A stretch of DNA of 64,000 nt from Deinococcales bacterium (GCA_031414595.1 JANNVX010000037.1:1-64000), one strand, 5' to 3'. Shown: positions 1 through 64,000, counted from the stretch's first letter. The notes: generated from the sequence alone by a model not told the origin. Translations and numbers: made by a program.

Positions 1-157
1 GATTTTAGAACCACAAGAATTAAAACGAATTTCTCTTCTTGGATTAAACCAATGTGTCCATTGGTTCGGGTTCTCGCTTTGCACTCAAACTGTCAAGGAG
101 CGCGCTTTGTCGAGGTTGCTTTTCCTTTCGGAATTGCCCTCGTGCAGAGCGACAAAG

Positions 158-186
158 AATGTATCATCCATTTGTAGTCCTGTCAA
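158..186 (-). promoter_or_regulatory. sigma70-type promoter pointing out of the left edge of the window
   Basis: Minus strand TTGACA (186-181), 17-bp spacer, TACATT (163-158) with an extended TGn. Confidence 0.5.
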
Positions 187-336
187 GCGTTTCGGCATGG
201 TCTCGAGAAAATAGAGTGGATGTCGTCAGAGACAGGAATGTTTGACCTTTGGGGCTTGAGTATCGAGCGTGTGTGAACTCGAGTTCAATTCATGGGTTTG
301 AAATTAGCCTTAAGATATAAACCTTGGAGGTAGGTT

Positions 337-717
337 GTGAAAATAGGTGTAGTGGTTCTTTTGATGCTGATTTCGTCATGGTTTGCTTTGGCACAAAGCA
401 ACACTTCACTTTGTGTGCTAAAAACAAAACTCGATTTAACCAAAAATTGCCAAGGCAAAAAAGTGCAACTAAAAGGCACAATGGCAACATTGGTGACAGC
501 CCATCCAGACATGACCACACCCAGTTACCGTTTTCAAAATTACCTTGATACGGCTTTTGGGCAAGTAGTTTTGATTTCTAGTAAAAGCATTTCTTGCCCT
601 AAGAAAACACTCGAAGTGATTGGAATACTTGGCTGGAAAGACCTTGGCGGGGCGGCTGGCACACGCAATTCGTATCAAAACGCGTTTGTCACCATTGAAA
701 AAATTACCTGCCGATGA
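337..717 (+). CDS. Hypothetical exported protein
   Basis: 126-aa ORF, GGAGG RBS upstream, N-terminal signal-peptide-like hydrophobic stretch ending ALA. Confidence 0.7.
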   Translation: MKIGVVVLLMLISSWFALAQSNTSLCVLKTKLDLTKNCQGKKVQLKGTMATLVTAHPDMTTPSYRFQNYLDTAFGQVVLISSKSISCPKKTLEVIGILGWKDLGGAAGTRNSYQNAFVTIEKITCR

Positions 718-734
718 ATTAGAATTGGCGTTCA

Positions 735-1823
735 ATGACGGATACCCATGCCCACATTAACCTCGAGGCAATTAAAACCAATGCCCGAAGCCTCTCGAGT
801 TTTGCAAACCGCCCGATTCTTGCGCCAATTAAAGCCGATGCTTACGGACATGGGGCGGTGCGGGTAGCATTGGCACTCGAGCCAGAAAAACATATTTTTG
901 GTTTTGCTGTAGCAACTACCTCCGAAGCCCTCGAGTTACGAAGCGCGGGGATTTGCAAAGAGATTGTGCTTTTAACCCCGCCACCAAGCGAAAAAATTGC
1001 AGCTTTGGTGCATCATCAAATCAGTTTTGTCATCTCGAGCCTCGCCGAACTGCAAGCCCTCTCGAACGAAGGGACAGCCCAAAACACTCGTCCCAAAGTG
1101 CATCTGAAAATCAATACGGGCTTAAACCGACTTGGCGCAAGTGCTAAAGAAGGTGCGGCGATTCTCAAAGCTAGTCTTCACTCGAGTACCGAGTTGTACG
1201 GCATCATGACCCATTTGGTGGATTCAGAGGATATTCCTGCGCCGTATGCAATCCAGCAGCTCGAGAATTTTAGAGCCTTTCTCGAGCTGCACCAACCAGA
1301 GGTGGCATACCGACACGCTGCCAATACGGGTGCGGTACTGCAAAAAGACTTACAAGCCGAATTTGATTTAATCCGCCCGGGGATTGGCTTATACGGTTAT
1401 GCGCCCGGTGTAGACTGCGAAGGTATTGTGCAACTTATGCCAGCCATGACACTTTTGGCTCGAGTGATTCATGTTAAACCACTCGAGAAAGGGCAGCCAG
1501 TCTCGTACAACGCCACTTGGACTGCCCCCAAGGATACTCGGGTTGCCACGGTGCGCCTTGGCTATGCTGACGGCTACCCTAAAGCCCTCTCGAGCAAGGC
1601 TAAGATGCTCTTGCATGGAGGGCAAGTTGTGCCACAAATCGGGCGGGTTTGTATGGATCAAGTGCTGCTTGATATTGGTTTGCTCGAGGTGAGTTACGGT
1701 GATTTGGTGATGGTTTTTGGAGTGCAGAGTATCACCGCCGATGATGTGGCAGGATGGGCAAACACCAACAGTTACGAGATTTTAACAGGCATTGGTTCTC
1801 GAGTACCACGCACTTATGATTGA
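735..1823 (+). CDS. alr: Alanine racemase
   Basis: KADAYGHG PLP-lysine motif, KINTGLNRLG, RPGIGLYG, GYADG, GRVCMDQ. Confidence 0.97.
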   Translation: MTDTHAHINLEAIKTNARSLSSFANRPILAPIKADAYGHGAVRVALALEPEKHIFGFAVATTSEALELRSAGICKEIVLLTPPPSEKIAALVHHQISFVISSLAELQALSNEGTAQNTRPKVHLKINTGLNRLGASAKEGAAILKASLHSSTELYGIMTHLVDSEDIPAPYAIQQLENFRAFLELHQPEVAYRHAANTGAVLQKDLQAEFDLIRPGIGLYGYAPGVDCEGIVQLMPAMTLLARVIHVKPLEKGQPVSYNATWTAPKDTRVATVRLGYADGYPKALSSKAKMLLHGGQVVPQIGRVCMDQVLLDIGLLEVSYGDLVMVFGVQSITADDVAGWANTNSYEILTGIGSRVPRTYD

Positions 1824-1921
1824 GTTTTTGGACATTTAAGACTAAGCCAATAACTCTGGGTTTCCCTACCTTCACAGGTCTCGAGTATGATGTGCCTTCC
1901 GAGAGTCGAGTATGATATGCC

Positions 1922-2695
1922 ATGAAATCAAAACTTGAGATTACCCGCAATTGGTTGCCGCGTTATACCGGAATGCCGTTAGCGATGTTTGGCGATCATA
2001 TTTTACTGACCAATTTTGATGATTATGTACAGCGTTTTGCCAATCGTTTTGGAGCAGATATTTACGGCGAGGGTAAAGCCATGCAAGCCTGTACCAACAG
2101 CACGGGTTTAACGATGATTAACTTTGGAATCGGCAGTGCCAATGCGGCTACAATCATGGATTTATTGTCCGCCAGAATGCCTAAAGCGGTGTTGTTTTTG
2201 GGTAAGTGCGGCGGCTTAAAGCACAGCACCGAGCTTGGTAATTTTATTTTACCAATTGCCGCAATTCGTGGTGAAGGGACAAGCAACGATTACTTTCCGC
2301 CTGAAGTGCCAGCCTTACCAAGTTTTAAGCTGCACAAATTTGTCTCCGATAAAATTGTGGCAAGAAACCTCGAGTACCGCACAGGTGTGATTTACACCAC
2401 CAACCGCAGGGTTTGGGAACATGACCAGGTTTTTTTAGAGCGCTTAAAACGCCTAACTTGTATTGGCATTGACATGGAAACCGCCACGGTTTTTATTGTT
2501 GGGCATCATAATGAAATTGCTCGCGGGGCGCTGCTGCTGGTTTCGGATGTGCCAATTACCCCAGATGGGGTCAAAACCGATGCTTCGGACAAAAAAGTGA
2601 CTGAGCAATGGGTGGATGTGCATTTGGATATTGGGATTGAAGCCATGACCGATATTGGCGCAAGTGGCGAGCAGATTAAGCATTTCACGTATTAG
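1922..2695 (+). CDS. amn: AMP nucleosidase (PNP/UDP phosphorylase family)
   Basis: NWLPRYTG, FLGKCGGL, AIRGEGTSNDY, TTNRRVWEHD, IDMETAT motifs. Confidence 0.9.
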   Translation: MKSKLEITRNWLPRYTGMPLAMFGDHILLTNFDDYVQRFANRFGADIYGEGKAMQACTNSTGLTMINFGIGSANAATIMDLLSARMPKAVLFLGKCGGLKHSTELGNFILPIAAIRGEGTSNDYFPPEVPALPSFKLHKFVSDKIVARNLEYRTGVIYTTNRRVWEHDQVFLERLKRLTCIGIDMETATVFIVGHHNEIARGALLLVSDVPITPDGVKTDASDKKVTEQWVDVHLDIGIEAMTDIGASGEQIKHFTY

Positions 2696-2699
2696 GAGT

Positions 2700-2731
2700 A
2701 CAACACAAGTTTAATTTTGTGTTGTGTTTTT
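2700..2731 (+). terminator. Probable intrinsic terminator of amn
   Basis: ACAACACAA-N8-TTGTGTTGT stem followed by a T run. Confidence 0.45.
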
Positions 2732-2787
2732 GCTGACTAAGGTTTGTTACCCCAAGGAATTCACCTTGCGACTTGGGTGGAGGCATT

Positions 2788-3222
2788 ATGATTACCAACG
2801 AACGGCAATACAAAATCACCAAGAATTGGCATAAGAAATTTAGCCAATCTCTCCAAGCACTCGAGCAGCAAGCCCGACCAGAAAATGTTCATCTGCTACT
2901 TTGGAAAGCTGAACAAGACGCAATAAAGAGCCACCTCGAGGAATTTGAAACCGACATGCTGGCTTACGAAAACCTAAAAAAAGGTGCAGTACGCTTTGTG
3001 CCAGTGCAATCCTTAGATAATTTTGGTATTGCCTTTATTCAAGCCCGAATTGCCAAAGGGTACACCCAAAAAGACCTTGCCAAAGAATTGGGTGTCAAAG
3101 AACAACAGGTGCAACAAGACGAAGAGAACTTGTATGCTTCTGCCAGTATCCGTCGCCTGACGCAAATTGCCGAGGTTCTAGGAATGCAAATCAAAGGACA
3201 ATTTGAATTGACGCATTTGTAA
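2788..3222 (+). CDS. XRE-family HTH transcriptional regulator / orphan antitoxin-like protein
   Basis: MITNERQY N-terminus; C-terminal HTH ARIAKGYTQKDLAKELGVKEQQVQQDE; GGAGG RBS. Confidence 0.85.
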   Translation: MITNERQYKITKNWHKKFSQSLQALEQQARPENVHLLLWKAEQDAIKSHLEEFETDMLAYENLKKGAVRFVPVQSLDNFGIAFIQARIAKGYTQKDLAKELGVKEQQVQQDEENLYASASIRRLTQIAEVLGMQIKGQFELTHL

Positions 3223-3408
3223 AAGGCTCGAGAATAGGGAAATTTAGCGCAAGCCAAGTTTGACGTTCTTTTGTGGCTAACAACATATCTTTGCTCCTAA
3301 CTATCTCGAGCCAAGGTGAATTGACTTTGCAGTTGTTGACTAATATTTTAGGGGCTGATGGAAATTGCCTTTTTTGAATCTGGAGAATAAATGGCTTAAT
3401 AGACAAAT

Positions 3409-5613
3409 TTATTCGATTGGTTGAGTTGGGGTTGCCAAAGCAATCGATGTATCTTTAGAGGCTTGTTCAAGCTCATCAAAATATCGATTCCAGCGTTTGA
3501 GGTAGTCGTCAGAAGGTTCAACTGAATGGGTTCTAGCTTTTTGGATAAAATACTCGAAACCTACTCGAGTAAAAAGTTTGGGGAAATCTGAATTTAAGTT
3601 ATTGACTCGAGTCTCAAATAGGCTCTTTGCGAAACGGTCTATAATCTCATTTTCTGTGCCATTCTGTGATGCGTGGACGAGTACCATATTCCATTCGTAA
3701 TCAACTGGTTCAAACCCTAGGTTATTCTCGAGATACACCTGATAGATTTTTGAAGATGTTTCCTTTCTTAATTCTGTAATACGTTCCAAACGATTATCTT
3801 CTTGTCTGTAGCGTTTTTCCTCATGATAGATAGCGTCTAAAGCACAGAATGTAACAACAGGCGCTTCTGCATTTTGAAAAACTTCGATGGGAAGTTTAAT
3901 AAGTGAGTTTAATTCTCGGAATGGTCGGATAATCTGGCGGCAAATCCATTGTCTTCGTTCTTCTCTTAAAGTTTTTTCTGGTGTTATTATCCAATCATCG
4001 CCACAATCAATAATCACTTGTAGATAATTCTGAAACTTTACTTGGTCACGTTGCTGATATAAGCGTAATCCTAGGCTATCAAGAAAGTCAAAAAACATTC
4101 CTTTTTCCTCATTGGAGTTGGCTTGAGTCCACTTCAGAATTAATTTATCCTGCAAAGAGATACTACTTTCAGCCAAAGATGTAAATTCAGCTAAAATTTC
4201 ACTTCGGATTAAACCAATTTTTAATCCGAAATAATTGCGAAAAACATATGGATCGGAAACACGAAAATTGACGTGGGATACATCAGGATCACGATTTTTT
4301 GCATAAGAAAACGTGTGTGGTTTTTGATCATCTTGTTTTGTTGTTAAATGAGGGAATAACTCTTCAAGAATTGGGACGACCAGATTAGAATGAATAGAAA
4401 GGTTTTGTAGCTTTTCCTTTGTACTTTCAACTAGCTCGGGATCTGTTCTATTGGTGCTGTAAATTGCTTCGAGTTCAAATGATGGGATATTGTTTCCTAA
4501 AAGTTCGGGTTTCATTCGAGCAAGTTGTGTCCATACACTGGGTTCACTAATTTTTAGTAACTCGAGTCGTAAAACGTCCCAGAAGTGGACATCTTCTTCA
4601 AAACTGTTCATAGCGACACGTAAAGCATTAACGTAACGGTTCATTTGTCGAATTGTTGGTAGAAATGGCTGTGATTGCAAATAGAAAAACTTCAAATCCT
4701 TTCTTGTGTAGCGTACTACTTGCATATTCGTATTTGGGGGGATGATTGCTTCAATTCTGTTTGCAAAAATTTCGGATAAAGTTTCTTCTGATGGTTCATT
4801 TAGGTAAACAGGGAACTGTACAAGTTTATCAATGTATCGTTCTCCAGAAAGTGAATGAGCGGTTTTTAAGGTTTGACCGTATTCAAGCTGACGGGCAACT
4901 TCATTTGGATCAAATGCAATAAAATATCGAGTGTAGGGAAGGTCAGCAAAGGAACGCAGCAAAGCAATCATTTGACGCAGTGCATCTGATTCTAAACGGT
5001 CAAAATCTTCAATAAAAACCCATACAGGGCAATGAATCTCGTTAAGTAATTCAACAACTAATTCTCGAGTTTCAGTCATAGATAATTGCTTACCCAATAA
5101 TAACTGTTCGATACCTTCAAGTGCTTTTGGTATTGAGTCAAGTCCAACGTGTTCTGAAAGTTCTGCTAATTTAGACCGCTTCAAAAGATTGTTAATACTG
5201 CCAATGAAATGCTGTGTATTTTCTTTCGCAGATGCGATTCTGGTTTTCGCTACTGGTTTCCCCATTAGCTGGTTTATTTGTTCTTCTCTTGTTCGCAGTT
5301 GTCTCAGTATTTCTTCCAGAAATTTATTAAACAAATCTTCACGGTCACTAAACCACCACGGATTAAAGTCAAGAATAATAGGTGCCCCAATTGCCCAGTC
5401 TGAAAGCGATTTTGGGTCATTTGCGTAGTGCTTGATAAAATTTAAGACTGTGCTTTTTCCTGTTCCCCACGCACCAATGATACCAATAGTAAGGCTATCG
5501 GAACTGTTTTCCCTTAGAATCATTTCTGTAATTCCCTGTGCAAGCGGAGCGCGTTCGAGAAGGTCATCATCGGGTTGAACTCGTGGGTTGTCGTGCAGAA
5601 CTTTATTTGACAT
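3409..5613 (-). CDS. KAP-family P-loop NTPase
   Basis: Walker A GAWGTGKS, FNPWWFS, Walker B FIEDFDRL, YIDKLVQFP; AT-rich relative to flanks; start chosen at MSNKV. Confidence 0.9.
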   Translation of the reverse strand: MSNKVLHDNPRVQPDDDLLERAPLAQGITEMILRENSSDSLTIGIIGAWGTGKSTVLNFIKHYANDPKSLSDWAIGAPIILDFNPWWFSDREDLFNKFLEEILRQLRTREEQINQLMGKPVAKTRIASAKENTQHFIGSINNLLKRSKLAELSEHVGLDSIPKALEGIEQLLLGKQLSMTETRELVVELLNEIHCPVWVFIEDFDRLESDALRQMIALLRSFADLPYTRYFIAFDPNEVARQLEYGQTLKTAHSLSGERYIDKLVQFPVYLNEPSEETLSEIFANRIEAIIPPNTNMQVVRYTRKDLKFFYLQSQPFLPTIRQMNRYVNALRVAMNSFEEDVHFWDVLRLELLKISEPSVWTQLARMKPELLGNNIPSFELEAIYSTNRTDPELVESTKEKLQNLSIHSNLVVPILEELFPHLTTKQDDQKPHTFSYAKNRDPDVSHVNFRVSDPYVFRNYFGLKIGLIRSEILAEFTSLAESSISLQDKLILKWTQANSNEEKGMFFDFLDSLGLRLYQQRDQVKFQNYLQVIIDCGDDWIITPEKTLREERRQWICRQIIRPFRELNSLIKLPIEVFQNAEAPVVTFCALDAIYHEEKRYRQEDNRLERITELRKETSSKIYQVYLENNLGFEPVDYEWNMVLVHASQNGTENEIIDRFAKSLFETRVNNLNSDFPKLFTRVGFEYFIQKARTHSVEPSDDYLKRWNRYFDELEQASKDTSIALATPTQPIE

Positions 5614-5675
5614 ATACCCACATTTTAATACTTCGAGCCTTATTAAGTAACTTCGATAAGGCATATCTATTTCTT

Positions 5676-5801
5676 TCAGCTTTTAAGATTGCTGTCTACT
5701 CGAGCTTGGGCAATGTCTGCGTTCAGAACTCGAGCATAAAAATCGTAAATATCAGCAATATCATCAAGCGCAATACTCGAGAATTCAAAGCCAAGACTCA
5801 T
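5676..5801 (-). pseudogene. parE: Truncated ParE/RelE-family toxin (41 codons)
   Basis: ATG overlaps the parD stop (ATGA). It translates MSLGFEFSSIALDDIADIYDFYARVLNADIAQARVDSNLKS*, the typical ParE N-terminal pattern, then stops early. Confidence 0.65.
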
Positions 5802-6043
5802 GCTGTTTTGGCTCTGGCTTTTATGGCGGATTGGAATGCTTGAAGGGAATCAAAACGATAGGTTCTGCCTTGTTCAAGATCGTCAAAACCACGTTCTAGC
5901 ATTGTTTCTAGTTCTGCTTGGGTTTGTTGTTGCTTTGCATTCTCGAGGGTGTTTTGAATCAGTTCTTTGGCAGACGCATACTTGCCTGTTTGGACTTGCA
6001 GCATAACCCATTCTTCAAGGTGTTTAGGCAGTTCTAAAATCAT
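5798..6043 (-). CDS. parD: ParD-like ribbon-helix-helix antitoxin
   Basis: LPKHLEEWVMLQVQTGKYASAKELI pattern; upstream TTGACA-N17-TAATTT-N6-ATG leaderless promoter. Confidence 0.8.
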   Translation of the reverse strand: MILELPKHLEEWVMLQVQTGKYASAKELIQNTLENAKQQQTQAELETMLERGFDDLEQGRTYRFDSLQAFQSAIKARAKTA

Positions 6044-6178
6044 GGTTTCAAATTAGTCCGTTTTGCTTTGGCTGTCAAGTGTGCATTTTAGTGGTTTCTA
6101 CAGTGTAATATTTTACAACCAGCCTTGGTTCAAGATGCACTCGAGTCAAGGCAATTAAAACCTTTTCAACTCGAGAAA

Positions 6179-7009
6179 TTACAATTCTAACCACTCGAGT
6201 AAAACCTTTAGGGTCGCTTTGGGTTGCTCTTGGTGCGGTAAATGCCCAGCCTTGGCAATAATACTCAGGCGGCTTTTTGGGATTTGTACAAGCAACTGCC
6301 TCGCATAAATCTGCGGCACAATATTGTCAGCTTCTCCCCAAATTAAAAGTGTTGGTAAGCTCAACTCGAGCCGAGGCGCGGCGGCAAATAAACTGCGAAG
6401 CGCAGCAAAAAACGCATCGCGTTGGGTGTCGCTATTTACTCGTTCCCAAACTCGAGTGCCTAAAAACTCGAAGTCAGCACTGGGCATGGCGCTTAAATCG
6501 GCGTAGTACGGGTTTAAGGTCGCAAAAGCGGCGGCTTGTCCAGCTTCGCGTAAGCCGTTGTAGAACGCCTCGCCAATGCCAATTTCAAGTAGCGGCTTAA
6601 TGGTTGCTGTTACTTCGAGACCACCAAGGTTTGGCGCAGCCCCACCAATCAAACACAGGGTCTTAGCACGGATTTTATGGGTGGCAGCAAAATTGGCGGC
6701 GACCACTGCCCCTAGGCTCGAGCCAACCAGATGCACGGCTTCTAGCTTGAGTGTTTTGATCAATTCAAGTATCACGTCTGTAAAACCGCTAAGGCTGCTT
6801 GTTTTAGTCTGGCTGCGTCCAAAACCGGGTAAGTCCAAGGCAATCACCCGAAAGTGCTGCGCCAGTGGTACGAAAACATGTCGCCATGTGTCGGCTTCGT
6901 CGCCATTACCGTGAATCAGTAGCACTGTTTCTTGCCCAAGTCTCGAGTCGAAATAAAAGATACCGTTTCGTTCTTGGGCATACGGCTCGAGCAGGGCATG
7001 GGGTTTCAT
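6179..7009 (-). CDS. Alpha/beta fold hydrolase
   Basis: LLIHG, DLPGFGRS, GSSLG nucleophile elbow, WGEAD, GHLPHQEQP. Confidence 0.92.
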   Translation of the reverse strand: MKPHALLEPYAQERNGIFYFDSRLGQETVLLIHGNGDEADTWRHVFVPLAQHFRVIALDLPGFGRSQTKTSSLSGFTDVILELIKTLKLEAVHLVGSSLGAVVAANFAATHKIRAKTLCLIGGAAPNLGGLEVTATIKPLLEIGIGEAFYNGLREAGQAAAFATLNPYYADLSAMPSADFEFLGTRVWERVNSDTQRDAFFAALRSLFAAAPRLELSLPTLLIWGEADNIVPQIYARQLLVQIPKSRLSIIAKAGHLPHQEQPKATLKVLLEWLEL

Positions 7010-8949
7010 ATGTTCTTGGTTTCTTTGAGTTCGCCGTTGATCAAAATCGTGACTTGTCCTTGACCAACTTCAGCCCGAACAGTGTATGGGATATTGACAA
7101 TCTGCCCTGCCACAACCGCAATTGAATCTACAACCCGAACCCCATCTATATCCGTGACCCGAAGCTCGAGTGTTCCACTGGCAATATCGGCGGGGACTTC
7201 GTAACGGTAGGTTTCGTTGCGTGGTTCTATCAGGGGTGGAGTCAGTGGGTCTGGTGTGGGTGTAACCACGGGTGGGTCAATCACGGGTGGGTCTGGCGTG
7301 GGCGTGACCACGGGTGGGTCTGGTGTGACCACGACGGGTGGTAAATTGTTGGGACTGGTGTTGTTGGGTGTCGTTGTCGTCGTGTTGGGTGTTGTGGTTG
7401 TGCTGGGAGTTGGTGTGGTTGTGTTGGGTATGGTCGTCGTTGTGTTGTTGGGTGTTGTTGTTGTGGTTGTGTTGGGTATGGTCGGAATCGGTTTGGGTCT
7501 GACGGGTTGTGGAATGATTGGTTTAGCCGCGTTTCCCGCCACAGCTACAGTTAAAGTCGCATCAGACTCGAGTTCAATAATTGTGTCGGCACTTGGAGAC
7601 TGGCTTAGCACCGTTCCATACGGCAAGTCCGAAATCTGAGTCTTAATTTCCACCAAGCGCAATCCTGCTAATTTAATCACCGTTTTGGCATCTTCGGTGT
7701 TTAAGCCATTCAGGGCTGGAATAAAGGTTTTGCCTTCTGGCGCTCGAGGACCAGAGGCTAGTAGGGTCACGCTTTGTCCACGTACCACCTCGGTTTGCGG
7801 GGCTGGGTTCTGCCCCAGAATATAATCTCGGGCTGTTCCTTCAGGGGCGGGAACTCGAGCAATTCGCCCAACATTTAACTTGGCTTCTTTTAAGGCAATT
7901 TGGGCTTCGGCGAGGGTTTTGCCGGCTAGGGACGGCATCAAGAGCGCCCTTGGTTGATTGACCGTAATTTCAACCACGCGCTGTTCGGTGATGCTTGAAC
8001 CTGCGGCTGGATTCTGGGTCAAAATCACGCCGCGTATCTTGGCTTGGTCGCTGCCCTCAACTGGACGCGGGGTTAAACGGGCTTCGGATAATAACTGGGC
8101 GGCTTCGGACAGGGTTTTACCAACCACATTGGGTACAATCACGGCTGGCGGCTCGAGAAATTGTCTGGTAGCTTGCGCCCCAAAGTAAATCACGCCAGCC
8201 AGTGCGACTGTTCCGGGGATGACCCGCACCAACAATGCCAGAAAACGCAATCCCAAACTTGGTTTTGGTGTGGCGGCTTTTAAGGGCGCGATTTGTGACT
8301 TAGAGAGTGGTGTAACTTGTGACTTAGAGAGCGGTGTAACTTGCGATTTAGAAAGCCCCGTTTTTGCCGCCGCTTGGGTCACAGTTTCAGGCTCAAGCAC
8401 AGGCAAGTTTGTTTTTGAACTGTTGACTGGTGTTTTTAAGACTGGGACTTTACCACGGCTGGTTTTGGCTGTCTCGAGAAGCGGCTGATTGAGTTGGGCA
8501 ATCTCACCGGTACTGCGGTCAGCACTGCGTAAACCCGTCAGGGCTGGGCGAACATCACCTTTTGCACCCTGCAAAGCAATAAAATGAGCATCAGTCAGTG
8601 CAAAACCATAACTGCCTAGCACCTGACCAGCCTCGGCTAAAGCATTTCTAAAGCCCGTGTCTTTGGGATGCTGGGCTAACCAAGTTGTGCTGTTCGTACC
8701 TTCGAGCATCTCCCAAACGGTGTAATACGCCCCCGGTCTCGAGATGGCATCGAGTAAAAGCGGTGAAGATACGTTCTTAATGGCAGTGCGGTAACGATGA
8801 AAATTGGCTCTGGATTTTGGGTCAACCACAAAAAACCAGTCTAAGCGCACCATTTTACCCGAGGCATCGGTGGCTTCAACCGAACGCATCCATTCATCCC
8901 GAGAAATCTCTCGAGTTACATTGTATTTGCTGTCCAGACGCTCTGGCAT
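7006..8949 (-). CDS. Membrane-anchored PASTA-domain protein (3 PASTA repeats, degenerate kinase-like N-terminus, Pro/Thr linker)
   Basis: VPNVVGKT, MPSLAGKT and IPALNGLN repeats with Q(N/S)P; one TM segment. Confidence 0.88.
   Translation of the reverse strand: MPERLDSKYNVTREISRDEWMRSVEATDASGKMVRLDWFFVVDPKSRANFHRYRTAIKNVSSPLLLDAISRPGAYYTVWEMLEGTNSTTWLAQHPKDTGFRNALAEAGQVLGSYGFALTDAHFIALQGAKGDVRPALTGLRSADRSTGEIAQLNQPLLETAKTSRGKVPVLKTPVNSSKTNLPVLEPETVTQAAAKTGLSKSQVTPLSKSQVTPLSKSQIAPLKAATPKPSLGLRFLALLVRVIPGTVALAGVIYFGAQATRQFLEPPAVIVPNVVGKTLSEAAQLLSEARLTPRPVEGSDQAKIRGVILTQNPAAGSSITEQRVVEITVNQPRALLMPSLAGKTLAEAQIALKEAKLNVGRIARVPAPEGTARDYILGQNPAPQTEVVRGQSVTLLASGPRAPEGKTFIPALNGLNTEDAKTVIKLAGLRLVEIKTQISDLPYGTVLSQSPSADTIIELESDATLTVAVAGNAAKPIIPQPVRPKPIPTIPNTTTTTTPNNTTTTIPNTTTPTPSTTTTPNTTTTTPNNTSPNNLPPVVVTPDPPVVTPTPDPPVIDPPVVTPTPDPLTPPLIEPRNETYRYEVPADIASGTLELRVTDIDGVRVVDSIAVVAGQIVNIPYTVRAEVGQGQVTILINGELKETKNI
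7230..7480. repeat. Low-complexity coding repeats (PN/TTTT and PDPPVVT) in the PASTA protein linker
   Basis: GT-rich repeats such as GTGTTGGGT and ACGGGTGGGTC. Confidence 0.85.
8286..8355. repeat. 24-bp coding tandem repeat x3 (SKSQ[V/I][T/A]PL)
   Basis: TTGTGACTTAGAGAG(T/C)GGTGTAAC units. Confidence 0.85.
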
Positions 8950-8993
8950 ATGGCTAATTCTAGCAAGCCGTGATGAGGGTTGTGAGTGTCTGG

Positions 8994-9494
8994 CTATAAG
9001 CCTTCAGAAAGCAGCAAGTACGCCGCCATAATCGCAGGGGCAGAGGCTTTTAGGCTGCCGTTTTTAGCCCCTTGTAGTAATTCTTTAGGACTCATAAACT
9101 CGAGTTCGATTTCTTCATCTTCATCTGGAACACCATACGCAGGTCGTAGATTCTCGGCGCGTATCAAATGCACCAATTCATCACAAAAACCAGGCGAAAC
9201 AAAAAAACTCGAGACCAAACTTAAATCCCCACCCAACAGGCACTCCTCGGCAAATTCTCGAGCCGCTGCCTCGAGAACATCCTCACCCGGTTCAATTAAG
9301 CCGGCTGGGATTTCTAGGGTAAACGCCTCGAGTGGAGCGCGGTATTGTTTAACCAGCAACATTTTTTGGTTTTGTACGGCAAGTATTGCCACAGCCGGTT
9401 TATGTTCGACAATTTCCCAGTAATCGTTGTCCAGATGTAAATTTAGAACTCTGCCTTGGTAAATGGTTTTGCGGTCTATTTTTGAATGCTTCAT
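8994..9494 (-). CDS. NUDIX hydrolase (ADP-ribose pyrophosphatase-like)
   Basis: Nudix box EIPAGLIEPGEDVLEAAAREFAEE; SPGF; DEDE. Confidence 0.9.
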   Translation of the reverse strand: MKHSKIDRKTIYQGRVLNLHLDNDYWEIVEHKPAVAILAVQNQKMLLVKQYRAPLEAFTLEIPAGLIEPGEDVLEAAAREFAEECLLGGDLSLVSSFFVSPGFCDELVHLIRAENLRPAYGVPDEDEEIELEFMSPKELLQGAKNGSLKASAPAIMAAYLLLSEGL

Positions 9495-9534
9495 GACCAC
9501 AGTCTACTTCAAGCCACAAAATGGGTTATATGGT

Positions 9535-9580
9535 TGCGTGTTCCCGAAGCGTGTCGGTGCGTGTTCCCGAAGCGTGTCGG
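9535..9580. repeat. Perfect 23-bp tandem duplication upstream of mglB
   Basis: TGCGTGTTCCCGAAGCGTGTCGG x2. Confidence 0.9.
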
Positions 9581-9623
9581 TTTTTCATGGCATTTTCGCC
9601 GCTTGTGCCGTATACTCACATTT

Positions 9624-10124
9624 ATGATTGAACCGAGTATCGCCTTATACGGCGAATCGTTTAATAAAGTGACCACATCTTTAGATGAGTTGCTGAACAA
9701 AGCTCATGTGCGTTACGCCATGCTGGTGGACCGCAAAGGTTTTGTTCTGGCACACAAAGAGGCGTTGTGGGCACCTAAACCCCCAGCTTTAGACAGCATT
9801 GCCACCTTGATTGCAGGTAACGCGGCGGCGACTGGTGCCTTGGCTAAACTTTTAGGGGAACGCCGCTTTAACGAACTTGTACATCAGGGTGAACGAATTG
9901 GTTTATACGTCGAAGAAATCCAAACCGAAGCGCTGCTGGTGGTTATTTTTGATGAGACCGCGCCAATCGGACGGGTCAAACTCTATGCCAAAACTGCAAT
10001 TAAAGACATTTCAGAAATCATAGAAAACCTCGAGCCAATGCCAGCCATGGACATGGCGATTTTTGGCGCGGATTTCGCCTCGAGTGCAGGGGCGCTCTTG
10101 GACGATCTTTTTAAGAGCAATTAA
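9624..10124 (+). CDS. mglB: Roadblock/LC7 protein MglB (GAP of MglA)
   Basis: LVDRKGFVLAH, LDSIATLIAGNAAAT, IFDETAPIGRVKL; TATACT-N7-ATG; adjacent to mglA. Confidence 0.92.
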   Translation: MIEPSIALYGESFNKVTTSLDELLNKAHVRYAMLVDRKGFVLAHKEALWAPKPPALDSIATLIAGNAAATGALAKLLGERRFNELVHQGERIGLYVEEIQTEALLVVIFDETAPIGRVKLYAKTAIKDISEIIENLEPMPAMDMAIFGADFASSAGALLDDLFKSN

Positions 10125-10182
10125 ATATGACTAACTTCTATTCTTGTAGGGTGAACAACGCCCGTTCTTGTAAGGTGACACT

Positions 10183-10773
10183 GTGAGTACGATTAATTTT
10201 GCGGCTCGAGAAATCAATTGTAAAATCGTCTACTATGGACCCGGGGTAGCTGGTAAAACCACCAATCTGAAGTGGATTTATCAACAAGTTCCAGACACGG
10301 TCAAAGGCGAAATGGTTTCGCTTGCCACCGAAGATGAACGTACCCTGTTCTTTGATTTCTTACCGATTGACCTTGGCACAGTTCAAGGCTTCAAAACCCG
10401 TTTTCATTTGTACACCGTCCCTGGGCAAGTTTTTTACAATGCCAGCCGAAAACTGATTTTACGTGGCGTGGATGGGATTATTTTTGTAGCGGACAGCGCC
10501 CCAAATCGCCTCCGTGCTAATGCCGAAAGTATGCGTAATCTGCGTGAGAATTTGCAGGAATACAGCCTGACTTTAGAAGAAATCCCAATGGTGATTCAGT
10601 TTAATAAACGCGACTTGCCCGATGCCATGCCAATGGACATGCTTAGGGCTGTGATTGACCCCAATTCACAATTTCAGTGTCATGAGGGTGCGGCGGCTTC
10701 TGGAGTTGGGGTTTTTGAGACCCTGCGAGCCGTTTCTAAGCTGGTCTTAGAACGCCTTGCCAAAAGTAAGTAA
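10183..10773 (+). CDS. mglA: Small Ras-like GTPase MglA
   Basis: [37 protein letters not shown]. Confidence 0.97.
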
Positions 10774-10911
10774 AGCTATCGGTTAGTGGGTCATTTGGGA
10801 AAGTTGGGTATTCTCGACAAGATTTTACGGCACGAATTTCCTTCTTATCAAACGACAAAAGAAAATTCGTGTGGCTCGAGCCTCCTTTTTGTGTGGTATT
10901 TTAACGAGTTT

Positions 10912-11448
10912 ATGATTCCCCTTGTTTCAGAACTCCAAGCCCAACTGACCTTTGAAACATACCTGTCGGCGCCTAGCATTGACGGGGTTTGGCTGCATCC
11001 GCTTCGCAAAAACCGTTCTGAGAATGGCTGGTTTATGGAGTATTTGCGACTATCAAAAGACGGTGTTGATGGTATTCCAACGCCGCTCGAGGTTCGGCAA
11101 ATCAGTATTTCTAAAGCCGCACCTGACCGTGTCAATGCTTTTCATATCCATACAAAATTGCCGCAAAATGAAATCTGGACAGTCATTGATGGTCAACTGA
11201 TGGTTTGGTTGGTAGATTGTCGTGAAAACAGTCCAACCGCACGGGTCAAACGCCGAGTTATTTTATCTTCCGAGCAACCTATGCAGCTTTTTATTCCAGC
11301 AGGTGTAGCGCATGGGTATCAGGCTGGATTGGATGGTGCTACACTGTTATACAGTATGGATCAACAATTTGATTTACAAGACCCCAATGAAGGTCGTTTA
11401 CCTTGGGATTTGTTTGGCACTGATTTATGGCAGGAGAATCGCGGATGA
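10912..11448 (+). CDS. rfbC: dTDP-4-dehydrorhamnose 3,5-epimerase family cupin
   Basis: GWFMEY, AFHIH, VDCRENSPT, LFIPAGVAHGY; within the rml cluster. Confidence 0.85.
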   Translation: MIPLVSELQAQLTFETYLSAPSIDGVWLHPLRKNRSENGWFMEYLRLSKDGVDGIPTPLEVRQISISKAAPDRVNAFHIHTKLPQNEIWTVIDGQLMVWLVDCRENSPTARVKRRVILSSEQPMQLFIPAGVAHGYQAGLDGATLLYSMDQQFDLQDPNEGRLPWDLFGTDLWQENRG

Positions 11449-12449
11449 ATTTACTGATTACTGGTGGTTGTGGTTTTATCGGAGCAAACTTTGTGCGCTT
11501 GCTGCTCGAGCGTGGTTATGAGCAGATGGTGGTGCTGGATAAACTGACCTATGCTGGGCGGCTCGAGAACTTAGCGGCGGTCAATGTGCCAATTGTGATT
11601 GGTGACATCGGGAATCTCGAGTTGGTACGTCATCTGGTAGAAACGCACCAAATAGATACGATTGTTAATTTTGCCGCCGAAACGCATGTCGACCAAAGTA
11701 TTCTTAATCCCTTTGTTTTTACCCAAACCAATGTCCAAGGCACACATGTACTGCTCGAAGTGGCTCGTGAAAAGAATCTGCGCTTTCACCACATCAGCAC
11801 CGATGAAGTCTACGGCACAATCGAAGGCGACCATCATAGTTTAGAAACTGATATTCTTGCCCCTCGCAGCCCGTACAGTGCCAGTAAAGCCGCAGCCGAC
11901 CAATTGGTGCAGAGTTATTATGTGACTTACGGCTTACAAACCACGATTACCAGAGGCAGTAACAATGTTGGGGCGTATCAATTTTTAGAAAAAGTCGTGC
12001 CACTTTTTACCACCAATGCGCTGCTTGACTTGCCGCTTCCAGTCTACGGCGATGGCTTACAAATGCGCGATTACACCCATGTTTCTGACCACTGCACAGG
12101 TATTCTGGCAGTTCTCGAGCAGGGCAGCATCGGCGAAATTTACAACGTTGGGGCTGGACAAGAAATCACCAATATGGCAATGCTTGAAGTCCTGCTCGAG
12201 ACTGTGGGTAAGCCGCGCAGCCTAATTCGTCATGTGACTGACCGCGCTGGGCATGACCGGCGTTACAGCGTCTCGGTCAAAAAACTCGAGAACTTAGGTT
12301 GGACAGCCAAGTACGCCCCCAAAGAAGCGGTGGCTGCTGCTGCCAAATGGTATTTGGATAACCCAGCGTATTGGCAACCAGTACGGCAATCGGCTGGTTT
12401 TATGGCGTACTATAATCGGCAATATGGTAAACGGCTCGAGGTGATTTAG
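11445..12449 (+). CDS. rfbB: dTDP-glucose 4,6-dehydratase
   Basis: TGGCGFIG, DKLTYAG, AAETHVDQS, STDEVYG, YSASK, DRAGHDRRY. Confidence 0.96.
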   Translation: MNLLITGGCGFIGANFVRLLLERGYEQMVVLDKLTYAGRLENLAAVNVPIVIGDIGNLELVRHLVETHQIDTIVNFAAETHVDQSILNPFVFTQTNVQGTHVLLEVAREKNLRFHHISTDEVYGTIEGDHHSLETDILAPRSPYSASKAAADQLVQSYYVTYGLQTTITRGSNNVGAYQFLEKVVPLFTTNALLDLPLPVYGDGLQMRDYTHVSDHCTGILAVLEQGSIGEIYNVGAGQEITNMAMLEVLLETVGKPRSLIRHVTDRAGHDRRYSVSVKKLENLGWTAKYAPKEAVAAAAKWYLDNPAYWQPVRQSAGFMAYYNRQYGKRLEVI

Positions 12450-12691
12450 TGCCACCAAAGATTCGGGAGCTTAAAAAGCAACTCCGAGACGCAGGTTTTC
12501 TCGAGCGACAAGCCAAAGGCAGCCATACAGTATGGTACTTTCCAAATACACCAATTCGTGTCACCATATCTGGAAATGATGGTTCGGATGCTAGAAAATA
12601 TCTCGAGGATGATGTTCGTCGTAAAATTGCAATGCTTTGGGCGCTAAGGGGGAGACATGAATTACTCAATGGACATTCGTTGGTCAGATGA
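12449..12691 (+). CDS. hicA: HicA-family toxin
   Basis: KIRELKKQLRDAGF..AKGSHTVW, conserved GSH. Confidence 0.85.
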   Translation: MPPKIRELKKQLRDAGFLERQAKGSHTVWYFPNTPIRVTISGNDGSDARKYLEDDVRRKIAMLWALRGRHELLNGHSLVR

Positions 12692-12878
12692 AGACCGAGT
12701 ATTTGTGGTTTATTTACCTGAATTTAATTGTTATACCCACGGCGAAACCTATCTCGAGGCAGTCAAAAATGGTCAGGAAGTGCTGGAAATGCTGGTCGAA
12801 GACATGACAACCCACCATGAAACCCTACCTATGCCAAAGCGTTTTGATTCTAGTGAGATATACCAAGGTAAGCTATGA
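12657..12878 (+). CDS. hicB: HicB-family antitoxin
   Basis: WSDEDRVFVVYLPEF..THGETYLEAVKNGQEVL. Confidence 0.9.
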   Translation: MNYSMDIRWSDEDRVFVVYLPEFNCYTHGETYLEAVKNGQEVLEMLVEDMTTHHETLPMPKRFDSSEIYQGKL

Positions 12879-13939
12879 AAGGTCTGATTCTCTCTGGTGG
12901 GAAAGGCACGCGGCTGCGTCCACTGACCCACACCCGAGCCAAGCAACTTGTACCGATTGCCAACAAAGCCAACATTGATTATTGCGTCGAAGACATTGTG
13001 CGGGCTGGCGTAACCGATATTGGGATTATTATTAGCCCAGAAACGGGCGAAGAAGTTCAAAATCATCTTGGTGACGGCTCGAGACTCGGGGCAAAACTGA
13101 CCTATATTCTTCAAGACCGCCCCGGTGGACTGGCTCATGCGGTTAAAATTGCCCAGCCATACCTTGGGTCTGACCCATTTATCATGTACCTTGGCGATAA
13201 TTTACTCGATGGTGGGATTGGTCATATGCTCGAGAAATTCAAAGCCGGCGGGGTCGAAGCCTGTATTTTACTGACCAAAGTCCCTAACCCAAGCAGTTTT
13301 GGGGTGGCAGTGCGTGATGCAAGTGGCAAAATCGTGCGCTTGGTCGAAAAACCCAAGGAATTTATTTCTGATCTTGCCTTGGTGGGTGTGTATTTGTTCA
13401 CTGCAAAAATCCATCAGATTATCGCTGAGTTAAAACCCTCGGCTCGAGGCGAACTCGAGATTACCGAAGCGATTCAGAACTTACTTGAAGCTGGATTTAA
13501 GGTCAATGCCGAAGAAGTGCGAGGTTTCTGGAAAGACACCGGTAATGCCGCCGACTTACTTGATGCCAACCGCCTTGTTCTTTCAAGAATTGTACGTGAT
13601 ATTCAAGGTGAAATTACCGACAGCAATCTGGTTGGCGAAATCAGCCTTGCCAAAGGTGCAAGGGTTATCAATTCAAATATCCGAGGACCTGTAAGCATTG
13701 CCACAGGTGCAATCATCGAAAATGCCTATATTGGACCGTACACCAGTATTGGACAAAATGCGGTGATTAAAAACGCCGAAATTGAGTACAGTATTCTCAT
13801 GCCGGGCGCTAAACTCGAGAATTTAGACAAACGCCTTGACTCGAGTATTTTAGGTGAAGAAGCAACCATCGAAGGCGAAGCCCATAAACGCAATACTGTA
13901 CAGTTTTTCTTAGGCGATAAAAGCAGCGTTAAACTCTAA
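12875..13939 (+). CDS. rfbA: Glucose-1-phosphate thymidylyltransferase (long form)
   Basis: GGKGTRLRPLT, KQLVPIANK, YLGDN, EKP, SARGELEIT, hexapeptide C-terminus. Confidence 0.96.
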   Translation: MKGLILSGGKGTRLRPLTHTRAKQLVPIANKANIDYCVEDIVRAGVTDIGIIISPETGEEVQNHLGDGSRLGAKLTYILQDRPGGLAHAVKIAQPYLGSDPFIMYLGDNLLDGGIGHMLEKFKAGGVEACILLTKVPNPSSFGVAVRDASGKIVRLVEKPKEFISDLALVGVYLFTAKIHQIIAELKPSARGELEITEAIQNLLEAGFKVNAEEVRGFWKDTGNAADLLDANRLVLSRIVRDIQGEITDSNLVGEISLAKGARVINSNIRGPVSIATGAIIENAYIGPYTSIGQNAVIKNAEIEYSILMPGAKLENLDKRLDSSILGEEATIEGEAHKRNTVQFFLGDKSSVKL

Positions 13940-14130
13940 GGATTTGTCCCATAATTATTTCCCGATTTCAATTTGAGACCAAAAATACGCATTGGTCACA
14001 GGGCGGACACGGGGGTCCGCCCCTACCTGACGTGATTTTATGGATTTTGTAAGGACAGACCCCTGTGTCTGTCCTGCTAGGAAACGATGTTTTATCATTT
14101 CCAAATCGGGAAGTTAATTGCGGACAAATC
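13940..14130. mobile_element. MITE copy 1 with an internal GTAG-REP doublet
   Basis: ~30-bp imperfect TIRs (GGATTTGTCC...TTCCCGATTT / AAATCGGGAA...GGACAAATC), TAA on both sides, near-identical second copy at 49074. Confidence 0.85.
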
Positions 14131-14147
14131 TAAGTAGCTCGAGTTCG

Positions 14148-14855
14148 CTAGACTCTGATTATCTCGAGTTCTAATTTGATATTACCGCGTCTAGTTTCGC
14201 CTTCAATCCGCTTAAATTCGATTCGCCCGATGCCTTCGGCTGCCAAAGTATCGCCAACTTTAACGCCTGTGCTGGAGGTGGCAACATTACCATTGACACG
14301 AACTTTTTTACCTTCGATACCAGCTTGAAAATATGCCCTCGAGACCCCAAAACCTTTTGCCCCAACCACATCTAGGCGCAGACTTGGTACGACCACACTG
14401 CGGGTTTTACTGCCGCGCTCAAGGGCTTTTCCTTCGGCGGCGACAAACTGCACCGCAATGGTACGCCCCAGTAAGACCAATTGCTTAATCGTCTCGAGAT
14501 ATTTAAGACCTTTTTGGGTGGTGGCAAACATAAAACCATCACGGTCTTCGCGTATATCGCCCAGTAGTTCTGGGCTTAAACCGAGGGCAATCCGTAAATC
14601 ATCGCTGTCAAAATCGAGTTCGGATTCGGTCTCGAGCCGCAGCACCCGTACAGGGTCATCCACATTGGGAATATGTTCAGGGTAAAGGGTGTAAATCACT
14701 CGACTGGCATCGGGGAAACCACCATGGGCGGCAAAACGAATCCCATCAGCAGCCAAAGCACGGCGGTCAAGTTCTGCGCCTTCAAGAAAAGCTGTACGAA
14801 CCACTCGCCCACCTCGAGCTTGCTGTACTAGGGCGCGGGTGTCCACAACAGTCAT
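14148..14855 (-). CDS. YlmH/Sll1252-like RNA-binding protein with S4 domain
   Basis: GGFPDASR, LLGDI, VPSLRLDVV..FGVSR, KVGDTL..EGIGR. Confidence 0.88.
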   Translation of the reverse strand: MTVVDTRALVQQARGGRVVRTAFLEGAELDRRALAADGIRFAAHGGFPDASRVIYTLYPEHIPNVDDPVRVLRLETESELDFDSDDLRIALGLSPELLGDIREDRDGFMFATTQKGLKYLETIKQLVLLGRTIAVQFVAAEGKALERGSKTRSVVVPSLRLDVVGAKGFGVSRAYFQAGIEGKKVRVNGNVATSSTGVKVGDTLAAEGIGRIEFKRIEGETRRGNIKLELEIIRV

Positions 14856-14932
14856 GCTTAATTTTAACTCGAGTCTGTTGGGATAGGCAATGCTCATACT
14901 ATGGCTGGATAGGCATTGCGTATACTGTGCCG

Positions 14933-15703
14933 ATGAACACAAATTCTTTTTTTAGGCAGTCTTTTTCATGGTGGTGTTTTGAAGGGCGAATTGACCTCGA
15001 AGAAATGCTGATGGCAGCCAAAAAAATTGGGCTAGATGCGATTGAATTGATTGAACCAGAATTCTATCCAATTGTTAAAAAGCATGGTTTAACAATTGCC
15101 TCGCATCGTGGACATGATTCGATAGAGAGCGGCTTAAATGACCACGCTAATCATCAGCGAATCGAACAAGAATTACTGGAGAGTATCCGAATTGCCGAAA
15201 AATGGGGCTGCCCAAATGTGATTGTCTTTGCGGGCGACAGGGCGGCGACTCAATCCGAGCAGATTGGCGCACAAATCACCGCCGAAGGGCTGGCTCGGGT
15301 TGTCCCAGCCGCCGAAAATGCAGGGGTGACACTGGTCTTGGAGTTGCTAAATTCCAAAGTTGACCATCCGGGCTATCAAGCAGACAGCACCGCTTGGGGG
15401 CTTCAGGTTTGCGGGATGCTCGATTCACCTCGGGTTAAACTGTTGTACGACATTTATCATATGCAAATCATGGAAGGTGATGTGATTCGCACAATTTTAG
15501 CAAATCATCGGCAGATTGCCCATTATCATACCGCCGGAAATCCCGGACGTAATAATTTAGATGATTCACAAGAACTGAACTACCAAGCCATTGCCAGAGC
15601 CATCTCGAGTACAGGCTACACTGGGTTTATCGGGCATGAGTTTATACCGCTTGGCGACCCACTAAAAGCCCTCGAGCAAGCCTTCAAAACCTGTCTGGTA
15701 TAG
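14933..15703 (+). CDS. Hydroxypyruvate isomerase family TIM-barrel protein
   Basis: LELLNSKVDHPGY, LYDIYHMQIMEGD, HYHTAGNPGR, GHEFIP. Confidence 0.9.
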   Translation: MNTNSFFRQSFSWWCFEGRIDLEEMLMAAKKIGLDAIELIEPEFYPIVKKHGLTIASHRGHDSIESGLNDHANHQRIEQELLESIRIAEKWGCPNVIVFAGDRAATQSEQIGAQITAEGLARVVPAAENAGVTLVLELLNSKVDHPGYQADSTAWGLQVCGMLDSPRVKLLYDIYHMQIMEGDVIRTILANHRQIAHYHTAGNPGRNNLDDSQELNYQAIARAISSTGYTGFIGHEFIPLGDPLKALEQAFKTCLV

Positions 15704-15705
15704 GG

Positions 15706-16416
15706 TTAAAGCTCAAAACCACCAGCCACTTCAAGCACCTGCCCAGTAATATAACTCGAGCTTGGTTGCACAAAAAACCAAACGGCTTCGGTCAGTTCGG
15801 TCAGTGTCCCAAGTCTGCCCATTGGAATCAGTTCAAGCGGCTTAGAAACGCTATTTTCAATCACCCCCGGGCTGACGACATTGGCTGTGATGCCGTTAGC
15901 AGCTTCGGCTTGGGCAATGGCTTTGGTCAGTAAAATCACGCCAGTCTTGGCAATCACATACGGCAGTACCGTCGGGCGGGCTTGAAGGTGTTGCGTTCCA
16001 GCGAATCCAAGATTGATGATTCGTCCGTAATGTTGCCCACGCATGATTGGCAAGGCTGCATGACAAGTATAAAAAGTGTTATTGAGGTTGCTGTTTAGCA
16101 TTTCATGCCAATCTTCGAGCGTCAGTGTCTCGAGTGGTTTTTTCAGGTAATTGCCAACATTATTGACCAACACCCCAAGCCCACCCAATTCTCGAGATGC
16201 GCTCTGCACCAGTTCTACTGCTTGGCTCGAGTCGCGTAAATCGGCTTGTAGGGCAATGGCTCTGACCCCCAACGCCTCGAGTTCGGCACAGGTGCTTAAG
16301 GCTTCGGCTCGAGAAGAATTATAATGCAAGGCTACGTTGTAACCTTTTTGGGCTAAACGCAAGGCAATGGCACGTCCGATGCCTTTGGCTGCACCAGTTA
16401 CCAGTGCGGTTTTCAT
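15706..16416 (-). CDS. SDR oxidoreductase (pteridine/dihydrofolate reductase-like)
   Basis: TGAAKGIG, ALHYNSS, NNVG, YVIAK, YITGQ. Confidence 0.85.
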   Translation of the reverse strand: MKTALVTGAAKGIGRAIALRLAQKGYNVALHYNSSRAEALSTCAELEALGVRAIALQADLRDSSQAVELVQSASRELGGLGVLVNNVGNYLKKPLETLTLEDWHEMLNSNLNNTFYTCHAALPIMRGQHYGRIINLGFAGTQHLQARPTVLPYVIAKTGVILLTKAIAQAEAANGITANVVSPGVIENSVSKPLELIPMGRLGTLTELTEAVWFFVQPSSSYITGQVLEVAGGFEL

Positions 16417-16832
16417 ACTTTCCTTGGGAATTGATGCTCAACGCACCACTCGAGCAAACGCTTAGTGTACGAATTGATCGGATAGGTAAAAGCCTCTTCT
16501 AAGCTGACCCAAGCAAACTCGGCGATTTCTTCGTTGGGAATAACTGTATCTGAATCGGAGTACGCCACAAACTCGAGACTGAGAAAATGGGCGGGTTTAT
16601 AAAAATTGGTGTCCTCGATAATATCTGAGTAAAAAGCGTACTCTGGATTATAAATCTCGAGTCCGACTTCTTCCTGCATTTCTCGAGACAGGGCAGTCAA
16701 GGTGTCCTCGCCGTAGTCTATTTTGCCACCCGGTACGCCCCAAAGCCCACTCCATTTATGGGTTTTAACAATCAGGACTTTATTTTGATGGGCAATTAAG
16801 GCAGCCACGGCAGGCAGGGGATAAGACTTCAC
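16413..16832 (-). CDS. NUDIX hydrolase
   Basis: PGGKIDYGEDTLTALSREMQEEVGL Nudix box. Confidence 0.9.
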   Translation of the reverse strand: MKSYPLPAVAALIAHQNKVLIVKTHKWSGLWGVPGGKIDYGEDTLTALSREMQEEVGLEIYNPEYAFYSDIIEDTNFYKPAHFLSLEFVAYSDSDTVIPNEEIAEFAWVSLEEAFTYPINSYTKRLLEWCVEHQFPRKV

Positions 16833-16964
16833 CTTCGGAGCTTAAAGCCAATCCAGACTCGAGACAAGCGTATTTGCTACAACTTCAAAGCAATTTGTAT
16901 AAAGCCGATTGGTACGATATGCTAAAAACAGATAAAAAAATAGAAATTACTCAAAAGGAGAAAA

Positions 16965-17339
16965 ATGAAACTTGATTTAATCAGCATTGTGGTACAAGAT
17001 ATACAGCCCAGTTTGGCATTTTATCGGCTGCTGGACTGGGAAATTCCCGAGGTTGGGTTAGACGAAAAACACGTTGAAATTACGCTCGAGAACGGCTTGC
17101 GTTTTGCTTGGGATGACCTCGAGATGATGCGTTCCTTTGACCCAAATGCCAGCATTCAACCGCATACCGTGGGGGCGTTTCTTTGTTCCAGTCCCGAAGA
17201 AGTGGACAGCCAGTACAACACCTTAATCGCGGCTGGGTATCATGGTCACAAAGCCCCGTGGGATGCCTTTTGGGGGCAGCGTTACGCGATAGTGCTTGAC
17301 CCAGATGGTCATGGCATAGACCTATTTGCAGCCCTTTAA
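16965..17339 (+). CDS. VOC/glyoxalase family protein
   Basis: SLAFYRLL, PWDAFWGQRYAIVLDPDG; AAGGAG RBS. Confidence 0.9.
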   Translation: MKLDLISIVVQDIQPSLAFYRLLDWEIPEVGLDEKHVEITLENGLRFAWDDLEMMRSFDPNASIQPHTVGAFLCSSPEEVDSQYNTLIAAGYHGHKAPWDAFWGQRYAIVLDPDGHGIDLFAAL

Positions 17340-17521
17340 CGCAAGCCAAATTTGGGTTTAAGACTGGTCAAATGCACTTGGGCAGCTTGGAGCGAATCAA
17401 ACTCGAGTTGCTGACCATTTTTTAAGTCGGTCAGCAACACATGCTCACCACTGGCACTTGGCTCGAGCCGAAGCAAGTAACTCGAGGCTGGGTGTTTCTT
17501 GGATTTTCGAGGGCTGGTCAT
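17336..17521 (-). CDS. Small hypothetical protein (61 aa)
   Basis: SYLLRL..LTDLKNGQQLEFDSL; has its own promoter with 11-bp direct repeats. Confidence 0.6.
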   Translation of the reverse strand: MTSPRKSKKHPASSYLLRLEPSASGEHVLLTDLKNGQQLEFDSLQAAQVHLTSLKPKFGLR

Positions 17522-17545
17522 GGTGCATTTGATGGTACTAAATAC

Positions 17546-17567
17546 AGCGTCTCAAAAGCGTCTCAAA
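17546..17567 (-). promoter_or_regulatory. 11-bp-period direct repeat (TGAGACG x2) upstream of a -10 box
   Basis: AGCGTCTCAAA x2 on the plus strand. Confidence 0.55.
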
Positions 17568-18402
17568 CCAAAAATTCAAAACCACCCTTGGCATTATTCT
17601 CAAGCCTACCCCAAGCTAGATTTGGGTCGTGCGGTGGGCAGATAACAGCATTTTCGGCGTGCCATTGGGGGAATAATTGTTTGCGAGTCTCAAGCGTCAT
17701 AACGGGGTAAAGGTCGTAACCCATGATGTACGGGTAAGCCACATGAGCGCTGGTCGGCAGTAAATCGGCGGTGTAAATCAGCACTTGTCCATCCGACTCG
17801 AGCCGCACCGCATTCTGCCCAAGGTTATGCCCCGGTATTGGCACAAGACTCAGTTCAGGATAAATCTGGGCTGTACCCTCAAAAGTATCAAATAAGTTCC
17901 GCTCGAGAATTGGTTCAAAATTGTGGGCGTTGTAACTGGCGCGACTTCGTTCATGGGTATGGGTCGCGTCAAATAACTCTTGGACTGAAACAATATAACG
18001 GGCATTCTTAAAAGTTGGCTCGAGCAGTGGCGTGGTGTTGCGCCCAGCATGGTCAAAATGCAAATGGGTGTTAATCACCAAATCAATATCGTCTGGTTCA
18101 AGTCCGACTTCTCGCAGACTCGAGAAGATGCTCTGGTCGCGGTCAATAGCAAACATCGTTTCAAATTTTTCGCCGCTTTTGTCGTCCATACCGGTTTCGA
18201 TTAAAATGTTTTTGCCGCGCAGTTGAATCAGCAACGGATTGATTCGCAGTGCAATACGGTTTTTATCGTCGGGTGGACATTTTTTCTCCCAAAGTACCCG
18301 TGGCACAGTCCCAAACATCGCGCCGCCATCCAAGGCAAACATGCCGTCGGTCAGGCTGTACACATCGGCGATTCCAATTTTTTTGTGCTTTACCCAAGTC
18401 AT
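17563..18402 (-). CDS. MBL-fold metallo-hydrolase (YtnP-like)
   Basis: LDGGAMFGTVP, THLHFDHAG, PGH, MGYDLYP. Confidence 0.92.
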   Translation of the reverse strand: MTWVKHKKIGIADVYSLTDGMFALDGGAMFGTVPRVLWEKKCPPDDKNRIALRINPLLIQLRGKNILIETGMDDKSGEKFETMFAIDRDQSIFSSLREVGLEPDDIDLVINTHLHFDHAGRNTTPLLEPTFKNARYIVSVQELFDATHTHERSRASYNAHNFEPILERNLFDTFEGTAQIYPELSLVPIPGHNLGQNAVRLESDGQVLIYTADLLPTSAHVAYPYIMGYDLYPVMTLETRKQLFPQWHAENAVICPPHDPNLAWGRLENNAKGGFEFLV

Positions 18403-18407
18403 GCTGC

Positions 18408-18827
18408 CTAGTCTACCTTGTCGGCTGCAAGTGGTTGGCGTTCTTGCCAATACAGCCCACAATTGGCAAGAAATTCATCTCGAGATGGCAAGCTAAAATC
18501 GGCGGTTTGATTCTCGAGCAGCACCGCATATAAACGCTGGTCATCGAGCCAACAACGTCCATGTCCTTTTTCATCGCGGTGTTCACGGATGGCATTGCGT
18601 AAACGAGTGATTTCTTTTCGCATTTGCCGCGCCGATAGGGATAAAAGGTCTTGATCGAGTTTTGCACTCCCTTGATTGAGTTTTTGTTTATTCGGTTGTG
18701 CCTCGAGCCTACCACGAACCCAGAGGATTAAATCCTTAAAACTCTCGGGGTGGTAACTCAAGGCTTGGATGCGTAAACTGCGCTCCAAAAAGGCTTGCAG
18801 ATACTTGCGTTTGCTTGGTTTGCCCAT
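18408..18827 (-). CDS. Hypothetical protein
   Basis: ORF with a coiled coil and an HRDEKGHGRCWLDD motif. Confidence 0.65.
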   Translation of the reverse strand: MGKPSKRKYLQAFLERSLRIQALSYHPESFKDLILWVRGRLEAQPNKQKLNQGSAKLDQDLLSLSARQMRKEITRLRNAIREHRDEKGHGRCWLDDQRLYAVLLENQTADFSLPSRDEFLANCGLYWQERQPLAADKVD

Positions 18828-18875
18828 CAAAAAATCGTACACCAAGATTTCTCATTTGGCGAAGGTCAAAATCAA

Positions 18876-19793
18876 ATGGTGCGAACTCGAGTTAAACCTG
18901 GTTGGATTGTGGTGTTTTTGATGATTTTGTTATTTTGGTTTGTTGCCCAGCCTCGTCGTCCAGAATTTCAAGCGGCTTGTGCTGGTGCGCCAACTCCCAC
19001 ATTTGCCACCCCGCGAGCCTTGCCTAAAACCCTTCGTGGGGCGCGAATCATGCTTAACCCCGGACATGGAATCACCTTAACCGATAAAAAAACTTGGGGT
19101 TTTCAGCGTCCTCAAGCCAATGGAATCAGTGTTTTTGCTCTCGAGGATGATTCTAATGTGCGTCTGGCGAGGCGTATTAAAAAAGTGCTTGAGGCGGCTG
19201 GCGCTTCGGTTTTAACAACCCGTGAACTCGAGGACACCCAATTTGGTCTAAGCGGGCTACCTGTTTGGCGTGAAGCCAGTAAACATTATCTGGAACGACT
19301 GGGTGTAGATAAGGGTATTTGGGATTCTTCTGGGGTTGCTTTGCGTTCCGATTGCCGTTTGGCTAAAGATATTCGTGCCAGACCACTGTACGCCAATTTT
19401 CTTAAAGCCGATATTTTAGTCAGTATTCATAGCAATGCTGGTCAACCACTGGCTCGAGGGACACAGGTTTTTTACGCCAATCGCCATTTTTTACGAGCCA
19501 CGCAGCCACAAGTTCCTAAACAAAGTGCTTGTCTGGCAAAAGCCCTTGCGGCAGCCGTTCCCAAAGCCATTCGGCTCGAGCGTCCAGATTTGCGTTGGGG
19601 TGCGGGCAGTGTCACGGCTTCAAATCAGTACGGTGAAAATGGTTTTGCTTTAATGCCGAGTGTGATTCTCGAGGTGGCATTTCACACCAATGCCTTAGAT
19701 GGCAGAGCCTTACGCCAAGAAACCTTTCGAGCGGCTGTAGCAAGCGGAGTCAAAACCGCTTTAAGCAGTTTTCTCGAGCAACCCGAGTGTTAA
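18876..19793 (+). CDS. N-acetylmuramoyl-L-alanine amidase (Amidase_3)
   Basis: LNPGHG, E..N, VSIHSNA, PSVILEVAF; N-terminal TM. Confidence 0.9.
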   Translation: MVRTRVKPGWIVVFLMILLFWFVAQPRRPEFQAACAGAPTPTFATPRALPKTLRGARIMLNPGHGITLTDKKTWGFQRPQANGISVFALEDDSNVRLARRIKKVLEAAGASVLTTRELEDTQFGLSGLPVWREASKHYLERLGVDKGIWDSSGVALRSDCRLAKDIRARPLYANFLKADILVSIHSNAGQPLARGTQVFYANRHFLRATQPQVPKQSACLAKALAAAVPKAIRLERPDLRWGAGSVTASNQYGENGFALMPSVILEVAFHTNALDGRALRQETFRAAVASGVKTALSSFLEQPEC

Positions 19794-20524
19794 ACCTTCA
19801 AACCGACCCTACGCCTAAAACCATCCCAAATTTCGGGGATACTCGAGCCGCCACGCAGAATTACTTCGTAAGCACCAAGGTTATTTTCAAGTAAATCCTG
19901 ATGTAAGGCGTTGGCTTCCCGTTCAAGGTCATTTTGTAATAGGGCGGTCAATTGACTGGTTTTTTCGCCGACCTGAACGATTCGTGGTATGCCGAGCCGC
20001 AAATATGCCACAGGTTTGGCTTCTGTGCCGTACTCGAGCCGAATTGCCAGCGCCGAGACCATCATATCTTGTTCTTTGGCGGCAAGGTTGGCTAGGGCTG
20101 CTACCCCCGCTTCAAAAGGAATTGGGCGGATGTGCGGACTGCCAATTTCACCGCTCGGAAACATCAGCATGGCTCGAGGTGGTGTTTTTTGCAGTTCGGC
20201 AGCCGCGTAACGCAAACTTTCAAGTGCGCCACGCGGGCTGCCTCGAGTCACTCCAAACGCCCCCGCAAACCTTAAAAAATTATACTTTTCGAGGTTGTCT
20301 TCAAGCATCATCACCCGGTACTCGAGCTTCAAATGCTGCGCCAGTTGCAGCCCCAAATACCCGTCCCAAAAGGAAATATGTGTCCCATGCCAAAGTATCG
20401 GATGGGCTTTTATGGGATTGGCAAGGTTCAACAACCGCACACTCGAGAATTGACCACGCAAACTGTTCTCGATGTACCAACGCCAAAAAGGTGTGTATAA
20501 CGAATGATTCTCTGCTTTTGTCAC
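19790..20524 (-). CDS. Lysophospholipid/carotenoid-type acyltransferase (PlsC-like)
   Basis: THISFWDG (HxxxxD), GAFGV, MFPSGE; start uncertain. Confidence 0.82.
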   Translation of the reverse strand: MTKAENHSLYTPFWRWYIENSLRGQFSSVRLLNLANPIKAHPILWHGTHISFWDGYLGLQLAQHLKLEYRVMMLEDNLEKYNFLRFAGAFGVTRGSPRGALESLRYAAAELQKTPPRAMLMFPSGEIGSPHIRPIPFEAGVAALANLAAKEQDMMVSALAIRLEYGTEAKPVAYLRLGIPRIVQVGEKTSQLTALLQNDLEREANALHQDLLENNLGAYEVILRGGSSIPEIWDGFRRRVGLKV

Positions 20525-20612
20525 ATTTTTTATTCTATCCGTTTTTTGTAAATCTGACCATAGGCTAAAAGCATTTGACGTTGTAGCCACAAAATGTGCA
20601 TAATAGGGGCAG

Positions 20613-21419
20613 ATGAAGAAGACATTACTCGCATTAGCGCTCATTGCTGGCTTGCTGGGAGCGGCTTACGGCACAGTGCAGTTTATTCCCACCCCTTGGG
20701 GCGACCACGGGCTTCGGGTGGATGCTGACCCAAAGGTCAAGGGCAATAGCCTTTTTAGGATTGTCAAAGATGGTCAGACCAAACGTTCAATCTCGGCGGT
20801 GGACTTCGAGGCGTACTTGGTCGAACTGACCGGGCAAGGCAGCAGCGAATTGTGGTTGCGGGCAAAAAACGCCGGCAAGACTTGGACAGATTACTTTTTC
20901 ACGCTCGAGGGCGGCTTGCGTAACCTTGGTATCGTAGACGGTCAAGGCAGTGGGATTACCCAAATCGAGGATTTAGACAACGACGGCAAAGCCGAAATTG
21001 CGATGTTCGGCACACCATTATCTTTTTTGGTTGGTTTAGACAACACCCGTTCACCGTTTTTAACCAATGTATTAACTTGGGATGGAATTCGTTTAGCCGA
21101 TTCGACGGTTCAATACCCAAAACGGATTCGTACCACGATTTTGTTTCATTATTACGATTACTTGCGAGCCGTTGAACAAAACGATATGAGTGGTCAAAAA
21201 AGCGGTGCGCTTGGTTATTATGCCAACAGCCTACAAATCGGCGAAGGGCGGATTGCCAAGGCATGGCTAATGAACAACGTCCCCGAAAAAGAAATGCGCC
21301 GCTGGTTACTCGATAACGAATCACGGATGATCAACACCTTTTACAGTTACCCCGGCTGCCGCATTGCTGTCACCCAAACTCGGGCTTTGCCTGTGCCGTA
21401 CCCAACTTGCGCTAAGTAA
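20613..21419 (+). CDS. Hypothetical exported protein with an FG-GAP-like DLDNDGKAEI motif
   Basis: Signal peptide; 268-aa ORF. Confidence 0.75.
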   Translation: MKKTLLALALIAGLLGAAYGTVQFIPTPWGDHGLRVDADPKVKGNSLFRIVKDGQTKRSISAVDFEAYLVELTGQGSSELWLRAKNAGKTWTDYFFTLEGGLRNLGIVDGQGSGITQIEDLDNDGKAEIAMFGTPLSFLVGLDNTRSPFLTNVLTWDGIRLADSTVQYPKRIRTTILFHYYDYLRAVEQNDMSGQKSGALGYYANSLQIGEGRIAKAWLMNNVPEKEMRRWLLDNESRMINTFYSYPGCRIAVTQTRALPVPYPTCAK

Positions 21420-21426
21420 ATTACCA

Positions 21427-21464
21427 AAATAAAAACGTGGGTCTCGAGACCCACGTTTTTATTT
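21427..21464. terminator. Bidirectional terminator, a perfect palindrome centred on CTCGAG
   Basis: AAATAAAAACGTGGGTCTCGAGACCCACGTTTTTATTT between convergent genes. Confidence 0.85.
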
Positions 21465-21896
21465 CTAGGTTTGGGCTTCTCGCACTTGGCGTTTAATGCG
21501 CCGTAAGACCGCCTGTAAGCCCCGTAATCGCAAAGGCGTGATAATCTCCTCGAGCTTACCTAGACGGTAGAAATCCTCGGGTACAGCCAACACATGGGCA
21601 ACACTTTCGCCCTCGAGTCCATCGGACAGTAAACCCGCAAATGCCCGTACCGTTGGGGCTTCTTCGGGGGCATCGAACCACAGATGAACCAAGCCAGACT
21701 CGAGTTCGGCGTGAACAAAAAACGGTGTGGTGCATTCATGAACTTGCTCGAGATTGGCTTTCATCCCTTCAGGCAAGGCTGGCATTCGCTTGGCAAAATC
21801 AAGCAACAACTCAATTTTAATGTTCTTGGGTACGCTGGCAAGCATTTTTAAGGCGCTTTGTAATTTTACTGGAAGTTCTATCGGTAACTCAGACAT
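21465..21896 (-). CDS. sufE: SufE family Fe-S metabolism protein
   Basis: QVHECTTPFF, DAPEEAPTVRAFAG, ITPLRLRG. Confidence 0.88.
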   Translation of the reverse strand: MSELPIELPVKLQSALKMLASVPKNIKIELLLDFAKRMPALPEGMKANLEQVHECTTPFFVHAELESGLVHLWFDAPEEAPTVRAFAGLLSDGLEGESVAHVLAVPEDFYRLGKLEEIITPLRLRGLQAVLRRIKRQVREAQT

Positions 21897-22012
21897 ACTG
21901 TAGAGCATACATCAGCCGCCTCGGGGCAAAAGAAAGTGGAGCATCGGGTGGGAGGGACCGATGCTCCTATGTGGGAGAAATGCGCGAGGTCGCGCTTAAC
22001 AAGAAGGTAAAT

Positions 22013-22357
22013 TTAGGCTTGTGGTATCGAGCGGTTGTAGCGGCTATGAGCAAAGAAACGAATCACCAATTCGCCAGCCCTGTCGCCATCGCGTACCAAA
22101 ATTGTAGACAAGGTAAAATACTTACCGTGCAAACGCAGTAAAACTTCAGATGAGACCATGCTCGGACGACCACTGGCTTCGACCACAACCAACCCCCTAG
22201 CTTCGCCCGTTTCTTGATTAAAAGCCCATAAGCGACCTTCTAAGGCAATAAAGTTGCGTCCAAAGAAATCCAAATCTGCGCCGCGTAAATCCAGTGCATC
22301 GTCTTGTTCGATACTACCGAAAAGCGTATTTTTTTCTTCAAAGGCTGGCATCATCAT
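22013..22357 (-). CDS. Hypothetical protein
   Basis: 114-aa ORF with AGGAAG RBS and a downstream hairpin. Confidence 0.65.
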   Translation of the reverse strand: MMMPAFEEKNTLFGSIEQDDALDLRGADLDFFGRNFIALEGRLWAFNQETGEARGLVVVEASGRPSMVSSEVLLRLHGKYFTLSTILVRDGDRAGELVIRFFAHSRYNRSIPQA

Positions 22358-22427
22358 GGTTCACTTCCTATATTTGATTAAATCCGAGGGGTTTGACTTG
22401 CTGAACACCATCACTGTACAACTCGAG

Positions 22428-22446
22428 CGTCACACGACCGTCACAC
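22428..22446 (-). promoter_or_regulatory. 11-bp-period direct repeat (TGTGACG x2) upstream of a -10 box TACAGT
   Basis: CGTCACAC at 22428 and 22439. Confidence 0.5.
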
Positions 22447-22506
22447 GGGAATTGACACCCATGTGACGTTTTGATGATTTTAGAAAAATACTGTACAGAA
22501 CAGCCT

Positions 22507-23235
22507 TTATTCAAAATTAAGGGCTGCATCTAACCACAGTGCCAAGAGCATGACTGGCACTGCACCCTGTAAAACCAAAGCAAAATTCTGAGATTCTAAG
22601 CCTGCAAAAATCGGCAAACCCAAGCCTCCAGCACCAATCGCCGCGCCAATCGCTGCCGTACCGACATTAATCACCACACTGGTGCGTACCCCACCCAACA
22701 CACTTGGCAACGCCAAAGGCAGCGCTACCCGCCAAAACAACTGCGATTCGGACATGCCTAAACCAGTGGCTGCCTCGAGAACACTACTTTCGACATTTTC
22801 TAAACCAGCAATCGTCCCCGAGATAATCGGCAGCAAGCCATAGAGCGCCAACGCCAAAATGGTTGGTGCAAAACCAAAACCAAGGGCTGGATAAGCCAGT
22901 GCCAAAACCGCCACAGGAGGGAAAACCTGTGCTAAACTCGAGAGCGCCAAAACCAAAGGTAAGAATTCGCGCCAAGCCCCTCGAGTCACCAAAGCCCCTA
23001 AGCCCACACCCAGCATCCCACTAATTGCACTAGAAGTCAGCAGCAATGCCAAATGCACCAACACCAACTGCAACAATGGTGTTTCGTGCAGTACCTTGGT
23101 CTCGAGCGGATACAACGCCCGCAGCCCTGCCTCCCAGAGTGGTTGCATGGCAAACAAAGCCACTAAAGCCAAGCCAAAGAAAAACAATGCAAAGGTTTTA
23201 GAGAAAGGACGAAGAAGGGATTTTTTGCCTTTCAT
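22507..23235 (-). CDS. Osmoprotectant/quaternary amine ABC transporter permease
   Basis: EAATGLGMS EAA motif, LPLALP, IGAGGLG. Confidence 0.9.
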   Translation of the reverse strand: MKGKKSLLRPFSKTFALFFFGLALVALFAMQPLWEAGLRALYPLETKVLHETPLLQLVLVHLALLLTSSAISGMLGVGLGALVTRGAWREFLPLVLALSSLAQVFPPVAVLALAYPALGFGFAPTILALALYGLLPIISGTIAGLENVESSVLEAATGLGMSESQLFWRVALPLALPSVLGGVRTSVVINVGTAAIGAAIGAGGLGLPIFAGLESQNFALVLQGAVPVMLLALWLDAALNFE

Positions 23236-23239
23236 CTTT

Positions 23240-23986
23240 TTACCTTTCGCCCTTTGCCTTTTGCCTTTCGCCTTCTTTATCCCCCATAAAATCCCGAACA
23301 AAATCCGAAGCTGGCGACTCGAGAAACTGTACTGGTGTACCATCTTGTTCAATTCGCCCATCGCGCAGCAAGACAATTCGGTCAGCCAATTTCAGGGCTT
23401 CGGGCATGTCATGCGTCACCAAGACCACGGTTTTTTGCAAACGGCGTTGTAGCTCTAAGAATTCATTTTGTAAGCGCCGCCGTGTAAGCGGGTCAACTGC
23501 CCCAAAAGGCTCATCCATCAAGAGCATCGGTGGGTCGGCTGCCAAGGCTCGAGCCACCCCAATGCGTTGCGCTTGCCCACCAGAAAGCGACTTAGGAAAG
23601 ACCTTCTCGAGATGCGCCAAACCCACCAACTCGAGTAATTCAGCCACTCGAGCCGAAATTCTGGCTTTATCCCAATTTAGTAAATTCGGCACAACCGCCA
23701 CATTCTGCCCAACCGTCAAATGCGGCAATAAACCGACACTCTGAATCGCATAACCCATGCGTCGCCGTAACTCAAAAGGTTTTAAGGTACTCGAGTCCAG
23801 ACCGTCAATAAATATTGCCCCCGAAGACGGTTCAACTAGGCGGTTGATCATCTTTAAGGTTGTGGTTTTGCCGCAACCACTCGAGCCAATCAGCACACAC
23901 AACTGTCCGCGTGGAATCTCGAGCGATAGATTATCCACCGCCAGCGTATCGCCAAACAACTTAGAGACTTTTTCTAACTTAATCAT
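23240..23986 (-). CDS. Osmoprotectant ABC transporter ATP-binding protein
   Basis: GSSGCGKTT, LSGGQAQR, LLMDEPFGA, VTHD. Confidence 0.93.
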   Translation of the reverse strand: MIKLEKVSKLFGDTLAVDNLSLEIPRGQLCVLIGSSGCGKTTTLKMINRLVEPSSGAIFIDGLDSSTLKPFELRRRMGYAIQSVGLLPHLTVGQNVAVVPNLLNWDKARISARVAELLELVGLAHLEKVFPKSLSGGQAQRIGVARALAADPPMLLMDEPFGAVDPLTRRRLQNEFLELQRRLQKTVVLVTHDMPEALKLADRIVLLRDGRIEQDGTPVQFLESPASDFVRDFMGDKEGERQKAKGER

Positions 23987-24676
23987 TCAAACCAAAAACT
24001 CGAGTGGAGGATGGACTGAGCGCTGAATTGTAAACCGCTCGGCGTATTTGACCCCTGCTGATAAACCCCAGGCGGCTCGAGTTGCCGTAAAATCGTCACT
24101 GCTCCATGCCCACTTATAAAATTCGGCGTAGTAATCACGGATTTTAAGCGCAACATCAAAAGTGCTAGTTATATCCACATGCACCACGGGGCGGTTAGAC
24201 TCCACGCTCACATACTGATAAAACGAAACAGCCTGACGGTGCGGCTCGAGTTTGGTTTCGCGCCCTTCATTGAGGATTTTAGGAATCCGGGCAAAAGTCA
24301 GGGCATCAAAAACAATTTTAGCCGTGCTGCGGTGGTCTGGATGACGGTTAAAGTCATCCCAAGAAATCACCACGTCTGGCTTAAATTCGGCGTAAAGCCG
24401 CGCTAAAATAAGCGCCTCTTCTCGAGAACCGAGCATTTTGGAATCACCCATGTCAAAAAATTGATAACTTGCACCGATTGTGTGCGCCACAAAACGCCCA
24501 TGTGCTTCTCGAGTCTTGCGAACTTCATCGGCTGGTGCATCGCCAAACTGCGAAGCAAGTTCACCAAAAGTCGTCCAGACCAGTTTAACCGTGTCGCCTC
24601 GAGCCGCATGTTTTGCCAGTGTGCCAAGGCAGCTAATTTCATCATCGGGGTGGGCAAAGATTGCTAGGATATTCAT
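23987..24676 (-). CDS. PIG-L/LmbE family deacetylase
   Basis: AHPDDE and HPDH motifs. Confidence 0.92.
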   Translation of the reverse strand: MNILAIFAHPDDEISCLGTLAKHAARGDTVKLVWTTFGELASQFGDAPADEVRKTREAHGRFVAHTIGASYQFFDMGDSKMLGSREEALILARLYAEFKPDVVISWDDFNRHPDHRSTAKIVFDALTFARIPKILNEGRETKLEPHRQAVSFYQYVSVESNRPVVHVDITSTFDVALKIRDYYAEFYKWAWSSDDFTATRAAWGLSAGVKYAERFTIQRSVHPPLEFLV

Positions 24677-24694
24677 GGGGGTAGCATAACAAAG

Positions 24695-24730
24695 AAATAG
24701 CCCTCGAGAGAATTCTCTTGAGGGCTATTT
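24695..24730 (-). terminator. Hairpin terminator after the Ig-like lipoprotein gene
   Basis: AAATAGCCCTCGAGAG-AATT-CTCTTGAGGGCTATTT. Confidence 0.7.
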
Positions 24731-24751
24731 GATACCAACAAAAACGAATTT

Positions 24752-26779
24752 CTATGGAATCTTAGCAACGGATTCAGTGATTCCAACTGAATAGATATCA
24801 CCATTGGTCATATTTTGGAATTGAGAAGCCAGATTCCAATTACCAGAGGCGTTAAAAGAATACCTAATAGCATTTGCGGTACTCGGGGCATTAACACTCG
24901 CAAATGTAGTGTTAATCGAGAAAAAAGCGCCCGTTGGACTCGTCAATACATGCAAACCGGTATAATTATTCACACCATTAAAACCGCTTGTGTTAAAAGT
25001 GGAAGCACCTGGAGTCAGTTTATCACCAAGGTTATCTACCCGATTAGTGATGAATGGCAAAAATGGATTTGCTGTGCTAGGATCGCGGTCGATCCTGACT
25101 TTAATTTCTTGGATATTTCGGTTCTTGCCGGTATCTTCAAGAACCAACCGCATAGTGTAGTCACCGTCTGGTAAGAACGGCGTACCATTTGCGTTAAAAC
25201 TAAGTACAATCCTTGCCGAAGTGACGGGAGGAATAAAGGCTTGATATTGCTCAAGAGCATTGACGGGACCACTGTTTGCTGTACAAGAATCACAAGTCAT
25301 CCGCAATTCGGCAAAGGTAATACCTGCATTATCGCTAATATCTGCCGCTAAAAATCCACCTGCTTGACGGAAATTAGGCAAAATAGTTTGCAGTTCATTT
25401 ATACGCAAAGGTGCGATAATAATTGCTGCTGGTGGTGATTCATTGGCATTATTGTTACGAATAGTAATCTGTTCAGTCAATGTATCCACGGTGATATTTG
25501 CACCAACAAGCACCGAAACAGTTGCCTTAACAGTATAGAGGTCGTTTGGAATTGCGCTTAGATCAAATGTGCTTGTTTCAAATAGTTTTGTATCTCCAGG
25601 ATTAGTGGTTGCAACAAATTTACTTTCGACAATTGTACCTCGGTAATCAATCAAATCAACTTTGAGTGAACCACAATTGGCGGGTAAAGTTGCAGCAGCA
25701 CATTGTCCAGCATCAGCAAAAGTGAAGGTACTTGCCCGACGACGCATATTCACAGATACCGAAGTTGGACCACTCACACTGGCATTATTGTTTGGGGCAG
25801 CAATTGATAAAACTGGACCTTGAATGTTGTTGACTGTAGTTACTATGGCATTTGAAGTGGTACTCAAACCACTCTTGTCTACCGCTACTGCTTTCAACTC
25901 GAGTACACCATTTTCAAATTGCAATGTATCTAATGGGAATGAAACGCTTGGAGAACCACTTGGCGGGGTTGTTGTCGTAACAGGGTTGTTATTGGCAATT
26001 AAGGTAACTTTATCAATTCCACCAGCATCACTGGCATTAACTGTAACAATCAAATTTCCACTAACTGTTGCACCTGCGACAGGACTGGAGACACTCACAA
26101 CTGGTGGCGTACCATCGCCTGTAATTTTATTGACAGAAACCAATACAGTGTAACGGGCAACATTACCAGCTGTGTCCACAACACCAAAAGCCACACTAAA
26201 AGGAGTAGAGTCTTGGGCTAAAAGCTCGAATTGGGCAGAATTTCCAGAACTCGAGACAATTTGTTTGCCATCGCGTTCAATGAATGTGGCTAGAATATCC
26301 GAACCAGCACTGGTGACACGTAGTAATGCACTTGCCCCTAAAGTAATGGTAGTAGCAAAGGAATTGCCTGTGCTTGGGTCAAATGTTGTGCTACCAACTT
26401 GTAAGCCAGTAGCAACAGGCGGTGTGCCGTCAACAGTCACGGCTTTTGTGGTTGTACTGCTCAGATTTGAACTGTTGGTAGCTGTAGCTTGAAGATTCAC
26501 TGCACCAGCAAGTCCTGTGTAAATACAAGTTGTACGATAGCCAGTGGGGTTGGTCACTCCAGCGCATTGAACATTTGTGACTTGATTGCGGTCACTCGAG
26601 GTCAGTTCAGCCACAAAATTAGCTGGGACAAAATTGCTGCTGGCTGGAATCACAATGTTACTGACAGCATTGCGAAAACTAACAAACGAAATGCTTGGTG
26701 CGGCGGCTGGTATGGGCGGAGCTTGACAAGCCACAATTGCGGCTAAGCCAAGTACGGATAAAATGAGGGTTGGCTTCAT
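24752..26779 (-). CDS. Lipoprotein with multiple bacterial Ig-like domains
   Basis: Lipobox IVAC; DGTPPVVSVSSP..ASDAGGIDKV..AVAVDKSGL Ig-like pattern. Confidence 0.85.
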   Translation of the reverse strand: MKPTLILSVLGLAAIVACQAPPIPAAAPSISFVSFRNAVSNIVIPASSNFVPANFVAELTSSDRNQVTNVQCAGVTNPTGYRTTCIYTGLAGAVNLQATATNSSNLSSTTTKAVTVDGTPPVATGLQVGSTTFDPSTGNSFATTITLGASALLRVTSAGSDILATFIERDGKQIVSSSGNSAQFELLAQDSTPFSVAFGVVDTAGNVARYTVLVSVNKITGDGTPPVVSVSSPVAGATVSGNLIVTVNASDAGGIDKVTLIANNNPVTTTTPPSGSPSVSFPLDTLQFENGVLELKAVAVDKSGLSTTSNAIVTTVNNIQGPVLSIAAPNNNASVSGPTSVSVNMRRRASTFTFADAGQCAAATLPANCGSLKVDLIDYRGTIVESKFVATTNPGDTKLFETSTFDLSAIPNDLYTVKATVSVLVGANITVDTLTEQITIRNNNANESPPAAIIIAPLRINELQTILPNFRQAGGFLAADISDNAGITFAELRMTCDSCTANSGPVNALEQYQAFIPPVTSARIVLSFNANGTPFLPDGDYTMRLVLEDTGKNRNIQEIKVRIDRDPSTANPFLPFITNRVDNLGDKLTPGASTFNTSGFNGVNNYTGLHVLTSPTGAFFSINTTFASVNAPSTANAIRYSFNASGNWNLASQFQNMTNGDIYSVGITESVAKIP

Positions 26780-26787
26780 AGTTCTCC

Positions 26788-27345
26788 TTAGTTAATGCTG
26801 CATTTGCCACAAACGATGGCTTGGACTTCTTCCCAACTAAAAGCAACGCCGTTGGTATTCGTACCAAAGAAAGTAATTCGGGCGCGCCAGCCACTTGGGA
26901 TGACACCTCGGTTGGCAGCAGTTCGTAAAAACAGCAAAGAGGCTTCTTGGGAAAGTAAATTGGCAGTGGCTTTATCAGAAACTTTTCCCAATTCAAATTT
27001 GCAAACGCCAGTGGTCGCATCACAAGTTTTGCCTGGGGCTACACTCTGGTTAAGCGTTTGGGCAACCGCAGTTGCGCCAATATTATTGCCACTTTGATCC
27101 TCAAATTTGGCTTCAAAGCCCGTGATTACTGCGCCCATCGAACCAGAAGCAGCTTGGAAGGTGATGGTTTGGGCGATACTTGTGATTGAGTATGCACCTG
27201 TTGCCCTTGTGACCGAACCTTCAAAATCGAGGGTTGAGATTTGTGCCTTAATCGCTGCGATGGGCAAGAAACCGATTTGCCAAGTTGAACACCCTGCCAT
27301 TGCTACGGCGGTTGTTGCCAATAATGCTAGAAACTTTGCTTTCAT
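26788..27345 (-). CDS. Hypothetical lipoprotein
   Basis: Lipobox MAGC; start overlaps the rex stop. Confidence 0.8.
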   Translation of the reverse strand: MKAKFLALLATTAVAMAGCSTWQIGFLPIAAIKAQISTLDFEGSVTRATGAYSITSIAQTITFQAASGSMGAVITGFEAKFEDQSGNNIGATAVAQTLNQSVAPGKTCDATTGVCKFELGKVSDKATANLLSQEASLLFLRTAANRGVIPSGWRARITFFGTNTNGVAFSWEEVQAIVCGKCSIN

Positions 27346-28016
27346 TCTTCGTCCTCCTTGAGGGCTTTGAGGTGCGGGTTTAGGATGTAAAATGCCAATC
27401 GCTTCATTCCTGCCATAAAATCCACTTGCTCGACGGCTATTTCTTCGGAAACCTCGAGTACAGTCGGTGCGAAATTGAGAATACCACGAACTCCGGCTTT
27501 GGTGAGCGCATCGGCAGCATCTTGGGCTTTTTCGACTGGTACGGTGATGAATGCCATGTCTACATTGTGCGTTTTAACGCAGTTCTCGAGGTCATTGATA
27601 TGCTGTACAGTAATACCACGTAATTGCATCCCCACCTTGTGGGGGTCTATGTCAAATAATCCTTTTAGCTCGAATTCATACAGGTTTGACTCCATGTATC
27701 CAGGGTAATCCGCGAGGGCTTGTCCTAACCTTCCCATACCAATAATCACGCAATTCCAACGCCGATTTAAGCCTAAAATACGTTGTAATTCTCGGCGTAG
27801 GGTCAGTACCGTGTATCCCATACCTCTTGTGCCGAAACGTCCAAAGTAAGCAAGGTCTTTGCGGACTTGAAAAGCCGAGACTTGGGCTTGTTCGGCAAGT
27901 AACTCGCTCGAGGTGCGGTTTGTGCCTTCTCGTTCTAAAGTGGTGAGGATACGCAAGTAAATCACCAATCTCGAGATGGTGGCATTGGGGATGCTTAGGT
28001 GGGGTTTTTGGCTCAT
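27342..28016 (-). CDS. rex: Redox-sensing transcriptional repressor Rex
   Basis: IPNATISRL, QVRKDLAYFGRFGTRGMGY, GMGRLG, ILNFAP. Confidence 0.97.
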   Translation of the reverse strand: MSQKPHLSIPNATISRLVIYLRILTTLEREGTNRTSSELLAEQAQVSAFQVRKDLAYFGRFGTRGMGYTVLTLRRELQRILGLNRRWNCVIIGMGRLGQALADYPGYMESNLYEFELKGLFDIDPHKVGMQLRGITVQHINDLENCVKTHNVDMAFITVPVEKAQDAADALTKAGVRGILNFAPTVLEVSEEIAVEQVDFMAGMKRLAFYILNPHLKALKEDEE

Positions 28017-29044
28017 AAGTTGACTTGAAAGGCTTCAAAGCCTTGGGTCTTGAGGTCTGAGCGAATAGTTTCGATTTGGTTAGTTTGAATTGGTCCAACC
28101 AAAACACGAAGTAAACCACTGATACTTTTTGTAAAAGGTGCAAAACCAGCATTTTTGAGCTTGATTAGTAAAGCCGTTGCCCCTTTACTGTCTTTGAACG
28201 CACCAACTTGTAAGTACGCCGAATCGAGGGTGGCTGGTTGCCCATTTCCCCCACCTTGCGGTGTGGTGACAGGTTTAGGCGTGGTACTGACTCGAGCCGA
28301 GGCTTCTTTTGTTCCATCTGGACGGTATAAAATGGCATCTGGGAAAACCTGTTTGACTTTGGCAAAAGCAGTTCTAGCCGAGGCTTCTCGAGCATACGGT
28401 CCGACCACAACCACATGGGTGTTGCCACTGGGAAAGGTCTGGGCTGGTAATCCGCGTGACCTGAGTTGGGCAACTGCTTTTTTGGCACGTTCAAGGTTGG
28501 TATATGAACCTGCGGCGACACGGTAATTGCGTAAGAAATCGGCTCGAGCATATGTGCCAGTGGTTTTAAGTGGTGTGCTGACAGGTGTGGCAACTTTGCC
28601 AGAAGTGCTGGGTTGCACGGCTGGGCGGCTTGGGGGTGTGCTAGTTGCGATTGAACTTGCAGCACTCGAAGTACCCGAACTTGTAGCTGTTGTTGTATTG
28701 GTGACTGGTTTTGTGACAACTGCGCTGACTGGTGCTTCTGGAATTTCTGGTACACCCAAGGGCGTAGTAGTGCGTGGCATGGTAGGTGTAATGACTGGTT
28801 TCTGCGTTGGTTTGGTGGTTACTGGTTGGCTCGAGGGCGTTGGTGCTGGCTGACTCAAGGGTGTTGGTTTAGGTGTTGTTGGCGCAGAAACAGTGGTTAC
28901 AGTGTTGGTTGTGGCAGCCGTATTGGCATCTGTATTGGGCTTAAAAACCCCACCACGCAGTAACAGAGTTAAAAATCCACCAACCACAGCAAGGATTAAC
29001 CCTGCCATTAGGACATCCACCCAGTTACGTCTTAGCCAATCCAT
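28013..29044 (-). CDS. SPOR-domain protein (TM, Pro/Thr linker, two SPOR domains)
   Basis: RVAAGSY..VVVGPY and LQVGAF..RVLVGP. Confidence 0.88.
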   Translation of the reverse strand: MDWLRRNWVDVLMAGLILAVVGGFLTLLLRGGVFKPNTDANTAATTNTVTTVSAPTTPKPTPLSQPAPTPSSQPVTTKPTQKPVITPTMPRTTTPLGVPEIPEAPVSAVVTKPVTNTTTATSSGTSSAASSIATSTPPSRPAVQPSTSGKVATPVSTPLKTTGTYARADFLRNYRVAAGSYTNLERAKKAVAQLRSRGLPAQTFPSGNTHVVVVGPYAREASARTAFAKVKQVFPDAILYRPDGTKEASARVSTTPKPVTTPQGGGNGQPATLDSAYLQVGAFKDSKGATALLIKLKNAGFAPFTKSISGLLRVLVGPIQTNQIETIRSDLKTQGFEAFQVNL

Positions 29045-29054
29045 GTTTGCCCCA

Positions 29055-30659
29055 TTAGAGTTTTTTGAGTAATTCCTTAGCGGCTTGATTACCAAGTTTG
29101 GCGGCACTCTGTACAGCTTTTTTGCCTTCGGCGCTACGACCTTGGTTAAGCAACGACAAGCCAAGGTTAAACCAAGCATCGGCGTTGTTGGGGGCAGCTT
29201 TGACCACGGCTCGAGCCACTGTTTCGGCATCTGAGAAGCGTTTTGCACCAATATACGCCGCACTTAAGGCAATGCGAATTTCTAAGTCATTAGGAGCTAA
29301 TTTGACAGCTTCGATTAGGCTTTCGATTGCCGAAGTGTAATCTTTGCGTTGCAACAAGGTTAAACCAAGCCAGTACCGATACTCGGCGTTGCTGGCATCT
29401 TGGATGATTAAAGCACGGAATTCGATGGTGGCTTTGCGTAATAAATCGGCTTTGCTGCCGGCATTGTTACTTGCTAGGGCAGCCAAATAAGCACTGCGTC
29501 CCGCCACATAACGAGCGGCGGCGGCTCGAGCCGGGTCGGTTGCCAATAAGCGCAGCGCAGCTTGGGCATTTTGATAGGCGGCGACATGATTCCCCAGTTG
29601 ACTTTGGGCATTGGCTAAGCCAAGTTGGACTTCGCCGTCGCCTGGGCGCAGCGAATTGGCAGCACGGAATTGGTCAAAAGCAGCTTTTGGACTGTTGTTA
29701 GAAAGTAACCCAGAGGCATAGGCATAACGCGCTTCAAAGAGTGTCCCGTCGTTATTGACTGCTTGGCGCAAGGTCTCGAGCGAGGCATTGGCTTTACCTT
29801 GGGATGACTCGACCAGACCACGTTTTAAGAGCAGTACGGCTCGTTCTTTTGGCGCAGAAACGACCGCCAATGAACGGTTTAGTTCTCGCACCGCACGATC
29901 TAGTTGTTTTTCTTTTTCGTAGATACTGGCAATTAGCCAAGCTGCTCCGATATTGCCCCTATTTTTAGCCAATACCCGATTGACCACTTCAAGCGCTTCG
30001 GTGTTGCGGCTTGCATCAAACCACGCCTGAGCCTCTGAGACTTGCAATTCGATTTCGTTGGGGGCAAATTCTTGGGCTGCCTTAAAGGCAGTCGCGGCAT
30101 TGGCGTAATCGCGTTTAATCAGCAACTGACCCGCCAAGGCAACATTGACATCGCGCTGAAAAGCCACCTCGAGCCGAGCCGTTTTGGCGAGTTGCGCGGC
30201 ACTGTTAAAAGCCGCAATCGCATCATCGGTTTTACGAATTCGGGCATGAACCACACCCAATTGATAAAAGGCATCAGCGCGGTCTGGGAATAACTTGGTC
30301 AGTTGGGTAAATTCAAGGGTTGCCGCGTCAAAATCGCCCAGTTCATAATAGGCTTGCCCCAAAAGAAAACGGGCATTAAAGTTCTTACCATCTATGTTCG
30401 AGGCGGACTCGAGGTTATCTCGAGCCGATTCTAATAATCCGCGTGATTTTTGCGCCCTCCCTAAACACAATTGGGCTTCGCCAAGTTTCAGTAAGGCATC
30501 CGCATTTTGCGGACTTTCTCTCACCAAGGCTTGCAAAGCGGCTGCATTACCGCAACCAGAAGAGGACGACGCAGTTTGCGCCAATGCGCTAGGCAGCGCA
30601 GCAACGCCGAGAACCGCAACGAAAAGGCGCAAAGAATTGAATCGCATCCCGTGAATCAT
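29055..30659 (-). CDS. Exported tetratricopeptide repeat protein
   Basis: Signal peptide; repeated A..LG..Y...A TPR patterns. Confidence 0.9.
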   Translation of the reverse strand: MIHGMRFNSLRLFVAVLGVAALPSALAQTASSSSGCGNAAALQALVRESPQNADALLKLGEAQLCLGRAQKSRGLLESARDNLESASNIDGKNFNARFLLGQAYYELGDFDAATLEFTQLTKLFPDRADAFYQLGVVHARIRKTDDAIAAFNSAAQLAKTARLEVAFQRDVNVALAGQLLIKRDYANAATAFKAAQEFAPNEIELQVSEAQAWFDASRNTEALEVVNRVLAKNRGNIGAAWLIASIYEKEKQLDRAVRELNRSLAVVSAPKERAVLLLKRGLVESSQGKANASLETLRQAVNNDGTLFEARYAYASGLLSNNSPKAAFDQFRAANSLRPGDGEVQLGLANAQSQLGNHVAAYQNAQAALRLLATDPARAAAARYVAGRSAYLAALASNNAGSKADLLRKATIEFRALIIQDASNAEYRYWLGLTLLQRKDYTSAIESLIEAVKLAPNDLEIRIALSAAYIGAKRFSDAETVARAVVKAAPNNADAWFNLGLSLLNQGRSAEGKKAVQSAAKLGNQAAKELLKKL

Positions 30660-30795
30660 AGCACACGGTTTTCACAAGCGTTGCAAGTCGTCCTCGAGCC
30701 TTAAAATTCTAGGGTCTTTAGTCAACTCGTGTCTGTCAAGTGGTTCACATTAAATAAAATCTGTAATGAGTTGTGAAAAACGTATTAGATGCAAC

Positions 30796-31086
30796 TTACA
30801 CACCATTTTCATCCATGCCAATACCAAAACCCTGATCGAGTAAATCCTTGGCATACGCCTTAAATGCCACCATTGTTTGGGTGCGCTCGATGCCGGCGAC
30901 GAGCCTCAATTCTTGGGTGACAATATCGTCCAAGTCTTCAAATTGAGCAAAACGCAAAATACAAACAATGTCCCAATCGCCTGTGACGCTATAACACTCG
31001 GCAACATGAGGCAGGGCAGCCAAACGCTCGGCGGTTTCTGGAATGGCATCTCGAGTGGCACGAACCAAAACAATCGCAGTAATCAT
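30796..31086 (-). CDS. Lrp/AsnC ligand-binding domain protein
   Basis: VAECYSVTGDWDIV, GIERTQT. Confidence 0.9.
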   Translation of the reverse strand: MITAIVLVRATRDAIPETAERLAALPHVAECYSVTGDWDIVCILRFAQFEDLDDIVTQELRLVAGIERTQTMVAFKAYAKDLLDQGFGIGMDENGV

Positions 31087-31146
31087 GGCTAGAAGTATAG
31101 AACGAATCTGGTCTCGAGTATAGAAACGTTTTTGGCGATGAGTTAT

Positions 31147-31168
31147 AGAATTGTCCAAGAATAACTTC
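31147..31168. repeat. Solo MITE terminal-repeat fragment
   Basis: AGAATTGTCCAAGAATAACTTC matches the left end of MITE copy 2 at 20/22 nt. Confidence 0.6.
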
Positions 31169-31197
31169 TTGACCGCAAAGATACAGATCAATCACGA

Positions 31198-31449
31198 TTA
31201 AAGTTCTGCACCAATGTACTTAAAACGCGGTACTTGAACCCCGTTTTTCTCGATAGTTTCGATAAACATGCTCACTGGGCGCACCTGTAAACGCAGCCCT
31301 GTGTGTTGCGGGATTACATAGAGCGGAATATAAACCACCAGCACTTCACCCGTTTCGGTGTGTTTGGCACAACCCAAGACTTGGTAATACTTACGGGCTT
31401 CGGGGCTGCTTTTATGGTGTTCGTAAACTCCTGAAATCGGATAAGTCAT
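31198..31449 (-). CDS. DUF1653-family protein
   Basis: GVYEHHK, YQVLGCAKHTETGEVLVVY, VRPVSMF, PRF. Confidence 0.88.
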   Translation of the reverse strand: MTYPISGVYEHHKSSPEARKYYQVLGCAKHTETGEVLVVYIPLYVIPQHTGLRLQVRPVSMFIETIEKNGVQVPRFKYIGAEL

Positions 31450-31502
31450 ACTCGAGCCAGTCTACGGGAAAGCAGTTATATTTGCTGTCTTTTCTTGGGC
31501 TA

Positions 31503-31545
31503 TTGACAACCGTAAGCGCTTACAGTATATTTCGTAAACGCTTTC
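31503..31545 (+). promoter_or_regulatory. sigma70 promoter with LacI-type operators
   Basis: TTGACA(31503)-N17-TATATT(31526); palindrome GTAAGCGCTTAC (31512-31523) in the spacer and a second site CGTAAACGCTTTC downstream. Confidence 0.85.
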
Positions 31546-31670
31546 GACAACTCTTTTCACAGGTTAATACCTCCTTATTTTGTTTGTTTTAGAACATTCT
31601 TTACTTAAATAAGGCTAGACTGGAAATAACTCGAAATCGCTAAGTTGTAAAGGTTCTTTTGGAGGTTATT

Positions 31671-32933
31671 GTGAAAAAACGGTATATGGTACTCGCTGGT
31701 ATGGCAGTCTTGCCACTCACCCTCGCCCTTGCACAAGGTACAAAAACCATTAGCATCCTCGGTGCTTTCGGTGGCGAAGAAGCTAAAACCTTCCAAGCTG
31801 TGATTAACGCCTTTGAAGCCAAGAACCCCGGTATCAAAGTCAATTACGCCAGCAGTGCTGATTTCAATACGGTTTTGAATGTTCGTGTTCAAAGTGGCGA
31901 CTACCCAGACATCACCGCCTTGCCTCAGCCGGGCGTGATGAAAGACCTTGCGGCTCGAGGCGTGCTTGCCCCAGTCAATGGCATCACCTTAGCCCAAATC
32001 AAAAAGAATTATGCTCCAGCTTGGGGAGAACTCGGACGTGCCAACGACAAGAAAATTTACGGCGTGTTCCACCGTGTCAATGTCAAAGGCTTAGTCTTCT
32101 ACAACAAACCAGCTTTTGAAGCGGCTGGTTACAAAGTGCCAAAGACTTGGGTCGAACTCCAAGCCATGACCAAAGCCATGGAAAGCTCCAAAGCCTCACC
32201 GTGGTGTGTTGGTATGGAATCCGGCGGCGCAACCGGTTGGGTTGCCACCGACTGGATTGAAAACATCATGCTCCGCACCCAACCAGCCAGTGTTTATGAT
32301 CAATGGATTACCAATGATGTCAAGTTTAGCTCGGCTGCCGTCAAAAATGCCTTCCAAGTTGTAGACAGCATCTGGAGCAACCCCAAAGCTGTCTACGGTG
32401 GACGTGCCAATATCGCCGCCACCAACTTTATCCCATCGGCTCAAGGGTTGTTCAGCAACCCAAGCCAATGCTGGTTACATATGCAGGGTAGCTTTGCCAC
32501 GGCATTTATGCAGGACAGCATCCAAAAGAACTTAGACGCGAACGTTGGTGTCTTTGTCCTCCCAATGATCAACACCAAATTGCCTCAAACCGCGCTGGTT
32601 GGCGGCGACCAATTTGTGATGTTCAAAGGCAAAAACCGCCCAGAAGTCGAGAAATTCATGGCATTCCTTGCGACTGGTGCTTCGGCTGACCCTTGGATTA
32701 AAGCAGGTGGCGGTCTGTTTCCACATAAAGACCAAACCCTCAAGCTCTACCCGACCAAACTCGAGTCAGCTTTCGCTAGTATTATCTTAGAGGCAAAAGC
32801 GGCTCGCTTTGATGCTTCGGATGCCATGCCAAGCGCGGTCAACCAAGCCTTCTGGAAGGGAACAACCGATTGGGTCACTGGTACACCCCTTGATACCGTG
32901 TTACAAAACATTGACGCAGCTTACCGAAAGTAA
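31671..32933 (+). CDS. Sugar ABC transporter substrate-binding protein (AglE-like)
   Basis: Signal peptide, LPQPG, WCVGMESGGATGWVATDWIE, RFDASD; GGAGG RBS with GTG start. Confidence 0.93.
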   Translation: MKKRYMVLAGMAVLPLTLALAQGTKTISILGAFGGEEAKTFQAVINAFEAKNPGIKVNYASSADFNTVLNVRVQSGDYPDITALPQPGVMKDLAARGVLAPVNGITLAQIKKNYAPAWGELGRANDKKIYGVFHRVNVKGLVFYNKPAFEAAGYKVPKTWVELQAMTKAMESSKASPWCVGMESGGATGWVATDWIENIMLRTQPASVYDQWITNDVKFSSAAVKNAFQVVDSIWSNPKAVYGGRANIAATNFIPSAQGLFSNPSQCWLHMQGSFATAFMQDSIQKNLDANVGVFVLPMINTKLPQTALVGGDQFVMFKGKNRPEVEKFMAFLATGASADPWIKAGGGLFPHKDQTLKLYPTKLESAFASIILEAKAARFDASDAMPSAVNQAFWKGTTDWVTGTPLDTVLQNIDAAYRK

Positions 32934-32943
32934 ACCCTACAAA

Positions 32944-32973
32944 ACAGGACGAGGGGGCTACTCCTCGTCCTGT
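32944..32973 (+). terminator. Intercistronic stem-loop after the SBP gene
   Basis: ACAGGACGAGGGG-GCTA-CTCCTCGTCCTGT. Confidence 0.7.
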
Positions 32974-33008
32974 GGTATTTTTAGACAGATTCATTTATAG
33001 GGGGAGTT

Positions 33009-34094
33009 ATGATGATGGCGCAAGTCGAAAATAAAACGCCCAGAATTCTTGGTTTAGCGGCTGTTTTGGCTGTAACTTTGGTTATTTACTACTATGTGTT
33101 TTTGTTTTTGCGCGAAGGCACAGCCAATGCTTGGATTATTTTTGCGGTTTCGCTGCTTTGGGGTATTGGTGGGATTTGGTTTTTATTTACCTTGGTGACT
33201 TCGATTGTTGATTTACTCTCAGAAAAAATGCGCCAGAATATTATGCCTTGGGTCTTTGCTGCCCCTGCGGTGCTTTTGGTTTTTTATTACTTGCTTCTTC
33301 CCACCATTCGCACTATTTATTTAAGTTTTTTTAATCAAGACTCGAGTAAATTTATTGGCTTAGACAATTTTATTTATGCTTTTAGCAGCCCAAATATGCT
33401 CGAGAGCTTCAAGAATAACCTCATCTGGATTATTTTTGGCGGTGGCATGAGCGTGCTGCTGGGTTTGCTGATTGCCGCGCTTGCCGACCGTACCCACGCT
33501 AAATTTGAAGTGCTGATGAAAACGGCGGTCTTTTTGCCGATGGCGGTCAGCATGATTGCGGCGGCGGTGATTTGGAAATTGGTCTATGCCTTTGCTCCAG
33601 GCGTTGAGCAAGTCGGTTTACTCAACGCGGTTGCCGTAACACTGGGTAGCGACCCCTCGCCGTGGTTGACCCAACGCCCCTTAAACGGTTATTTACTGAT
33701 TGTGATTCTGATTTGGATGCAGACTGGCTTTGCTCTGGTGGTTTTTTCGGCAGCCATTAAAGGAATCCCGTCTGAACTGCTCGAAGCCGCCCGAATTGAT
33801 GGCGCAACCGAGTTGCAGAGCTTTTTTAACATCACCTTGCCGTATATTCAAATCACGATTATTTCGGTTAGCACCACAATAGTGATTTTTACCTTAAAGG
33901 TTTTTGATATTGTGTTTAGCATGACTGGCGGTAACTTTGGTACGCAGGTCATTGCCAACGAGCAGTATGTCCAGATGTTTCGCAACTTTGACTTTGGGCG
34001 TGGCTCGGCAATCGCCGTGGTCTTGCTGATTACCGTGTTGCCCGTAGTTTATTACAACGTTCGTGACTTCGGCAAGAACGCTAAAGGATTTTAA
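33009..34094 (+). CDS. Sugar ABC transporter permease
   Basis: EAARIDGA; multiple TMs. Confidence 0.93.
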   Translation: MMMAQVENKTPRILGLAAVLAVTLVIYYYVFLFLREGTANAWIIFAVSLLWGIGGIWFLFTLVTSIVDLLSEKMRQNIMPWVFAAPAVLLVFYYLLLPTIRTIYLSFFNQDSSKFIGLDNFIYAFSSPNMLESFKNNLIWIIFGGGMSVLLGLLIAALADRTHAKFEVLMKTAVFLPMAVSMIAAAVIWKLVYAFAPGVEQVGLLNAVAVTLGSDPSPWLTQRPLNGYLLIVILIWMQTGFALVVFSAAIKGIPSELLEAARIDGATELQSFFNITLPYIQITIISVSTTIVIFTLKVFDIVFSMTGGNFGTQVIANEQYVQMFRNFDFGRGSAIAVVLLITVLPVVYYNVRDFGKNAKGF

Positions 34095-34105
34095 GGGGGT
34101 TTGGT

Positions 34106-34993
34106 ATGGTCGCGCAGAGAACCAATTTATCTTCACAGATTGTCATTTACGGAATTTTAATCATCCTTGGGTTACTTTGGACTGTTCCAACTTTTGGTTT
34201 ATTAGTAACATCGTTTCGTGTCCCAGACGACACTGCCAGCAGTGGTTGGTGGGAAGTTTTCACCAAAGGACAATTTAATTTTACCTTGCAAAATTACACC
34301 GCCGTACTGAGTCCTGGTGAGGGTGCAACCAGTAACACAGCTGCCACAATCAACCTCAATCAAGCCATCATCAATACAATCATTATGGCAGTTCCCAGCA
34401 CGGTCATTCCGATTTTTTTAGCCGCGCTGGCTGCCTATGCTTTTGCTTGGATGAATTTTCCGGGGCGTAAATTCTTATTTATGGTTTTGGTGGCACTGTT
34501 GGTTGTGCCTTTGCAGATGTCCTTGATTCCAATTCTGCGTGATTACCGAGTGCTAGGCTTAAACGGCACATTCTTAGGGGTGTGGTTAGCCAACACTGGC
34601 TTTGGATTACCGCTTGCCACCTATCTTTTGTTCAACTATATTGTGACCCTACCTCGAGAAGTCTTTGAATCAGCCGTGATGGATGGCGCTTCTCATCCTG
34701 TTATTTTTAGTAAATTGGTTGTGCCACTTTCCATGCCCGCTTTTGCTTCTTTTGCGATTTTTCAGTTTTTATGGGTTTGGAATGGTGTTTTAATTCCATT
34801 GGTCTTTTTGGGCGACGATCCAAGCCGAATTGTTTTACCACAACGAATTTTGCAAATGATTGGACAGTATGCTACCAACTGGCAACTTTTAACGGCTGGT
34901 GCATTTGTTTCAATGTTTATTCCTTTGGTGGTTTTTATTGGTTTCCAACAGTATTTCGTGCGTGGTTTGTTAGCAGGGAGCGTTAAAGGCTAA
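34106..34993 (+). CDS. Sugar ABC transporter permease
   Basis: ESAVMDGAS; FQQYFVRGLLAGSVKG. Confidence 0.93.
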   Translation: MVAQRTNLSSQIVIYGILIILGLLWTVPTFGLLVTSFRVPDDTASSGWWEVFTKGQFNFTLQNYTAVLSPGEGATSNTAATINLNQAIINTIIMAVPSTVIPIFLAALAAYAFAWMNFPGRKFLFMVLVALLVVPLQMSLIPILRDYRVLGLNGTFLGVWLANTGFGLPLATYLLFNYIVTLPREVFESAVMDGASHPVIFSKLVVPLSMPAFASFAIFQFLWVWNGVLIPLVFLGDDPSRIVLPQRILQMIGQYATNWQLLTAGAFVSMFIPLVVFIGFQQYFVRGLLAGSVKG

Positions 34994-34995
34994 CC

Positions 34996-36381
34996 ATGGG
35001 GGAATCTGACCGTCCAAAGTTTCATTTCACGGCACAAAAAAATTGGATCAACGACCCGAACGGCTTGGTGTTCTTAGATGGCGAATACCATCTTTTTTAT
35101 CAGCATAATCCGCTTGCCGATACGCCCGGTAACATTGGTTGGGGTCATGCGGTCAGTCCCGATTTCATCACTTGGACAGAATTACCAATGGCGATTGTAT
35201 TTGAAAATGGAATCATGGCATTTTCGGGTTCGGTGCTGGTGGATAAACAAAATGCCAGTGGGTACGGCTTTAACGCCCTGATTGCCTTGTTTACAGCCCA
35301 CCACACCACCAAGCGGCTTCAAACACAGCACTTAGCGTACAGTACCGACCTTGGGCGCACATGGACACAATACGCAGGCAATCCAGTGCTGGACATTGGC
35401 AAAGCCGATTTTAGGGACCCAAAAGTGTTCTGGCATGAACTAACACAGCGCTTTATCATGCTGGTGGTGCTGCCCAACGAACACAAAGTGCTTTTTTACA
35501 ACTCGAGCGACCTAAAAAACTGGGAATACAAAAGCGAATTTGGTCCAGCAGGTGCAGTCGGTGGCATTTGGGAAGTCCCCGACATGTTTAGCTTGCCACT
35601 CGAGCGAACACAACATTGGGTGCTGAAAGTAGATATTGGTTCTGGCGGACAACATGGCGGTTCGGCAGGACAGTATTTTATCGGGACATTTGATGGGACA
35701 CAGTTTATAGCCGATTCACCCGAGACCAAATGGCTAGATTATGGCAAGGATTTTTATGCCGCCCTGAGCTTTGCTAACCTCGAGCATCGCACGGTTTGGT
35801 TGGCTTGGATGAACAATTGGGAATACGCTGCCCTAACCCCCACCAGTCCTTGGCGCGGCGCAATGAGCATCCCTAGAGAACTGAGCTTAAAACGCACTTC
35901 GCACGGCATTGACTTGGTTCAAAAACCAATTCCAGAACTCGAGAATTTACGCGCTAATCACTTTCAAGCCCAGAATTTTCAAATAAAGAACGAAACTCGA
36001 GCTTTGCCAATCGGTGGCAGGTGTCTTGAGATACAAGCAGAATTTACCCTCGAGACAGCCCAAGAATTTGGTTTTTGTTTCGGTAAAGACATAAAAATTG
36101 CCTACGATAGTACAAGCCAAGAGGTTTTTATTCTTCGTGGTCAAACTGAAGACACCGATTTTCACGCCAATTTTTCGGGGCGACACCATGCCAAACTGAT
36201 CGAACAAAATAGTTTGAAACTCCATATTTTTATAGACCATTGTTCAGTCGAGGTTTTTGTCCAAAATGGCGAAATTGTGCTGACTGACTTGGTTTTTTTT
36301 AGCCCAAACACCACCCTCGAGCTATACGCCAAAAATGGTACTGTGCAGGTCAATAATCTTAACGTTTGGGAGCTAGAATGA
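34996..36381 (+). CDS. GH32 beta-fructofuranosidase/levanase
   Basis: WINDPNG, WGHAVS, FSGS, FRDPKV, WEVP, DYGKDFYA. Confidence 0.95.
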   Translation: MGESDRPKFHFTAQKNWINDPNGLVFLDGEYHLFYQHNPLADTPGNIGWGHAVSPDFITWTELPMAIVFENGIMAFSGSVLVDKQNASGYGFNALIALFTAHHTTKRLQTQHLAYSTDLGRTWTQYAGNPVLDIGKADFRDPKVFWHELTQRFIMLVVLPNEHKVLFYNSSDLKNWEYKSEFGPAGAVGGIWEVPDMFSLPLERTQHWVLKVDIGSGGQHGGSAGQYFIGTFDGTQFIADSPETKWLDYGKDFYAALSFANLEHRTVWLAWMNNWEYAALTPTSPWRGAMSIPRELSLKRTSHGIDLVQKPIPELENLRANHFQAQNFQIKNETRALPIGGRCLEIQAEFTLETAQEFGFCFGKDIKIAYDSTSQEVFILRGQTEDTDFHANFSGRHHAKLIEQNSLKLHIFIDHCSVEVFVQNGEIVLTDLVFFSPNTTLELYAKNGTVQVNNLNVWELE

Positions 36382-37361
36382 CCACAAAACTAACCATTCA
36401 TGATATTGCTAAGGCGGCTGGCGTTTCGACTGGAACAGTCTCGAGGGCGCTCAATGACCGCACTGGAGTCAACCCCGAAACACGCCATGCAATCCTTGAA
36501 TTGGTGGCTAGGCTTGGCTATCGTCCAGACCTTGGCGCTCGGCAATTGGCTCGTGGGACACGCAGCGTGGTTGGGATTACTCGTTTTTCGGATACCAGTC
36601 TTCGCAACCCGTATTACACCTTGCTTGTGGATGCCATCCAAACAGCGCTGCTCGACAGTGGTTATGCGGTGCATATCATCCGCAATGATTCTGAACTGCT
36701 CGAGGGTCATTTTGCTGGGATTATCATTCCGGGGATTCACTTAGCCGATGCCCGCCCCAACGAATTACAACGCCACAAAATTCCTTTTGCAGTGATTGGT
36801 TTAGGCGCACCTCATGCCCAAATTGCCAGTGTTGAACTCGAGAATCGCTTTGGCATGATTGAAGTCATGCGCCATATCGCTAAACTAGGACATAAGCAAA
36901 TCGCGCACCTGACCGGTACACCAATCGGTATAGATGCCCAAGCGCGGCTTGAGGCATACAAAGAAGGCTTAACCGAAGCGGGCTTAGAATTTAACCCACA
37001 ATTGATACTCGATGGTCGTTTTACCGAACTGGGTGCATACCGCACTATTTCCACCGCTTTGCGTCAAGAAAAATTCACTGCTTTGGTCTGCGCTTCGGAT
37101 GAAATGGCAATTGGCGCAATCCAAGCCATCGAAGACGCTGGGTTGCGCGTACCCCAAGACATCAGTGTGACCGGCTTTGATGACCTACAACTCGAGGCTT
37201 TTCAAAGTGCGGCATTGACCAGTGTCCATCAGCCCTTAGAGCGAATCGGACGAGAAGCCGCGACCCTCCTGCTCGAGCAAATCGAAGGCAAAAAACCACG
37301 TTGTGTGCTGATTTACCCAGACTTAATGGTACGCGGCAGCACAACAAAACTTAAACAATAA
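36378..37361 (+). CDS. LacI-family transcriptional regulator
   Basis: TIHDIAKAAGVSTGTVSRALN; VPQDISVTGFDD. Confidence 0.96.
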   Translation: MTTKLTIHDIAKAAGVSTGTVSRALNDRTGVNPETRHAILELVARLGYRPDLGARQLARGTRSVVGITRFSDTSLRNPYYTLLVDAIQTALLDSGYAVHIIRNDSELLEGHFAGIIIPGIHLADARPNELQRHKIPFAVIGLGAPHAQIASVELENRFGMIEVMRHIAKLGHKQIAHLTGTPIGIDAQARLEAYKEGLTEAGLEFNPQLILDGRFTELGAYRTISTALRQEKFTALVCASDEMAIGAIQAIEDAGLRVPQDISVTGFDDLQLEAFQSAALTSVHQPLERIGREAATLLLEQIEGKKPRCVLIYPDLMVRGSTTKLKQ

Positions 37362-37369
37362 ATTCTTGA

Positions 37370-37897
37370 CTATTTGCAACTGTTCATGCCACTGGTTAGG
37401 GCTTTGCAGTTACCATTGCCTTGAATAAATTTGAGTGCCTCAGATGCGTCAGAGACAGCATTCACACCGCGCCTGATGGCAGCAATCTCTCCATCTGGCG
37501 ATACAATAAAGGTATCTCTCGAGAGCATTCCAAAAAGCGGCACAACTTCAAAGGTTTTACCGAGTGTATTGGTGGCATTGGGAATTTGCGGCACTTTGAG
37601 TTTACTGGCTGCCACAAAAGCACATTGGGCTTTGGCATCGTCGCTCGAGACTCCAAAAATTTGGGTACTGGCTTTGATAAAGTCTGGATAGAACTTGGTG
37701 TATTCGATATTCTGGGCAGTACAACCACTCGAGGCAGCCCTTGGGTAGAAGAAAAAGACCTTCCAAGTATTTTTTTGTAGCGCGTGGGTGTTGCCAAAAC
37801 TATCGGTTAAACTTTTAGGTAAGACTGGACTCGAGCCAACATCAAGTGCCAAAGCCAAGCCACAACAAAACAGCGCAAAAACCAGAAATCGTTTCAT
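37370..37897 (-). CDS. Peroxiredoxin (BCP/PrxQ-like) with a signal peptide
   Basis: FFYPRAASSGCT, GVSSD, RDTFIV. Confidence 0.85.
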   Translation of the reverse strand: MKRFLVFALFCCGLALALDVGSSPVLPKSLTDSFGNTHALQKNTWKVFFFYPRAASSGCTAQNIEYTKFYPDFIKASTQIFGVSSDDAKAQCAFVAASKLKVPQIPNATNTLGKTFEVVPLFGMLSRDTFIVSPDGEIAAIRRGVNAVSDASEALKFIQGNGNCKALTSGMNSCK

Positions 37898-37924
37898 GTT
37901 ATGCACTTTACGCGCTTACCAGTA

Positions 37925-38049
37925 AAAAGAATAGGAGGAAAGCGACCAAAGCCCGAAGCGCGAACAGCCCGATAGGTGCTGTCTTGTGAGCAAGAAGGTG
38001 CTATCTTTAGGGTCAAGAAAGGCAATTTGCCTCTTCCTCCTATTCTTTT
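37925..38049. repeat. 125-bp element bounded by a perfect 16-bp inverted repeat
   Basis: AAAAGAATAGGAGGAA ... TTCCTCCTATTCTTTT with internal hairpins. Confidence 0.7.
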
Positions 38050-38060
38050 GCCTTTTGCCT

Positions 38061-38567
38061 TTAATTAACTTTCTTACTTCCGTCCCAAGCACTCTCGAGC
38101 ATGGATTTAATTTCTTTGGGGTCGCTGCTCATGACTTCCGAGATTTCTTCGGATAAAAGTTTAATCGAACGGGCATAAGCCTGACGGTCTAAGTCTGGTA
38201 AGCCGCGTTCATCATCCCAACGGCGCAGTTCGGCAGCTAGGTTAGCAATACGGTACGGGTCGCCACTGGCAAGAATTTCGGTGACTTTACGATGACGGGC
38301 TGCCCATTGACGCGGCAGTGAAACCTTACCTGTTTTTAAGCGGCTCATGATTTCAGGTAACTCGGTTTCGGATAAGGCTGGGCGAAGCCCGACGCTGCTT
38401 GGCGAAGCCACTGGCACAAAAGCGCGGCTCGAGCCATTGGGGAAATCCACTTGGTAGTAACTATTTTGCAGTCCAGCTATTTTTTTGGTCTGAATGTCCG
38501 AAACCACGCCCACGCCGTAAGGTGGTAATACAACGCGATCTCCGGGGGTAAAATCTTCTTTTTTCAC
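38061..38567 (-). CDS. carD: CarD family transcription factor
   Basis: FTPGDRVVLPPYGVG, AFVPV..VGLRP, W..R; AAGGAG RBS with GTG start. Confidence 0.93.
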   Translation of the reverse strand: MKKEDFTPGDRVVLPPYGVGVVSDIQTKKIAGLQNSYYQVDFPNGSSRAFVPVASPSSVGLRPALSETELPEIMSRLKTGKVSLPRQWAARHRKVTEILASGDPYRIANLAAELRRWDDERGLPDLDRQAYARSIKLLSEEISEVMSSDPKEIKSMLESAWDGSKKVN

Positions 38568-38767
38568 GGGTGGTACTCCTTTTTGTGTCTGGAAGCCACT
38601 TAAAATTTGGGCTTTCAGGATTGAATGGGGATAAAAAATAAACACCCGCCTCAAAATAAGTGGGGTGTGGAACTGAAGTCTAAGATTTTTGTGGTACAAA
38701 TACGCAAGCCTTCACAGCCGAGAACTGTAGCAGAAAAAGCCCGAACTGCCTAGAGCCTGTTTCGGGT

Positions 38768-39574
38768 TTACTGCCAAGTCTCGAGGGCAAGACCAATCGC
38801 ATCGGCAAGTCCGCCGTCGTTGACATGACCGACCACAGTTCGAGCGGTTTCTTGAACCCGAAGTGTGGCGTTGCCCATGGCTACGCTGTACCCCACCCCC
38901 GCTAAAATCTCAAGGTCATTTTCGCCATCACCCACCATCATCACTTCGTTTAGGGTTATACCGTAATAATCTGCCACGGCGGCGGCGGCTTCGAGCTTAT
39001 TTGTTCCCATTCGAGTGACACTGGTGTAGACATGGTTTGGCAAATCAGGTGTCCCCGCACTCGAGAAACTAATTCCAGCCATGTTTTGCATCGCCGCTTC
39101 AACAATTGGATATTGGCGCGGAGTTACCACCCATTGCACCCGAATAATCGGCTCTGGGATTTGTAGCACATCGGTTTGGGTCACAGCTAACTGAATTAAA
39201 CACTGATGCTCGAGACTGATTTCGGTTTGCACTTCGGCAAAACAGTTTGAAGCCGTGTAAACCTCCAAAGCAATTCCAGATTGCCGTGAAAACTGTACCA
39301 ATTCAAGAAAGGCTTCTCGGGGCAGCAAACTCTGATGTACCACTGTGCCATCAAGTTTTCCAGCGTGCGCCCCATTCTGGAAAATATGCACCCCGAATTC
39401 AGAAACGATTTTGGCGTAGTCTCGAGCCAGACTGTACTCTGGTCTGCCAGTACAGATGCCCAAGTAAATACCAGCGCTGCGGGCTGTCTCGAGGGCTGTC
39501 AGTACCCTAGGATGGATACGCGACCCCTCACCAATCAGCGTACCGTCCACATCAGTCAGAATTAAACGAATCAT
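38768..39574 (-). CDS. Cof-type HAD-IIB hydrolase
   Basis: DVDGTL, CTGR, NGA, K, GDGEND, AMGNA. Confidence 0.93.
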   Translation of the reverse strand: MIRLILTDVDGTLIGEGSRIHPRVLTALETARSAGIYLGICTGRPEYSLARDYAKIVSEFGVHIFQNGAHAGKLDGTVVHQSLLPREAFLELVQFSRQSGIALEVYTASNCFAEVQTEISLEHQCLIQLAVTQTDVLQIPEPIIRVQWVVTPRQYPIVEAAMQNMAGISFSSAGTPDLPNHVYTSVTRMGTNKLEAAAAVADYYGITLNEVMMVGDGENDLEILAGVGYSVAMGNATLRVQETARTVVGHVNDGGLADAIGLALETWQ

Positions 39575-39591
39575 TGGGCTAGTGTAACAGT

Positions 39592-42500
39592 TCACTCGAG
39601 TGGAGCAAGCAATTGGGTCAAGTCGTCTTGAGTTAATGCCACAGCACTGCTTAAACCACCCTCGAGAATACCCTTGGCAAGTTCGGCTTTGCGTTGCTGT
39701 AACTCGAGAATTTTTTGTTCTAAACTGCCTTGGGTGATTAACTTATAAACAAAGACTTTTTTGGTTTGCCCAATGCGGTGAGCGCGGTCGGTGGCTTGGT
39801 TTTCGGCAGCCGGATTCCACCACGGGTCAAAATGAATCACGGTATCGGCAGCCGTTAAATTTAAGCCCACCCCACCCGCTTTTAAGCTGATTAAAAAGAC
39901 ACTGGTTTCACCGTTTTGAAAGGCATTGATTTGTTTTGGGCGGTCTTTGGTTTGCCCAGTTAATTTTGAGTACAGTATGCCCATGCCCGTCAGGGTTTCC
40001 TCGAGATTCCCAAGCAAGGAAGCAAAAGCACTAAAGAGTAAGACTTTTCGTCCATCTTCGATTAAGGGCGGTAAATTCTCCTCGAGCCATTCAAGTTTGG
40101 TGTTGTGTTTGACGGATTTGGCTTGCTCGAGTTTCACTAACCTTGGGTCGCAACAGGCTTGACGCAGTTTTAGGAGCGCGTCTAAGACTACAATTTGTGA
40201 ACGGGCTAAGCCCTTACTCGCCACTTCTTCGCGGATGCGTTCGGATACCGCCACCCGAATGGTTTCGTACAGGTCACGTTGTGTACCTTGGAGTTCTAAT
40301 GGCACAATAATCTCGGTTTTTTCGGGCAGTTCTTTGGCGACTTCTTGTTTGGTGCGGCGCAATAAAAATGGTTTAATTCGCCTTGCCAGCACATCACGGC
40401 GGTGTGTGTCGCCGCCGCGTTCGATGGGATTGCGGTAGGTTTGCTTGAAATTGGTGTCGTCGCCTAAAAAACCGGGCATTAAAAAATTATAAATACTCCA
40501 GAGTTCACCAAGGTGATTCTCGAGCGGCGTACCCGTCAGACACAAACGATTTTCGGCTTTTAAGGCACTGGCAGCTTGGGCGGTGCTGCTTTTGGCATTT
40601 TTAATGTATTGGGCTTCATCCAAGATAATCGTGTGGAATTTCTTTTTCTTGAGCTTGTCAAAGTCACGCAGCAAAATCGGGTAGGTCGTGAGGATTAAAT
40701 CCGCCCCTTCGATGGCAGCATAATCCCGTGATTGTCCATGCAGAATCGCCACTTTCAGACTTGGCGCAAAACGCTCAGTCTCGAGTCGCCAATTGGTGAC
40801 TAAACTGGTTGGCATGACCACCAAAGCCGGTTGTTTTAAGCGTCCAGCTTGTTGCTCGAGCAGCAAATGGGCTAAAGCCTGAACGGTTTTACCAAGCCCC
40901 ATGTCGTCGGCAAGCACCCCCGCCAAGTTGTATTCGCGCAAGAACTGTAACCACGCCACACCCTCGAGTTGATACGGGCGCAAAGTTGCCTCGAGTTGTT
41001 TGGGGGCGCTTACGGCTGCAATCCCCGAAAAAGAACGCAGTTTTTGGGCGAGTTCAAGCAGCCTGTCCGCCCCGTGCCAACGCACCTGCAAGGCTTCCTG
41101 AAGCTCGAGTAAGCGGGCTGCGTCAAAAATACTTAAGCGCAGTGCGCCTTTGGGACGCTCCGAGTACAGTTCTAACAGCACCCCAAGCACCACCCGAACC
41201 CGAGAAGCAGGCAACGCCAGCATTCGCTTATCGGGCAAGGTCACATAAAAAATGTGTTTATCGGGCAGGGCTTTGAGTTTTTCTAAGGTAAAGTCTTTGG
41301 GTAAACGTTCAATCATGCCACTGAGAATCGGCAGTAAGCTGATTTGCTTGTCGTCTACAATTACGCCTAGCTCGAGTCCAAACCAATCGTTTTTATCGTC
41401 TACCTGTCCGTACCAATCCGAAATCTGGGCAATCTTAAACGCCCAAGTTTTGTCTTCAATCACCTGCCAACCCAAGTCTCGCAAAGTCGGGGCAAAACGA
41501 TTCAAGAAATCCAGCCACGCATCGTTGGTCTGTGGTCCTGCGCCAAGTGTCCAAGCGTGCTGCACCTTAGCAATGGTATTGGCTGGGGCTTTGGTAAAAT
41601 TCAGAGCTTGGAGGCTCATGACGGCGTTGCGTTCAATATCAAAATCGCGTTTGATTCGCTCGAGTACACCATCTTGATACGAGACCAACTCGCGTTTATC
41701 ACCTTCGGGCAAGCTGGTCTCGCCATACTCAAATTCTAGCACTGCATAATGCAAATCGGTTTGCCAAGATTGCGTACTGGACTGGGTTTTAAGCGTCAAA
41801 ACGGTCTGGCAAGGTAAAATGATTTCTCGGGCATTAAATAAATTGGGTTCTGGAATGGTTGGAAAACGCGCCCGCAGTGCGTCGCGGAAAGCAAATAACA
41901 TTTCGGGTTGCACCAATGGACAACTGGCAAAATGCTTGGCGGCTTTTGGCTCGAGAACCGTTTTTAATTGCCCCAATTCGCCACGCTGAGTGTCCACAAA
42001 CCAAAGTGGGGTAAACGGCAGCACCGCATGACTGCTTGGTTCGGTGCTAAAGACGGGGCGTTGTGTGCCGTCAGGTTGCACAATCCACGCTGGTTCGCCA
42101 ACTCGAGCAGTGCCTTTTTGCAACAAGACTTTACGGGCAGGATTTTCCCAATAACAACGCTCAGTCGACAGTAACCGCTCGAGTAAATACGAAACCAAGT
42201 CCGAATCCTCGAGGGCAAATTCGCTGCTGCCAGCCATGCTGTAGCGATTATTTTGGGTTGCCTGAAATGCCTGTAATAACGCCCTATCGCGCTTGGCATA
42301 ACTGGGAAGTTGCTCGAGGCTGTACGGCAATTTATAAGCCTTAATTTCTGATAAGCCTTTGCTGCTTAGCTTGGCGCTCCAAATGCCGTACATTACTGTA
42401 CCGTTTTTAATGAAAAGAGAAAACAAAAGCGTTTGTTTACTCGCGGTTTCGATTTGACTATTTGCCTTGGGTGCATTAGAAAACCATGTATTCAAAGTCT

Positions 42501-42909
42501 TATCCAATTCTGCGTTGGGCGCAATGATTTCCACAGGAGTCTGGGCTTTAGGTTTTGGGGCGTTTAAGGTTTTTAAGCGCTCGAGCGGGTCTGGGCGTTC
42601 TTTGGCAACCACTTGCAATAATTGGCGAGCCGTTGCCTCGAGCAGCAACGCCACCACATGTTTACAATCCCAACCGACGGGGCAATCACAATCCCCATCG
42701 AGTTCTTCAATATCACCATTTTGATCGCGGGTGATTTCAATATCCACATCGTAGCTCTCGCCGTAAGAACCACCAACCACACCAATCAGATGCTCAGAAT
42801 CACCCCTTGGGCTGATTTTTAATTGAACTTTTTTTACTCGAGAACGAATACCTAACCCGCGCTTAAAAGTCGCAGGGTCAAAAAAGGTGCGAAGCAGCGT
42901 TTCGGACAT
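39592..42909 (-). CDS. SWIM zinc finger / SNF2-family DNA translocase
   Basis: CDCPVGWDCKH SWIM; LADDMGLGKT, DEAQ, LTGTPLEN, SLKAGGVGLNL, QATDRAHRIGQ. Confidence 0.96.
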   Translation of the reverse strand: MSETLLRTFFDPATFKRGLGIRSRVKKVQLKISPRGDSEHLIGVVGGSYGESYDVDIEITRDQNGDIEELDGDCDCPVGWDCKHVVALLLEATARQLLQVVAKERPDPLERLKTLNAPKPKAQTPVEIIAPNAELDKTLNTWFSNAPKANSQIETASKQTLLFSLFIKNGTVMYGIWSAKLSSKGLSEIKAYKLPYSLEQLPSYAKRDRALLQAFQATQNNRYSMAGSSEFALEDSDLVSYLLERLLSTERCYWENPARKVLLQKGTARVGEPAWIVQPDGTQRPVFSTEPSSHAVLPFTPLWFVDTQRGELGQLKTVLEPKAAKHFASCPLVQPEMLFAFRDALRARFPTIPEPNLFNAREIILPCQTVLTLKTQSSTQSWQTDLHYAVLEFEYGETSLPEGDKRELVSYQDGVLERIKRDFDIERNAVMSLQALNFTKAPANTIAKVQHAWTLGAGPQTNDAWLDFLNRFAPTLRDLGWQVIEDKTWAFKIAQISDWYGQVDDKNDWFGLELGVIVDDKQISLLPILSGMIERLPKDFTLEKLKALPDKHIFYVTLPDKRMLALPASRVRVVLGVLLELYSERPKGALRLSIFDAARLLELQEALQVRWHGADRLLELAQKLRSFSGIAAVSAPKQLEATLRPYQLEGVAWLQFLREYNLAGVLADDMGLGKTVQALAHLLLEQQAGRLKQPALVVMPTSLVTNWRLETERFAPSLKVAILHGQSRDYAAIEGADLILTTYPILLRDFDKLKKKKFHTIILDEAQYIKNAKSSTAQAASALKAENRLCLTGTPLENHLGELWSIYNFLMPGFLGDDTNFKQTYRNPIERGGDTHRRDVLARRIKPFLLRRTKQEVAKELPEKTEIIVPLELQGTQRDLYETIRVAVSERIREEVASKGLARSQIVVLDALLKLRQACCDPRLVKLEQAKSVKHNTKLEWLEENLPPLIEDGRKVLLFSAFASLLGNLEETLTGMGILYSKLTGQTKDRPKQINAFQNGETSVFLISLKAGGVGLNLTAADTVIHFDPWWNPAAENQATDRAHRIGQTKKVFVYKLITQGSLEQKILELQQRKAELAKGILEGGLSSAVALTQDDLTQLLAPLE

Positions 42910-42958
42910 AAACGCACCATTCTACGTTATTTTGCATTTTTGAAAAGGTTCAAAGGAC

Positions 42959-43954
42959 TTATCGAAACAAAGCATTATCACGCTGATGGTCTGCAAAATT
43001 CGTATTAGGCTTGAATTCGCCTTTGTTCCCGTGCAGAAAATACAACCACTGCACACCATTCGAGTTGCTGCGCTGTGCGTTCAGGACTGCATCTAAAGCC
43101 TGTACTCCGGGGTTTGAAATTGGCGTTGGAGTTAAACCGCGTACCTTATAAGTATTAAATGGTGAATCTGATTCAAAATCCCCTGCTCGGCGGCTCAGTT
43201 CGGGTAAGCGTTTACCAAGCCCGTAAGCAATGGTTGGGTCAGATTGCAGTGCCATTCCAATCTCGAGACGATTTAAGAAGACCCCTGCAATCACGGGCAT
43301 TTCTTGGGCGTTGCCCGCTTCAACTTGGACAATACTGGCGAGTGTGACCCATTGGTAGACACTTAAGCTAAGTTTCTCGAGGGCGGCTTTTCTGGCTGGG
43401 GTGATTTCGCGTTGGAAACGCTGCGTCAGGGTTCGGGCAATGCTCTGGGCATTGTCTTCTGGACGAAACTGATATGTGGCGGGGAATAAAAACCCTTCTA
43501 GGCTGGGTGCGCCTTTGCTGTACTCGAGTAGATTGGTCTGCCTAAAAGCCGTTTCGAGTTCGGCATTATTGGAAAATTTGGTGACAACGCGGCTAACGAT
43601 TTCGGATAAGCGCAGTCCTTCTGGGATGGCGACAGTAATTTGTCGAGGACGACCCAACTGCCCTAAGCTACGGGCAATCTCGAGAATGTTTTGTTTACCA
43701 CTTAAGTCGTAATACCCTTCGCGGATGCGGCGGTCAGTGCCAACATACTGGGCTACAAAACGAAAAACTGTGGCATTTCGCACCAAGCCTTTCTGCTCGA
43801 GTTGCGTGGCGATTGTGCCGATGCTCATGCCTTGTTTGACTTCCACAGTTTGTTTTTTGGCATTGGTTGGCAGCACCATATACAGCCCAATCCCACCGAC
43901 AAGTAAACCAAGCAGGAGAAGAACACCAAAAAAACCAAGTAAAATTCGTTTCAT
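42959..43954 (-). CDS. mltG: Endolytic transglycosylase MltG
   Basis: IPEG, LEGFLFPATY, LASIVQVE, VFLNRL, LQSDPT, SPFNTY, PISNPG. Confidence 0.95.
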   Translation of the reverse strand: MKRILLGFFGVLLLLGLLVGGIGLYMVLPTNAKKQTVEVKQGMSIGTIATQLEQKGLVRNATVFRFVAQYVGTDRRIREGYYDLSGKQNILEIARSLGQLGRPRQITVAIPEGLRLSEIVSRVVTKFSNNAELETAFRQTNLLEYSKGAPSLEGFLFPATYQFRPEDNAQSIARTLTQRFQREITPARKAALEKLSLSVYQWVTLASIVQVEAGNAQEMPVIAGVFLNRLEIGMALQSDPTIAYGLGKRLPELSRRAGDFESDSPFNTYKVRGLTPTPISNPGVQALDAVLNAQRSNSNGVQWLYFLHGNKGEFKPNTNFADHQRDNALFR

Positions 43955-44043
43955 TGCGCTAAGAATAACAAATCAGCCTTGCGTCTGGGATGGACACAAG
44001 GCTGATAAAATTTAATTTGGCTAATACAAAGCACCTATTGGGT

Positions 44044-44316
44044 TTAACGCACAAAGCCGTAAGTCATAAAATTAAGAACCGCGCCAACAACTGGAATTAA
44101 AACCAGTCCTAAAAGTAACCAACTTTGCCGATCTCCGAGGGCGCTTAGTTTGCTGACCAGCCAGCCTTGGGCTTTTGGCAGACTCGAGACCAGTTCAGCC
44201 GTTGCTGGCATCGGTTGGGCTACCGATTTGGGCAACTCAACCGCCTGCGGAACACTACGGACTCGAGTGGTTCTTTGCGGAGTAAGGATAGCGCGTTCTG
44301 TGATGAGCATAGCCAT
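44044..44316 (-). CDS. Hypothetical membrane protein
   Basis: Short ORF with GAGG RBS and a C-terminal TM. Confidence 0.55.
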   Translation of the reverse strand: MAMLITERAILTPQRTTRVRSVPQAVELPKSVAQPMPATAELVSSLPKAQGWLVSKLSALGDRQSWLLLGLVLIPVVGAVLNFMTYGFVR

Positions 44317-44672
44317 ATTTTGCCTCAAGCAGAATGGTTTGTCAAGATTCGTTTCGCATATTGCGTAACCAAGAAAACCATTTCCTCGGCTCTTCCATCA
44401 TACTAGCACAAAATCGTGTTGTGTGTGAAAAATGCACACTACATCTGGTAGTTAGCATAACAATAAATCAATACTTAGTTTCGGGTATAAATTCGAGTTT
44501 AAGCAAAAACAAGCAGCTCGAGAAAATAAAAAATACTGTTTCTATCAGCATTTCTCGAGAAATTAAAAAACCATTCTGTTATTGACAGCTAAAAAACGGC
44601 TAAAATGTCTGACACAAGGTTCTTTGTAAGGTTTTTGTAAGAAATTCCACAAGTATTCTCCCAGCTAGACAC

Positions 44673-45257
44673 TCAAGCATCTGGTGGTGCAGGTTGCCAA
44701 TTTGTCCACTCCGCCCATTCCCACGCACCAGCCATAAACAAATCAAAAGCGGGGTCTTTAATGTCGTAATATGCCTCGGCATTATTCGGAAAATACCGCG
44801 CCAATTGATATTTAATCTCGGCATAGGCTTCGCGGGTGACTGGATGGGTTCGCAAATAATCACGGCATAAAAGTGCATAAAGTTGGTTAAACCGACCATC
44901 CACCCGCACATGGACATGGGTTTTACGCTGCACCGGTGGAATAAATTGTGCATAACGCTTCTCGAGTTCGCTTGACTCGAGACTCATCCCTCGCGGGCAA
45001 TGGTCATGGGTAATGTCTTCGCGCCAGACCAGACCGGCTTGTTCAAATCGCAAACGCAAATCTCGAGCATCCAGATTTGCCACTGTGACCTGAATATCAA
45101 TAATGTCTTTGGCTGCTAAATTTGGCACACTGGTACTGCCAATATGATCAATTCGCAATGCCAACATACCCAAAGCCTCACGCAGTTTCTCGGAAAGCTC
45201 GAGAAATTCATCTTCCCAACGTGATTGATAGGCAATAATTTCGATTGGCACAAGCAC
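44673..45257 (-). CDS. GrpB family nucleotidyltransferase-fold protein
   Basis: RIDHIGSTSVPNLAAKDIIDIQV, HVHVR, RDYLR. Confidence 0.93.
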   Translation of the reverse strand: MLVPIEIIAYQSRWEDEFLELSEKLREALGMLALRIDHIGSTSVPNLAAKDIIDIQVTVANLDARDLRLRFEQAGLVWREDITHDHCPRGMSLESSELEKRYAQFIPPVQRKTHVHVRVDGRFNQLYALLCRDYLRTHPVTREAYAEIKYQLARYFPNNAEAYYDIKDPAFDLFMAGAWEWAEWTNWQPAPPDA

Positions 45258-45343
45258 ATTCTAATACCCAAAATGCTCAATTTTGCCACCAATACGCCAT
45301 TTACCCAATGTTGATGGTCTGCTACAAATCATAGAATACTAAA

Positions 45344-46267
45344 ATGTCCATCAGACCATACACGCCATTGGATGCCACAGCTTTTATTGCTCTTCTACAA
45401 CGCCAAGAAAACGATTTGGTCACCTTAGATTCATTTACCAAAACCGAAGCAAGACGGGAAATAAGCACCGACTTTTGGCGAGCGGTACTCGAGGAAAACT
45501 CAGAAATTGTTGGGTATGCACAACTCAGTATGCGCCCCTCTACGCCGATTGGATGGCGCGATATGGAAGTGATCGTTAAAAAAGATACCGAAAATTGTGG
45601 ATATGGAGGGAGATTACTCGAAGCAGTTGAACATCAAGTCAAACAACAACATTTAATTGGACTGGAAACATCAGTCAGAGACACCAATACCTCAAGTAGA
45701 GTATGGCTCGAAAAACGAGGTTTTTGGTTTGATTTCCACCGCTTTGAAAGCGAACTGCACTTGCCAGAATTTGAAGAATCACAATTTTTCAACGCAGTTG
45801 CTCGAGCCGAAAGCCACGGAATTCGTTTTGCGACTCGAGCCGATTTTATGAACCAAGCAAGTTTACAAACTTTACATAAACTAGATAATCAGTTGTTTTT
45901 AGACACACCAGATGCACCAGGGCGAACGCCACTCAGCTTCGAGCGATTCCAAAAATTAGTTGCAGAAAATCCGCAAGTCACACCTGAATCTATCATTATC
46001 GCACTGGATAGAGACGCATTTATTGGTATGACCATCATGCTCCGAGAAAATGATGCGTTTTACACAGGAATGACAGGGGTTACTCGAGAATACCGTAACA
46101 AAGGTATTGCTTTAGCATTGAAAGTGCTTGGCATACAATATGCCATTCGGTCAGGTGCAATTCGCATGACAACCCATAATCACTCGAGAAACGCCCCGAT
46201 GATTGCGGTTAATCAAAAACTTGGTTACAAGCAACGAAGTGGATTTTGGGTGTTCAAACGCCAATGA
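45344..46267 (+). CDS. Tandem GNAT acetyltransferase
   Basis: GYGGRLL and TGVTREYRNKGIALALK, NAPMIAVNQKLGY. Confidence 0.9.
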   Translation: MSIRPYTPLDATAFIALLQRQENDLVTLDSFTKTEARREISTDFWRAVLEENSEIVGYAQLSMRPSTPIGWRDMEVIVKKDTENCGYGGRLLEAVEHQVKQQHLIGLETSVRDTNTSSRVWLEKRGFWFDFHRFESELHLPEFEESQFFNAVARAESHGIRFATRADFMNQASLQTLHKLDNQLFLDTPDAPGRTPLSFERFQKLVAENPQVTPESIIIALDRDAFIGMTIMLRENDAFYTGMTGVTREYRNKGIALALKVLGIQYAIRSGAIRMTTHNHSRNAPMIAVNQKLGYKQRSGFWVFKRQ

Positions 46268-46406
46268 GGTCATTTCAGAATGGGCTTTGTCTAGCTTACG
46301 CACCCTCAGATAAAGCCTCCGAAAAGTCCATATTTTTAGCAATTTCACGGTTTAGATGGTCAGAAAAACAGGGAGACCACTCCGCCACCCAAGCGCGAGT
46401 GGTTGG

Positions 46407-46808
46407 TTAATTAAGCCGCACAACCGTACTGGCTTGTTGCTCGAGCCAGAGCGCCACCGCCACCGAAGTCGCAAGGTTGGTGGACAGTGGCACATTATGA
46501 ACATCACAAATTCGCAGTAAGGCACTGACATCTGGTTCGTGCGGTTGGGCAGTCAGTGGGTCACGGTAAAAAAAGACTGCCAGCACCTTTTCCTCGGCAA
46601 TTGCCCCACCAATTTGTTGGTCGCCGCCCAAAGGACCTGACATCAAGCGTTTAACCTCGAGTCCGGTGGTTTCAAAAATAATTCTGGCGGTTGTGCCAGT
46701 GCCAATCAAAGCAAACCGAGCAAAAAGGGCTTTATGCTCGAGGACAAAACGAGCCAGGTCATCTTTTTTATCATCATGGGCAATTAAAGCCACCAATTCT
46801 CGAGCCAT
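46407..46808 (-). CDS. mgsA: Methylglyoxal synthase
   Basis: ALIAHDDKK, TGTT, SGPLGGDQQIG, RDPLTAQPHEPDV. Confidence 0.96.
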   Translation of the reverse strand: MARELVALIAHDDKKDDLARFVLEHKALFARFALIGTGTTARIIFETTGLEVKRLMSGPLGGDQQIGGAIAEEKVLAVFFYRDPLTAQPHEPDVSALLRICDVHNVPLSTNLATSVAVALWLEQQASTVVRLN

Positions 46809-46820
46809 GGGTAGAGCATA

Positions 46821-46889
46821 GGGGAAAAAGGGAAAAAGGTAAAAGGGTAAAATTTAGAACCTTTCACCTTTTGACCCTTTAACCTTCAC
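46821..46889. repeat. Inverted pair of heptamer-like tandem repeats
   Basis: GGAAAAA/GGTAAAA run followed by a CCTTT(T/A/C) run. Confidence 0.7.
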
Positions 46890-46976
46890 TCTCTGCACAC
46901 AAGTTATGGTATGTAAATTCTCATTTACCCTAGAACTGGTATATTTGCCCGTTGTGGAGTAGACTACGCGGCAATT

Positions 46977-47810
46977 GTGGCTCGCCCTTTGGTTTTCACT
47001 GAACTTAATCGCACTGCGTTTCTGGCACTTTCCAGTCACGCTAAGCCGTTACCACTAACGACCCTCGGCGAACAGATTGGTTTAAGCGCACCGCTGGCTG
47101 GGGCTTGGCTCGAGCAGCGCTTGGACGGACGTTTTTTAATCGAAGATAACATTGTGGCACTGCAAAATTGGACTCGGCGTTTTCCACCCCAAGGCGAAAT
47201 TATTGTTGCGCTGGACTTAGAAGCCACCAATGGCGACCCAGTACGCGAAGACATTATTGAAATTGGGGCAGTGCGAATAGACGAGCATGGGACACAAGAA
47301 TTTCAGTCTTTTGTGCCGAGTAACCGCCCAATCAATCCTTTTGTGCAACGCATGACGGGTATTAACGCGGCGATGCTTGAAGGTGCGCCACCAATCGAAG
47401 AAACTCTTTTTAGACTCGAGTCGTTTCTCGAGGGGGCAACCTTGGTGGTTCACAATGCAGGCTTTGATGCCGCACTATTGGCTCGAGAATTTGCTAAGCT
47501 AGGGCGCAAGTTACCCAATCCAATTGTGGATACGATCAACTTAGCGCAAGCAGTATTACCCGGGAGGCGTAAACGTGGACTCGAGACCCTATCAAGACTG
47601 TATGATGTACCGCAAGCCGCAAGGCATCGCGCATTAGATGACGCTCGGGTTACACTAGCCGTAGCCAAACACCTTTACTTTTCCCTCGCGGGAGTCCGCG
47701 AGTTGACCTTGAAAGAACTCCACGATGACTTTAGTCAAACCCAAACTCCTAAACCAAGCCCTCAAATCCCCAAGTCTCAACGCCGTCGGAGGTTCCGCCG
47801 TGAGCGTTAA
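46977..47810 (+). CDS. DEDDh 3'-5' exonuclease (DnaQ/epsilon-like)
   Basis: DLEATN, IIEIGA, HNAGFD, DT, HRALDDA. Confidence 0.92.
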   Translation: MARPLVFTELNRTAFLALSSHAKPLPLTTLGEQIGLSAPLAGAWLEQRLDGRFLIEDNIVALQNWTRRFPPQGEIIVALDLEATNGDPVREDIIEIGAVRIDEHGTQEFQSFVPSNRPINPFVQRMTGINAAMLEGAPPIEETLFRLESFLEGATLVVHNAGFDAALLAREFAKLGRKLPNPIVDTINLAQAVLPGRRKRGLETLSRLYDVPQAARHRALDDARVTLAVAKHLYFSLAGVRELTLKELHDDFSQTQTPKPSPQIPKSQRRRRFRRER

Positions 47811-49029
47811 ACAATTGCGTTACACCATTACCCGCCTGTGCTTAGATTCAGGTAGCCTTGCAGTTCTTAAATACCTCGAACCTTATATTCCTAACGATGG
47901 TGTGCTGAGTGTGTTGCTTGATGGTGGGCGAGAAATTCGTCTTGAACCGCGTGGTGGGCGTTTATACGGCTTAGCTGATTTTTTTGCCCAACAAAAACTG
48001 GCGGTCAATGATGCGCTGCTTTTCACACCACTCGAGCCTAAGCGCTGGCAATTAGAAGTACAACAAAAAAATCGGGTTCAAAACGCTAATCCAAGTGCTA
48101 TTGCCGCCGTTCCAGCTCTGATGGAAAGCATTGTCGAGGATGAAAGCTCGCATATTCGGGTGGTACGAAAACAACCCGCCGCCGTTTCGCCGTACCCGAG
48201 CGGCATTTTGTACCCAAGCAGTGAAAAACCAGAGCCGTTGGTCGAAGAAAAGCCCGTGGTGCTTTCAAATATCGTGGCTAAAGTCGCACCGAGTATCCAA
48301 GCTGTGATTAAAACCTCGCCACTCGAGGCGTTAAATCGTACCTTCACCAGTTTTGGTTATAGCGTATCTACCCTCGAGAATGGCTTGCAACTCGAAGCCC
48401 AATTACCAAAAGGCACACACCGCATTGCCCTTGCGCTCGAAGGTCACAGCGATATTGGTGCGGTACTTAAAGCCGGACGACTCAACGGCGCAAAGTATTT
48501 GGCGGTTGCCGCCAGCAGCGAACGGATTGGCTTAGTAGACACCGCCACTGCTTTTGGTCATGTGGTCAGGGTCGAACTCGAAGCCCTTGCCAGCTTAGAA
48601 AAACTCCAAGAACACTTTGCGCTTAGTCCGCTTGAACTTGAAGGCTATTGGAATGCCGATGGAATCCGCCAAGATGCACTAGAAAGCATCCAACAAAGCA
48701 TCAATCAACGGCTCGAGACACGCGGCGAATTTAGTTTTATTATGCTGGCGCTCAGGCATTTTAACGCCCCTTGCGCCATCACCCCAGAAGATATTGTGGC
48801 AAAACTCCCGGGCAGTGGTATTGGCACAAGCACCGTGTTGCAAGTCCTCGAGACCCTAAGTAAAGCCCCATTTATGTTGGTCACACCGCTTGGCATGGGC
48901 GAATACCACCTTAAAACCAGTTTAGACCGTGGGCTTGAAGACTTAGCGGGTTATGTCTCGAGTGTCAAAATGCGCCTACGGACTTCTTCACCACAAAAAG
49001 CTGACAGTACCCTGACTCGAGTACGCTAG
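47800..49029 (+). CDS. Hypothetical protein, coupled to the exonuclease gene
   Basis: GGAGG RBS with GTG start overlapping the upstream gene; 409-aa ORF. Confidence 0.75.
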   Translation: MSVKQLRYTITRLCLDSGSLAVLKYLEPYIPNDGVLSVLLDGGREIRLEPRGGRLYGLADFFAQQKLAVNDALLFTPLEPKRWQLEVQQKNRVQNANPSAIAAVPALMESIVEDESSHIRVVRKQPAAVSPYPSGILYPSSEKPEPLVEEKPVVLSNIVAKVAPSIQAVIKTSPLEALNRTFTSFGYSVSTLENGLQLEAQLPKGTHRIALALEGHSDIGAVLKAGRLNGAKYLAVAASSERIGLVDTATAFGHVVRVELEALASLEKLQEHFALSPLELEGYWNADGIRQDALESIQQSINQRLETRGEFSFIMLALRHFNAPCAITPEDIVAKLPGSGIGTSTVLQVLETLSKAPFMLVTPLGMGEYHLKTSLDRGLEDLAGYVSSVKMRLRTSSPQKADSTLTRVR

Positions 49030-49073
49030 GATGAACTTTTGCAAAGCCAATAGTTTAGCTTCTCAAACACTTA

Positions 49074-49263
49074 GGAACTGTCCAAGAATAACTTCCCGAT
49101 TTCAATTAAACCAAAAACATACAATTGGTCACAGGGCGGACACGGGGGTCCGCCCCTACCTGACGTATTTTTATGGATTTTGTAGGGACAGACCCCTGTG
49201 TCTGTCCTGCTAGAAACAATGTTTCATCATTTCCAAATAGGGAAGTTATTTACGGACAAATCC
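49074..49263. mobile_element. MITE copy 2 with an internal GTAG-REP doublet
   Basis: TIRs GGAACTGTCC..AATAACTTCCC / GGGAAGTTATT..GGACAAATCC, TTA target duplication on both sides. Confidence 0.88.
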
Positions 49264-49484
49264 TTACCAGAAGTTCTGCATGGCGCTGGGCAGTTTCCTT
49301 CGGTGGTGGTTAGCGCCGACCCACCGCCAGAAGTGCCTAGTCTAGAGAATCTGCAAAGTTATTATTTGCGTGTCTACGACCCCAAACACGAAATTCGTAA
49401 GCTGGTGTATTACCTAGATACGATTGCGGAAATTCGGATAATCGAGGGGAAGGTGTGACCCCTCCGTCTTGGGTGGGTGCAAGA

Positions 49485-49676
49485 CCCCTCCGTCTCTCGC
49501 AAGCTCGAGCCACCTCACCCTACCTAACGGCAGGGGAGGACTAAGAACACAAGGCTTGGGCTTTTGGCTTTGGCTTGTAGCCCTAGAAAAGTAATCCCGC
49601 TTGTAGCCTGTAGCTCGTAGCCCTAGAAAAGTAACCCCCTGCGAAGTAGGGGGTCGCCGCGAAGCGGCGGGGGGTG
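49485..49676. repeat. Composite inverted hairpin repeat upstream of the DUF559 gene
   Basis: CCCCTCCG-hairpin-CCACCTC-hairpin-GGGGAGG arm and an inverted arm CCCCCTGCGAAGTAGGGGGTCGCCGCGAAGCGGCGGGGGGTG; spacer contains GTAGCCCTAGAAAAGTAA x2. Confidence 0.75.
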
Positions 49677-49738
49677 CTGCCCTTCCCGCGTGTGACTACA
49701 TGGGGGTGCTGTTAGTCTTTTGCAGTACAATCCCACTC

Positions 49739-50098
49739 ATGAAAACCTACACCAAAGCCCTCATCCCTCGAGCGCAAAAAATGCGCCGAGAGATGACTCG
49801 AGCCGAGGCAAAACTGTGGTTTGAACTGCTTAAAGACTACACCCCTCGAGTTCGGCGGCAACGTCCGTTTGGTTGGTACATCGTGGATTTTTATTGTGCG
49901 GCTTGTAAAGTCGTTATTGAAGTGGATGGTGGTCAGCATTTTACCCCAGAAGGCTTGGCGTATGATGCTGAACGCACGGCATTTCTTGAGGAGCTTAATT
50001 TACAAGTGGTGCGGTTTTCCAATGCCGATGTTCTAAATAATTTTTCTCGTGTGGCGGCTCGAGTTTCTGAAATTTTAGTTATCAAGGGTGAACCCTGA
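49739..50098 (+). CDS. DUF559 / Vsr-like endonuclease
   Basis: MRREMTRAEAKLW, RRQRPFGWYIVDFYC, IEVDGGQH, D..R, RFSN. Confidence 0.93.
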   Translation: MKTYTKALIPRAQKMRREMTRAEAKLWFELLKDYTPRVRRQRPFGWYIVDFYCAACKVVIEVDGGQHFTPEGLAYDAERTAFLEELNLQVVRFSNADVLNNFSRVAARVSEILVIKGEP

Positions 50099-50129
50099 TG
50101 CTCGAGACTAGGCATAATTTAGGTTGGCT

Positions 50130-50777
50130 TTAATTGGTTTTGGTTGCCCAGATAAGACCGCGCTTGACAATTTCTCTGGCTTGGGGGACATCAAAATCCT
50201 TGCGAACATGCCCAAGTGAGCAGTAAAAAACTTTGCCTTTTCCCCAGTGCCTTTTCCAGATTACAGGCATGATTGTGCCATCTATCCAATCGTTGTACTC
50301 GCCGCCAAAAGTTGTGGTGGCAAGCACTTGGTTGCTGGGGTCGGTGTGCATGTAGTATTGCTCGGAATTCATTTGAAAGTCGGTTATTCCAGCCACAATT
50401 GGGTCGTTGGAGGTGATGTTGACAGTGTAGTTAATAATGTTACCGGGGTGGGCGACCCATTGTCCACCAACCATAAATTGGTATTCGGTGTTGTTGCGAA
50501 AGGCATCTGCCATACCGCCGTGCCAACCAGCAAAGCCAGTACCGTTCTTGATCGTCTCGAGTAAGCCTTTTTCTTGTTCTGGGGTGATGGTACTCATGGT
50601 GTAGGCTTGTACGATTAAATCTAGCGATTGCATCAAGGCTGTGTCTAGGTAGATGTCGAGGGTGTCGGAAATAGTAACCGTATAACCAGCTTGCTCGAGA
50701 ATTGGAGCGAAGAGGTCAACGCATTGTTTGGGTTCATGTCCGTCCCAGCCTCCCCAGACAAAAAGTGCTTTTTTCAT
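50130..50777 (-). CDS. ThuA-like domain protein
   Basis: [34 protein letters not shown]. Confidence 0.9.
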
Positions 50778-51808
50778 TTTAAGAATTTTCCGATGTCCCC
50801 AGTCCAACGGGTCACACTGCCAGCGTTTGCCCATTCAATCATGACGGGTGCAACGTTGTTCTTAAATGGAACTTTGAGCAAGACTGCACCGACTTTGCCG
50901 TTTTGGAGTGCATAAGCGGTTAATTGTTTTTTTTCTAAGGTGAACAGCACATCTTTTTTAGGACTCGAGAAGGCATCTATGATGTTTTTATTTTGGCTTT
51001 GCAGGGTTTTCCAAGGCACAGCCAAAGTGTCATGTCCGACAAGGCTGGCGGTTGGGATAACCCCCGTATCGAAGTCTATGCAGCAGGCACTGCGAACCGC
51101 TTCGTAAGAATAACCAAGTCTGCCACGGATGACCCATTGTCCGCTCTTACGAATCAATGTCCAATTGGTGGCATTGGGGCTTTTTTCAAAGGTGTCTTGT
51201 TGTTCTTTACTCAAGCCTGCATAAAAAGCATCACCAGCCTTATAAAATTTATCTTGGGCGGCTTCGTTTATGGCATCGGTCAATTCGACAAAGTTAGGTT
51301 CTGGACTGGTGATGTTGCTTGTTCCACCGCTTTTTTGCACCAAATCTATGTACCGTACTTGGAGCGTACTGGCTGCCCACGGATGCGCCGCGCCTTTACA
51401 GTAGCCGCCGCCAGAGTTTTCGACCGACAAGTATTGTTCGTGGACAAAAAATAAATTGGTGGTTTCATCCTCATAGCACTCTGGGTCTAATTTTGGGGGG
51501 GTGCCTCTGGATGGGCTGCTGGCTGGACTGGCAAAAATAAATTGCTTGGTGGTCACTTGGTTATCAAAACCCTTAGCACTGATGCTACTCGAGCCAACCC
51601 GCCACCAACCTGACTCACGCGGCACAAGCACATCTTTGCCTTGACGGATTAAACTCAGTTTGCCATTTTGTGGGGCGACCCAAAGTGTTTTGTACGCACC
51701 AGCTTCGTTATAGCCAAATAACAAACCACTGGTTACAGAAGCCTGACTCGAGACGATACTGACCAAGCCAGCCGTGCCAATTGCCATTGCCAATAAAACT
51801 TTTCGCAT
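50774..51808 (-). CDS. Hypothetical exported protein
   Basis: Signal peptide; 344-aa ORF. Confidence 0.75.
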
Positions 51809-51863
51809 GGCTTCTAGTCTACCTCAAGAACAAAAAATAGGAGCGATGGATTAGACTATATTT

Positions 51864-53159
51864 ATGACCATCCCAGAGATTATTGAAATCAAACGTGAAG
51901 GCGGGATTCATTCCCGCCAAGAACTCGAGCAGTTAATTCTTGGTTTTGTGGCTGGAACTGTGCCGGATTACCAAATTGCAGCGTGGTTGATGGCGGTGTA
52001 CTTGCGTGGCATGACCAGCGAAGAAACCACCCTGCTGACCCAAGTCATGGCTGCCAGTGGCGAACAGATGGATTTAAGCAGTTTGTCGCGCACCACCGAT
52101 AAGCACAGCACTGGCGGAGTCGGCGATAAAACCAGTTTGGTACTGACCCCAATGCTGGCGGCGTGTGGTGTGACGGTCGCCAAAATGAGCGGGCGTGGTT
52201 TAGCGCACACCGGCGGCACAATTGATAAACTCGAGAGTATCCCCGGTTGGTCTTCGCAACTCTCAGAAACTGACTTTCTAAAACAAGCCAAAAACATTGG
52301 TTTGGTACTGGTTGGGCAATCTAAAAACCTTGCACCAGCCGACGGCTTGTTGTATGCGCTGCGCGATGTGACCGCCACCGTGCCGAGCATTCCTTTAATC
52401 GCCTCGAGCATCATGAGTAAAAAACTTGCCAGTGGCGCTCAGACAATTGTGCTGGATGTCAAAGTCGGCGCGGGTGCATTTATGAAAACCATCGAGGATG
52501 CAAGGGAACTGGCTCGTGCGATGCTCGAAATTGGGCGTTTGGCAGGGCGCAACACAAGGGCGGTGCTGACCGATATGGAAACACCCCTAGGAAGCGCGAT
52601 GGGCAATGCCTTGGAAGTCAAAGAAGCAATTCTGACCTTACAAGGTCATGGGGCTTCAGACCTGCGTGAGCTTTGTTTGGCATTGGCAGAAGAAACCTTG
52701 TTGGCAGAAGGTTTCTCGAGTGAAGAGGCAATTGAATTGCCAAAAAAAGCCCTTGAGTCTGGAGCAGCCCTCGAGAAATTTCGGTTATTTGTAGAAGCCC
52801 AAGGCGGCGACCCAAGTTATGTGACCAATCCAGAAAAATTGGTGATTGCACAAGATAAAACGGTACTGAGGTTATTGCAACCCGGCTACCTCGAGACGCT
52901 CGATGCGCTGTTAATTGGTAAAGCCGTGCTTGCCCTTGGTGGCGGGCGTGAACAAAAAGGCGAAGCGATTGACCATAGTGTCGGTGTGACAATCCATGCC
53001 AAACCCGGGGAATACTTAAAAGCCGATGCCTTACTTGCGACGGTCTACCACAACAAGTGGCGTGGTTACGAAACAGCCATGAAACTGGTCAAAGACGCTT
53101 TTACCTTGGGGCAGAATCCTGTGAATGCTTCGCCGCTCATTCTCGAGCGATTGGCTTAA
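51864..53159 (+). CDS. pdp: Pyrimidine-nucleoside/thymidine phosphorylase
   Basis: [40 protein letters not shown]. Confidence 0.96.
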
Positions 53160-54080
53160 TTATTTTTGGACAATGTTCCAAATTCTCGCCATTCCGTCAC
53201 GGCTGGCAGAAGCCAGTTTTGTGCTGTCTGGCGAGTATGCCAAGGCTTTAATATAACTGGTGTGCGCCAGTAAAGTGCGTTTTTTGTTCAGACCCTTGGC
53301 ATCCCAGAGGTCAATGCTGCCGTTGTCGTTACCCACGGCGAGTTCTGTGCCATCTGGACTAAACGCCACGGCATAGGTGATTCGACTCGTGCCAACCTGC
53401 TCGAGTTCGCGTCCACTGATTCGATTCCAGATTCGCACCCCGTTCTTGGCGGCGGTGGCAAAGCGCACCCCATCGGGGGAAAGGGCGAGGTTATAAATCC
53501 ATTCTTTTAACTCGAGGGTGCGGGTGTTTGTACCACTGATTGAAGTCCAGAATTTAACCGTTCCATCGCGGCTGGCAGTGACAATTTGATTCTGAATAAA
53601 AAAAACACTGGTTAGCCAGCCTGTATGTCCTGTTAAGGTGCGTAATAATTTTCCACTCGAGACTTCCCAGACTTTGGCGGTAAAATCATCTGAGGCGGTC
53701 ACCAATTTTAAGCCATCATCGGAAAATGCGACGCTGCGAATCCAAGCACTATGGGCAGTCCAGACCCGCAAGAGTTTTTGCTTGGCGATGTCCCACAGCG
53801 CAATCCGTCCTTCGGAATCGGTGGTCGCAACATTGCCACTGCCGTTGATGGCTGCCCCAAGCACCCAGCCAGTATGACCCGTCAGTTTCATTTCGATTTC
53901 ACCTGTGGCTGTATTCCAAACTCGAGCCGTGCTGTCGTCACTACTGGTCACAAGGGTTTTTCCGTTTGGTGAAAAAGCCACCGCATTGACCCCTTTTTGA
54001 TGATGGTCTAAGAGCAAAAACTCCGACTGGGCAAAAGTAACACAGCACAACAAGGCAATTGGGTAAAGGATGTGTTTCAC
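53160..54080 (-). CDS. Exported WD40-repeat protein
   Basis: Seven GH..V..VAFSPDG..S.D.T..W repeats. Confidence 0.93.
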   Translation of the reverse strand: MKHILYPIALLCCVTFAQSEFLLLDHHQKGVNAVAFSPNGKTLVTSSDDSTARVWNTATGEIEMKLTGHTGWVLGAAINGSGNVATTDSEGRIALWDIAKQKLLRVWTAHSAWIRSVAFSDDGLKLVTASDDFTAKVWEVSSGKLLRTLTGHTGWLTSVFFIQNQIVTASRDGTVKFWTSISGTNTRTLELKEWIYNLALSPDGVRFATAAKNGVRIWNRISGRELEQVGTSRITYAVAFSPDGTELAVGNDNGSIDLWDAKGLNKKRTLLAHTSYIKALAYSPDSTKLASASRDGMARIWNIVQK

Positions 54081-54108
54081 GTTTGACCATCGTACCTCAG
54101 ATGACCCC

Positions 54109-54519
54109 TTACGCGCTTAAGTCAAAACGCTCCATCCATTTTTCAGGGGTTTTTAGAACCTCGAACCCAAATTGGGCATATAAGCCGTGGGCATCCTGAG
54201 TTGCCAGCATAAAACGCCGAATCCCTTGGAGGTCTGGATACTCGAGAACCGCCTGCATTAAGGTTTTGCCAACGCCTTGTCCTCGGTACGCTTCAAGAAC
54301 CACGACATCGCACAGATAAGCAAAAACTGCATAGTCGGTCACGACTCGAGCAAAACCAATCATCTGAGAGTTGTGGTATGCGCCAAAATTCAGTGAATGG
54401 GCGAGGCTTTTGAGGATTGTGGCTCGAGACCGATTTTTTGACCAGTAAGCGTTCTCGAGCATCTTAAAAATGGTTTCGGTGTGCAGTAAATTGTTGTCAG
54501 TGCTGATAATCAGGTTCAC
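54109..54519 (-). CDS. GNAT N-acetyltransferase
   Basis: GFARVVTD, YRGQGVGK, LATQDAHGLYAQFGF. Confidence 0.92.
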   Translation of the reverse strand: MNLIISTDNNLLHTETIFKMLENAYWSKNRSRATILKSLAHSLNFGAYHNSQMIGFARVVTDYAVFAYLCDVVVLEAYRGQGVGKTLMQAVLEYPDLQGIRRFMLATQDAHGLYAQFGFEVLKTPEKWMERFDLSA

Positions 54520-55895
54520 ATCTCCCCCATCTGATTTAGAGTGGATTGAATGGCTGTCCAGATGCGCTCTAAGTCGCTTTCTTGGGTGCGCCAATTGCTA
54601 AAGGCGGCTCTGATTCCAGCTTGTCCATGCAGGGCTGTCGGAGTCATAAAGACTTCGCCGTGAGCGTTTAATTGCTCAAGAAAAAGCGTATTTTGTTGGT
54701 TGCTCAGCGCAAAACAAACCACATTCATGCGAACTTCGGCAAGCAGTTTTAAGCGCGGGTCACCCTGAATTTTTTTGCCAAGGTTCGCCGCTAAATCACA
54801 GCAGTTTTCGACTATTTCCTGATAGCCGCTTCGCCCGTAAGCATTTAAGCTAAACCAAGCTGGTAATGCCCGCAATCGCCTCGAGTTTTCTGGGGTCAAA
54901 TGCACAAAATCTGGGGTACTGCTCGGCATTCCAAGATAGACCGCACTGTTTTGGAACACCTCGAGCCGCAACGCAGCATGGCGCGAAAAACTCATGGCAG
55001 CATCGTATGGCACGTTCAGCCACTTATGGGCATCTATACAAAGGCTATCGGCTTGGTCTAAACCCTGAACCAAATGGTCAAAACGCGGTGAGAGTGCCGC
55101 AAAACCACCAAACGCAGCATCTATGTGCAGCCAGAACGGGAACTCTTTTTTTAGTTCAAGAATCGCGCTTAAATCGTCAAAATCCACAGTGTTGACTGTG
55201 CCAGCGTTTGCCACCACAATACACGGGGCGTTGTGGTTCTCGAGAGCAGTTCTTAAAGCCTGAATACTGATGCGCTCCGTCGCGGGATTAAGAGCAAGAC
55301 TGCTTAGATTTTGGCGACCCATACCGAGCATAGACAGGGCTTTGTAGACGCTCGAGTGCGCCGCACCAGAAAAAACTTGAATTGGCTGCCTGATGCCTTC
55401 TTCAGCCACGTTATAGCCTTGTTGCTGCCCGACCCACTGCCTTGCCATTGCCAAGCCAACAAAATTAGACATCGTTGCCCCAGAGACAAAAACACCATCA
55501 TGGGCGCTGCTCAACTTAAAGAATTGGCGCAACATCGCCAGACATTCGCGCTCCAAGTCTGGGGCGCTAGAATCGAGTCCAGAAGTCGGATTTTGGTCAA
55601 AGGTACTGGTCAGCCAGTCGCCTGCCAGCGCCGCCGGCGTTGTGCCACCCGTCACAAAACCAAGGTATCTCGAGCCGACACTACCAGAAAAACTTGGGGC
55701 GTAACGCTGCATAAATTGATTGAGGGTTTGTTCAAACCCAAGTCCGATTTCGGGTAAATCCATTATCTGGGCTGGGCTTGGCAGCCTTGCGACAGCTTGA
55801 GCTTCGATATTTTGCAGCACCGCCACGGCGGTTTTTGTGGTTTGCTCGAGAATATCTTCGAGATGGACTAAATCATGGGCGAGAATTGAATTCAT
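54516..55895 (-). CDS. PLP-dependent group II amino-acid decarboxylase
   Basis: SGATMSN, AGTVNTVDFD, HIDAAFG, DAHKWLNVPY. Confidence 0.93.
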   Translation of the reverse strand: MNSILAHDLVHLEDILEQTTKTAVAVLQNIEAQAVARLPSPAQIMDLPEIGLGFEQTLNQFMQRYAPSFSGSVGSRYLGFVTGGTTPAALAGDWLTSTFDQNPTSGLDSSAPDLERECLAMLRQFFKLSSAHDGVFVSGATMSNFVGLAMARQWVGQQQGYNVAEEGIRQPIQVFSGAAHSSVYKALSMLGMGRQNLSSLALNPATERISIQALRTALENHNAPCIVVANAGTVNTVDFDDLSAILELKKEFPFWLHIDAAFGGFAALSPRFDHLVQGLDQADSLCIDAHKWLNVPYDAAMSFSRHAALRLEVFQNSAVYLGMPSSTPDFVHLTPENSRRLRALPAWFSLNAYGRSGYQEIVENCCDLAANLGKKIQGDPRLKLLAEVRMNVVCFALSNQQNTLFLEQLNAHGEVFMTPTALHGQAGIRAAFSNWRTQESDLERIWTAIQSTLNQMGEM

Positions 55896-55898
55896 ATT

Positions 55899-56531
55899 TT
55901 ATCCTTGTGGACGCTCGAGCAGCAGCAAACGAATGGCTAAGAAAATCATTACACCAGCCAAGAACCAACTCTGAATTTTGGCGGCTTTGGGATAGCGCGT
56001 AAATAATTGTCCAACTGAGCCACTAAAAACACCCAGCGCCGAATGAAAAAATAGAGAAATAAAGGTGAGAACTAAGCCGAGAATTAAAAGTTGCCAACCG
56101 ACATTGCCATTTTTAGCGTTGGCAAATTGCGGTAAAAAAAGCATAAAAAACAGTAAGGCTTTTGGGTTTAGTAAGCTGTTGAGCATGGCGCGGCGAAAAA
56201 TCTCGAGCTTAGGGATATTATTCGCCAGACCGATTTTAGGTTGCCCTGAAGAAACAAGGCTTTGCCAAGCCAGCCAAAGTAAATACATTGCCCCTGCCAA
56301 ACGCAGCACATCAAACGAAGCGGGGAGTGCGGCAATCAGGGCGGTCACACCTGTTGCAGTTAAAAAAGTTAAGACCAAATCGGCAGCCACTATTCCCAAA
56401 GCTGCCGCCAGACCGCCGCTCGAGCCGTGGGCAATACCATGTGACAGCACAAAAAACATATTTGGTCCTGGTGATAAGAACAGCATCAGCACCGCAAAGC
56501 TAAAAGTCAGTAAGGTTGAGGTTTCAATCAT
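55899..56531 (-). CDS. LysE/RhtB family amino-acid exporter
   Basis: SPGPN, GAMYLLWL, LLNPKALLFF..LPQF. Confidence 0.93.
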   Translation of the reverse strand: MIETSTLLTFSFAVLMLFLSPGPNMFFVLSHGIAHGSSGGLAAALGIVAADLVLTFLTATGVTALIAALPASFDVLRLAGAMYLLWLAWQSLVSSGQPKIGLANNIPKLEIFRRAMLNSLLNPKALLFFMLFLPQFANAKNGNVGWQLLILGLVLTFISLFFHSALGVFSGSVGQLFTRYPKAAKIQSWFLAGVMIFLAIRLLLLERPQG

Positions 56532-56540
56532 GGTTTTATC

Positions 56541-57467
56541 CTAACGTTTGACTCGAGTAAAACGGCTTAAAATCGCCACAAGCACCATAAATCCACCCGC
56601 CGCCAAGGTAACAGGGTCAAGAAACTCGCCCAGCAGTAAACCAGACCAAAGCAGGGTTAAAGGGGTTTGTGCCAGTTGTACTTGCCCAGTTTTAGCGATA
56701 CTGCCCATAGCCAGACCCTTGTACCAAGCAAAAAAACCAATGAACTGACTAAATACCGCGACATATAAAAAACACAACCAAGTCAGCACGGTGGGGTTAA
56801 AACTGTGGCTCGAGAAAGCAAAAGGAAAAATCAGTAATTGCAAAGGAAGCGCAAAAATAAGCGCCCAGCTAATCACTCGCCAGCCTTCGATTTCACGGGC
56901 TAATCGTCCACCTTCGGCATAGCCAATTGCGCCAAGACAAACGGCTGCCAACATCAGTAGGTCGCCGAGTTGTAAAGACCCAGCGCCTCTCGAGAGACCA
57001 TATAAAATAGCAGCAAGCACACCAACCGCACAAACAATCCAAAACCCATAATGTGGGCGTTCTTTGGTAAAAATCACAGCAGCCACGGCAGTCGCGGCTG
57101 GCAATAAGCCGTTAATCACACTGCCATGGCTTGAGTCTACAAATTGCAAAGCCAGACTTGAAAGGATTGGAAAACCAAAAATACAACCAAACGCCACCAA
57201 AGCCAAACCACGCCAATGCTGGCGTTCAGGCAGATGTTCACGGCGAATATACAAAAGTAAGGCTGCTAATAACCCTGCCAAAATAGCCCGTCCACTACCG
57301 ACTGTAAAACCACCCATGAGCGGCGCAGCAATTCGGGTTAAAGGTAGCGTCAAAGAAAAACTCAGCACCCCAAGAAACGCCCAAAATGCCGCTTGGGTCT
57401 CGAGCGGTAAATTTTGAAAAGATAATGTTATCGAACTTTTAGCAGTAGCGTTACTGTGGTTCTTCAT
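56541..57467 (-). CDS. DMT/EamA family transporter
   Basis: About 10 TMs, FSLTLP, GYAEGG; start uncertain. Confidence 0.9.
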   Translation of the reverse strand: MKNHSNATAKSSITLSFQNLPLETQAAFWAFLGVLSFSLTLPLTRIAAPLMGGFTVGSGRAILAGLLAALLLYIRREHLPERQHWRGLALVAFGCIFGFPILSSLALQFVDSSHGSVINGLLPAATAVAAVIFTKERPHYGFWIVCAVGVLAAILYGLSRGAGSLQLGDLLMLAAVCLGAIGYAEGGRLAREIEGWRVISWALIFALPLQLLIFPFAFSSHSFNPTVLTWLCFLYVAVFSQFIGFFAWYKGLAMGSIAKTGQVQLAQTPLTLLWSGLLLGEFLDPVTLAAGGFMVLVAILSRFTRVKR

Positions 57468-57483
57468 GTAGAATCGTAACATC

Positions 57484-58869
57484 ATGACCATAGAAAACGC
57501 AAGTGTAAACGCAGAACAAGCCTTCTTGACACGATTTCAAGCCGATTACTTAAACTTCTCGAGCAGCCATGATTTATTGCCCAGTGTCCGCGACCTCAGT
57601 CGGCGTTATCGTATTTCACCAGTTACCGTTACTCGAGGGCTAAAGCATTTGGTACAGGCTGGAAAAATCATCACCAAGCCCGGGGCGGGAACATTTGTTG
57701 CCCCAACAGAGAGCAATACGCCGTTTGATGCTTCTTGGCAAGCTCTAGCCCTTGGCGCTCGAGTCCCTTTAGGCGAAGAAACCCAAATTTTAATCAGCAG
57801 CCCACGCCCCGATGTGATTGGTTTAGGCAGTGGCTACCCCGACGAGCGCTTACAACCCCATGCTCTGCTAAATAAAGCCGCCCTGCACGCCCTGCGCCGC
57901 CCAGAGGTGTGGTCACGCAGTCCCGCCGCCGGCATCGAACCTTTGCGGCTTTGGTTTGCTCGAGAACTCGGCACGGATTTCTCATTTAACGATGTCCTGA
58001 TTGCCCCCGGAGGACAAGCGGCTGTTGCCACCTGTTTACGGGCGTTAGTGCCACCAGGCGGCAGTCTTATTTTTGAATCCCCCAGTTACTTTGGGGCGTT
58101 GGCTGTGGCTCGTTCAAGTGGCTTAGAAACCATTCCAGTCCCCGTAGACTCCGATGGTATTCGCCCAGATTATCTCGAGGCAGCCTTTGCCAAAAGTGGC
58201 GCAAGGGTGGCGTATCTGCAACCGTCACATCAGAATCCAACTTCGGCGATTCTCAGTCCTGAGCGCCGCCAAGCAGTGCTGAGCGTGGCTGCCAAATACA
58301 ATGCTTTTTTAATCGAAGATGATTACGCCCATGATTTCACGCTCGAGGGAGCAAAACCACGCCCCCTGATTTTGGATGACACCGACGGCAGAATTGTCTA
58401 TATTCGCAGCCTCACCAAGTCGGCTGCCCCAAGTTTACGGGTCGCTGCAATTGTTGCTCGGGGCGCAGTCAGTGAGCGCCTCAAAGCCCAACTTGCGATT
58501 TCAGAAATGTTCACCCCACAAGTGCTGCAACTGACCGCCCTCGAGTTGGTTGGCAGCCCAAGCTACTTGAAGCACCTAAAAGACCTGCGCCAGACCCTAA
58601 AAAAACGCCGCGATGTTCTGGTCACTGCCCTCGAGCAGCACGGCTATGCTGTGCCGAAAATACCCAAAGGCGGCTTTGGTATCTGGCTGCCCTTGCCCTA
58701 CGACGACCTCGAGTTTACCCAAAATGCACTGCGTAAAAATGTGCAAATTGCGGTTGGCAAAGCCTGGTTTCCAGCCGAAAAAAGCGGCGAATTTGCCCGT
58801 CTCAGTTTTGCCGCATCCGATGAAACCGCCCTGCTTGAAGCGGTCAAACGCCTTGAAGAAATTCGGTAA
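57484..58869 (+). CDS. MocR/GabR (GntR plus PLP aminotransferase domain) regulator
   Basis: LPSVRDL HTH, PGAGTFV, NPT, IEDD, SLTKS..PSLR. Confidence 0.93.
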   Translation: MTIENASVNAEQAFLTRFQADYLNFSSSHDLLPSVRDLSRRYRISPVTVTRGLKHLVQAGKIITKPGAGTFVAPTESNTPFDASWQALALGARVPLGEETQILISSPRPDVIGLGSGYPDERLQPHALLNKAALHALRRPEVWSRSPAAGIEPLRLWFARELGTDFSFNDVLIAPGGQAAVATCLRALVPPGGSLIFESPSYFGALAVARSSGLETIPVPVDSDGIRPDYLEAAFAKSGARVAYLQPSHQNPTSAILSPERRQAVLSVAAKYNAFLIEDDYAHDFTLEGAKPRPLILDDTDGRIVYIRSLTKSAAPSLRVAAIVARGAVSERLKAQLAISEMFTPQVLQLTALELVGSPSYLKHLKDLRQTLKKRRDVLVTALEQHGYAVPKIPKGGFGIWLPLPYDDLEFTQNALRKNVQIAVGKAWFPAEKSGEFARLSFAASDETALLEAVKRLEEIR

Positions 58870-58873
58870 TGAT

Positions 58874-59095
58874 TTACAATCTTTCCCATTCTTCTCGAGA
58901 AATCCCCGCTTGACGCAAAATTCTGTGCAGTAAATCCATACCAATATCCCCCTTATGCGGGTTAGGGATGATTAGTTTGGTCTTGCCTCGGAGCATATAG
59001 CCGTGACGTTTACCAACATAAGGACCTTCAAATCCTGCGCGTTGTAAGGCTTCAAGTAAGGCTCTGTGAGAAATTGCCCCAAAGAATGGCATCAA
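58874..59095 (-). CDS. hicA: HicA-family toxin
   Basis: GFEGPYVGKRH, IPNPHKGDIG, RILRQAGISREEW. Confidence 0.9.
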   Translation of the reverse strand: MMPFFGAISHRALLEALQRAGFEGPYVGKRHGYMLRGKTKLIIPNPHKGDIGMDLLHRILRQAGISREEWERL

Positions 59096-59343
59096 GCAAC
59101 CAACTCAAGTTTTGGGATTTCCAAAGAAACACCTGCCAACACAGGCAATTCATCACCAAGCCGAATGTTCAGTAAAATCCATTCTTCAAAAGCAGAACGC
59201 AGTTCTTCACGGCACATCTCGAGGGTGTCGGCGTTTGCCCAGACTCCAGTAATACCTATAATTTCGGCATAAAACCCCTCATCACCACTTAGGAGTTCGT
59301 AATGGGCTTGCTGCATTCCAGCCTTCAAGTAATCTTCAAACAT
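59092..59343 (-). CDS. hicB: HicB-family antitoxin
   Basis: YAEIIGITGVWANADTLEMCREELRSAFEEWI. Confidence 0.9.
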   Translation of the reverse strand: MFEDYLKAGMQQAHYELLSGDEGFYAEIIGITGVWANADTLEMCREELRSAFEEWILLNIRLGDELPVLAGVSLEIPKLELVA

Positions 59344-59376
59344 GGTTGCCTCGAGTTTCAGATTAGCAGATTTCCA

Positions 59377-59440
59377 GAGGGTAAGTTCTAGTACCTTTGC
59401 TCGAGGGCAAGTTCTAGTGCCTTTGCTCGAGGGCAAGTTC
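59377..59440. repeat. 26-bp tandem duplication of the ddl 3' end (about 2.5 copies)
   Basis: GAGGG(T/C)AAGTTCTAGT(A/G)CCTTTGCTC x2 plus GAGGGCAAGTTC. Confidence 0.85.
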
Positions 59441-60439
59441 GACCAATCTCGAGACCAATTCGGCATAACTTAAGCCCCCAGCCTCCCAGAGTTTCGGGTA
59501 CATACTGGTTTTGGTAAAGCCCGGAATGGTATTTAATTCGTTCAAGAAAAGCTCACCCGACTCTGGCAGATAAAAAAAGTCTATCCGCGCCAACCCAGCA
59601 CAATCCAGTATTTTATACGCCTCGAGTGCCAAGGCTTGAACTCGAGCCGAAATTTCTGCGGGTACACTGGCGGGGATGTGCATTTCTGCCCGCCCAGCCG
59701 TGTATTTGGTTTCATAATCGTAGAATTCTGAATCAAAAGTAAGCTCGCCGACTGGACTGGCTTTCGGGTTGTCGTTGCCAAGAATTGCCACTTCGAGTTC
59801 TCGAGGCTTACCCTTAGTGCTTTGTTCGACAATTACACGGCGGTCAAAGCCAAAAGCAAAACGCAGTGCAACCCGCAGTTCATCCAGATTCCCTGCTTTA
59901 GAAATGCCAACACTCGAGCCGAGATTGGCGGGTTTAACAAACATCGGAAAACCCAAGTCCCCCAGCCGTTCAAGCACTTTATCGGGGCTGGATGAAAATT
60001 CGTGTTTGGTGACCGCTTGATAGCCGACTTGAGGAATACTGTAATTTGCCAAGACATTCTTCATCATGATTTTATCCATGCAAACCGCGCTGGACAGCAC
60101 ACCCGAGCCAACAAAAGGAATTCCAGCCAGACGCAATAAACCCTGAATTGTGCCATCTTCGCCCATCGGTCCATGTAGCAGTGGAAAAACCGCATCGAAC
60201 CCTGCGGCACTCGAGGCTTGCATCAGTACCATCTCGCCGCCACTTGGGGCGCTGCCGCGCTCGAGCGCATGGGGCGTTTCGGACGGCGGTAGCCATTTGC
60301 CTTCGCGGGTAATCACCACCGGTGTGACTTCAAAACGGTCTTTGGGCAGTGCCTCGAGTACACTTTTGGCGCTGGATAAGCTGACTTCGTGTTCTTCGGA
60401 TTGACCGCCGCACAAGACAAGTAAACGAATCTTTGACAT
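59414..60439 (-). CDS. ddl: D-alanine--D-alanine ligase
   Basis: [46 protein letters not shown]. Confidence 0.97.
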
Positions 60440-60548
60440 GAGGCAAAGTCTGGGGGAATGGCATGAGTGTCTGATTAGAGATACCGATACGAAACTGGTT
60501 AGAGATGCCAATAGCTGACAATTCATTGTCTTAACGTTAAACTGCTCC

Positions 60549-61397
60549 ATGCCTCGCTCCCCTGTCGAACGCATCCCGCTTGGCGGCTCGAGTGGAATGG
60601 AACGCCGTAGCCACGCGCTGCGTCTGTACTTGGCAGATTTACATAGCAGTCTCGAGACGGGTCTAGGGCGTGATTTAGCCCCTGTGCGTTTATTGGTCTT
60701 GTCCGAAGCCGATTGGCGCAGTGCCAGTCCTTATCCTTATGGTTTTACATTTTTTAGGCGCTTAAAGGACGGTTCTGGGGTGATTTTTGCGCCTGCCGAC
60801 TACCCAGCAAATTTACTCTGGGTCTTTAAGGCACTGCTGGTCAAGGGCGAACATAAACCAAAAACCAGTCTCGAGATGTTCTTAGATTTAACCCTTGGTC
60901 ATGAACTTGGTCATGCCGTCGCCGATCAAATTGGCTTGCGAACCCATGTCAAATGGCTTGATGAATTCTTAGCCACCTACTTGTACTTGGTGGCACTCAA
61001 AAACACCATGCCAGAAGCCCTTAAAGCTGCCCTCGAGTGGGGACAGGTACTGAGTGGCACAAACCTTGAGTGCGCTTTAGCGGACATGGCACTGCTAAAA
61101 CCCAGTGGCGCAAGAAGCCAAAAACGCCGTGTCGCTAAGCAAACCGATACCACTGTGCCACGTCATGACCTTGGTGCATTCGAGTACCCGTTGGTGCGTT
61201 TACCACTGGCTAATCAAGCGTGGTACCAAGCCAGGTTTACGCTTTTTGCTGCCGAACTGCTCGAGTCTCATGGTTTTGATTTTATCAAAGCTGCCTTAGA
61301 GGTACTGCCTAAAGCCAAAGGCAGAGGCGCAATTGCTAAAGCCTTGGTGCGTCTCGAGCCAAGTTTTAAGGCGTGGTTTGCTTCGTTTGGAGGGTAG
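60549..61397 (+). CDS. Hypothetical protein with an HExxH zincin motif
   Basis: [21 protein letters not shown]5-ATG. Confidence 0.7.
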
Positions 61398-61403
61398 GGG
61401 CTT

Positions 61404-61481
61404 GGGTTAAAAGGTAAAAGGTGAAAAGGTAAGAACTTTAACCCTTTAACCTTTTTACCCTTTAACCTTGCCTTTTACCCC
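61404..61481. repeat. Inverted pair of heptamer-like tandem repeats
   Basis: GGTAAAA run followed by a TTTAACC/TTTTACC run. Confidence 0.7.
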
Positions 61482-61496
61482 CTCGAGTGCGAGAAT

Positions 61497-63044
61497 ATGG
61501 GTATGACTCACAACAGCGAACTTGCCGTGGATATGCGCGTTATTCGTAAACAATTTCCGCTTGTTTTGGCAAATGACAATGTTTCTTTTGATGTGCGTTG
61601 GGGCGAAGTTAAAGCCTTGGTTGGCGAAAACGGGGCGGGTAAAAGCACCCTGATGAAAATTTTGTACGGGATGCAGTCGCCAGACAGTGGCGAAATTGTG
61701 ATTGATGGCAAAACCGTGGTCTTGCGTAATCCCAACGATGCCATTAACGCTGGAATTGGCATGGTGCATCAGCATTTTATGTTGGTCGAGCCGCTTTCTG
61801 TGACCGAAAATATTATTCTTGGTCTCGAGCCGGGGTCTAAGTTTAGTGTGGATTTTGTGACGGCTCGCAAAAAAGTAGATAAGCTGATTAAACAATTTAA
61901 TTTTGAACTCTCGCCAGACGATTTAATCGAAGAGTTGCCAGTGGGTTTACAGCAAAAAGTCGAGATTCTCAAAATGCTCTACCGTGAAAGCAGTATTCTG
62001 GTGCTGGACGAACCTACGGCGGTACTGACTCCACTCGAGACCGAGGAGCTATTTAAGTTCTTGCAGCAGTACGCCCACGATGGCAATGCGGTGATTTTTA
62101 TTTCTCATAAGTTGCGTGAAGTGATTGAGGTGTCTGACCGAATTTCGGTGATGCGAAACGGCAAAATGATTGGTACAGTCCCCACCCCGGGCATTACCCC
62201 GCCGCAAATTGCCAACATGATGGTTGGGCGTGAAGTGGTGCTACAAGTCAAAAAAGCTGAGGCTAAACCTACCGAGGCTGCACTCGAGCTAAAAGGTGTG
62301 ACGGTTGGACACAAAGGCGAAATCCCGAAAGTCAATAATGTCTCGTTTACGGTTCATGCAGGCGAAATTGTCGGTATCGCTGGGGTTGAAGGCAATGGTC
62401 AATCGCAATTGGTTGAAGCCATTACGGGTTTAGAGCATTACGCTGGGCAAATTATCTACAATGGTAAAGCCGTCAAACCGGAGGCTCGAGCGGTGCGAAT
62501 GGCGGGTGTTTCGCACATCCCAGAAGACCGTAACGAACGTGGTTTGGTGGTCGAGTACAGCACCCAAGAAAACCTGATTTTAGGCGATCATTTTACCGAT
62601 GAATTTTGCGGGGCGCTTGGGCTGCTAAAATTTGATGCAATAGAAAAAAATGCTCGAGCGTTAATCGAAGAATTCGATATTCGTCCGCGAAGTATAGAAA
62701 ATCCAGCCAAAAGCTACAGTGGTGGCAATGCCCAAAAAATTATTGTGGCACGCGAAATGACGCGTGACCCAAAAATACTCGTGGCTTCCCAACCGACCCG
62801 TGGTGTGGACATCGGTGCAATCGAATTTATTCACACCAGCATTGTCGAAGCTCGGGATAAAGGCTTAGGGGTGCTACTGGTCAGTGCCGACCTTGGCGAA
62901 GTGATGAGTTTATCAGATCGAATTTTGGTGATGTATGAAGGTGAAATTGTTGGTGAGATGCTGCAAAAAGAAGCCACCGAAGAAAAACTGGGCTTGCTGA
63001 TGGCAGGTGTCCATGACAACCCTGCCTCGAGCGCTCATGTCTGA
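61497..63044 (+). CDS. Nucleoside/sugar (CUT2) ABC transporter ATP-binding protein
   Basis: [34 protein letters not shown]. Confidence 0.93.
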
Positions 63045-63267
63045 ACTTATCTTGTATTCCAAACCAAATTGTGGGCTGTGCGATAAAGCCAAAGCCTTGT
63101 TAAAAACAGCCAAACTCGAGTACACCGAAATTAACATTCTCGAGAACCCAGAAGGCATGGCGCTGTATGCGTTTGAAATCCCCGTGCTGGTCGGCTCGAG
63201 TGGACAAGAACTGATTAAAGGTGAATTTACGGAAAGTAAAGTAGCCGCAATTTTAATGCGGTCTTGA
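63037..63267 (+). CDS. Glutaredoxin-like protein (DUF836 type)
   Basis: [13 protein letters not shown]xxC; IPVL. Confidence 0.88.
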
Positions 63268-63344
63268 ACAACCAAAGAAAAAGAGAAAAACGGTATTGGG
63301 TTTTCCTCTTCCTCCTTCCTCTGCTCTTATGTTACGCTTCTGCT

Positions 63345-63971
63345 ATGGCATTGACTGTTATCAACCATCCATTGGTTCAACATAAACTCGCACTGGTACG
63401 CGATGAACGTACTGGCAGTAAGGATTTTCGGGAATTGATTACCGAAGTGACGATGCTGATGGCGTTTGAAGCGATGCGTGACCTTGAACTCGAGGATGTG
63501 CAAATTAAGACCCCTGTAGAAACAGCCACGGTTAAAATGCTTTCGGGTAAAAAACTGGCATTGGTAGCGATTCTACGGGCTGGACTGATTATGGTGGATG
63601 GAATTTTGAAACTCGTGCCAGCCGCTAAAGTTGGGCATATTGGCACATACCGCGACCCAACCAGTAAAGAACCGGTGCGCTACTACGCCAAGTTACCGCC
63701 AGATATTCAAGACCGCCGTGTCTTTGTGCTTGACCCGATGCTGGCAACCGGTGGCAGTGCGGTGGATGCGATTACCGAAGTCAAGAAATTTGGGGCAACC
63801 CAGATTAAACTGCTGAACATTATTGCTGCTCCAGAAGGTGTCGAAAGAGTACAAAAGGCGCATCCAGATGTAGAAATTATTGTGGCAGCGCTCGATTCGC
63901 ACTTAAATGACCATGCCTATATCGTTCCCGGACTGGGCGATGCTGGCGATAGGATTTACGGAACAAAGTGA
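63345..63971 (+). CDS. upp: Uracil phosphoribosyltransferase
   Basis: [39 protein letters not shown]. Confidence 0.97.
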
Positions 63972-64000
63972 GGCTCATCGAGTCCAAGTGAGAACAAGCC

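Follow-up and report, generated by a model that had tools for sequence, protein, structure and literature searches.

The DNA uptake sequences of Neisseria (DUS) and of the Pasteurellaceae (USS) are non-palindromic words of 9 to 12 bases, present about once per kb. They are found in genes and spacers and in terminator hairpins, they reshape the encoded peptides, and in competent bacteria molecular drive can propagate them. In E. coli, very-short-patch repair by Dcm and Vsr enriches CCWGG, an effect that is modest and that acts at one position. HIP1 (GCGATCGC), a hyper-iterated palindrome (HIP) known only from cyanobacteria, has been without an agreed function for thirty years. In the accessible parts of three reports, the conservation of HIP1 sites is attributed to selection and not to neutral replenishment (Xu et al. 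2018, PMC5861425), transformation is increased more than 100-fold by methylated HIP1 (bioRxiv 10.1101/2024.09.10.611283), and a role as a DNA-uptake watermark is proposed (PMC13756078). The molecular-drive argument made for uptake sequences has recently been made for HIP1 as well.

The CTCGAG word described here, from a family of the Deinococcales, is a denser parallel to HIP1 in another phylum. Like HIP1 and the alternate cyanobacterial HIPs, CTCGAG is a short palindrome in large excess (15- to 300-fold for the HIPs, 18- to 44-fold under low-order models for CTCGAG), it occurs in all frames and in intergenic DNA, it is lineage-wide, and it is conserved site by site from one genome to another. 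The hosts of both encode natural-transformation machinery, and an agreed function is absent in both. The differences are that CTCGAG has six bases instead of eight and reaches about 5 per kb, compared to near 1 per kb given for HIPs in passages of Elhai (PMC4390886); that the periodicity of HIP1 at 10-90 kb has no counterpart in six contigs of 112-305 kb; that no cognate methyltransferase was found across the family; and that CTCGAG is a classic restriction site (XhoI), avoided by the closest family. With the uptake sequences, CTCGAG shares its genome-wide presence in genes, spacers and terminator hairpins, the reshaping of peptides and a host that encodes uptake machinery, a likeness drawn from sequence alone; it is, however, shorter, palindromic and about five times denser, with unconserved flanks. 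The parallel with Dcm and Vsr is that biased repair linked to the methylation of a word can make that word more frequent, but the search of the genome at hand did not reveal Vsr, and in CTCGAG the constraint extends over all six positions.

In the window, that is, the whole stretch of 64,000 nucleotides that was analysed, there are 326 copies of CTCGAG (Table 1), 45-fold above the mean of 7.22 (sd 2.58, maximum 14) in 100 dinucleotide-preserving shuffles. The counts made by eye in the earlier note, about 16 copies in the first 2 kb and about 38 in the first 7 kb, agree exactly with the site list, and the enrichment lasts to the end of the window as stated there, with 8 to 30 sites per 4 kb throughout. 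The genome to which the window belongs, that of an uncultured relative of Deinococcus (4.49 Mb), contains 23,235 copies, about one per 190 bases or 5.2 per kb, three times the count of the second-ranked hexamer. Comparison with Markov models, which had been suggested as a check, yields a strong excess at orders 0, 1 and 2 (genome-wide observed-to-expected ratios of 24, 44 and 18), followed by 3.8 at order 3 and 1.16 at order 4. The high-order models are uninformative because the sub-words occur mostly within CTCGAG, which accounts for 90% of the CTCGA and 69-70% of the TCGA and CTCG in the genome. The bases next to the word are close to background composition, except that C is depleted before it and G after it. 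A longer motif or dispersed repeat was rejected, as the flanks are near background and unconserved and the hexamer alone is conserved.

Table 1. CTCGAG-bearing features of the window and their coordinates.
Feature	Position	Strand	Details
Dispersed CTCGAG field, n = 326	1..64000	. (palindrome, same on both strands)	5.1 per kb
Alanine racemase gene, 13 CTCGAG (phases 0/1/2: 7, 2, 4)	735..1823	+	Pfam PF01168, PF00842
Terminator-like hairpin, perfect 17-bp stem, CTCGAG (21443-21448) at apex	21427..21464	.	-25.8 kcal/mol
Terminator-like hairpin, CTCGAG (24703-24708) in one arm	24695..24730	.	-22.2 kcal/mol, z -5.98

The word is not tied to a single reading frame. Already in the alanine racemase gene alr it is present in all three, as had been noticed, and genome-wide 12,205, 4,055 and 4,342 copies lie in codon phases 0, 1 and 2, respectively. 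Synonymous-codon shuffles, which preserve each protein and its codon usage, predict 1,342, 426 and 272 by phase, about 10-fold fewer than the 12,222, 4,069 and 4,358 observed in that comparison. Intergenic DNA, where the word had also been seen, is equally dense (5.34 per kb versus 5.15 in coding DNA, whole genome). Codon or amino acid bias is thus insufficient, as the earlier note had held, and a codon or dicodon artefact was rejected on the same evidence. Since all phases and the spacers are enriched far above the codon shuffles, the ratio does not fall to near 1 under codon control and the excess is not confined to the Leu-Glu frame, the two outcomes named beforehand as speaking against a maintained word. 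Phase 0, encoding Leu-Glu, does account for 59% of the coding copies, and by phase about 0.60, 0.47 and 0.37 of the permitted positions are occupied (36-60%). Outside the motif, CTC makes up 8% of the Leu codons and GAG 21% of the Glu codons (derived from counts), so that CTCGAG opposes the codon preference. The proteome contains 20,370 Leu-Glu dipeptides compared to 9,166 expected, 12,222 of them written as CTCGAG. The case illustrates the extent to which a pressure on the DNA is able to alter proteins, with Leu-Glu doubled and residues replaced even in RpoB.

The sites are retained in relatives well beyond matched controls, in genes as well as in spacers, which settles in the affirmative a check that had been put forward at the outset. 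In three relatives, 212 of 235 (G005), 229 of 251 (G001) and 175 of 235 (G003) CTCGAG are kept, compared to a retention of all hexamers of 0.74, 0.62 and 0.29, respectively. In the comparison with G003 (79% identity), codon pairs with conserved residues are identical in 3,763 of 9,578 cases (39%); for pairs written as CTCGAG this is 95 of 110 (86%) and for other Leu-Glu encodings 11 of 62. Intergenic sites behave likewise (18 of 24 kept, controls 0.30). Within the motif, each of the six bases agrees with G003 in 0.90-0.95 of cases, and from the first flanking base outwards the value is 0.72-0.83: the constraint ends exactly at six bases. This width and the conservation of sites far above matched controls are among what is new here. 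In rpoB, one position carries CTCGAG in all 10 family genomes and in none of 17 others, and several further positions carry it in 8 or 9 of the 10. With G001 as the outgroup, 11 gains and 20 losses are counted, with G003 12 gains and 16 losses; at the scale of the window and with few events, the two counts are of similar magnitude. The flanks of changed sites are no more diverged than those of random changed hexamers (0.074 versus 0.075 for G005, 0.127 versus 0.126 for G001), and thus nothing indicates that gains come about by imported tracts.

CTCGAG is abundant throughout the family, with 4.3-6.8 copies per kb (genome sizes rounded) in all 19 sampled genomes. The family closest by RpoB identity has almost none, with 37-1,193 copies per genome in 36 of 36 genomes, and complete genomes of three genera in the order have an intermediate density of 1.4-3.4 per kb. 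That the host lies outside the cyanobacteria, as first supposed, is borne out by its Ddl protein, which matches Deinococcus (64-67%) and Trueperaceae or Deinococcales MAGs (55-57%), and by the HIP1 core CGATCG, of which the genome has just 3 copies. The four top Ddl matches, in MAGs labelled Burkholderiales, were rejected as members of the clade, with 0 CTCGAG in 3-5 kb each. A search of viral contigs for clusters of three CTCGAG yielded at least 126 stretches. The 80 loci examined are mostly of 63-72% GC, and in these the reversed word is likewise common. Five whole viral records contain 0.6-3.7 copies per kb, and none of those examined resembles the family.

A word that runs through a whole lineage, occupies every frame as well as the spacers, and is conserved at individual sites beyond controls is most naturally read as the product of a dedicated hexamer-reading process. 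CTCGAG is a HIP-like hyper-iterated palindrome: some process recognises exactly these six bases, retains existing copies and probably favours new ones. The earlier proposal of a HIP1-like maintained word stands in this respect, while its link to a methylase finds no support, as discussed below. Methylation-directed repair or conversion, chromosome organisation and DNA uptake cannot be told apart from the sequence alone. We tentatively favour, as a possible and still less than probable reading, that the word is a mark of self-DNA that acts in natural transformation or in the subsequent recombination. A symmetric, dimeric reader would recognise CTCGAG during either of these steps, uptake or integration would favour DNA that bears it, and molecular drive, with or without selection, would let the word spread and persist. 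The reader protein is putative, and biased repair or selection for binding sites would predict the conservation of sites equally well. The genome encodes ComEC, three PilB/PilT-type (T2SSE) ATPases and three N-methyl prepilins; these competence genes may be regarded as a permissive condition only. There are only two motif-poor stretches of at least 8 kb. One is a cluster of polysaccharide genes and the other contains an RHS toxin gene; both are low in GC (40-43%), and their cargo appears to be of kinds that are often acquired horizontally.

The model that Elhai has developed for HIP1, methylation-directed repair or biased gene conversion, is the first alternative, and we consider it rather unlikely. 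A methyltransferase would mark CTCGAG, and repair that reads the mark would resolve mismatches towards the word, so that one-off copies are converted and decayed ones restored, perhaps between the copies of a multi-copy chromosome. The constraint, six bases wide and symmetric, is as would be anticipated for a type II-like reader. The one-off variants fit as well, being dominated by transitions (1,306 TTCGAG and 1,368 CTCGAA, 1,154 CTTGAG and 1,171 CTCAAG, 980 CCCGAG and 950 CTCGGG, compared to 173-759 for each transversion), as in a pool fed by the decay of CTCGAG. According to Elhai 2015 (PMC4390886), a cognate methyltransferase is reported wherever a HIP is abundant, and the genome considered here has about 25 DNA methyltransferase genes. 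One of the enzymes is an orphan C5 methyltransferase shared, in syntenic position, by 7 of 8 genomes of the genus (75-99% identity over 322-399 residues by BLASTP), with housekeeping genes on both sides and no adjoining nuclease gene.

This enzyme is, however, limited to the genus. The remaining four genera of the family, among them one single-contig genome, yielded no orthologue, and one family genome that is 91% complete has no C5 methyltransferase. Its close homologues (62-69% identity) are found in distant phyla among the matches listed, its at least 120 homologues bear generic names only, and its matches in the PDB span only the catalytic domain of M.HhaI. The Eco57I, N6_N4, C5 and N6_Mtase Pfam families were searched over 20 relatives and D12 in the window's genome, and three protein queries were added: the TaqI-like enzyme of contig C4, the methyltransferase linked to the XhoI family and the C5 enzyme of the genus. 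A screen for catalytic motifs yielded 59 reading frames, of which 20 not otherwise covered were scanned. The four Pfam families over the 20 relatives and the three queries revealed no family-wide methyltransferase, in a family whose genomes are for the most part incomplete MAGs and in which unrelated enzymes could share one specificity; the sets of enzymes vary by genome. The TaqI-like enzyme is present in 3 of 21 genomes, and an orthology check of 14 N6_N4 loci divides the enzymes of about 340 residues into several unrelated groups. A single XhoI-family nuclease was encountered in the order; homologues of the methyltransferase next to it occur in 31 of 151 genomes, none of which belongs to the family. 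An orphan methyltransferase of XhoI, PaeR7I or TaqI type, for which the earlier note had suggested a search, was thus not encountered at the level of the family. Furthermore, Vsr was not found in the window's genome and NucS gave no match there above the cut-off. The word as the target of an XhoI-type restriction-modification system was rejected, since it is enriched and not avoided, and since searches for the cognate nuclease (PF04555) detected it in none of 13 family genomes and in 1 of 8 others.

A further alternative follows the reading of HIP1 by Xu et al., in which an abundant protein of the nucleoid, or one that organises the chromosome, binds the copies, and these are selected site by site. 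It would account for the conservation of sites in genes and spacers and for the even density along the contigs (variance-to-mean ratio 0.7-1.4 per kb). However, it requires selection at about 23,000 sites, strong enough to alter proteins, and the organising protein is putative, with no candidate. Moreover, the spacing of CTCGAG is near-geometric over the genome (CV 0.99), with a 3-base coding periodicity as the sole one. A search for long-range periods, proposed at the outset, brought to light none that was consistent in the six contigs of 112-305 kb, a length that limits its power: the permutation p value was 0.024 in just one of them, and the strongest periods disagree between contigs. We regard this alternative as unlikely.

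A Chi-like signal that halts a helicase-nuclease when it acts on self-DNA is one of two mechanisms suggested for HIP1 by Kamoku and Nielsen, in the accessible part of their work, but is very improbable for CTCGAG. No protein of the size of RecB or AddAB was found in the 94%-complete genome, where the sole match to the PD-(D/E)XK RecB family is a frame of 256 residues, and CTCGAG, being palindromic, lacks the strand orientation by which Chi is defined. Finally, the idea that CTCGAG arises passively from codon, dicodon or dinucleotide bias, or belongs to a longer dispersed repeat, can be dismissed: the ratio at order 4 and the share of phase 0 are in its favour, but the sub-words underlying that ratio are themselves 90% motif, and the codon shuffles, the intergenic density and the codon preference are all against it.

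If CTCGAG is a mark of self-DNA, it could even be imagined that it represents a new kind of kin-recognition code, although we think this improbable. About 23,000 self-marks in one Deinococcales family would be read by a symmetric, restriction-enzyme-like protein without a family-wide methyltransferase and would bias uptake, recombination or repair, while the closest family would have purged the word as foreign. Enrichment and avoidance would then be two sides of one gene-flow barrier, independent of the cyanobacterial HIP1. No published report of CTCGAG hyper-abundance was found in the literature covered, from which subscription journals fell outside and in which work on HIP1 is cyanobacterial only; the word does not occur in the accessible text of Elhai 2015 (PMC4390886). 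In the accessible part of a hot-spring methylome study, CTCGAG is methylated in Fimbriimonadia and in one host-phage group, with no tie to Deinococcota (10.64898/2026.06.24.734251). An independent case enables a comparison with HIP1. The features that are common to both systems are candidate causes, namely site conservation, transformation genes and perhaps multi-copy chromosomes, while those that are not shared, periodicity and a conserved cognate methyltransferase, are less likely to be essential. The genera of intermediate density and the sister-like family that avoids the word provide a natural gradient for phylogenetic profiling, and the former, should their genomes come from cultured strains, would be open to direct tests.

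Some smaller elements deserve mention. A mobile repeat family of 190 bp contains 0 CTCGAG in 2,553 bases, where only about one gain is expected. The MAG has no 16S gene; its tRNA genes carry the word in 7 of 68 cases, about 1.3 per kb, which is above chance and a quarter of the genome average. The presence of CTCGAG within two terminator stems, noticed by eye, was confirmed by folding of both hairpins. For the first of them (z -6.19), 0 of 200 shuffles fold as well, and in the second the arm opposite CTCGAG is a one-off copy, CTTGAG on the + strand, which pairs with it.

A process specific for the hexamer CTCGAG keeps and spreads this word in one family of the Deinococcales. The window carries 326 copies, against an average of 7.22 and a maximum of 14 in 100 dinucleotide-preserving shuffles. 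The by-eye counts of the earlier note (16 copies to base 2000 and 38 to base 7000) agree exactly with the computed site list, and its remark that the enrichment reaches the end of the window is borne out, with 8 to 30 copies per 4 kb throughout. The whole assembly of the source genome (G000; 4.49 Mb in 120 contigs, of which C37 is the window; 94% complete, 47% G+C) holds 23,235 copies, or one per 193 bases, the runner-up hexamer being three times less frequent. Observed/expected ratios are 24, 44, 18, 3.8 and 1.16 for Markov models of order 0, 1, 2, 3 and 4. The values at orders 3 and 4 count against the excess in appearance only, because the sub-words are mostly motif (90% of CTCGA and about 70% of TCGA and of CTCG lie inside CTCGAG) and these models are trained on CTCGAG itself.

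A coding effect as the source of the excess is ruled out. With 3,997 reading frames of G000 from a simple longest-frame caller (89% coding), coding DNA carries 5.15 and intergenic DNA 5.34 copies per kb. Coding sites divide over the three codon phases, of which phase 0 is Leu-Glu, as 12,205, 4,055 and 4,342, and every phase lies far above synonymous-codon shuffling per gene (1,342, 426 and 272 expected versus 12,222, 4,069 and 4,358 observed). Codon or amino-acid bias is thus insufficient, as had been argued from the sequence. Also confirmed are the use of every frame in the alanine racemase gene (see the table) and the two hairpins containing CTCGAG in the window. The word opposes codon preference, with more than half of the CTC codons and nearly half of the GAG codons standing inside it. 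The proteome itself is bent toward CTCGAG: it contains 20,370 Leu-Glu dipeptides versus 9,166 expected, 60% of them encoded by the word, which fills 60%, 47% and 37% of the protein-permitted positions in the three phases. Seven of the 68 tRNA genes contain it as well. Five of these seven lie in a cluster on contig C56 (about 144-2945), where at least 14 tRNA genes are densely packed into about 3 kb.

The repeating unit in G000 is the bare hexamer, with flanks of near background composition apart from a depletion of C before it and of G after it. One flank combination, CCTCGAGG, is specifically rare, with 178 copies versus about 700 from flank frequencies (an about 4-fold deficit), and the remaining 15 have 1,108-1,905 copies each. 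This deficit may reflect a second pressure, directed against the 8-mer or against CCTC/GAGG adjoining the word. Distances between neighbouring sites follow a nearly geometric distribution (CV 0.99), overlaid by a coding ripple of 3 bases. There are no pairs at a distance of 6 bases; such tandems would form GAGCTC, which is nearly absent from the genome. No consistent periodicity was seen between 5 and 100 kb, one of six large contigs giving p = 0.024. The longest CTCGAG-free stretch is 4.9 kb, and only two regions of at least 8 kb (three segments) are motif-poor, with 40-43% GC and 1.5-1.6 copies per kb in the segments. A polysaccharide biosynthesis cluster makes up one of them, and within the second lies a gene for an RHS-repeat protein of 3,646 residues that has a pretoxin HINT domain; the cargo of both is of kinds often horizontally moved.

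Individual sites are conserved. In three same-genus genomes aligned to the window (G005, 44.1 kb at 94.0% identity; G001, 48.9 kb at 90.2%; G003, 44.5 kb at 78.7%), 212 of 235, 229 of 251 and 175 of 235 sites are intact, the corresponding fractions for all hexamers being 0.74, 0.62 and 0.29. Conservation in relatives, a check that the earlier note had proposed, lies well above matched controls: relative to G003, 95 of 110 codon pairs encoded by CTCGAG are identical, versus 3,763 of 9,578 phase-0 codon pairs with both residues conserved and 11 of 62 other Leu-Glu encodings. Intergenic sites survive in 18 of 24 cases (controls 0.30). The six positions match G003 at 0.90-0.95 identity, a value that drops to 0.72-0.83 as soon as the first flanking base is reached; the constraint ends sharply at the borders of the word. 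Because this footprint is sharp, symmetric and six bases long, we infer a reader that acts as a dimer, like those of type II restriction-modification systems. All 10 family genomes compared, and none of the 17 others, have CTCGAG at one particular rpoB position, and several further positions have it in 8-9 of the 10, among genera whose RpoB is 79-85% identical to that of G000. There is turnover, with gains and losses roughly balanced: by parsimony on small numbers, the G000 and G005 branches have lost 20 sites and gained 11 when G001 serves as outgroup, and lost 16 and gained 12 when G003 does. Transitions make up the majority of losses, and no unusual flank divergence was found around changed sites.

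Across the order, CTCGAG was counted in 151 genomes, as raw densities from rounded genome sizes with base composition not known. All 19 genomes of the window's family (five genera, one single-contig genome included) have 4.3-6.8 copies per kb. Densities are 2.9-3.4 in genera g22 and g24 (3 genomes), 1.4-3.0 in genus g13 (10 genomes), 0.3-2.9 in families f2 and f4 (60 genomes) and 0.6-1.1 in genus g9 (22 genomes). Family f3, the closest by RpoB identity (74-76% versus 66-73% for others; one protein, not a tree), shows near-total avoidance of the word, each of its 36 genomes (1.9-4.8 Mb) having 37-1,193 copies. The excess does not extend to every relative in the order. The rpoB gene has 8-13 copies in family members and 0, 0, 0 and 1 in four f3 genomes, where conserved Leu-Glu positions are spelled CTGGAG or CTGGAA; a search of two f3 genomes gave no XhoI-family nuclease. 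Third-codon-position G+C of rpoB spans 0.47 to 0.85 within the window's family, and CTCGAG is therefore independent of base composition. The nearest Ddl sequences to that of G000 are from Deinococcus (64-67%), followed by Deinococcales and Trueperaceae MAGs (55-57%). Four higher-scoring Ddl matches labelled Burkholderiales have no CTCGAG in 3-5 kb each; in this regard they do not belong with the clade.

Negatives in the hunt for the responsible machinery depend on the choice of queries and on MAGs that are incomplete, and are to be read as "not found". G000 has about 25 DNA methyltransferase genes, and in scans of four Pfam families this content varies among 20 relatives, the pattern that turnover of restriction-modification systems would give. 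Among the N6_N4 enzymes, those of roughly 340 residues form several unrelated groups, and a TaqI-like enzyme on contig C4 occurs in 3 of 21 genomes. An XhoI-family nuclease was not found in 13 of 13 family genomes searched; one genome of another family (G015) has one. Among the 151 order genomes, 31 have the N6_N4 methyltransferase adjoining it or a homologue: G015 itself and 30 others (62-79% identity), mainly in genera g8, g9 and g15, with no homologue in the window's family. The earlier note had proposed a search for an XhoI/PaeR7I/TaqI-like orphan methyltransferase. The one enzyme that stands out is an orphan of the C5 class, genus-wide but not family-wide: it is syntenic in 7 of 8 genus genomes (BLASTP identity 75-99% across 322-399 aligned residues), and no orthologue was found in the other four genera. 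Its close homologues are spread over distant phyla, and its match to M.HhaI is confined to the catalytic domain. Searches of G000 gave neither Vsr nor a nuclease of RecB/AddAB size, and no NucS match above the cut-off; the genome encodes ComEC, three PilB/PilT-type ATPases and three prepilins.

Coordinates of features in the window, elsewhere in its genome (G000, by contig) and in G015
Feature	Position	Remarks
Alanine racemase gene	window 735-1823	13 CTCGAG, all three phases used
KAP-family P-loop NTPase	window 3409-5664	751 aa
MITE-like repeat, about 190 bp	window 13940-14135 and 49079-49262	terminal inverted repeats, two internal GC-rich hairpins
SNF2 helicase with SWIM zinc finger	window 39592-42909	1,105 aa
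Motif-poor regions	G000:C46:27072-41608 and G000:C14:20971-40764	the only ones of at least 8 kb in G000
C5 methyltransferase, orphan	G000:C22:27856-29055 (locus L356:2857-4053)	between CBS-domain gene and RlmL-like methylase gene, no adjoining nuclease gene
XhoI-family nuclease gene adjoining N6_N4 methyltransferase gene	G015:C1:75199-76793 (loci L113, L348)	

Three explanations fit the conservation data equally well. The one ranked highest, tentatively, is that CTCGAG would mark self-DNA during uptake or recombination. It is placed first because uptake genes are present, because the only motif-poor islands hold often horizontally moved cargo, because a family-wide methyltransferase or mismatch nuclease was not found, and because current work on HIP1, the highly iterated palindrome of cyanobacteria, points likewise. 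Transformation is up more than 100-fold with methylated HIP1 (bioRxiv 10.1101/2024.09.10.611283) and HIP1 is proposed as an uptake 'watermark' (PMC13756078). Counting against such a mark, no reader is known, CTCGAG is unlike known uptake sequences and an import signature was not seen. The word might also be maintained by selection for protein binding sites. Methylation-directed biased repair might maintain it too, but a family-wide enzyme of either kind that it calls for was not found.

The closest known system is HIP1 with the alternate HIPs (Elhai 2015, PMC4390886; Xu et al. 2018, PMC5861425). The proposal of a HIP1-like system outside cyanobacteria holds for the excess, frame independence, lineage-wide spread and site conservation, which both share. 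The two differ in length, density and phylum, and for CTCGAG neither a consistent periodicity nor a family-wide cognate methyltransferase was found. The HIP1 literature found concerns cyanobacteria only, and no report of CTCGAG hyper-abundance was found in a search confined to openly accessible literature, the supplements of a hot-spring methylome preprint excluded.

Palindrome avoidance in G000 is extreme and remarkable in itself. Observed/expected is at most 0.15 for 37 of the 64 palindromic hexamers and at most 0.5 for 53; GGGCCC has 0 copies, GGCC has 152 in the whole genome (O/E 0.01) and GATC stands at 0.14. The MITE-like repeat has 14 copies of at least 150 bp in G000 (median identity 89%), with no CTCGAG across 2,553 bases, and many short matches in the relatives G001 and G007. 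The KAP NTPase and the SNF2 helicase of the window are of kinds often associated with defence or mobile DNA.
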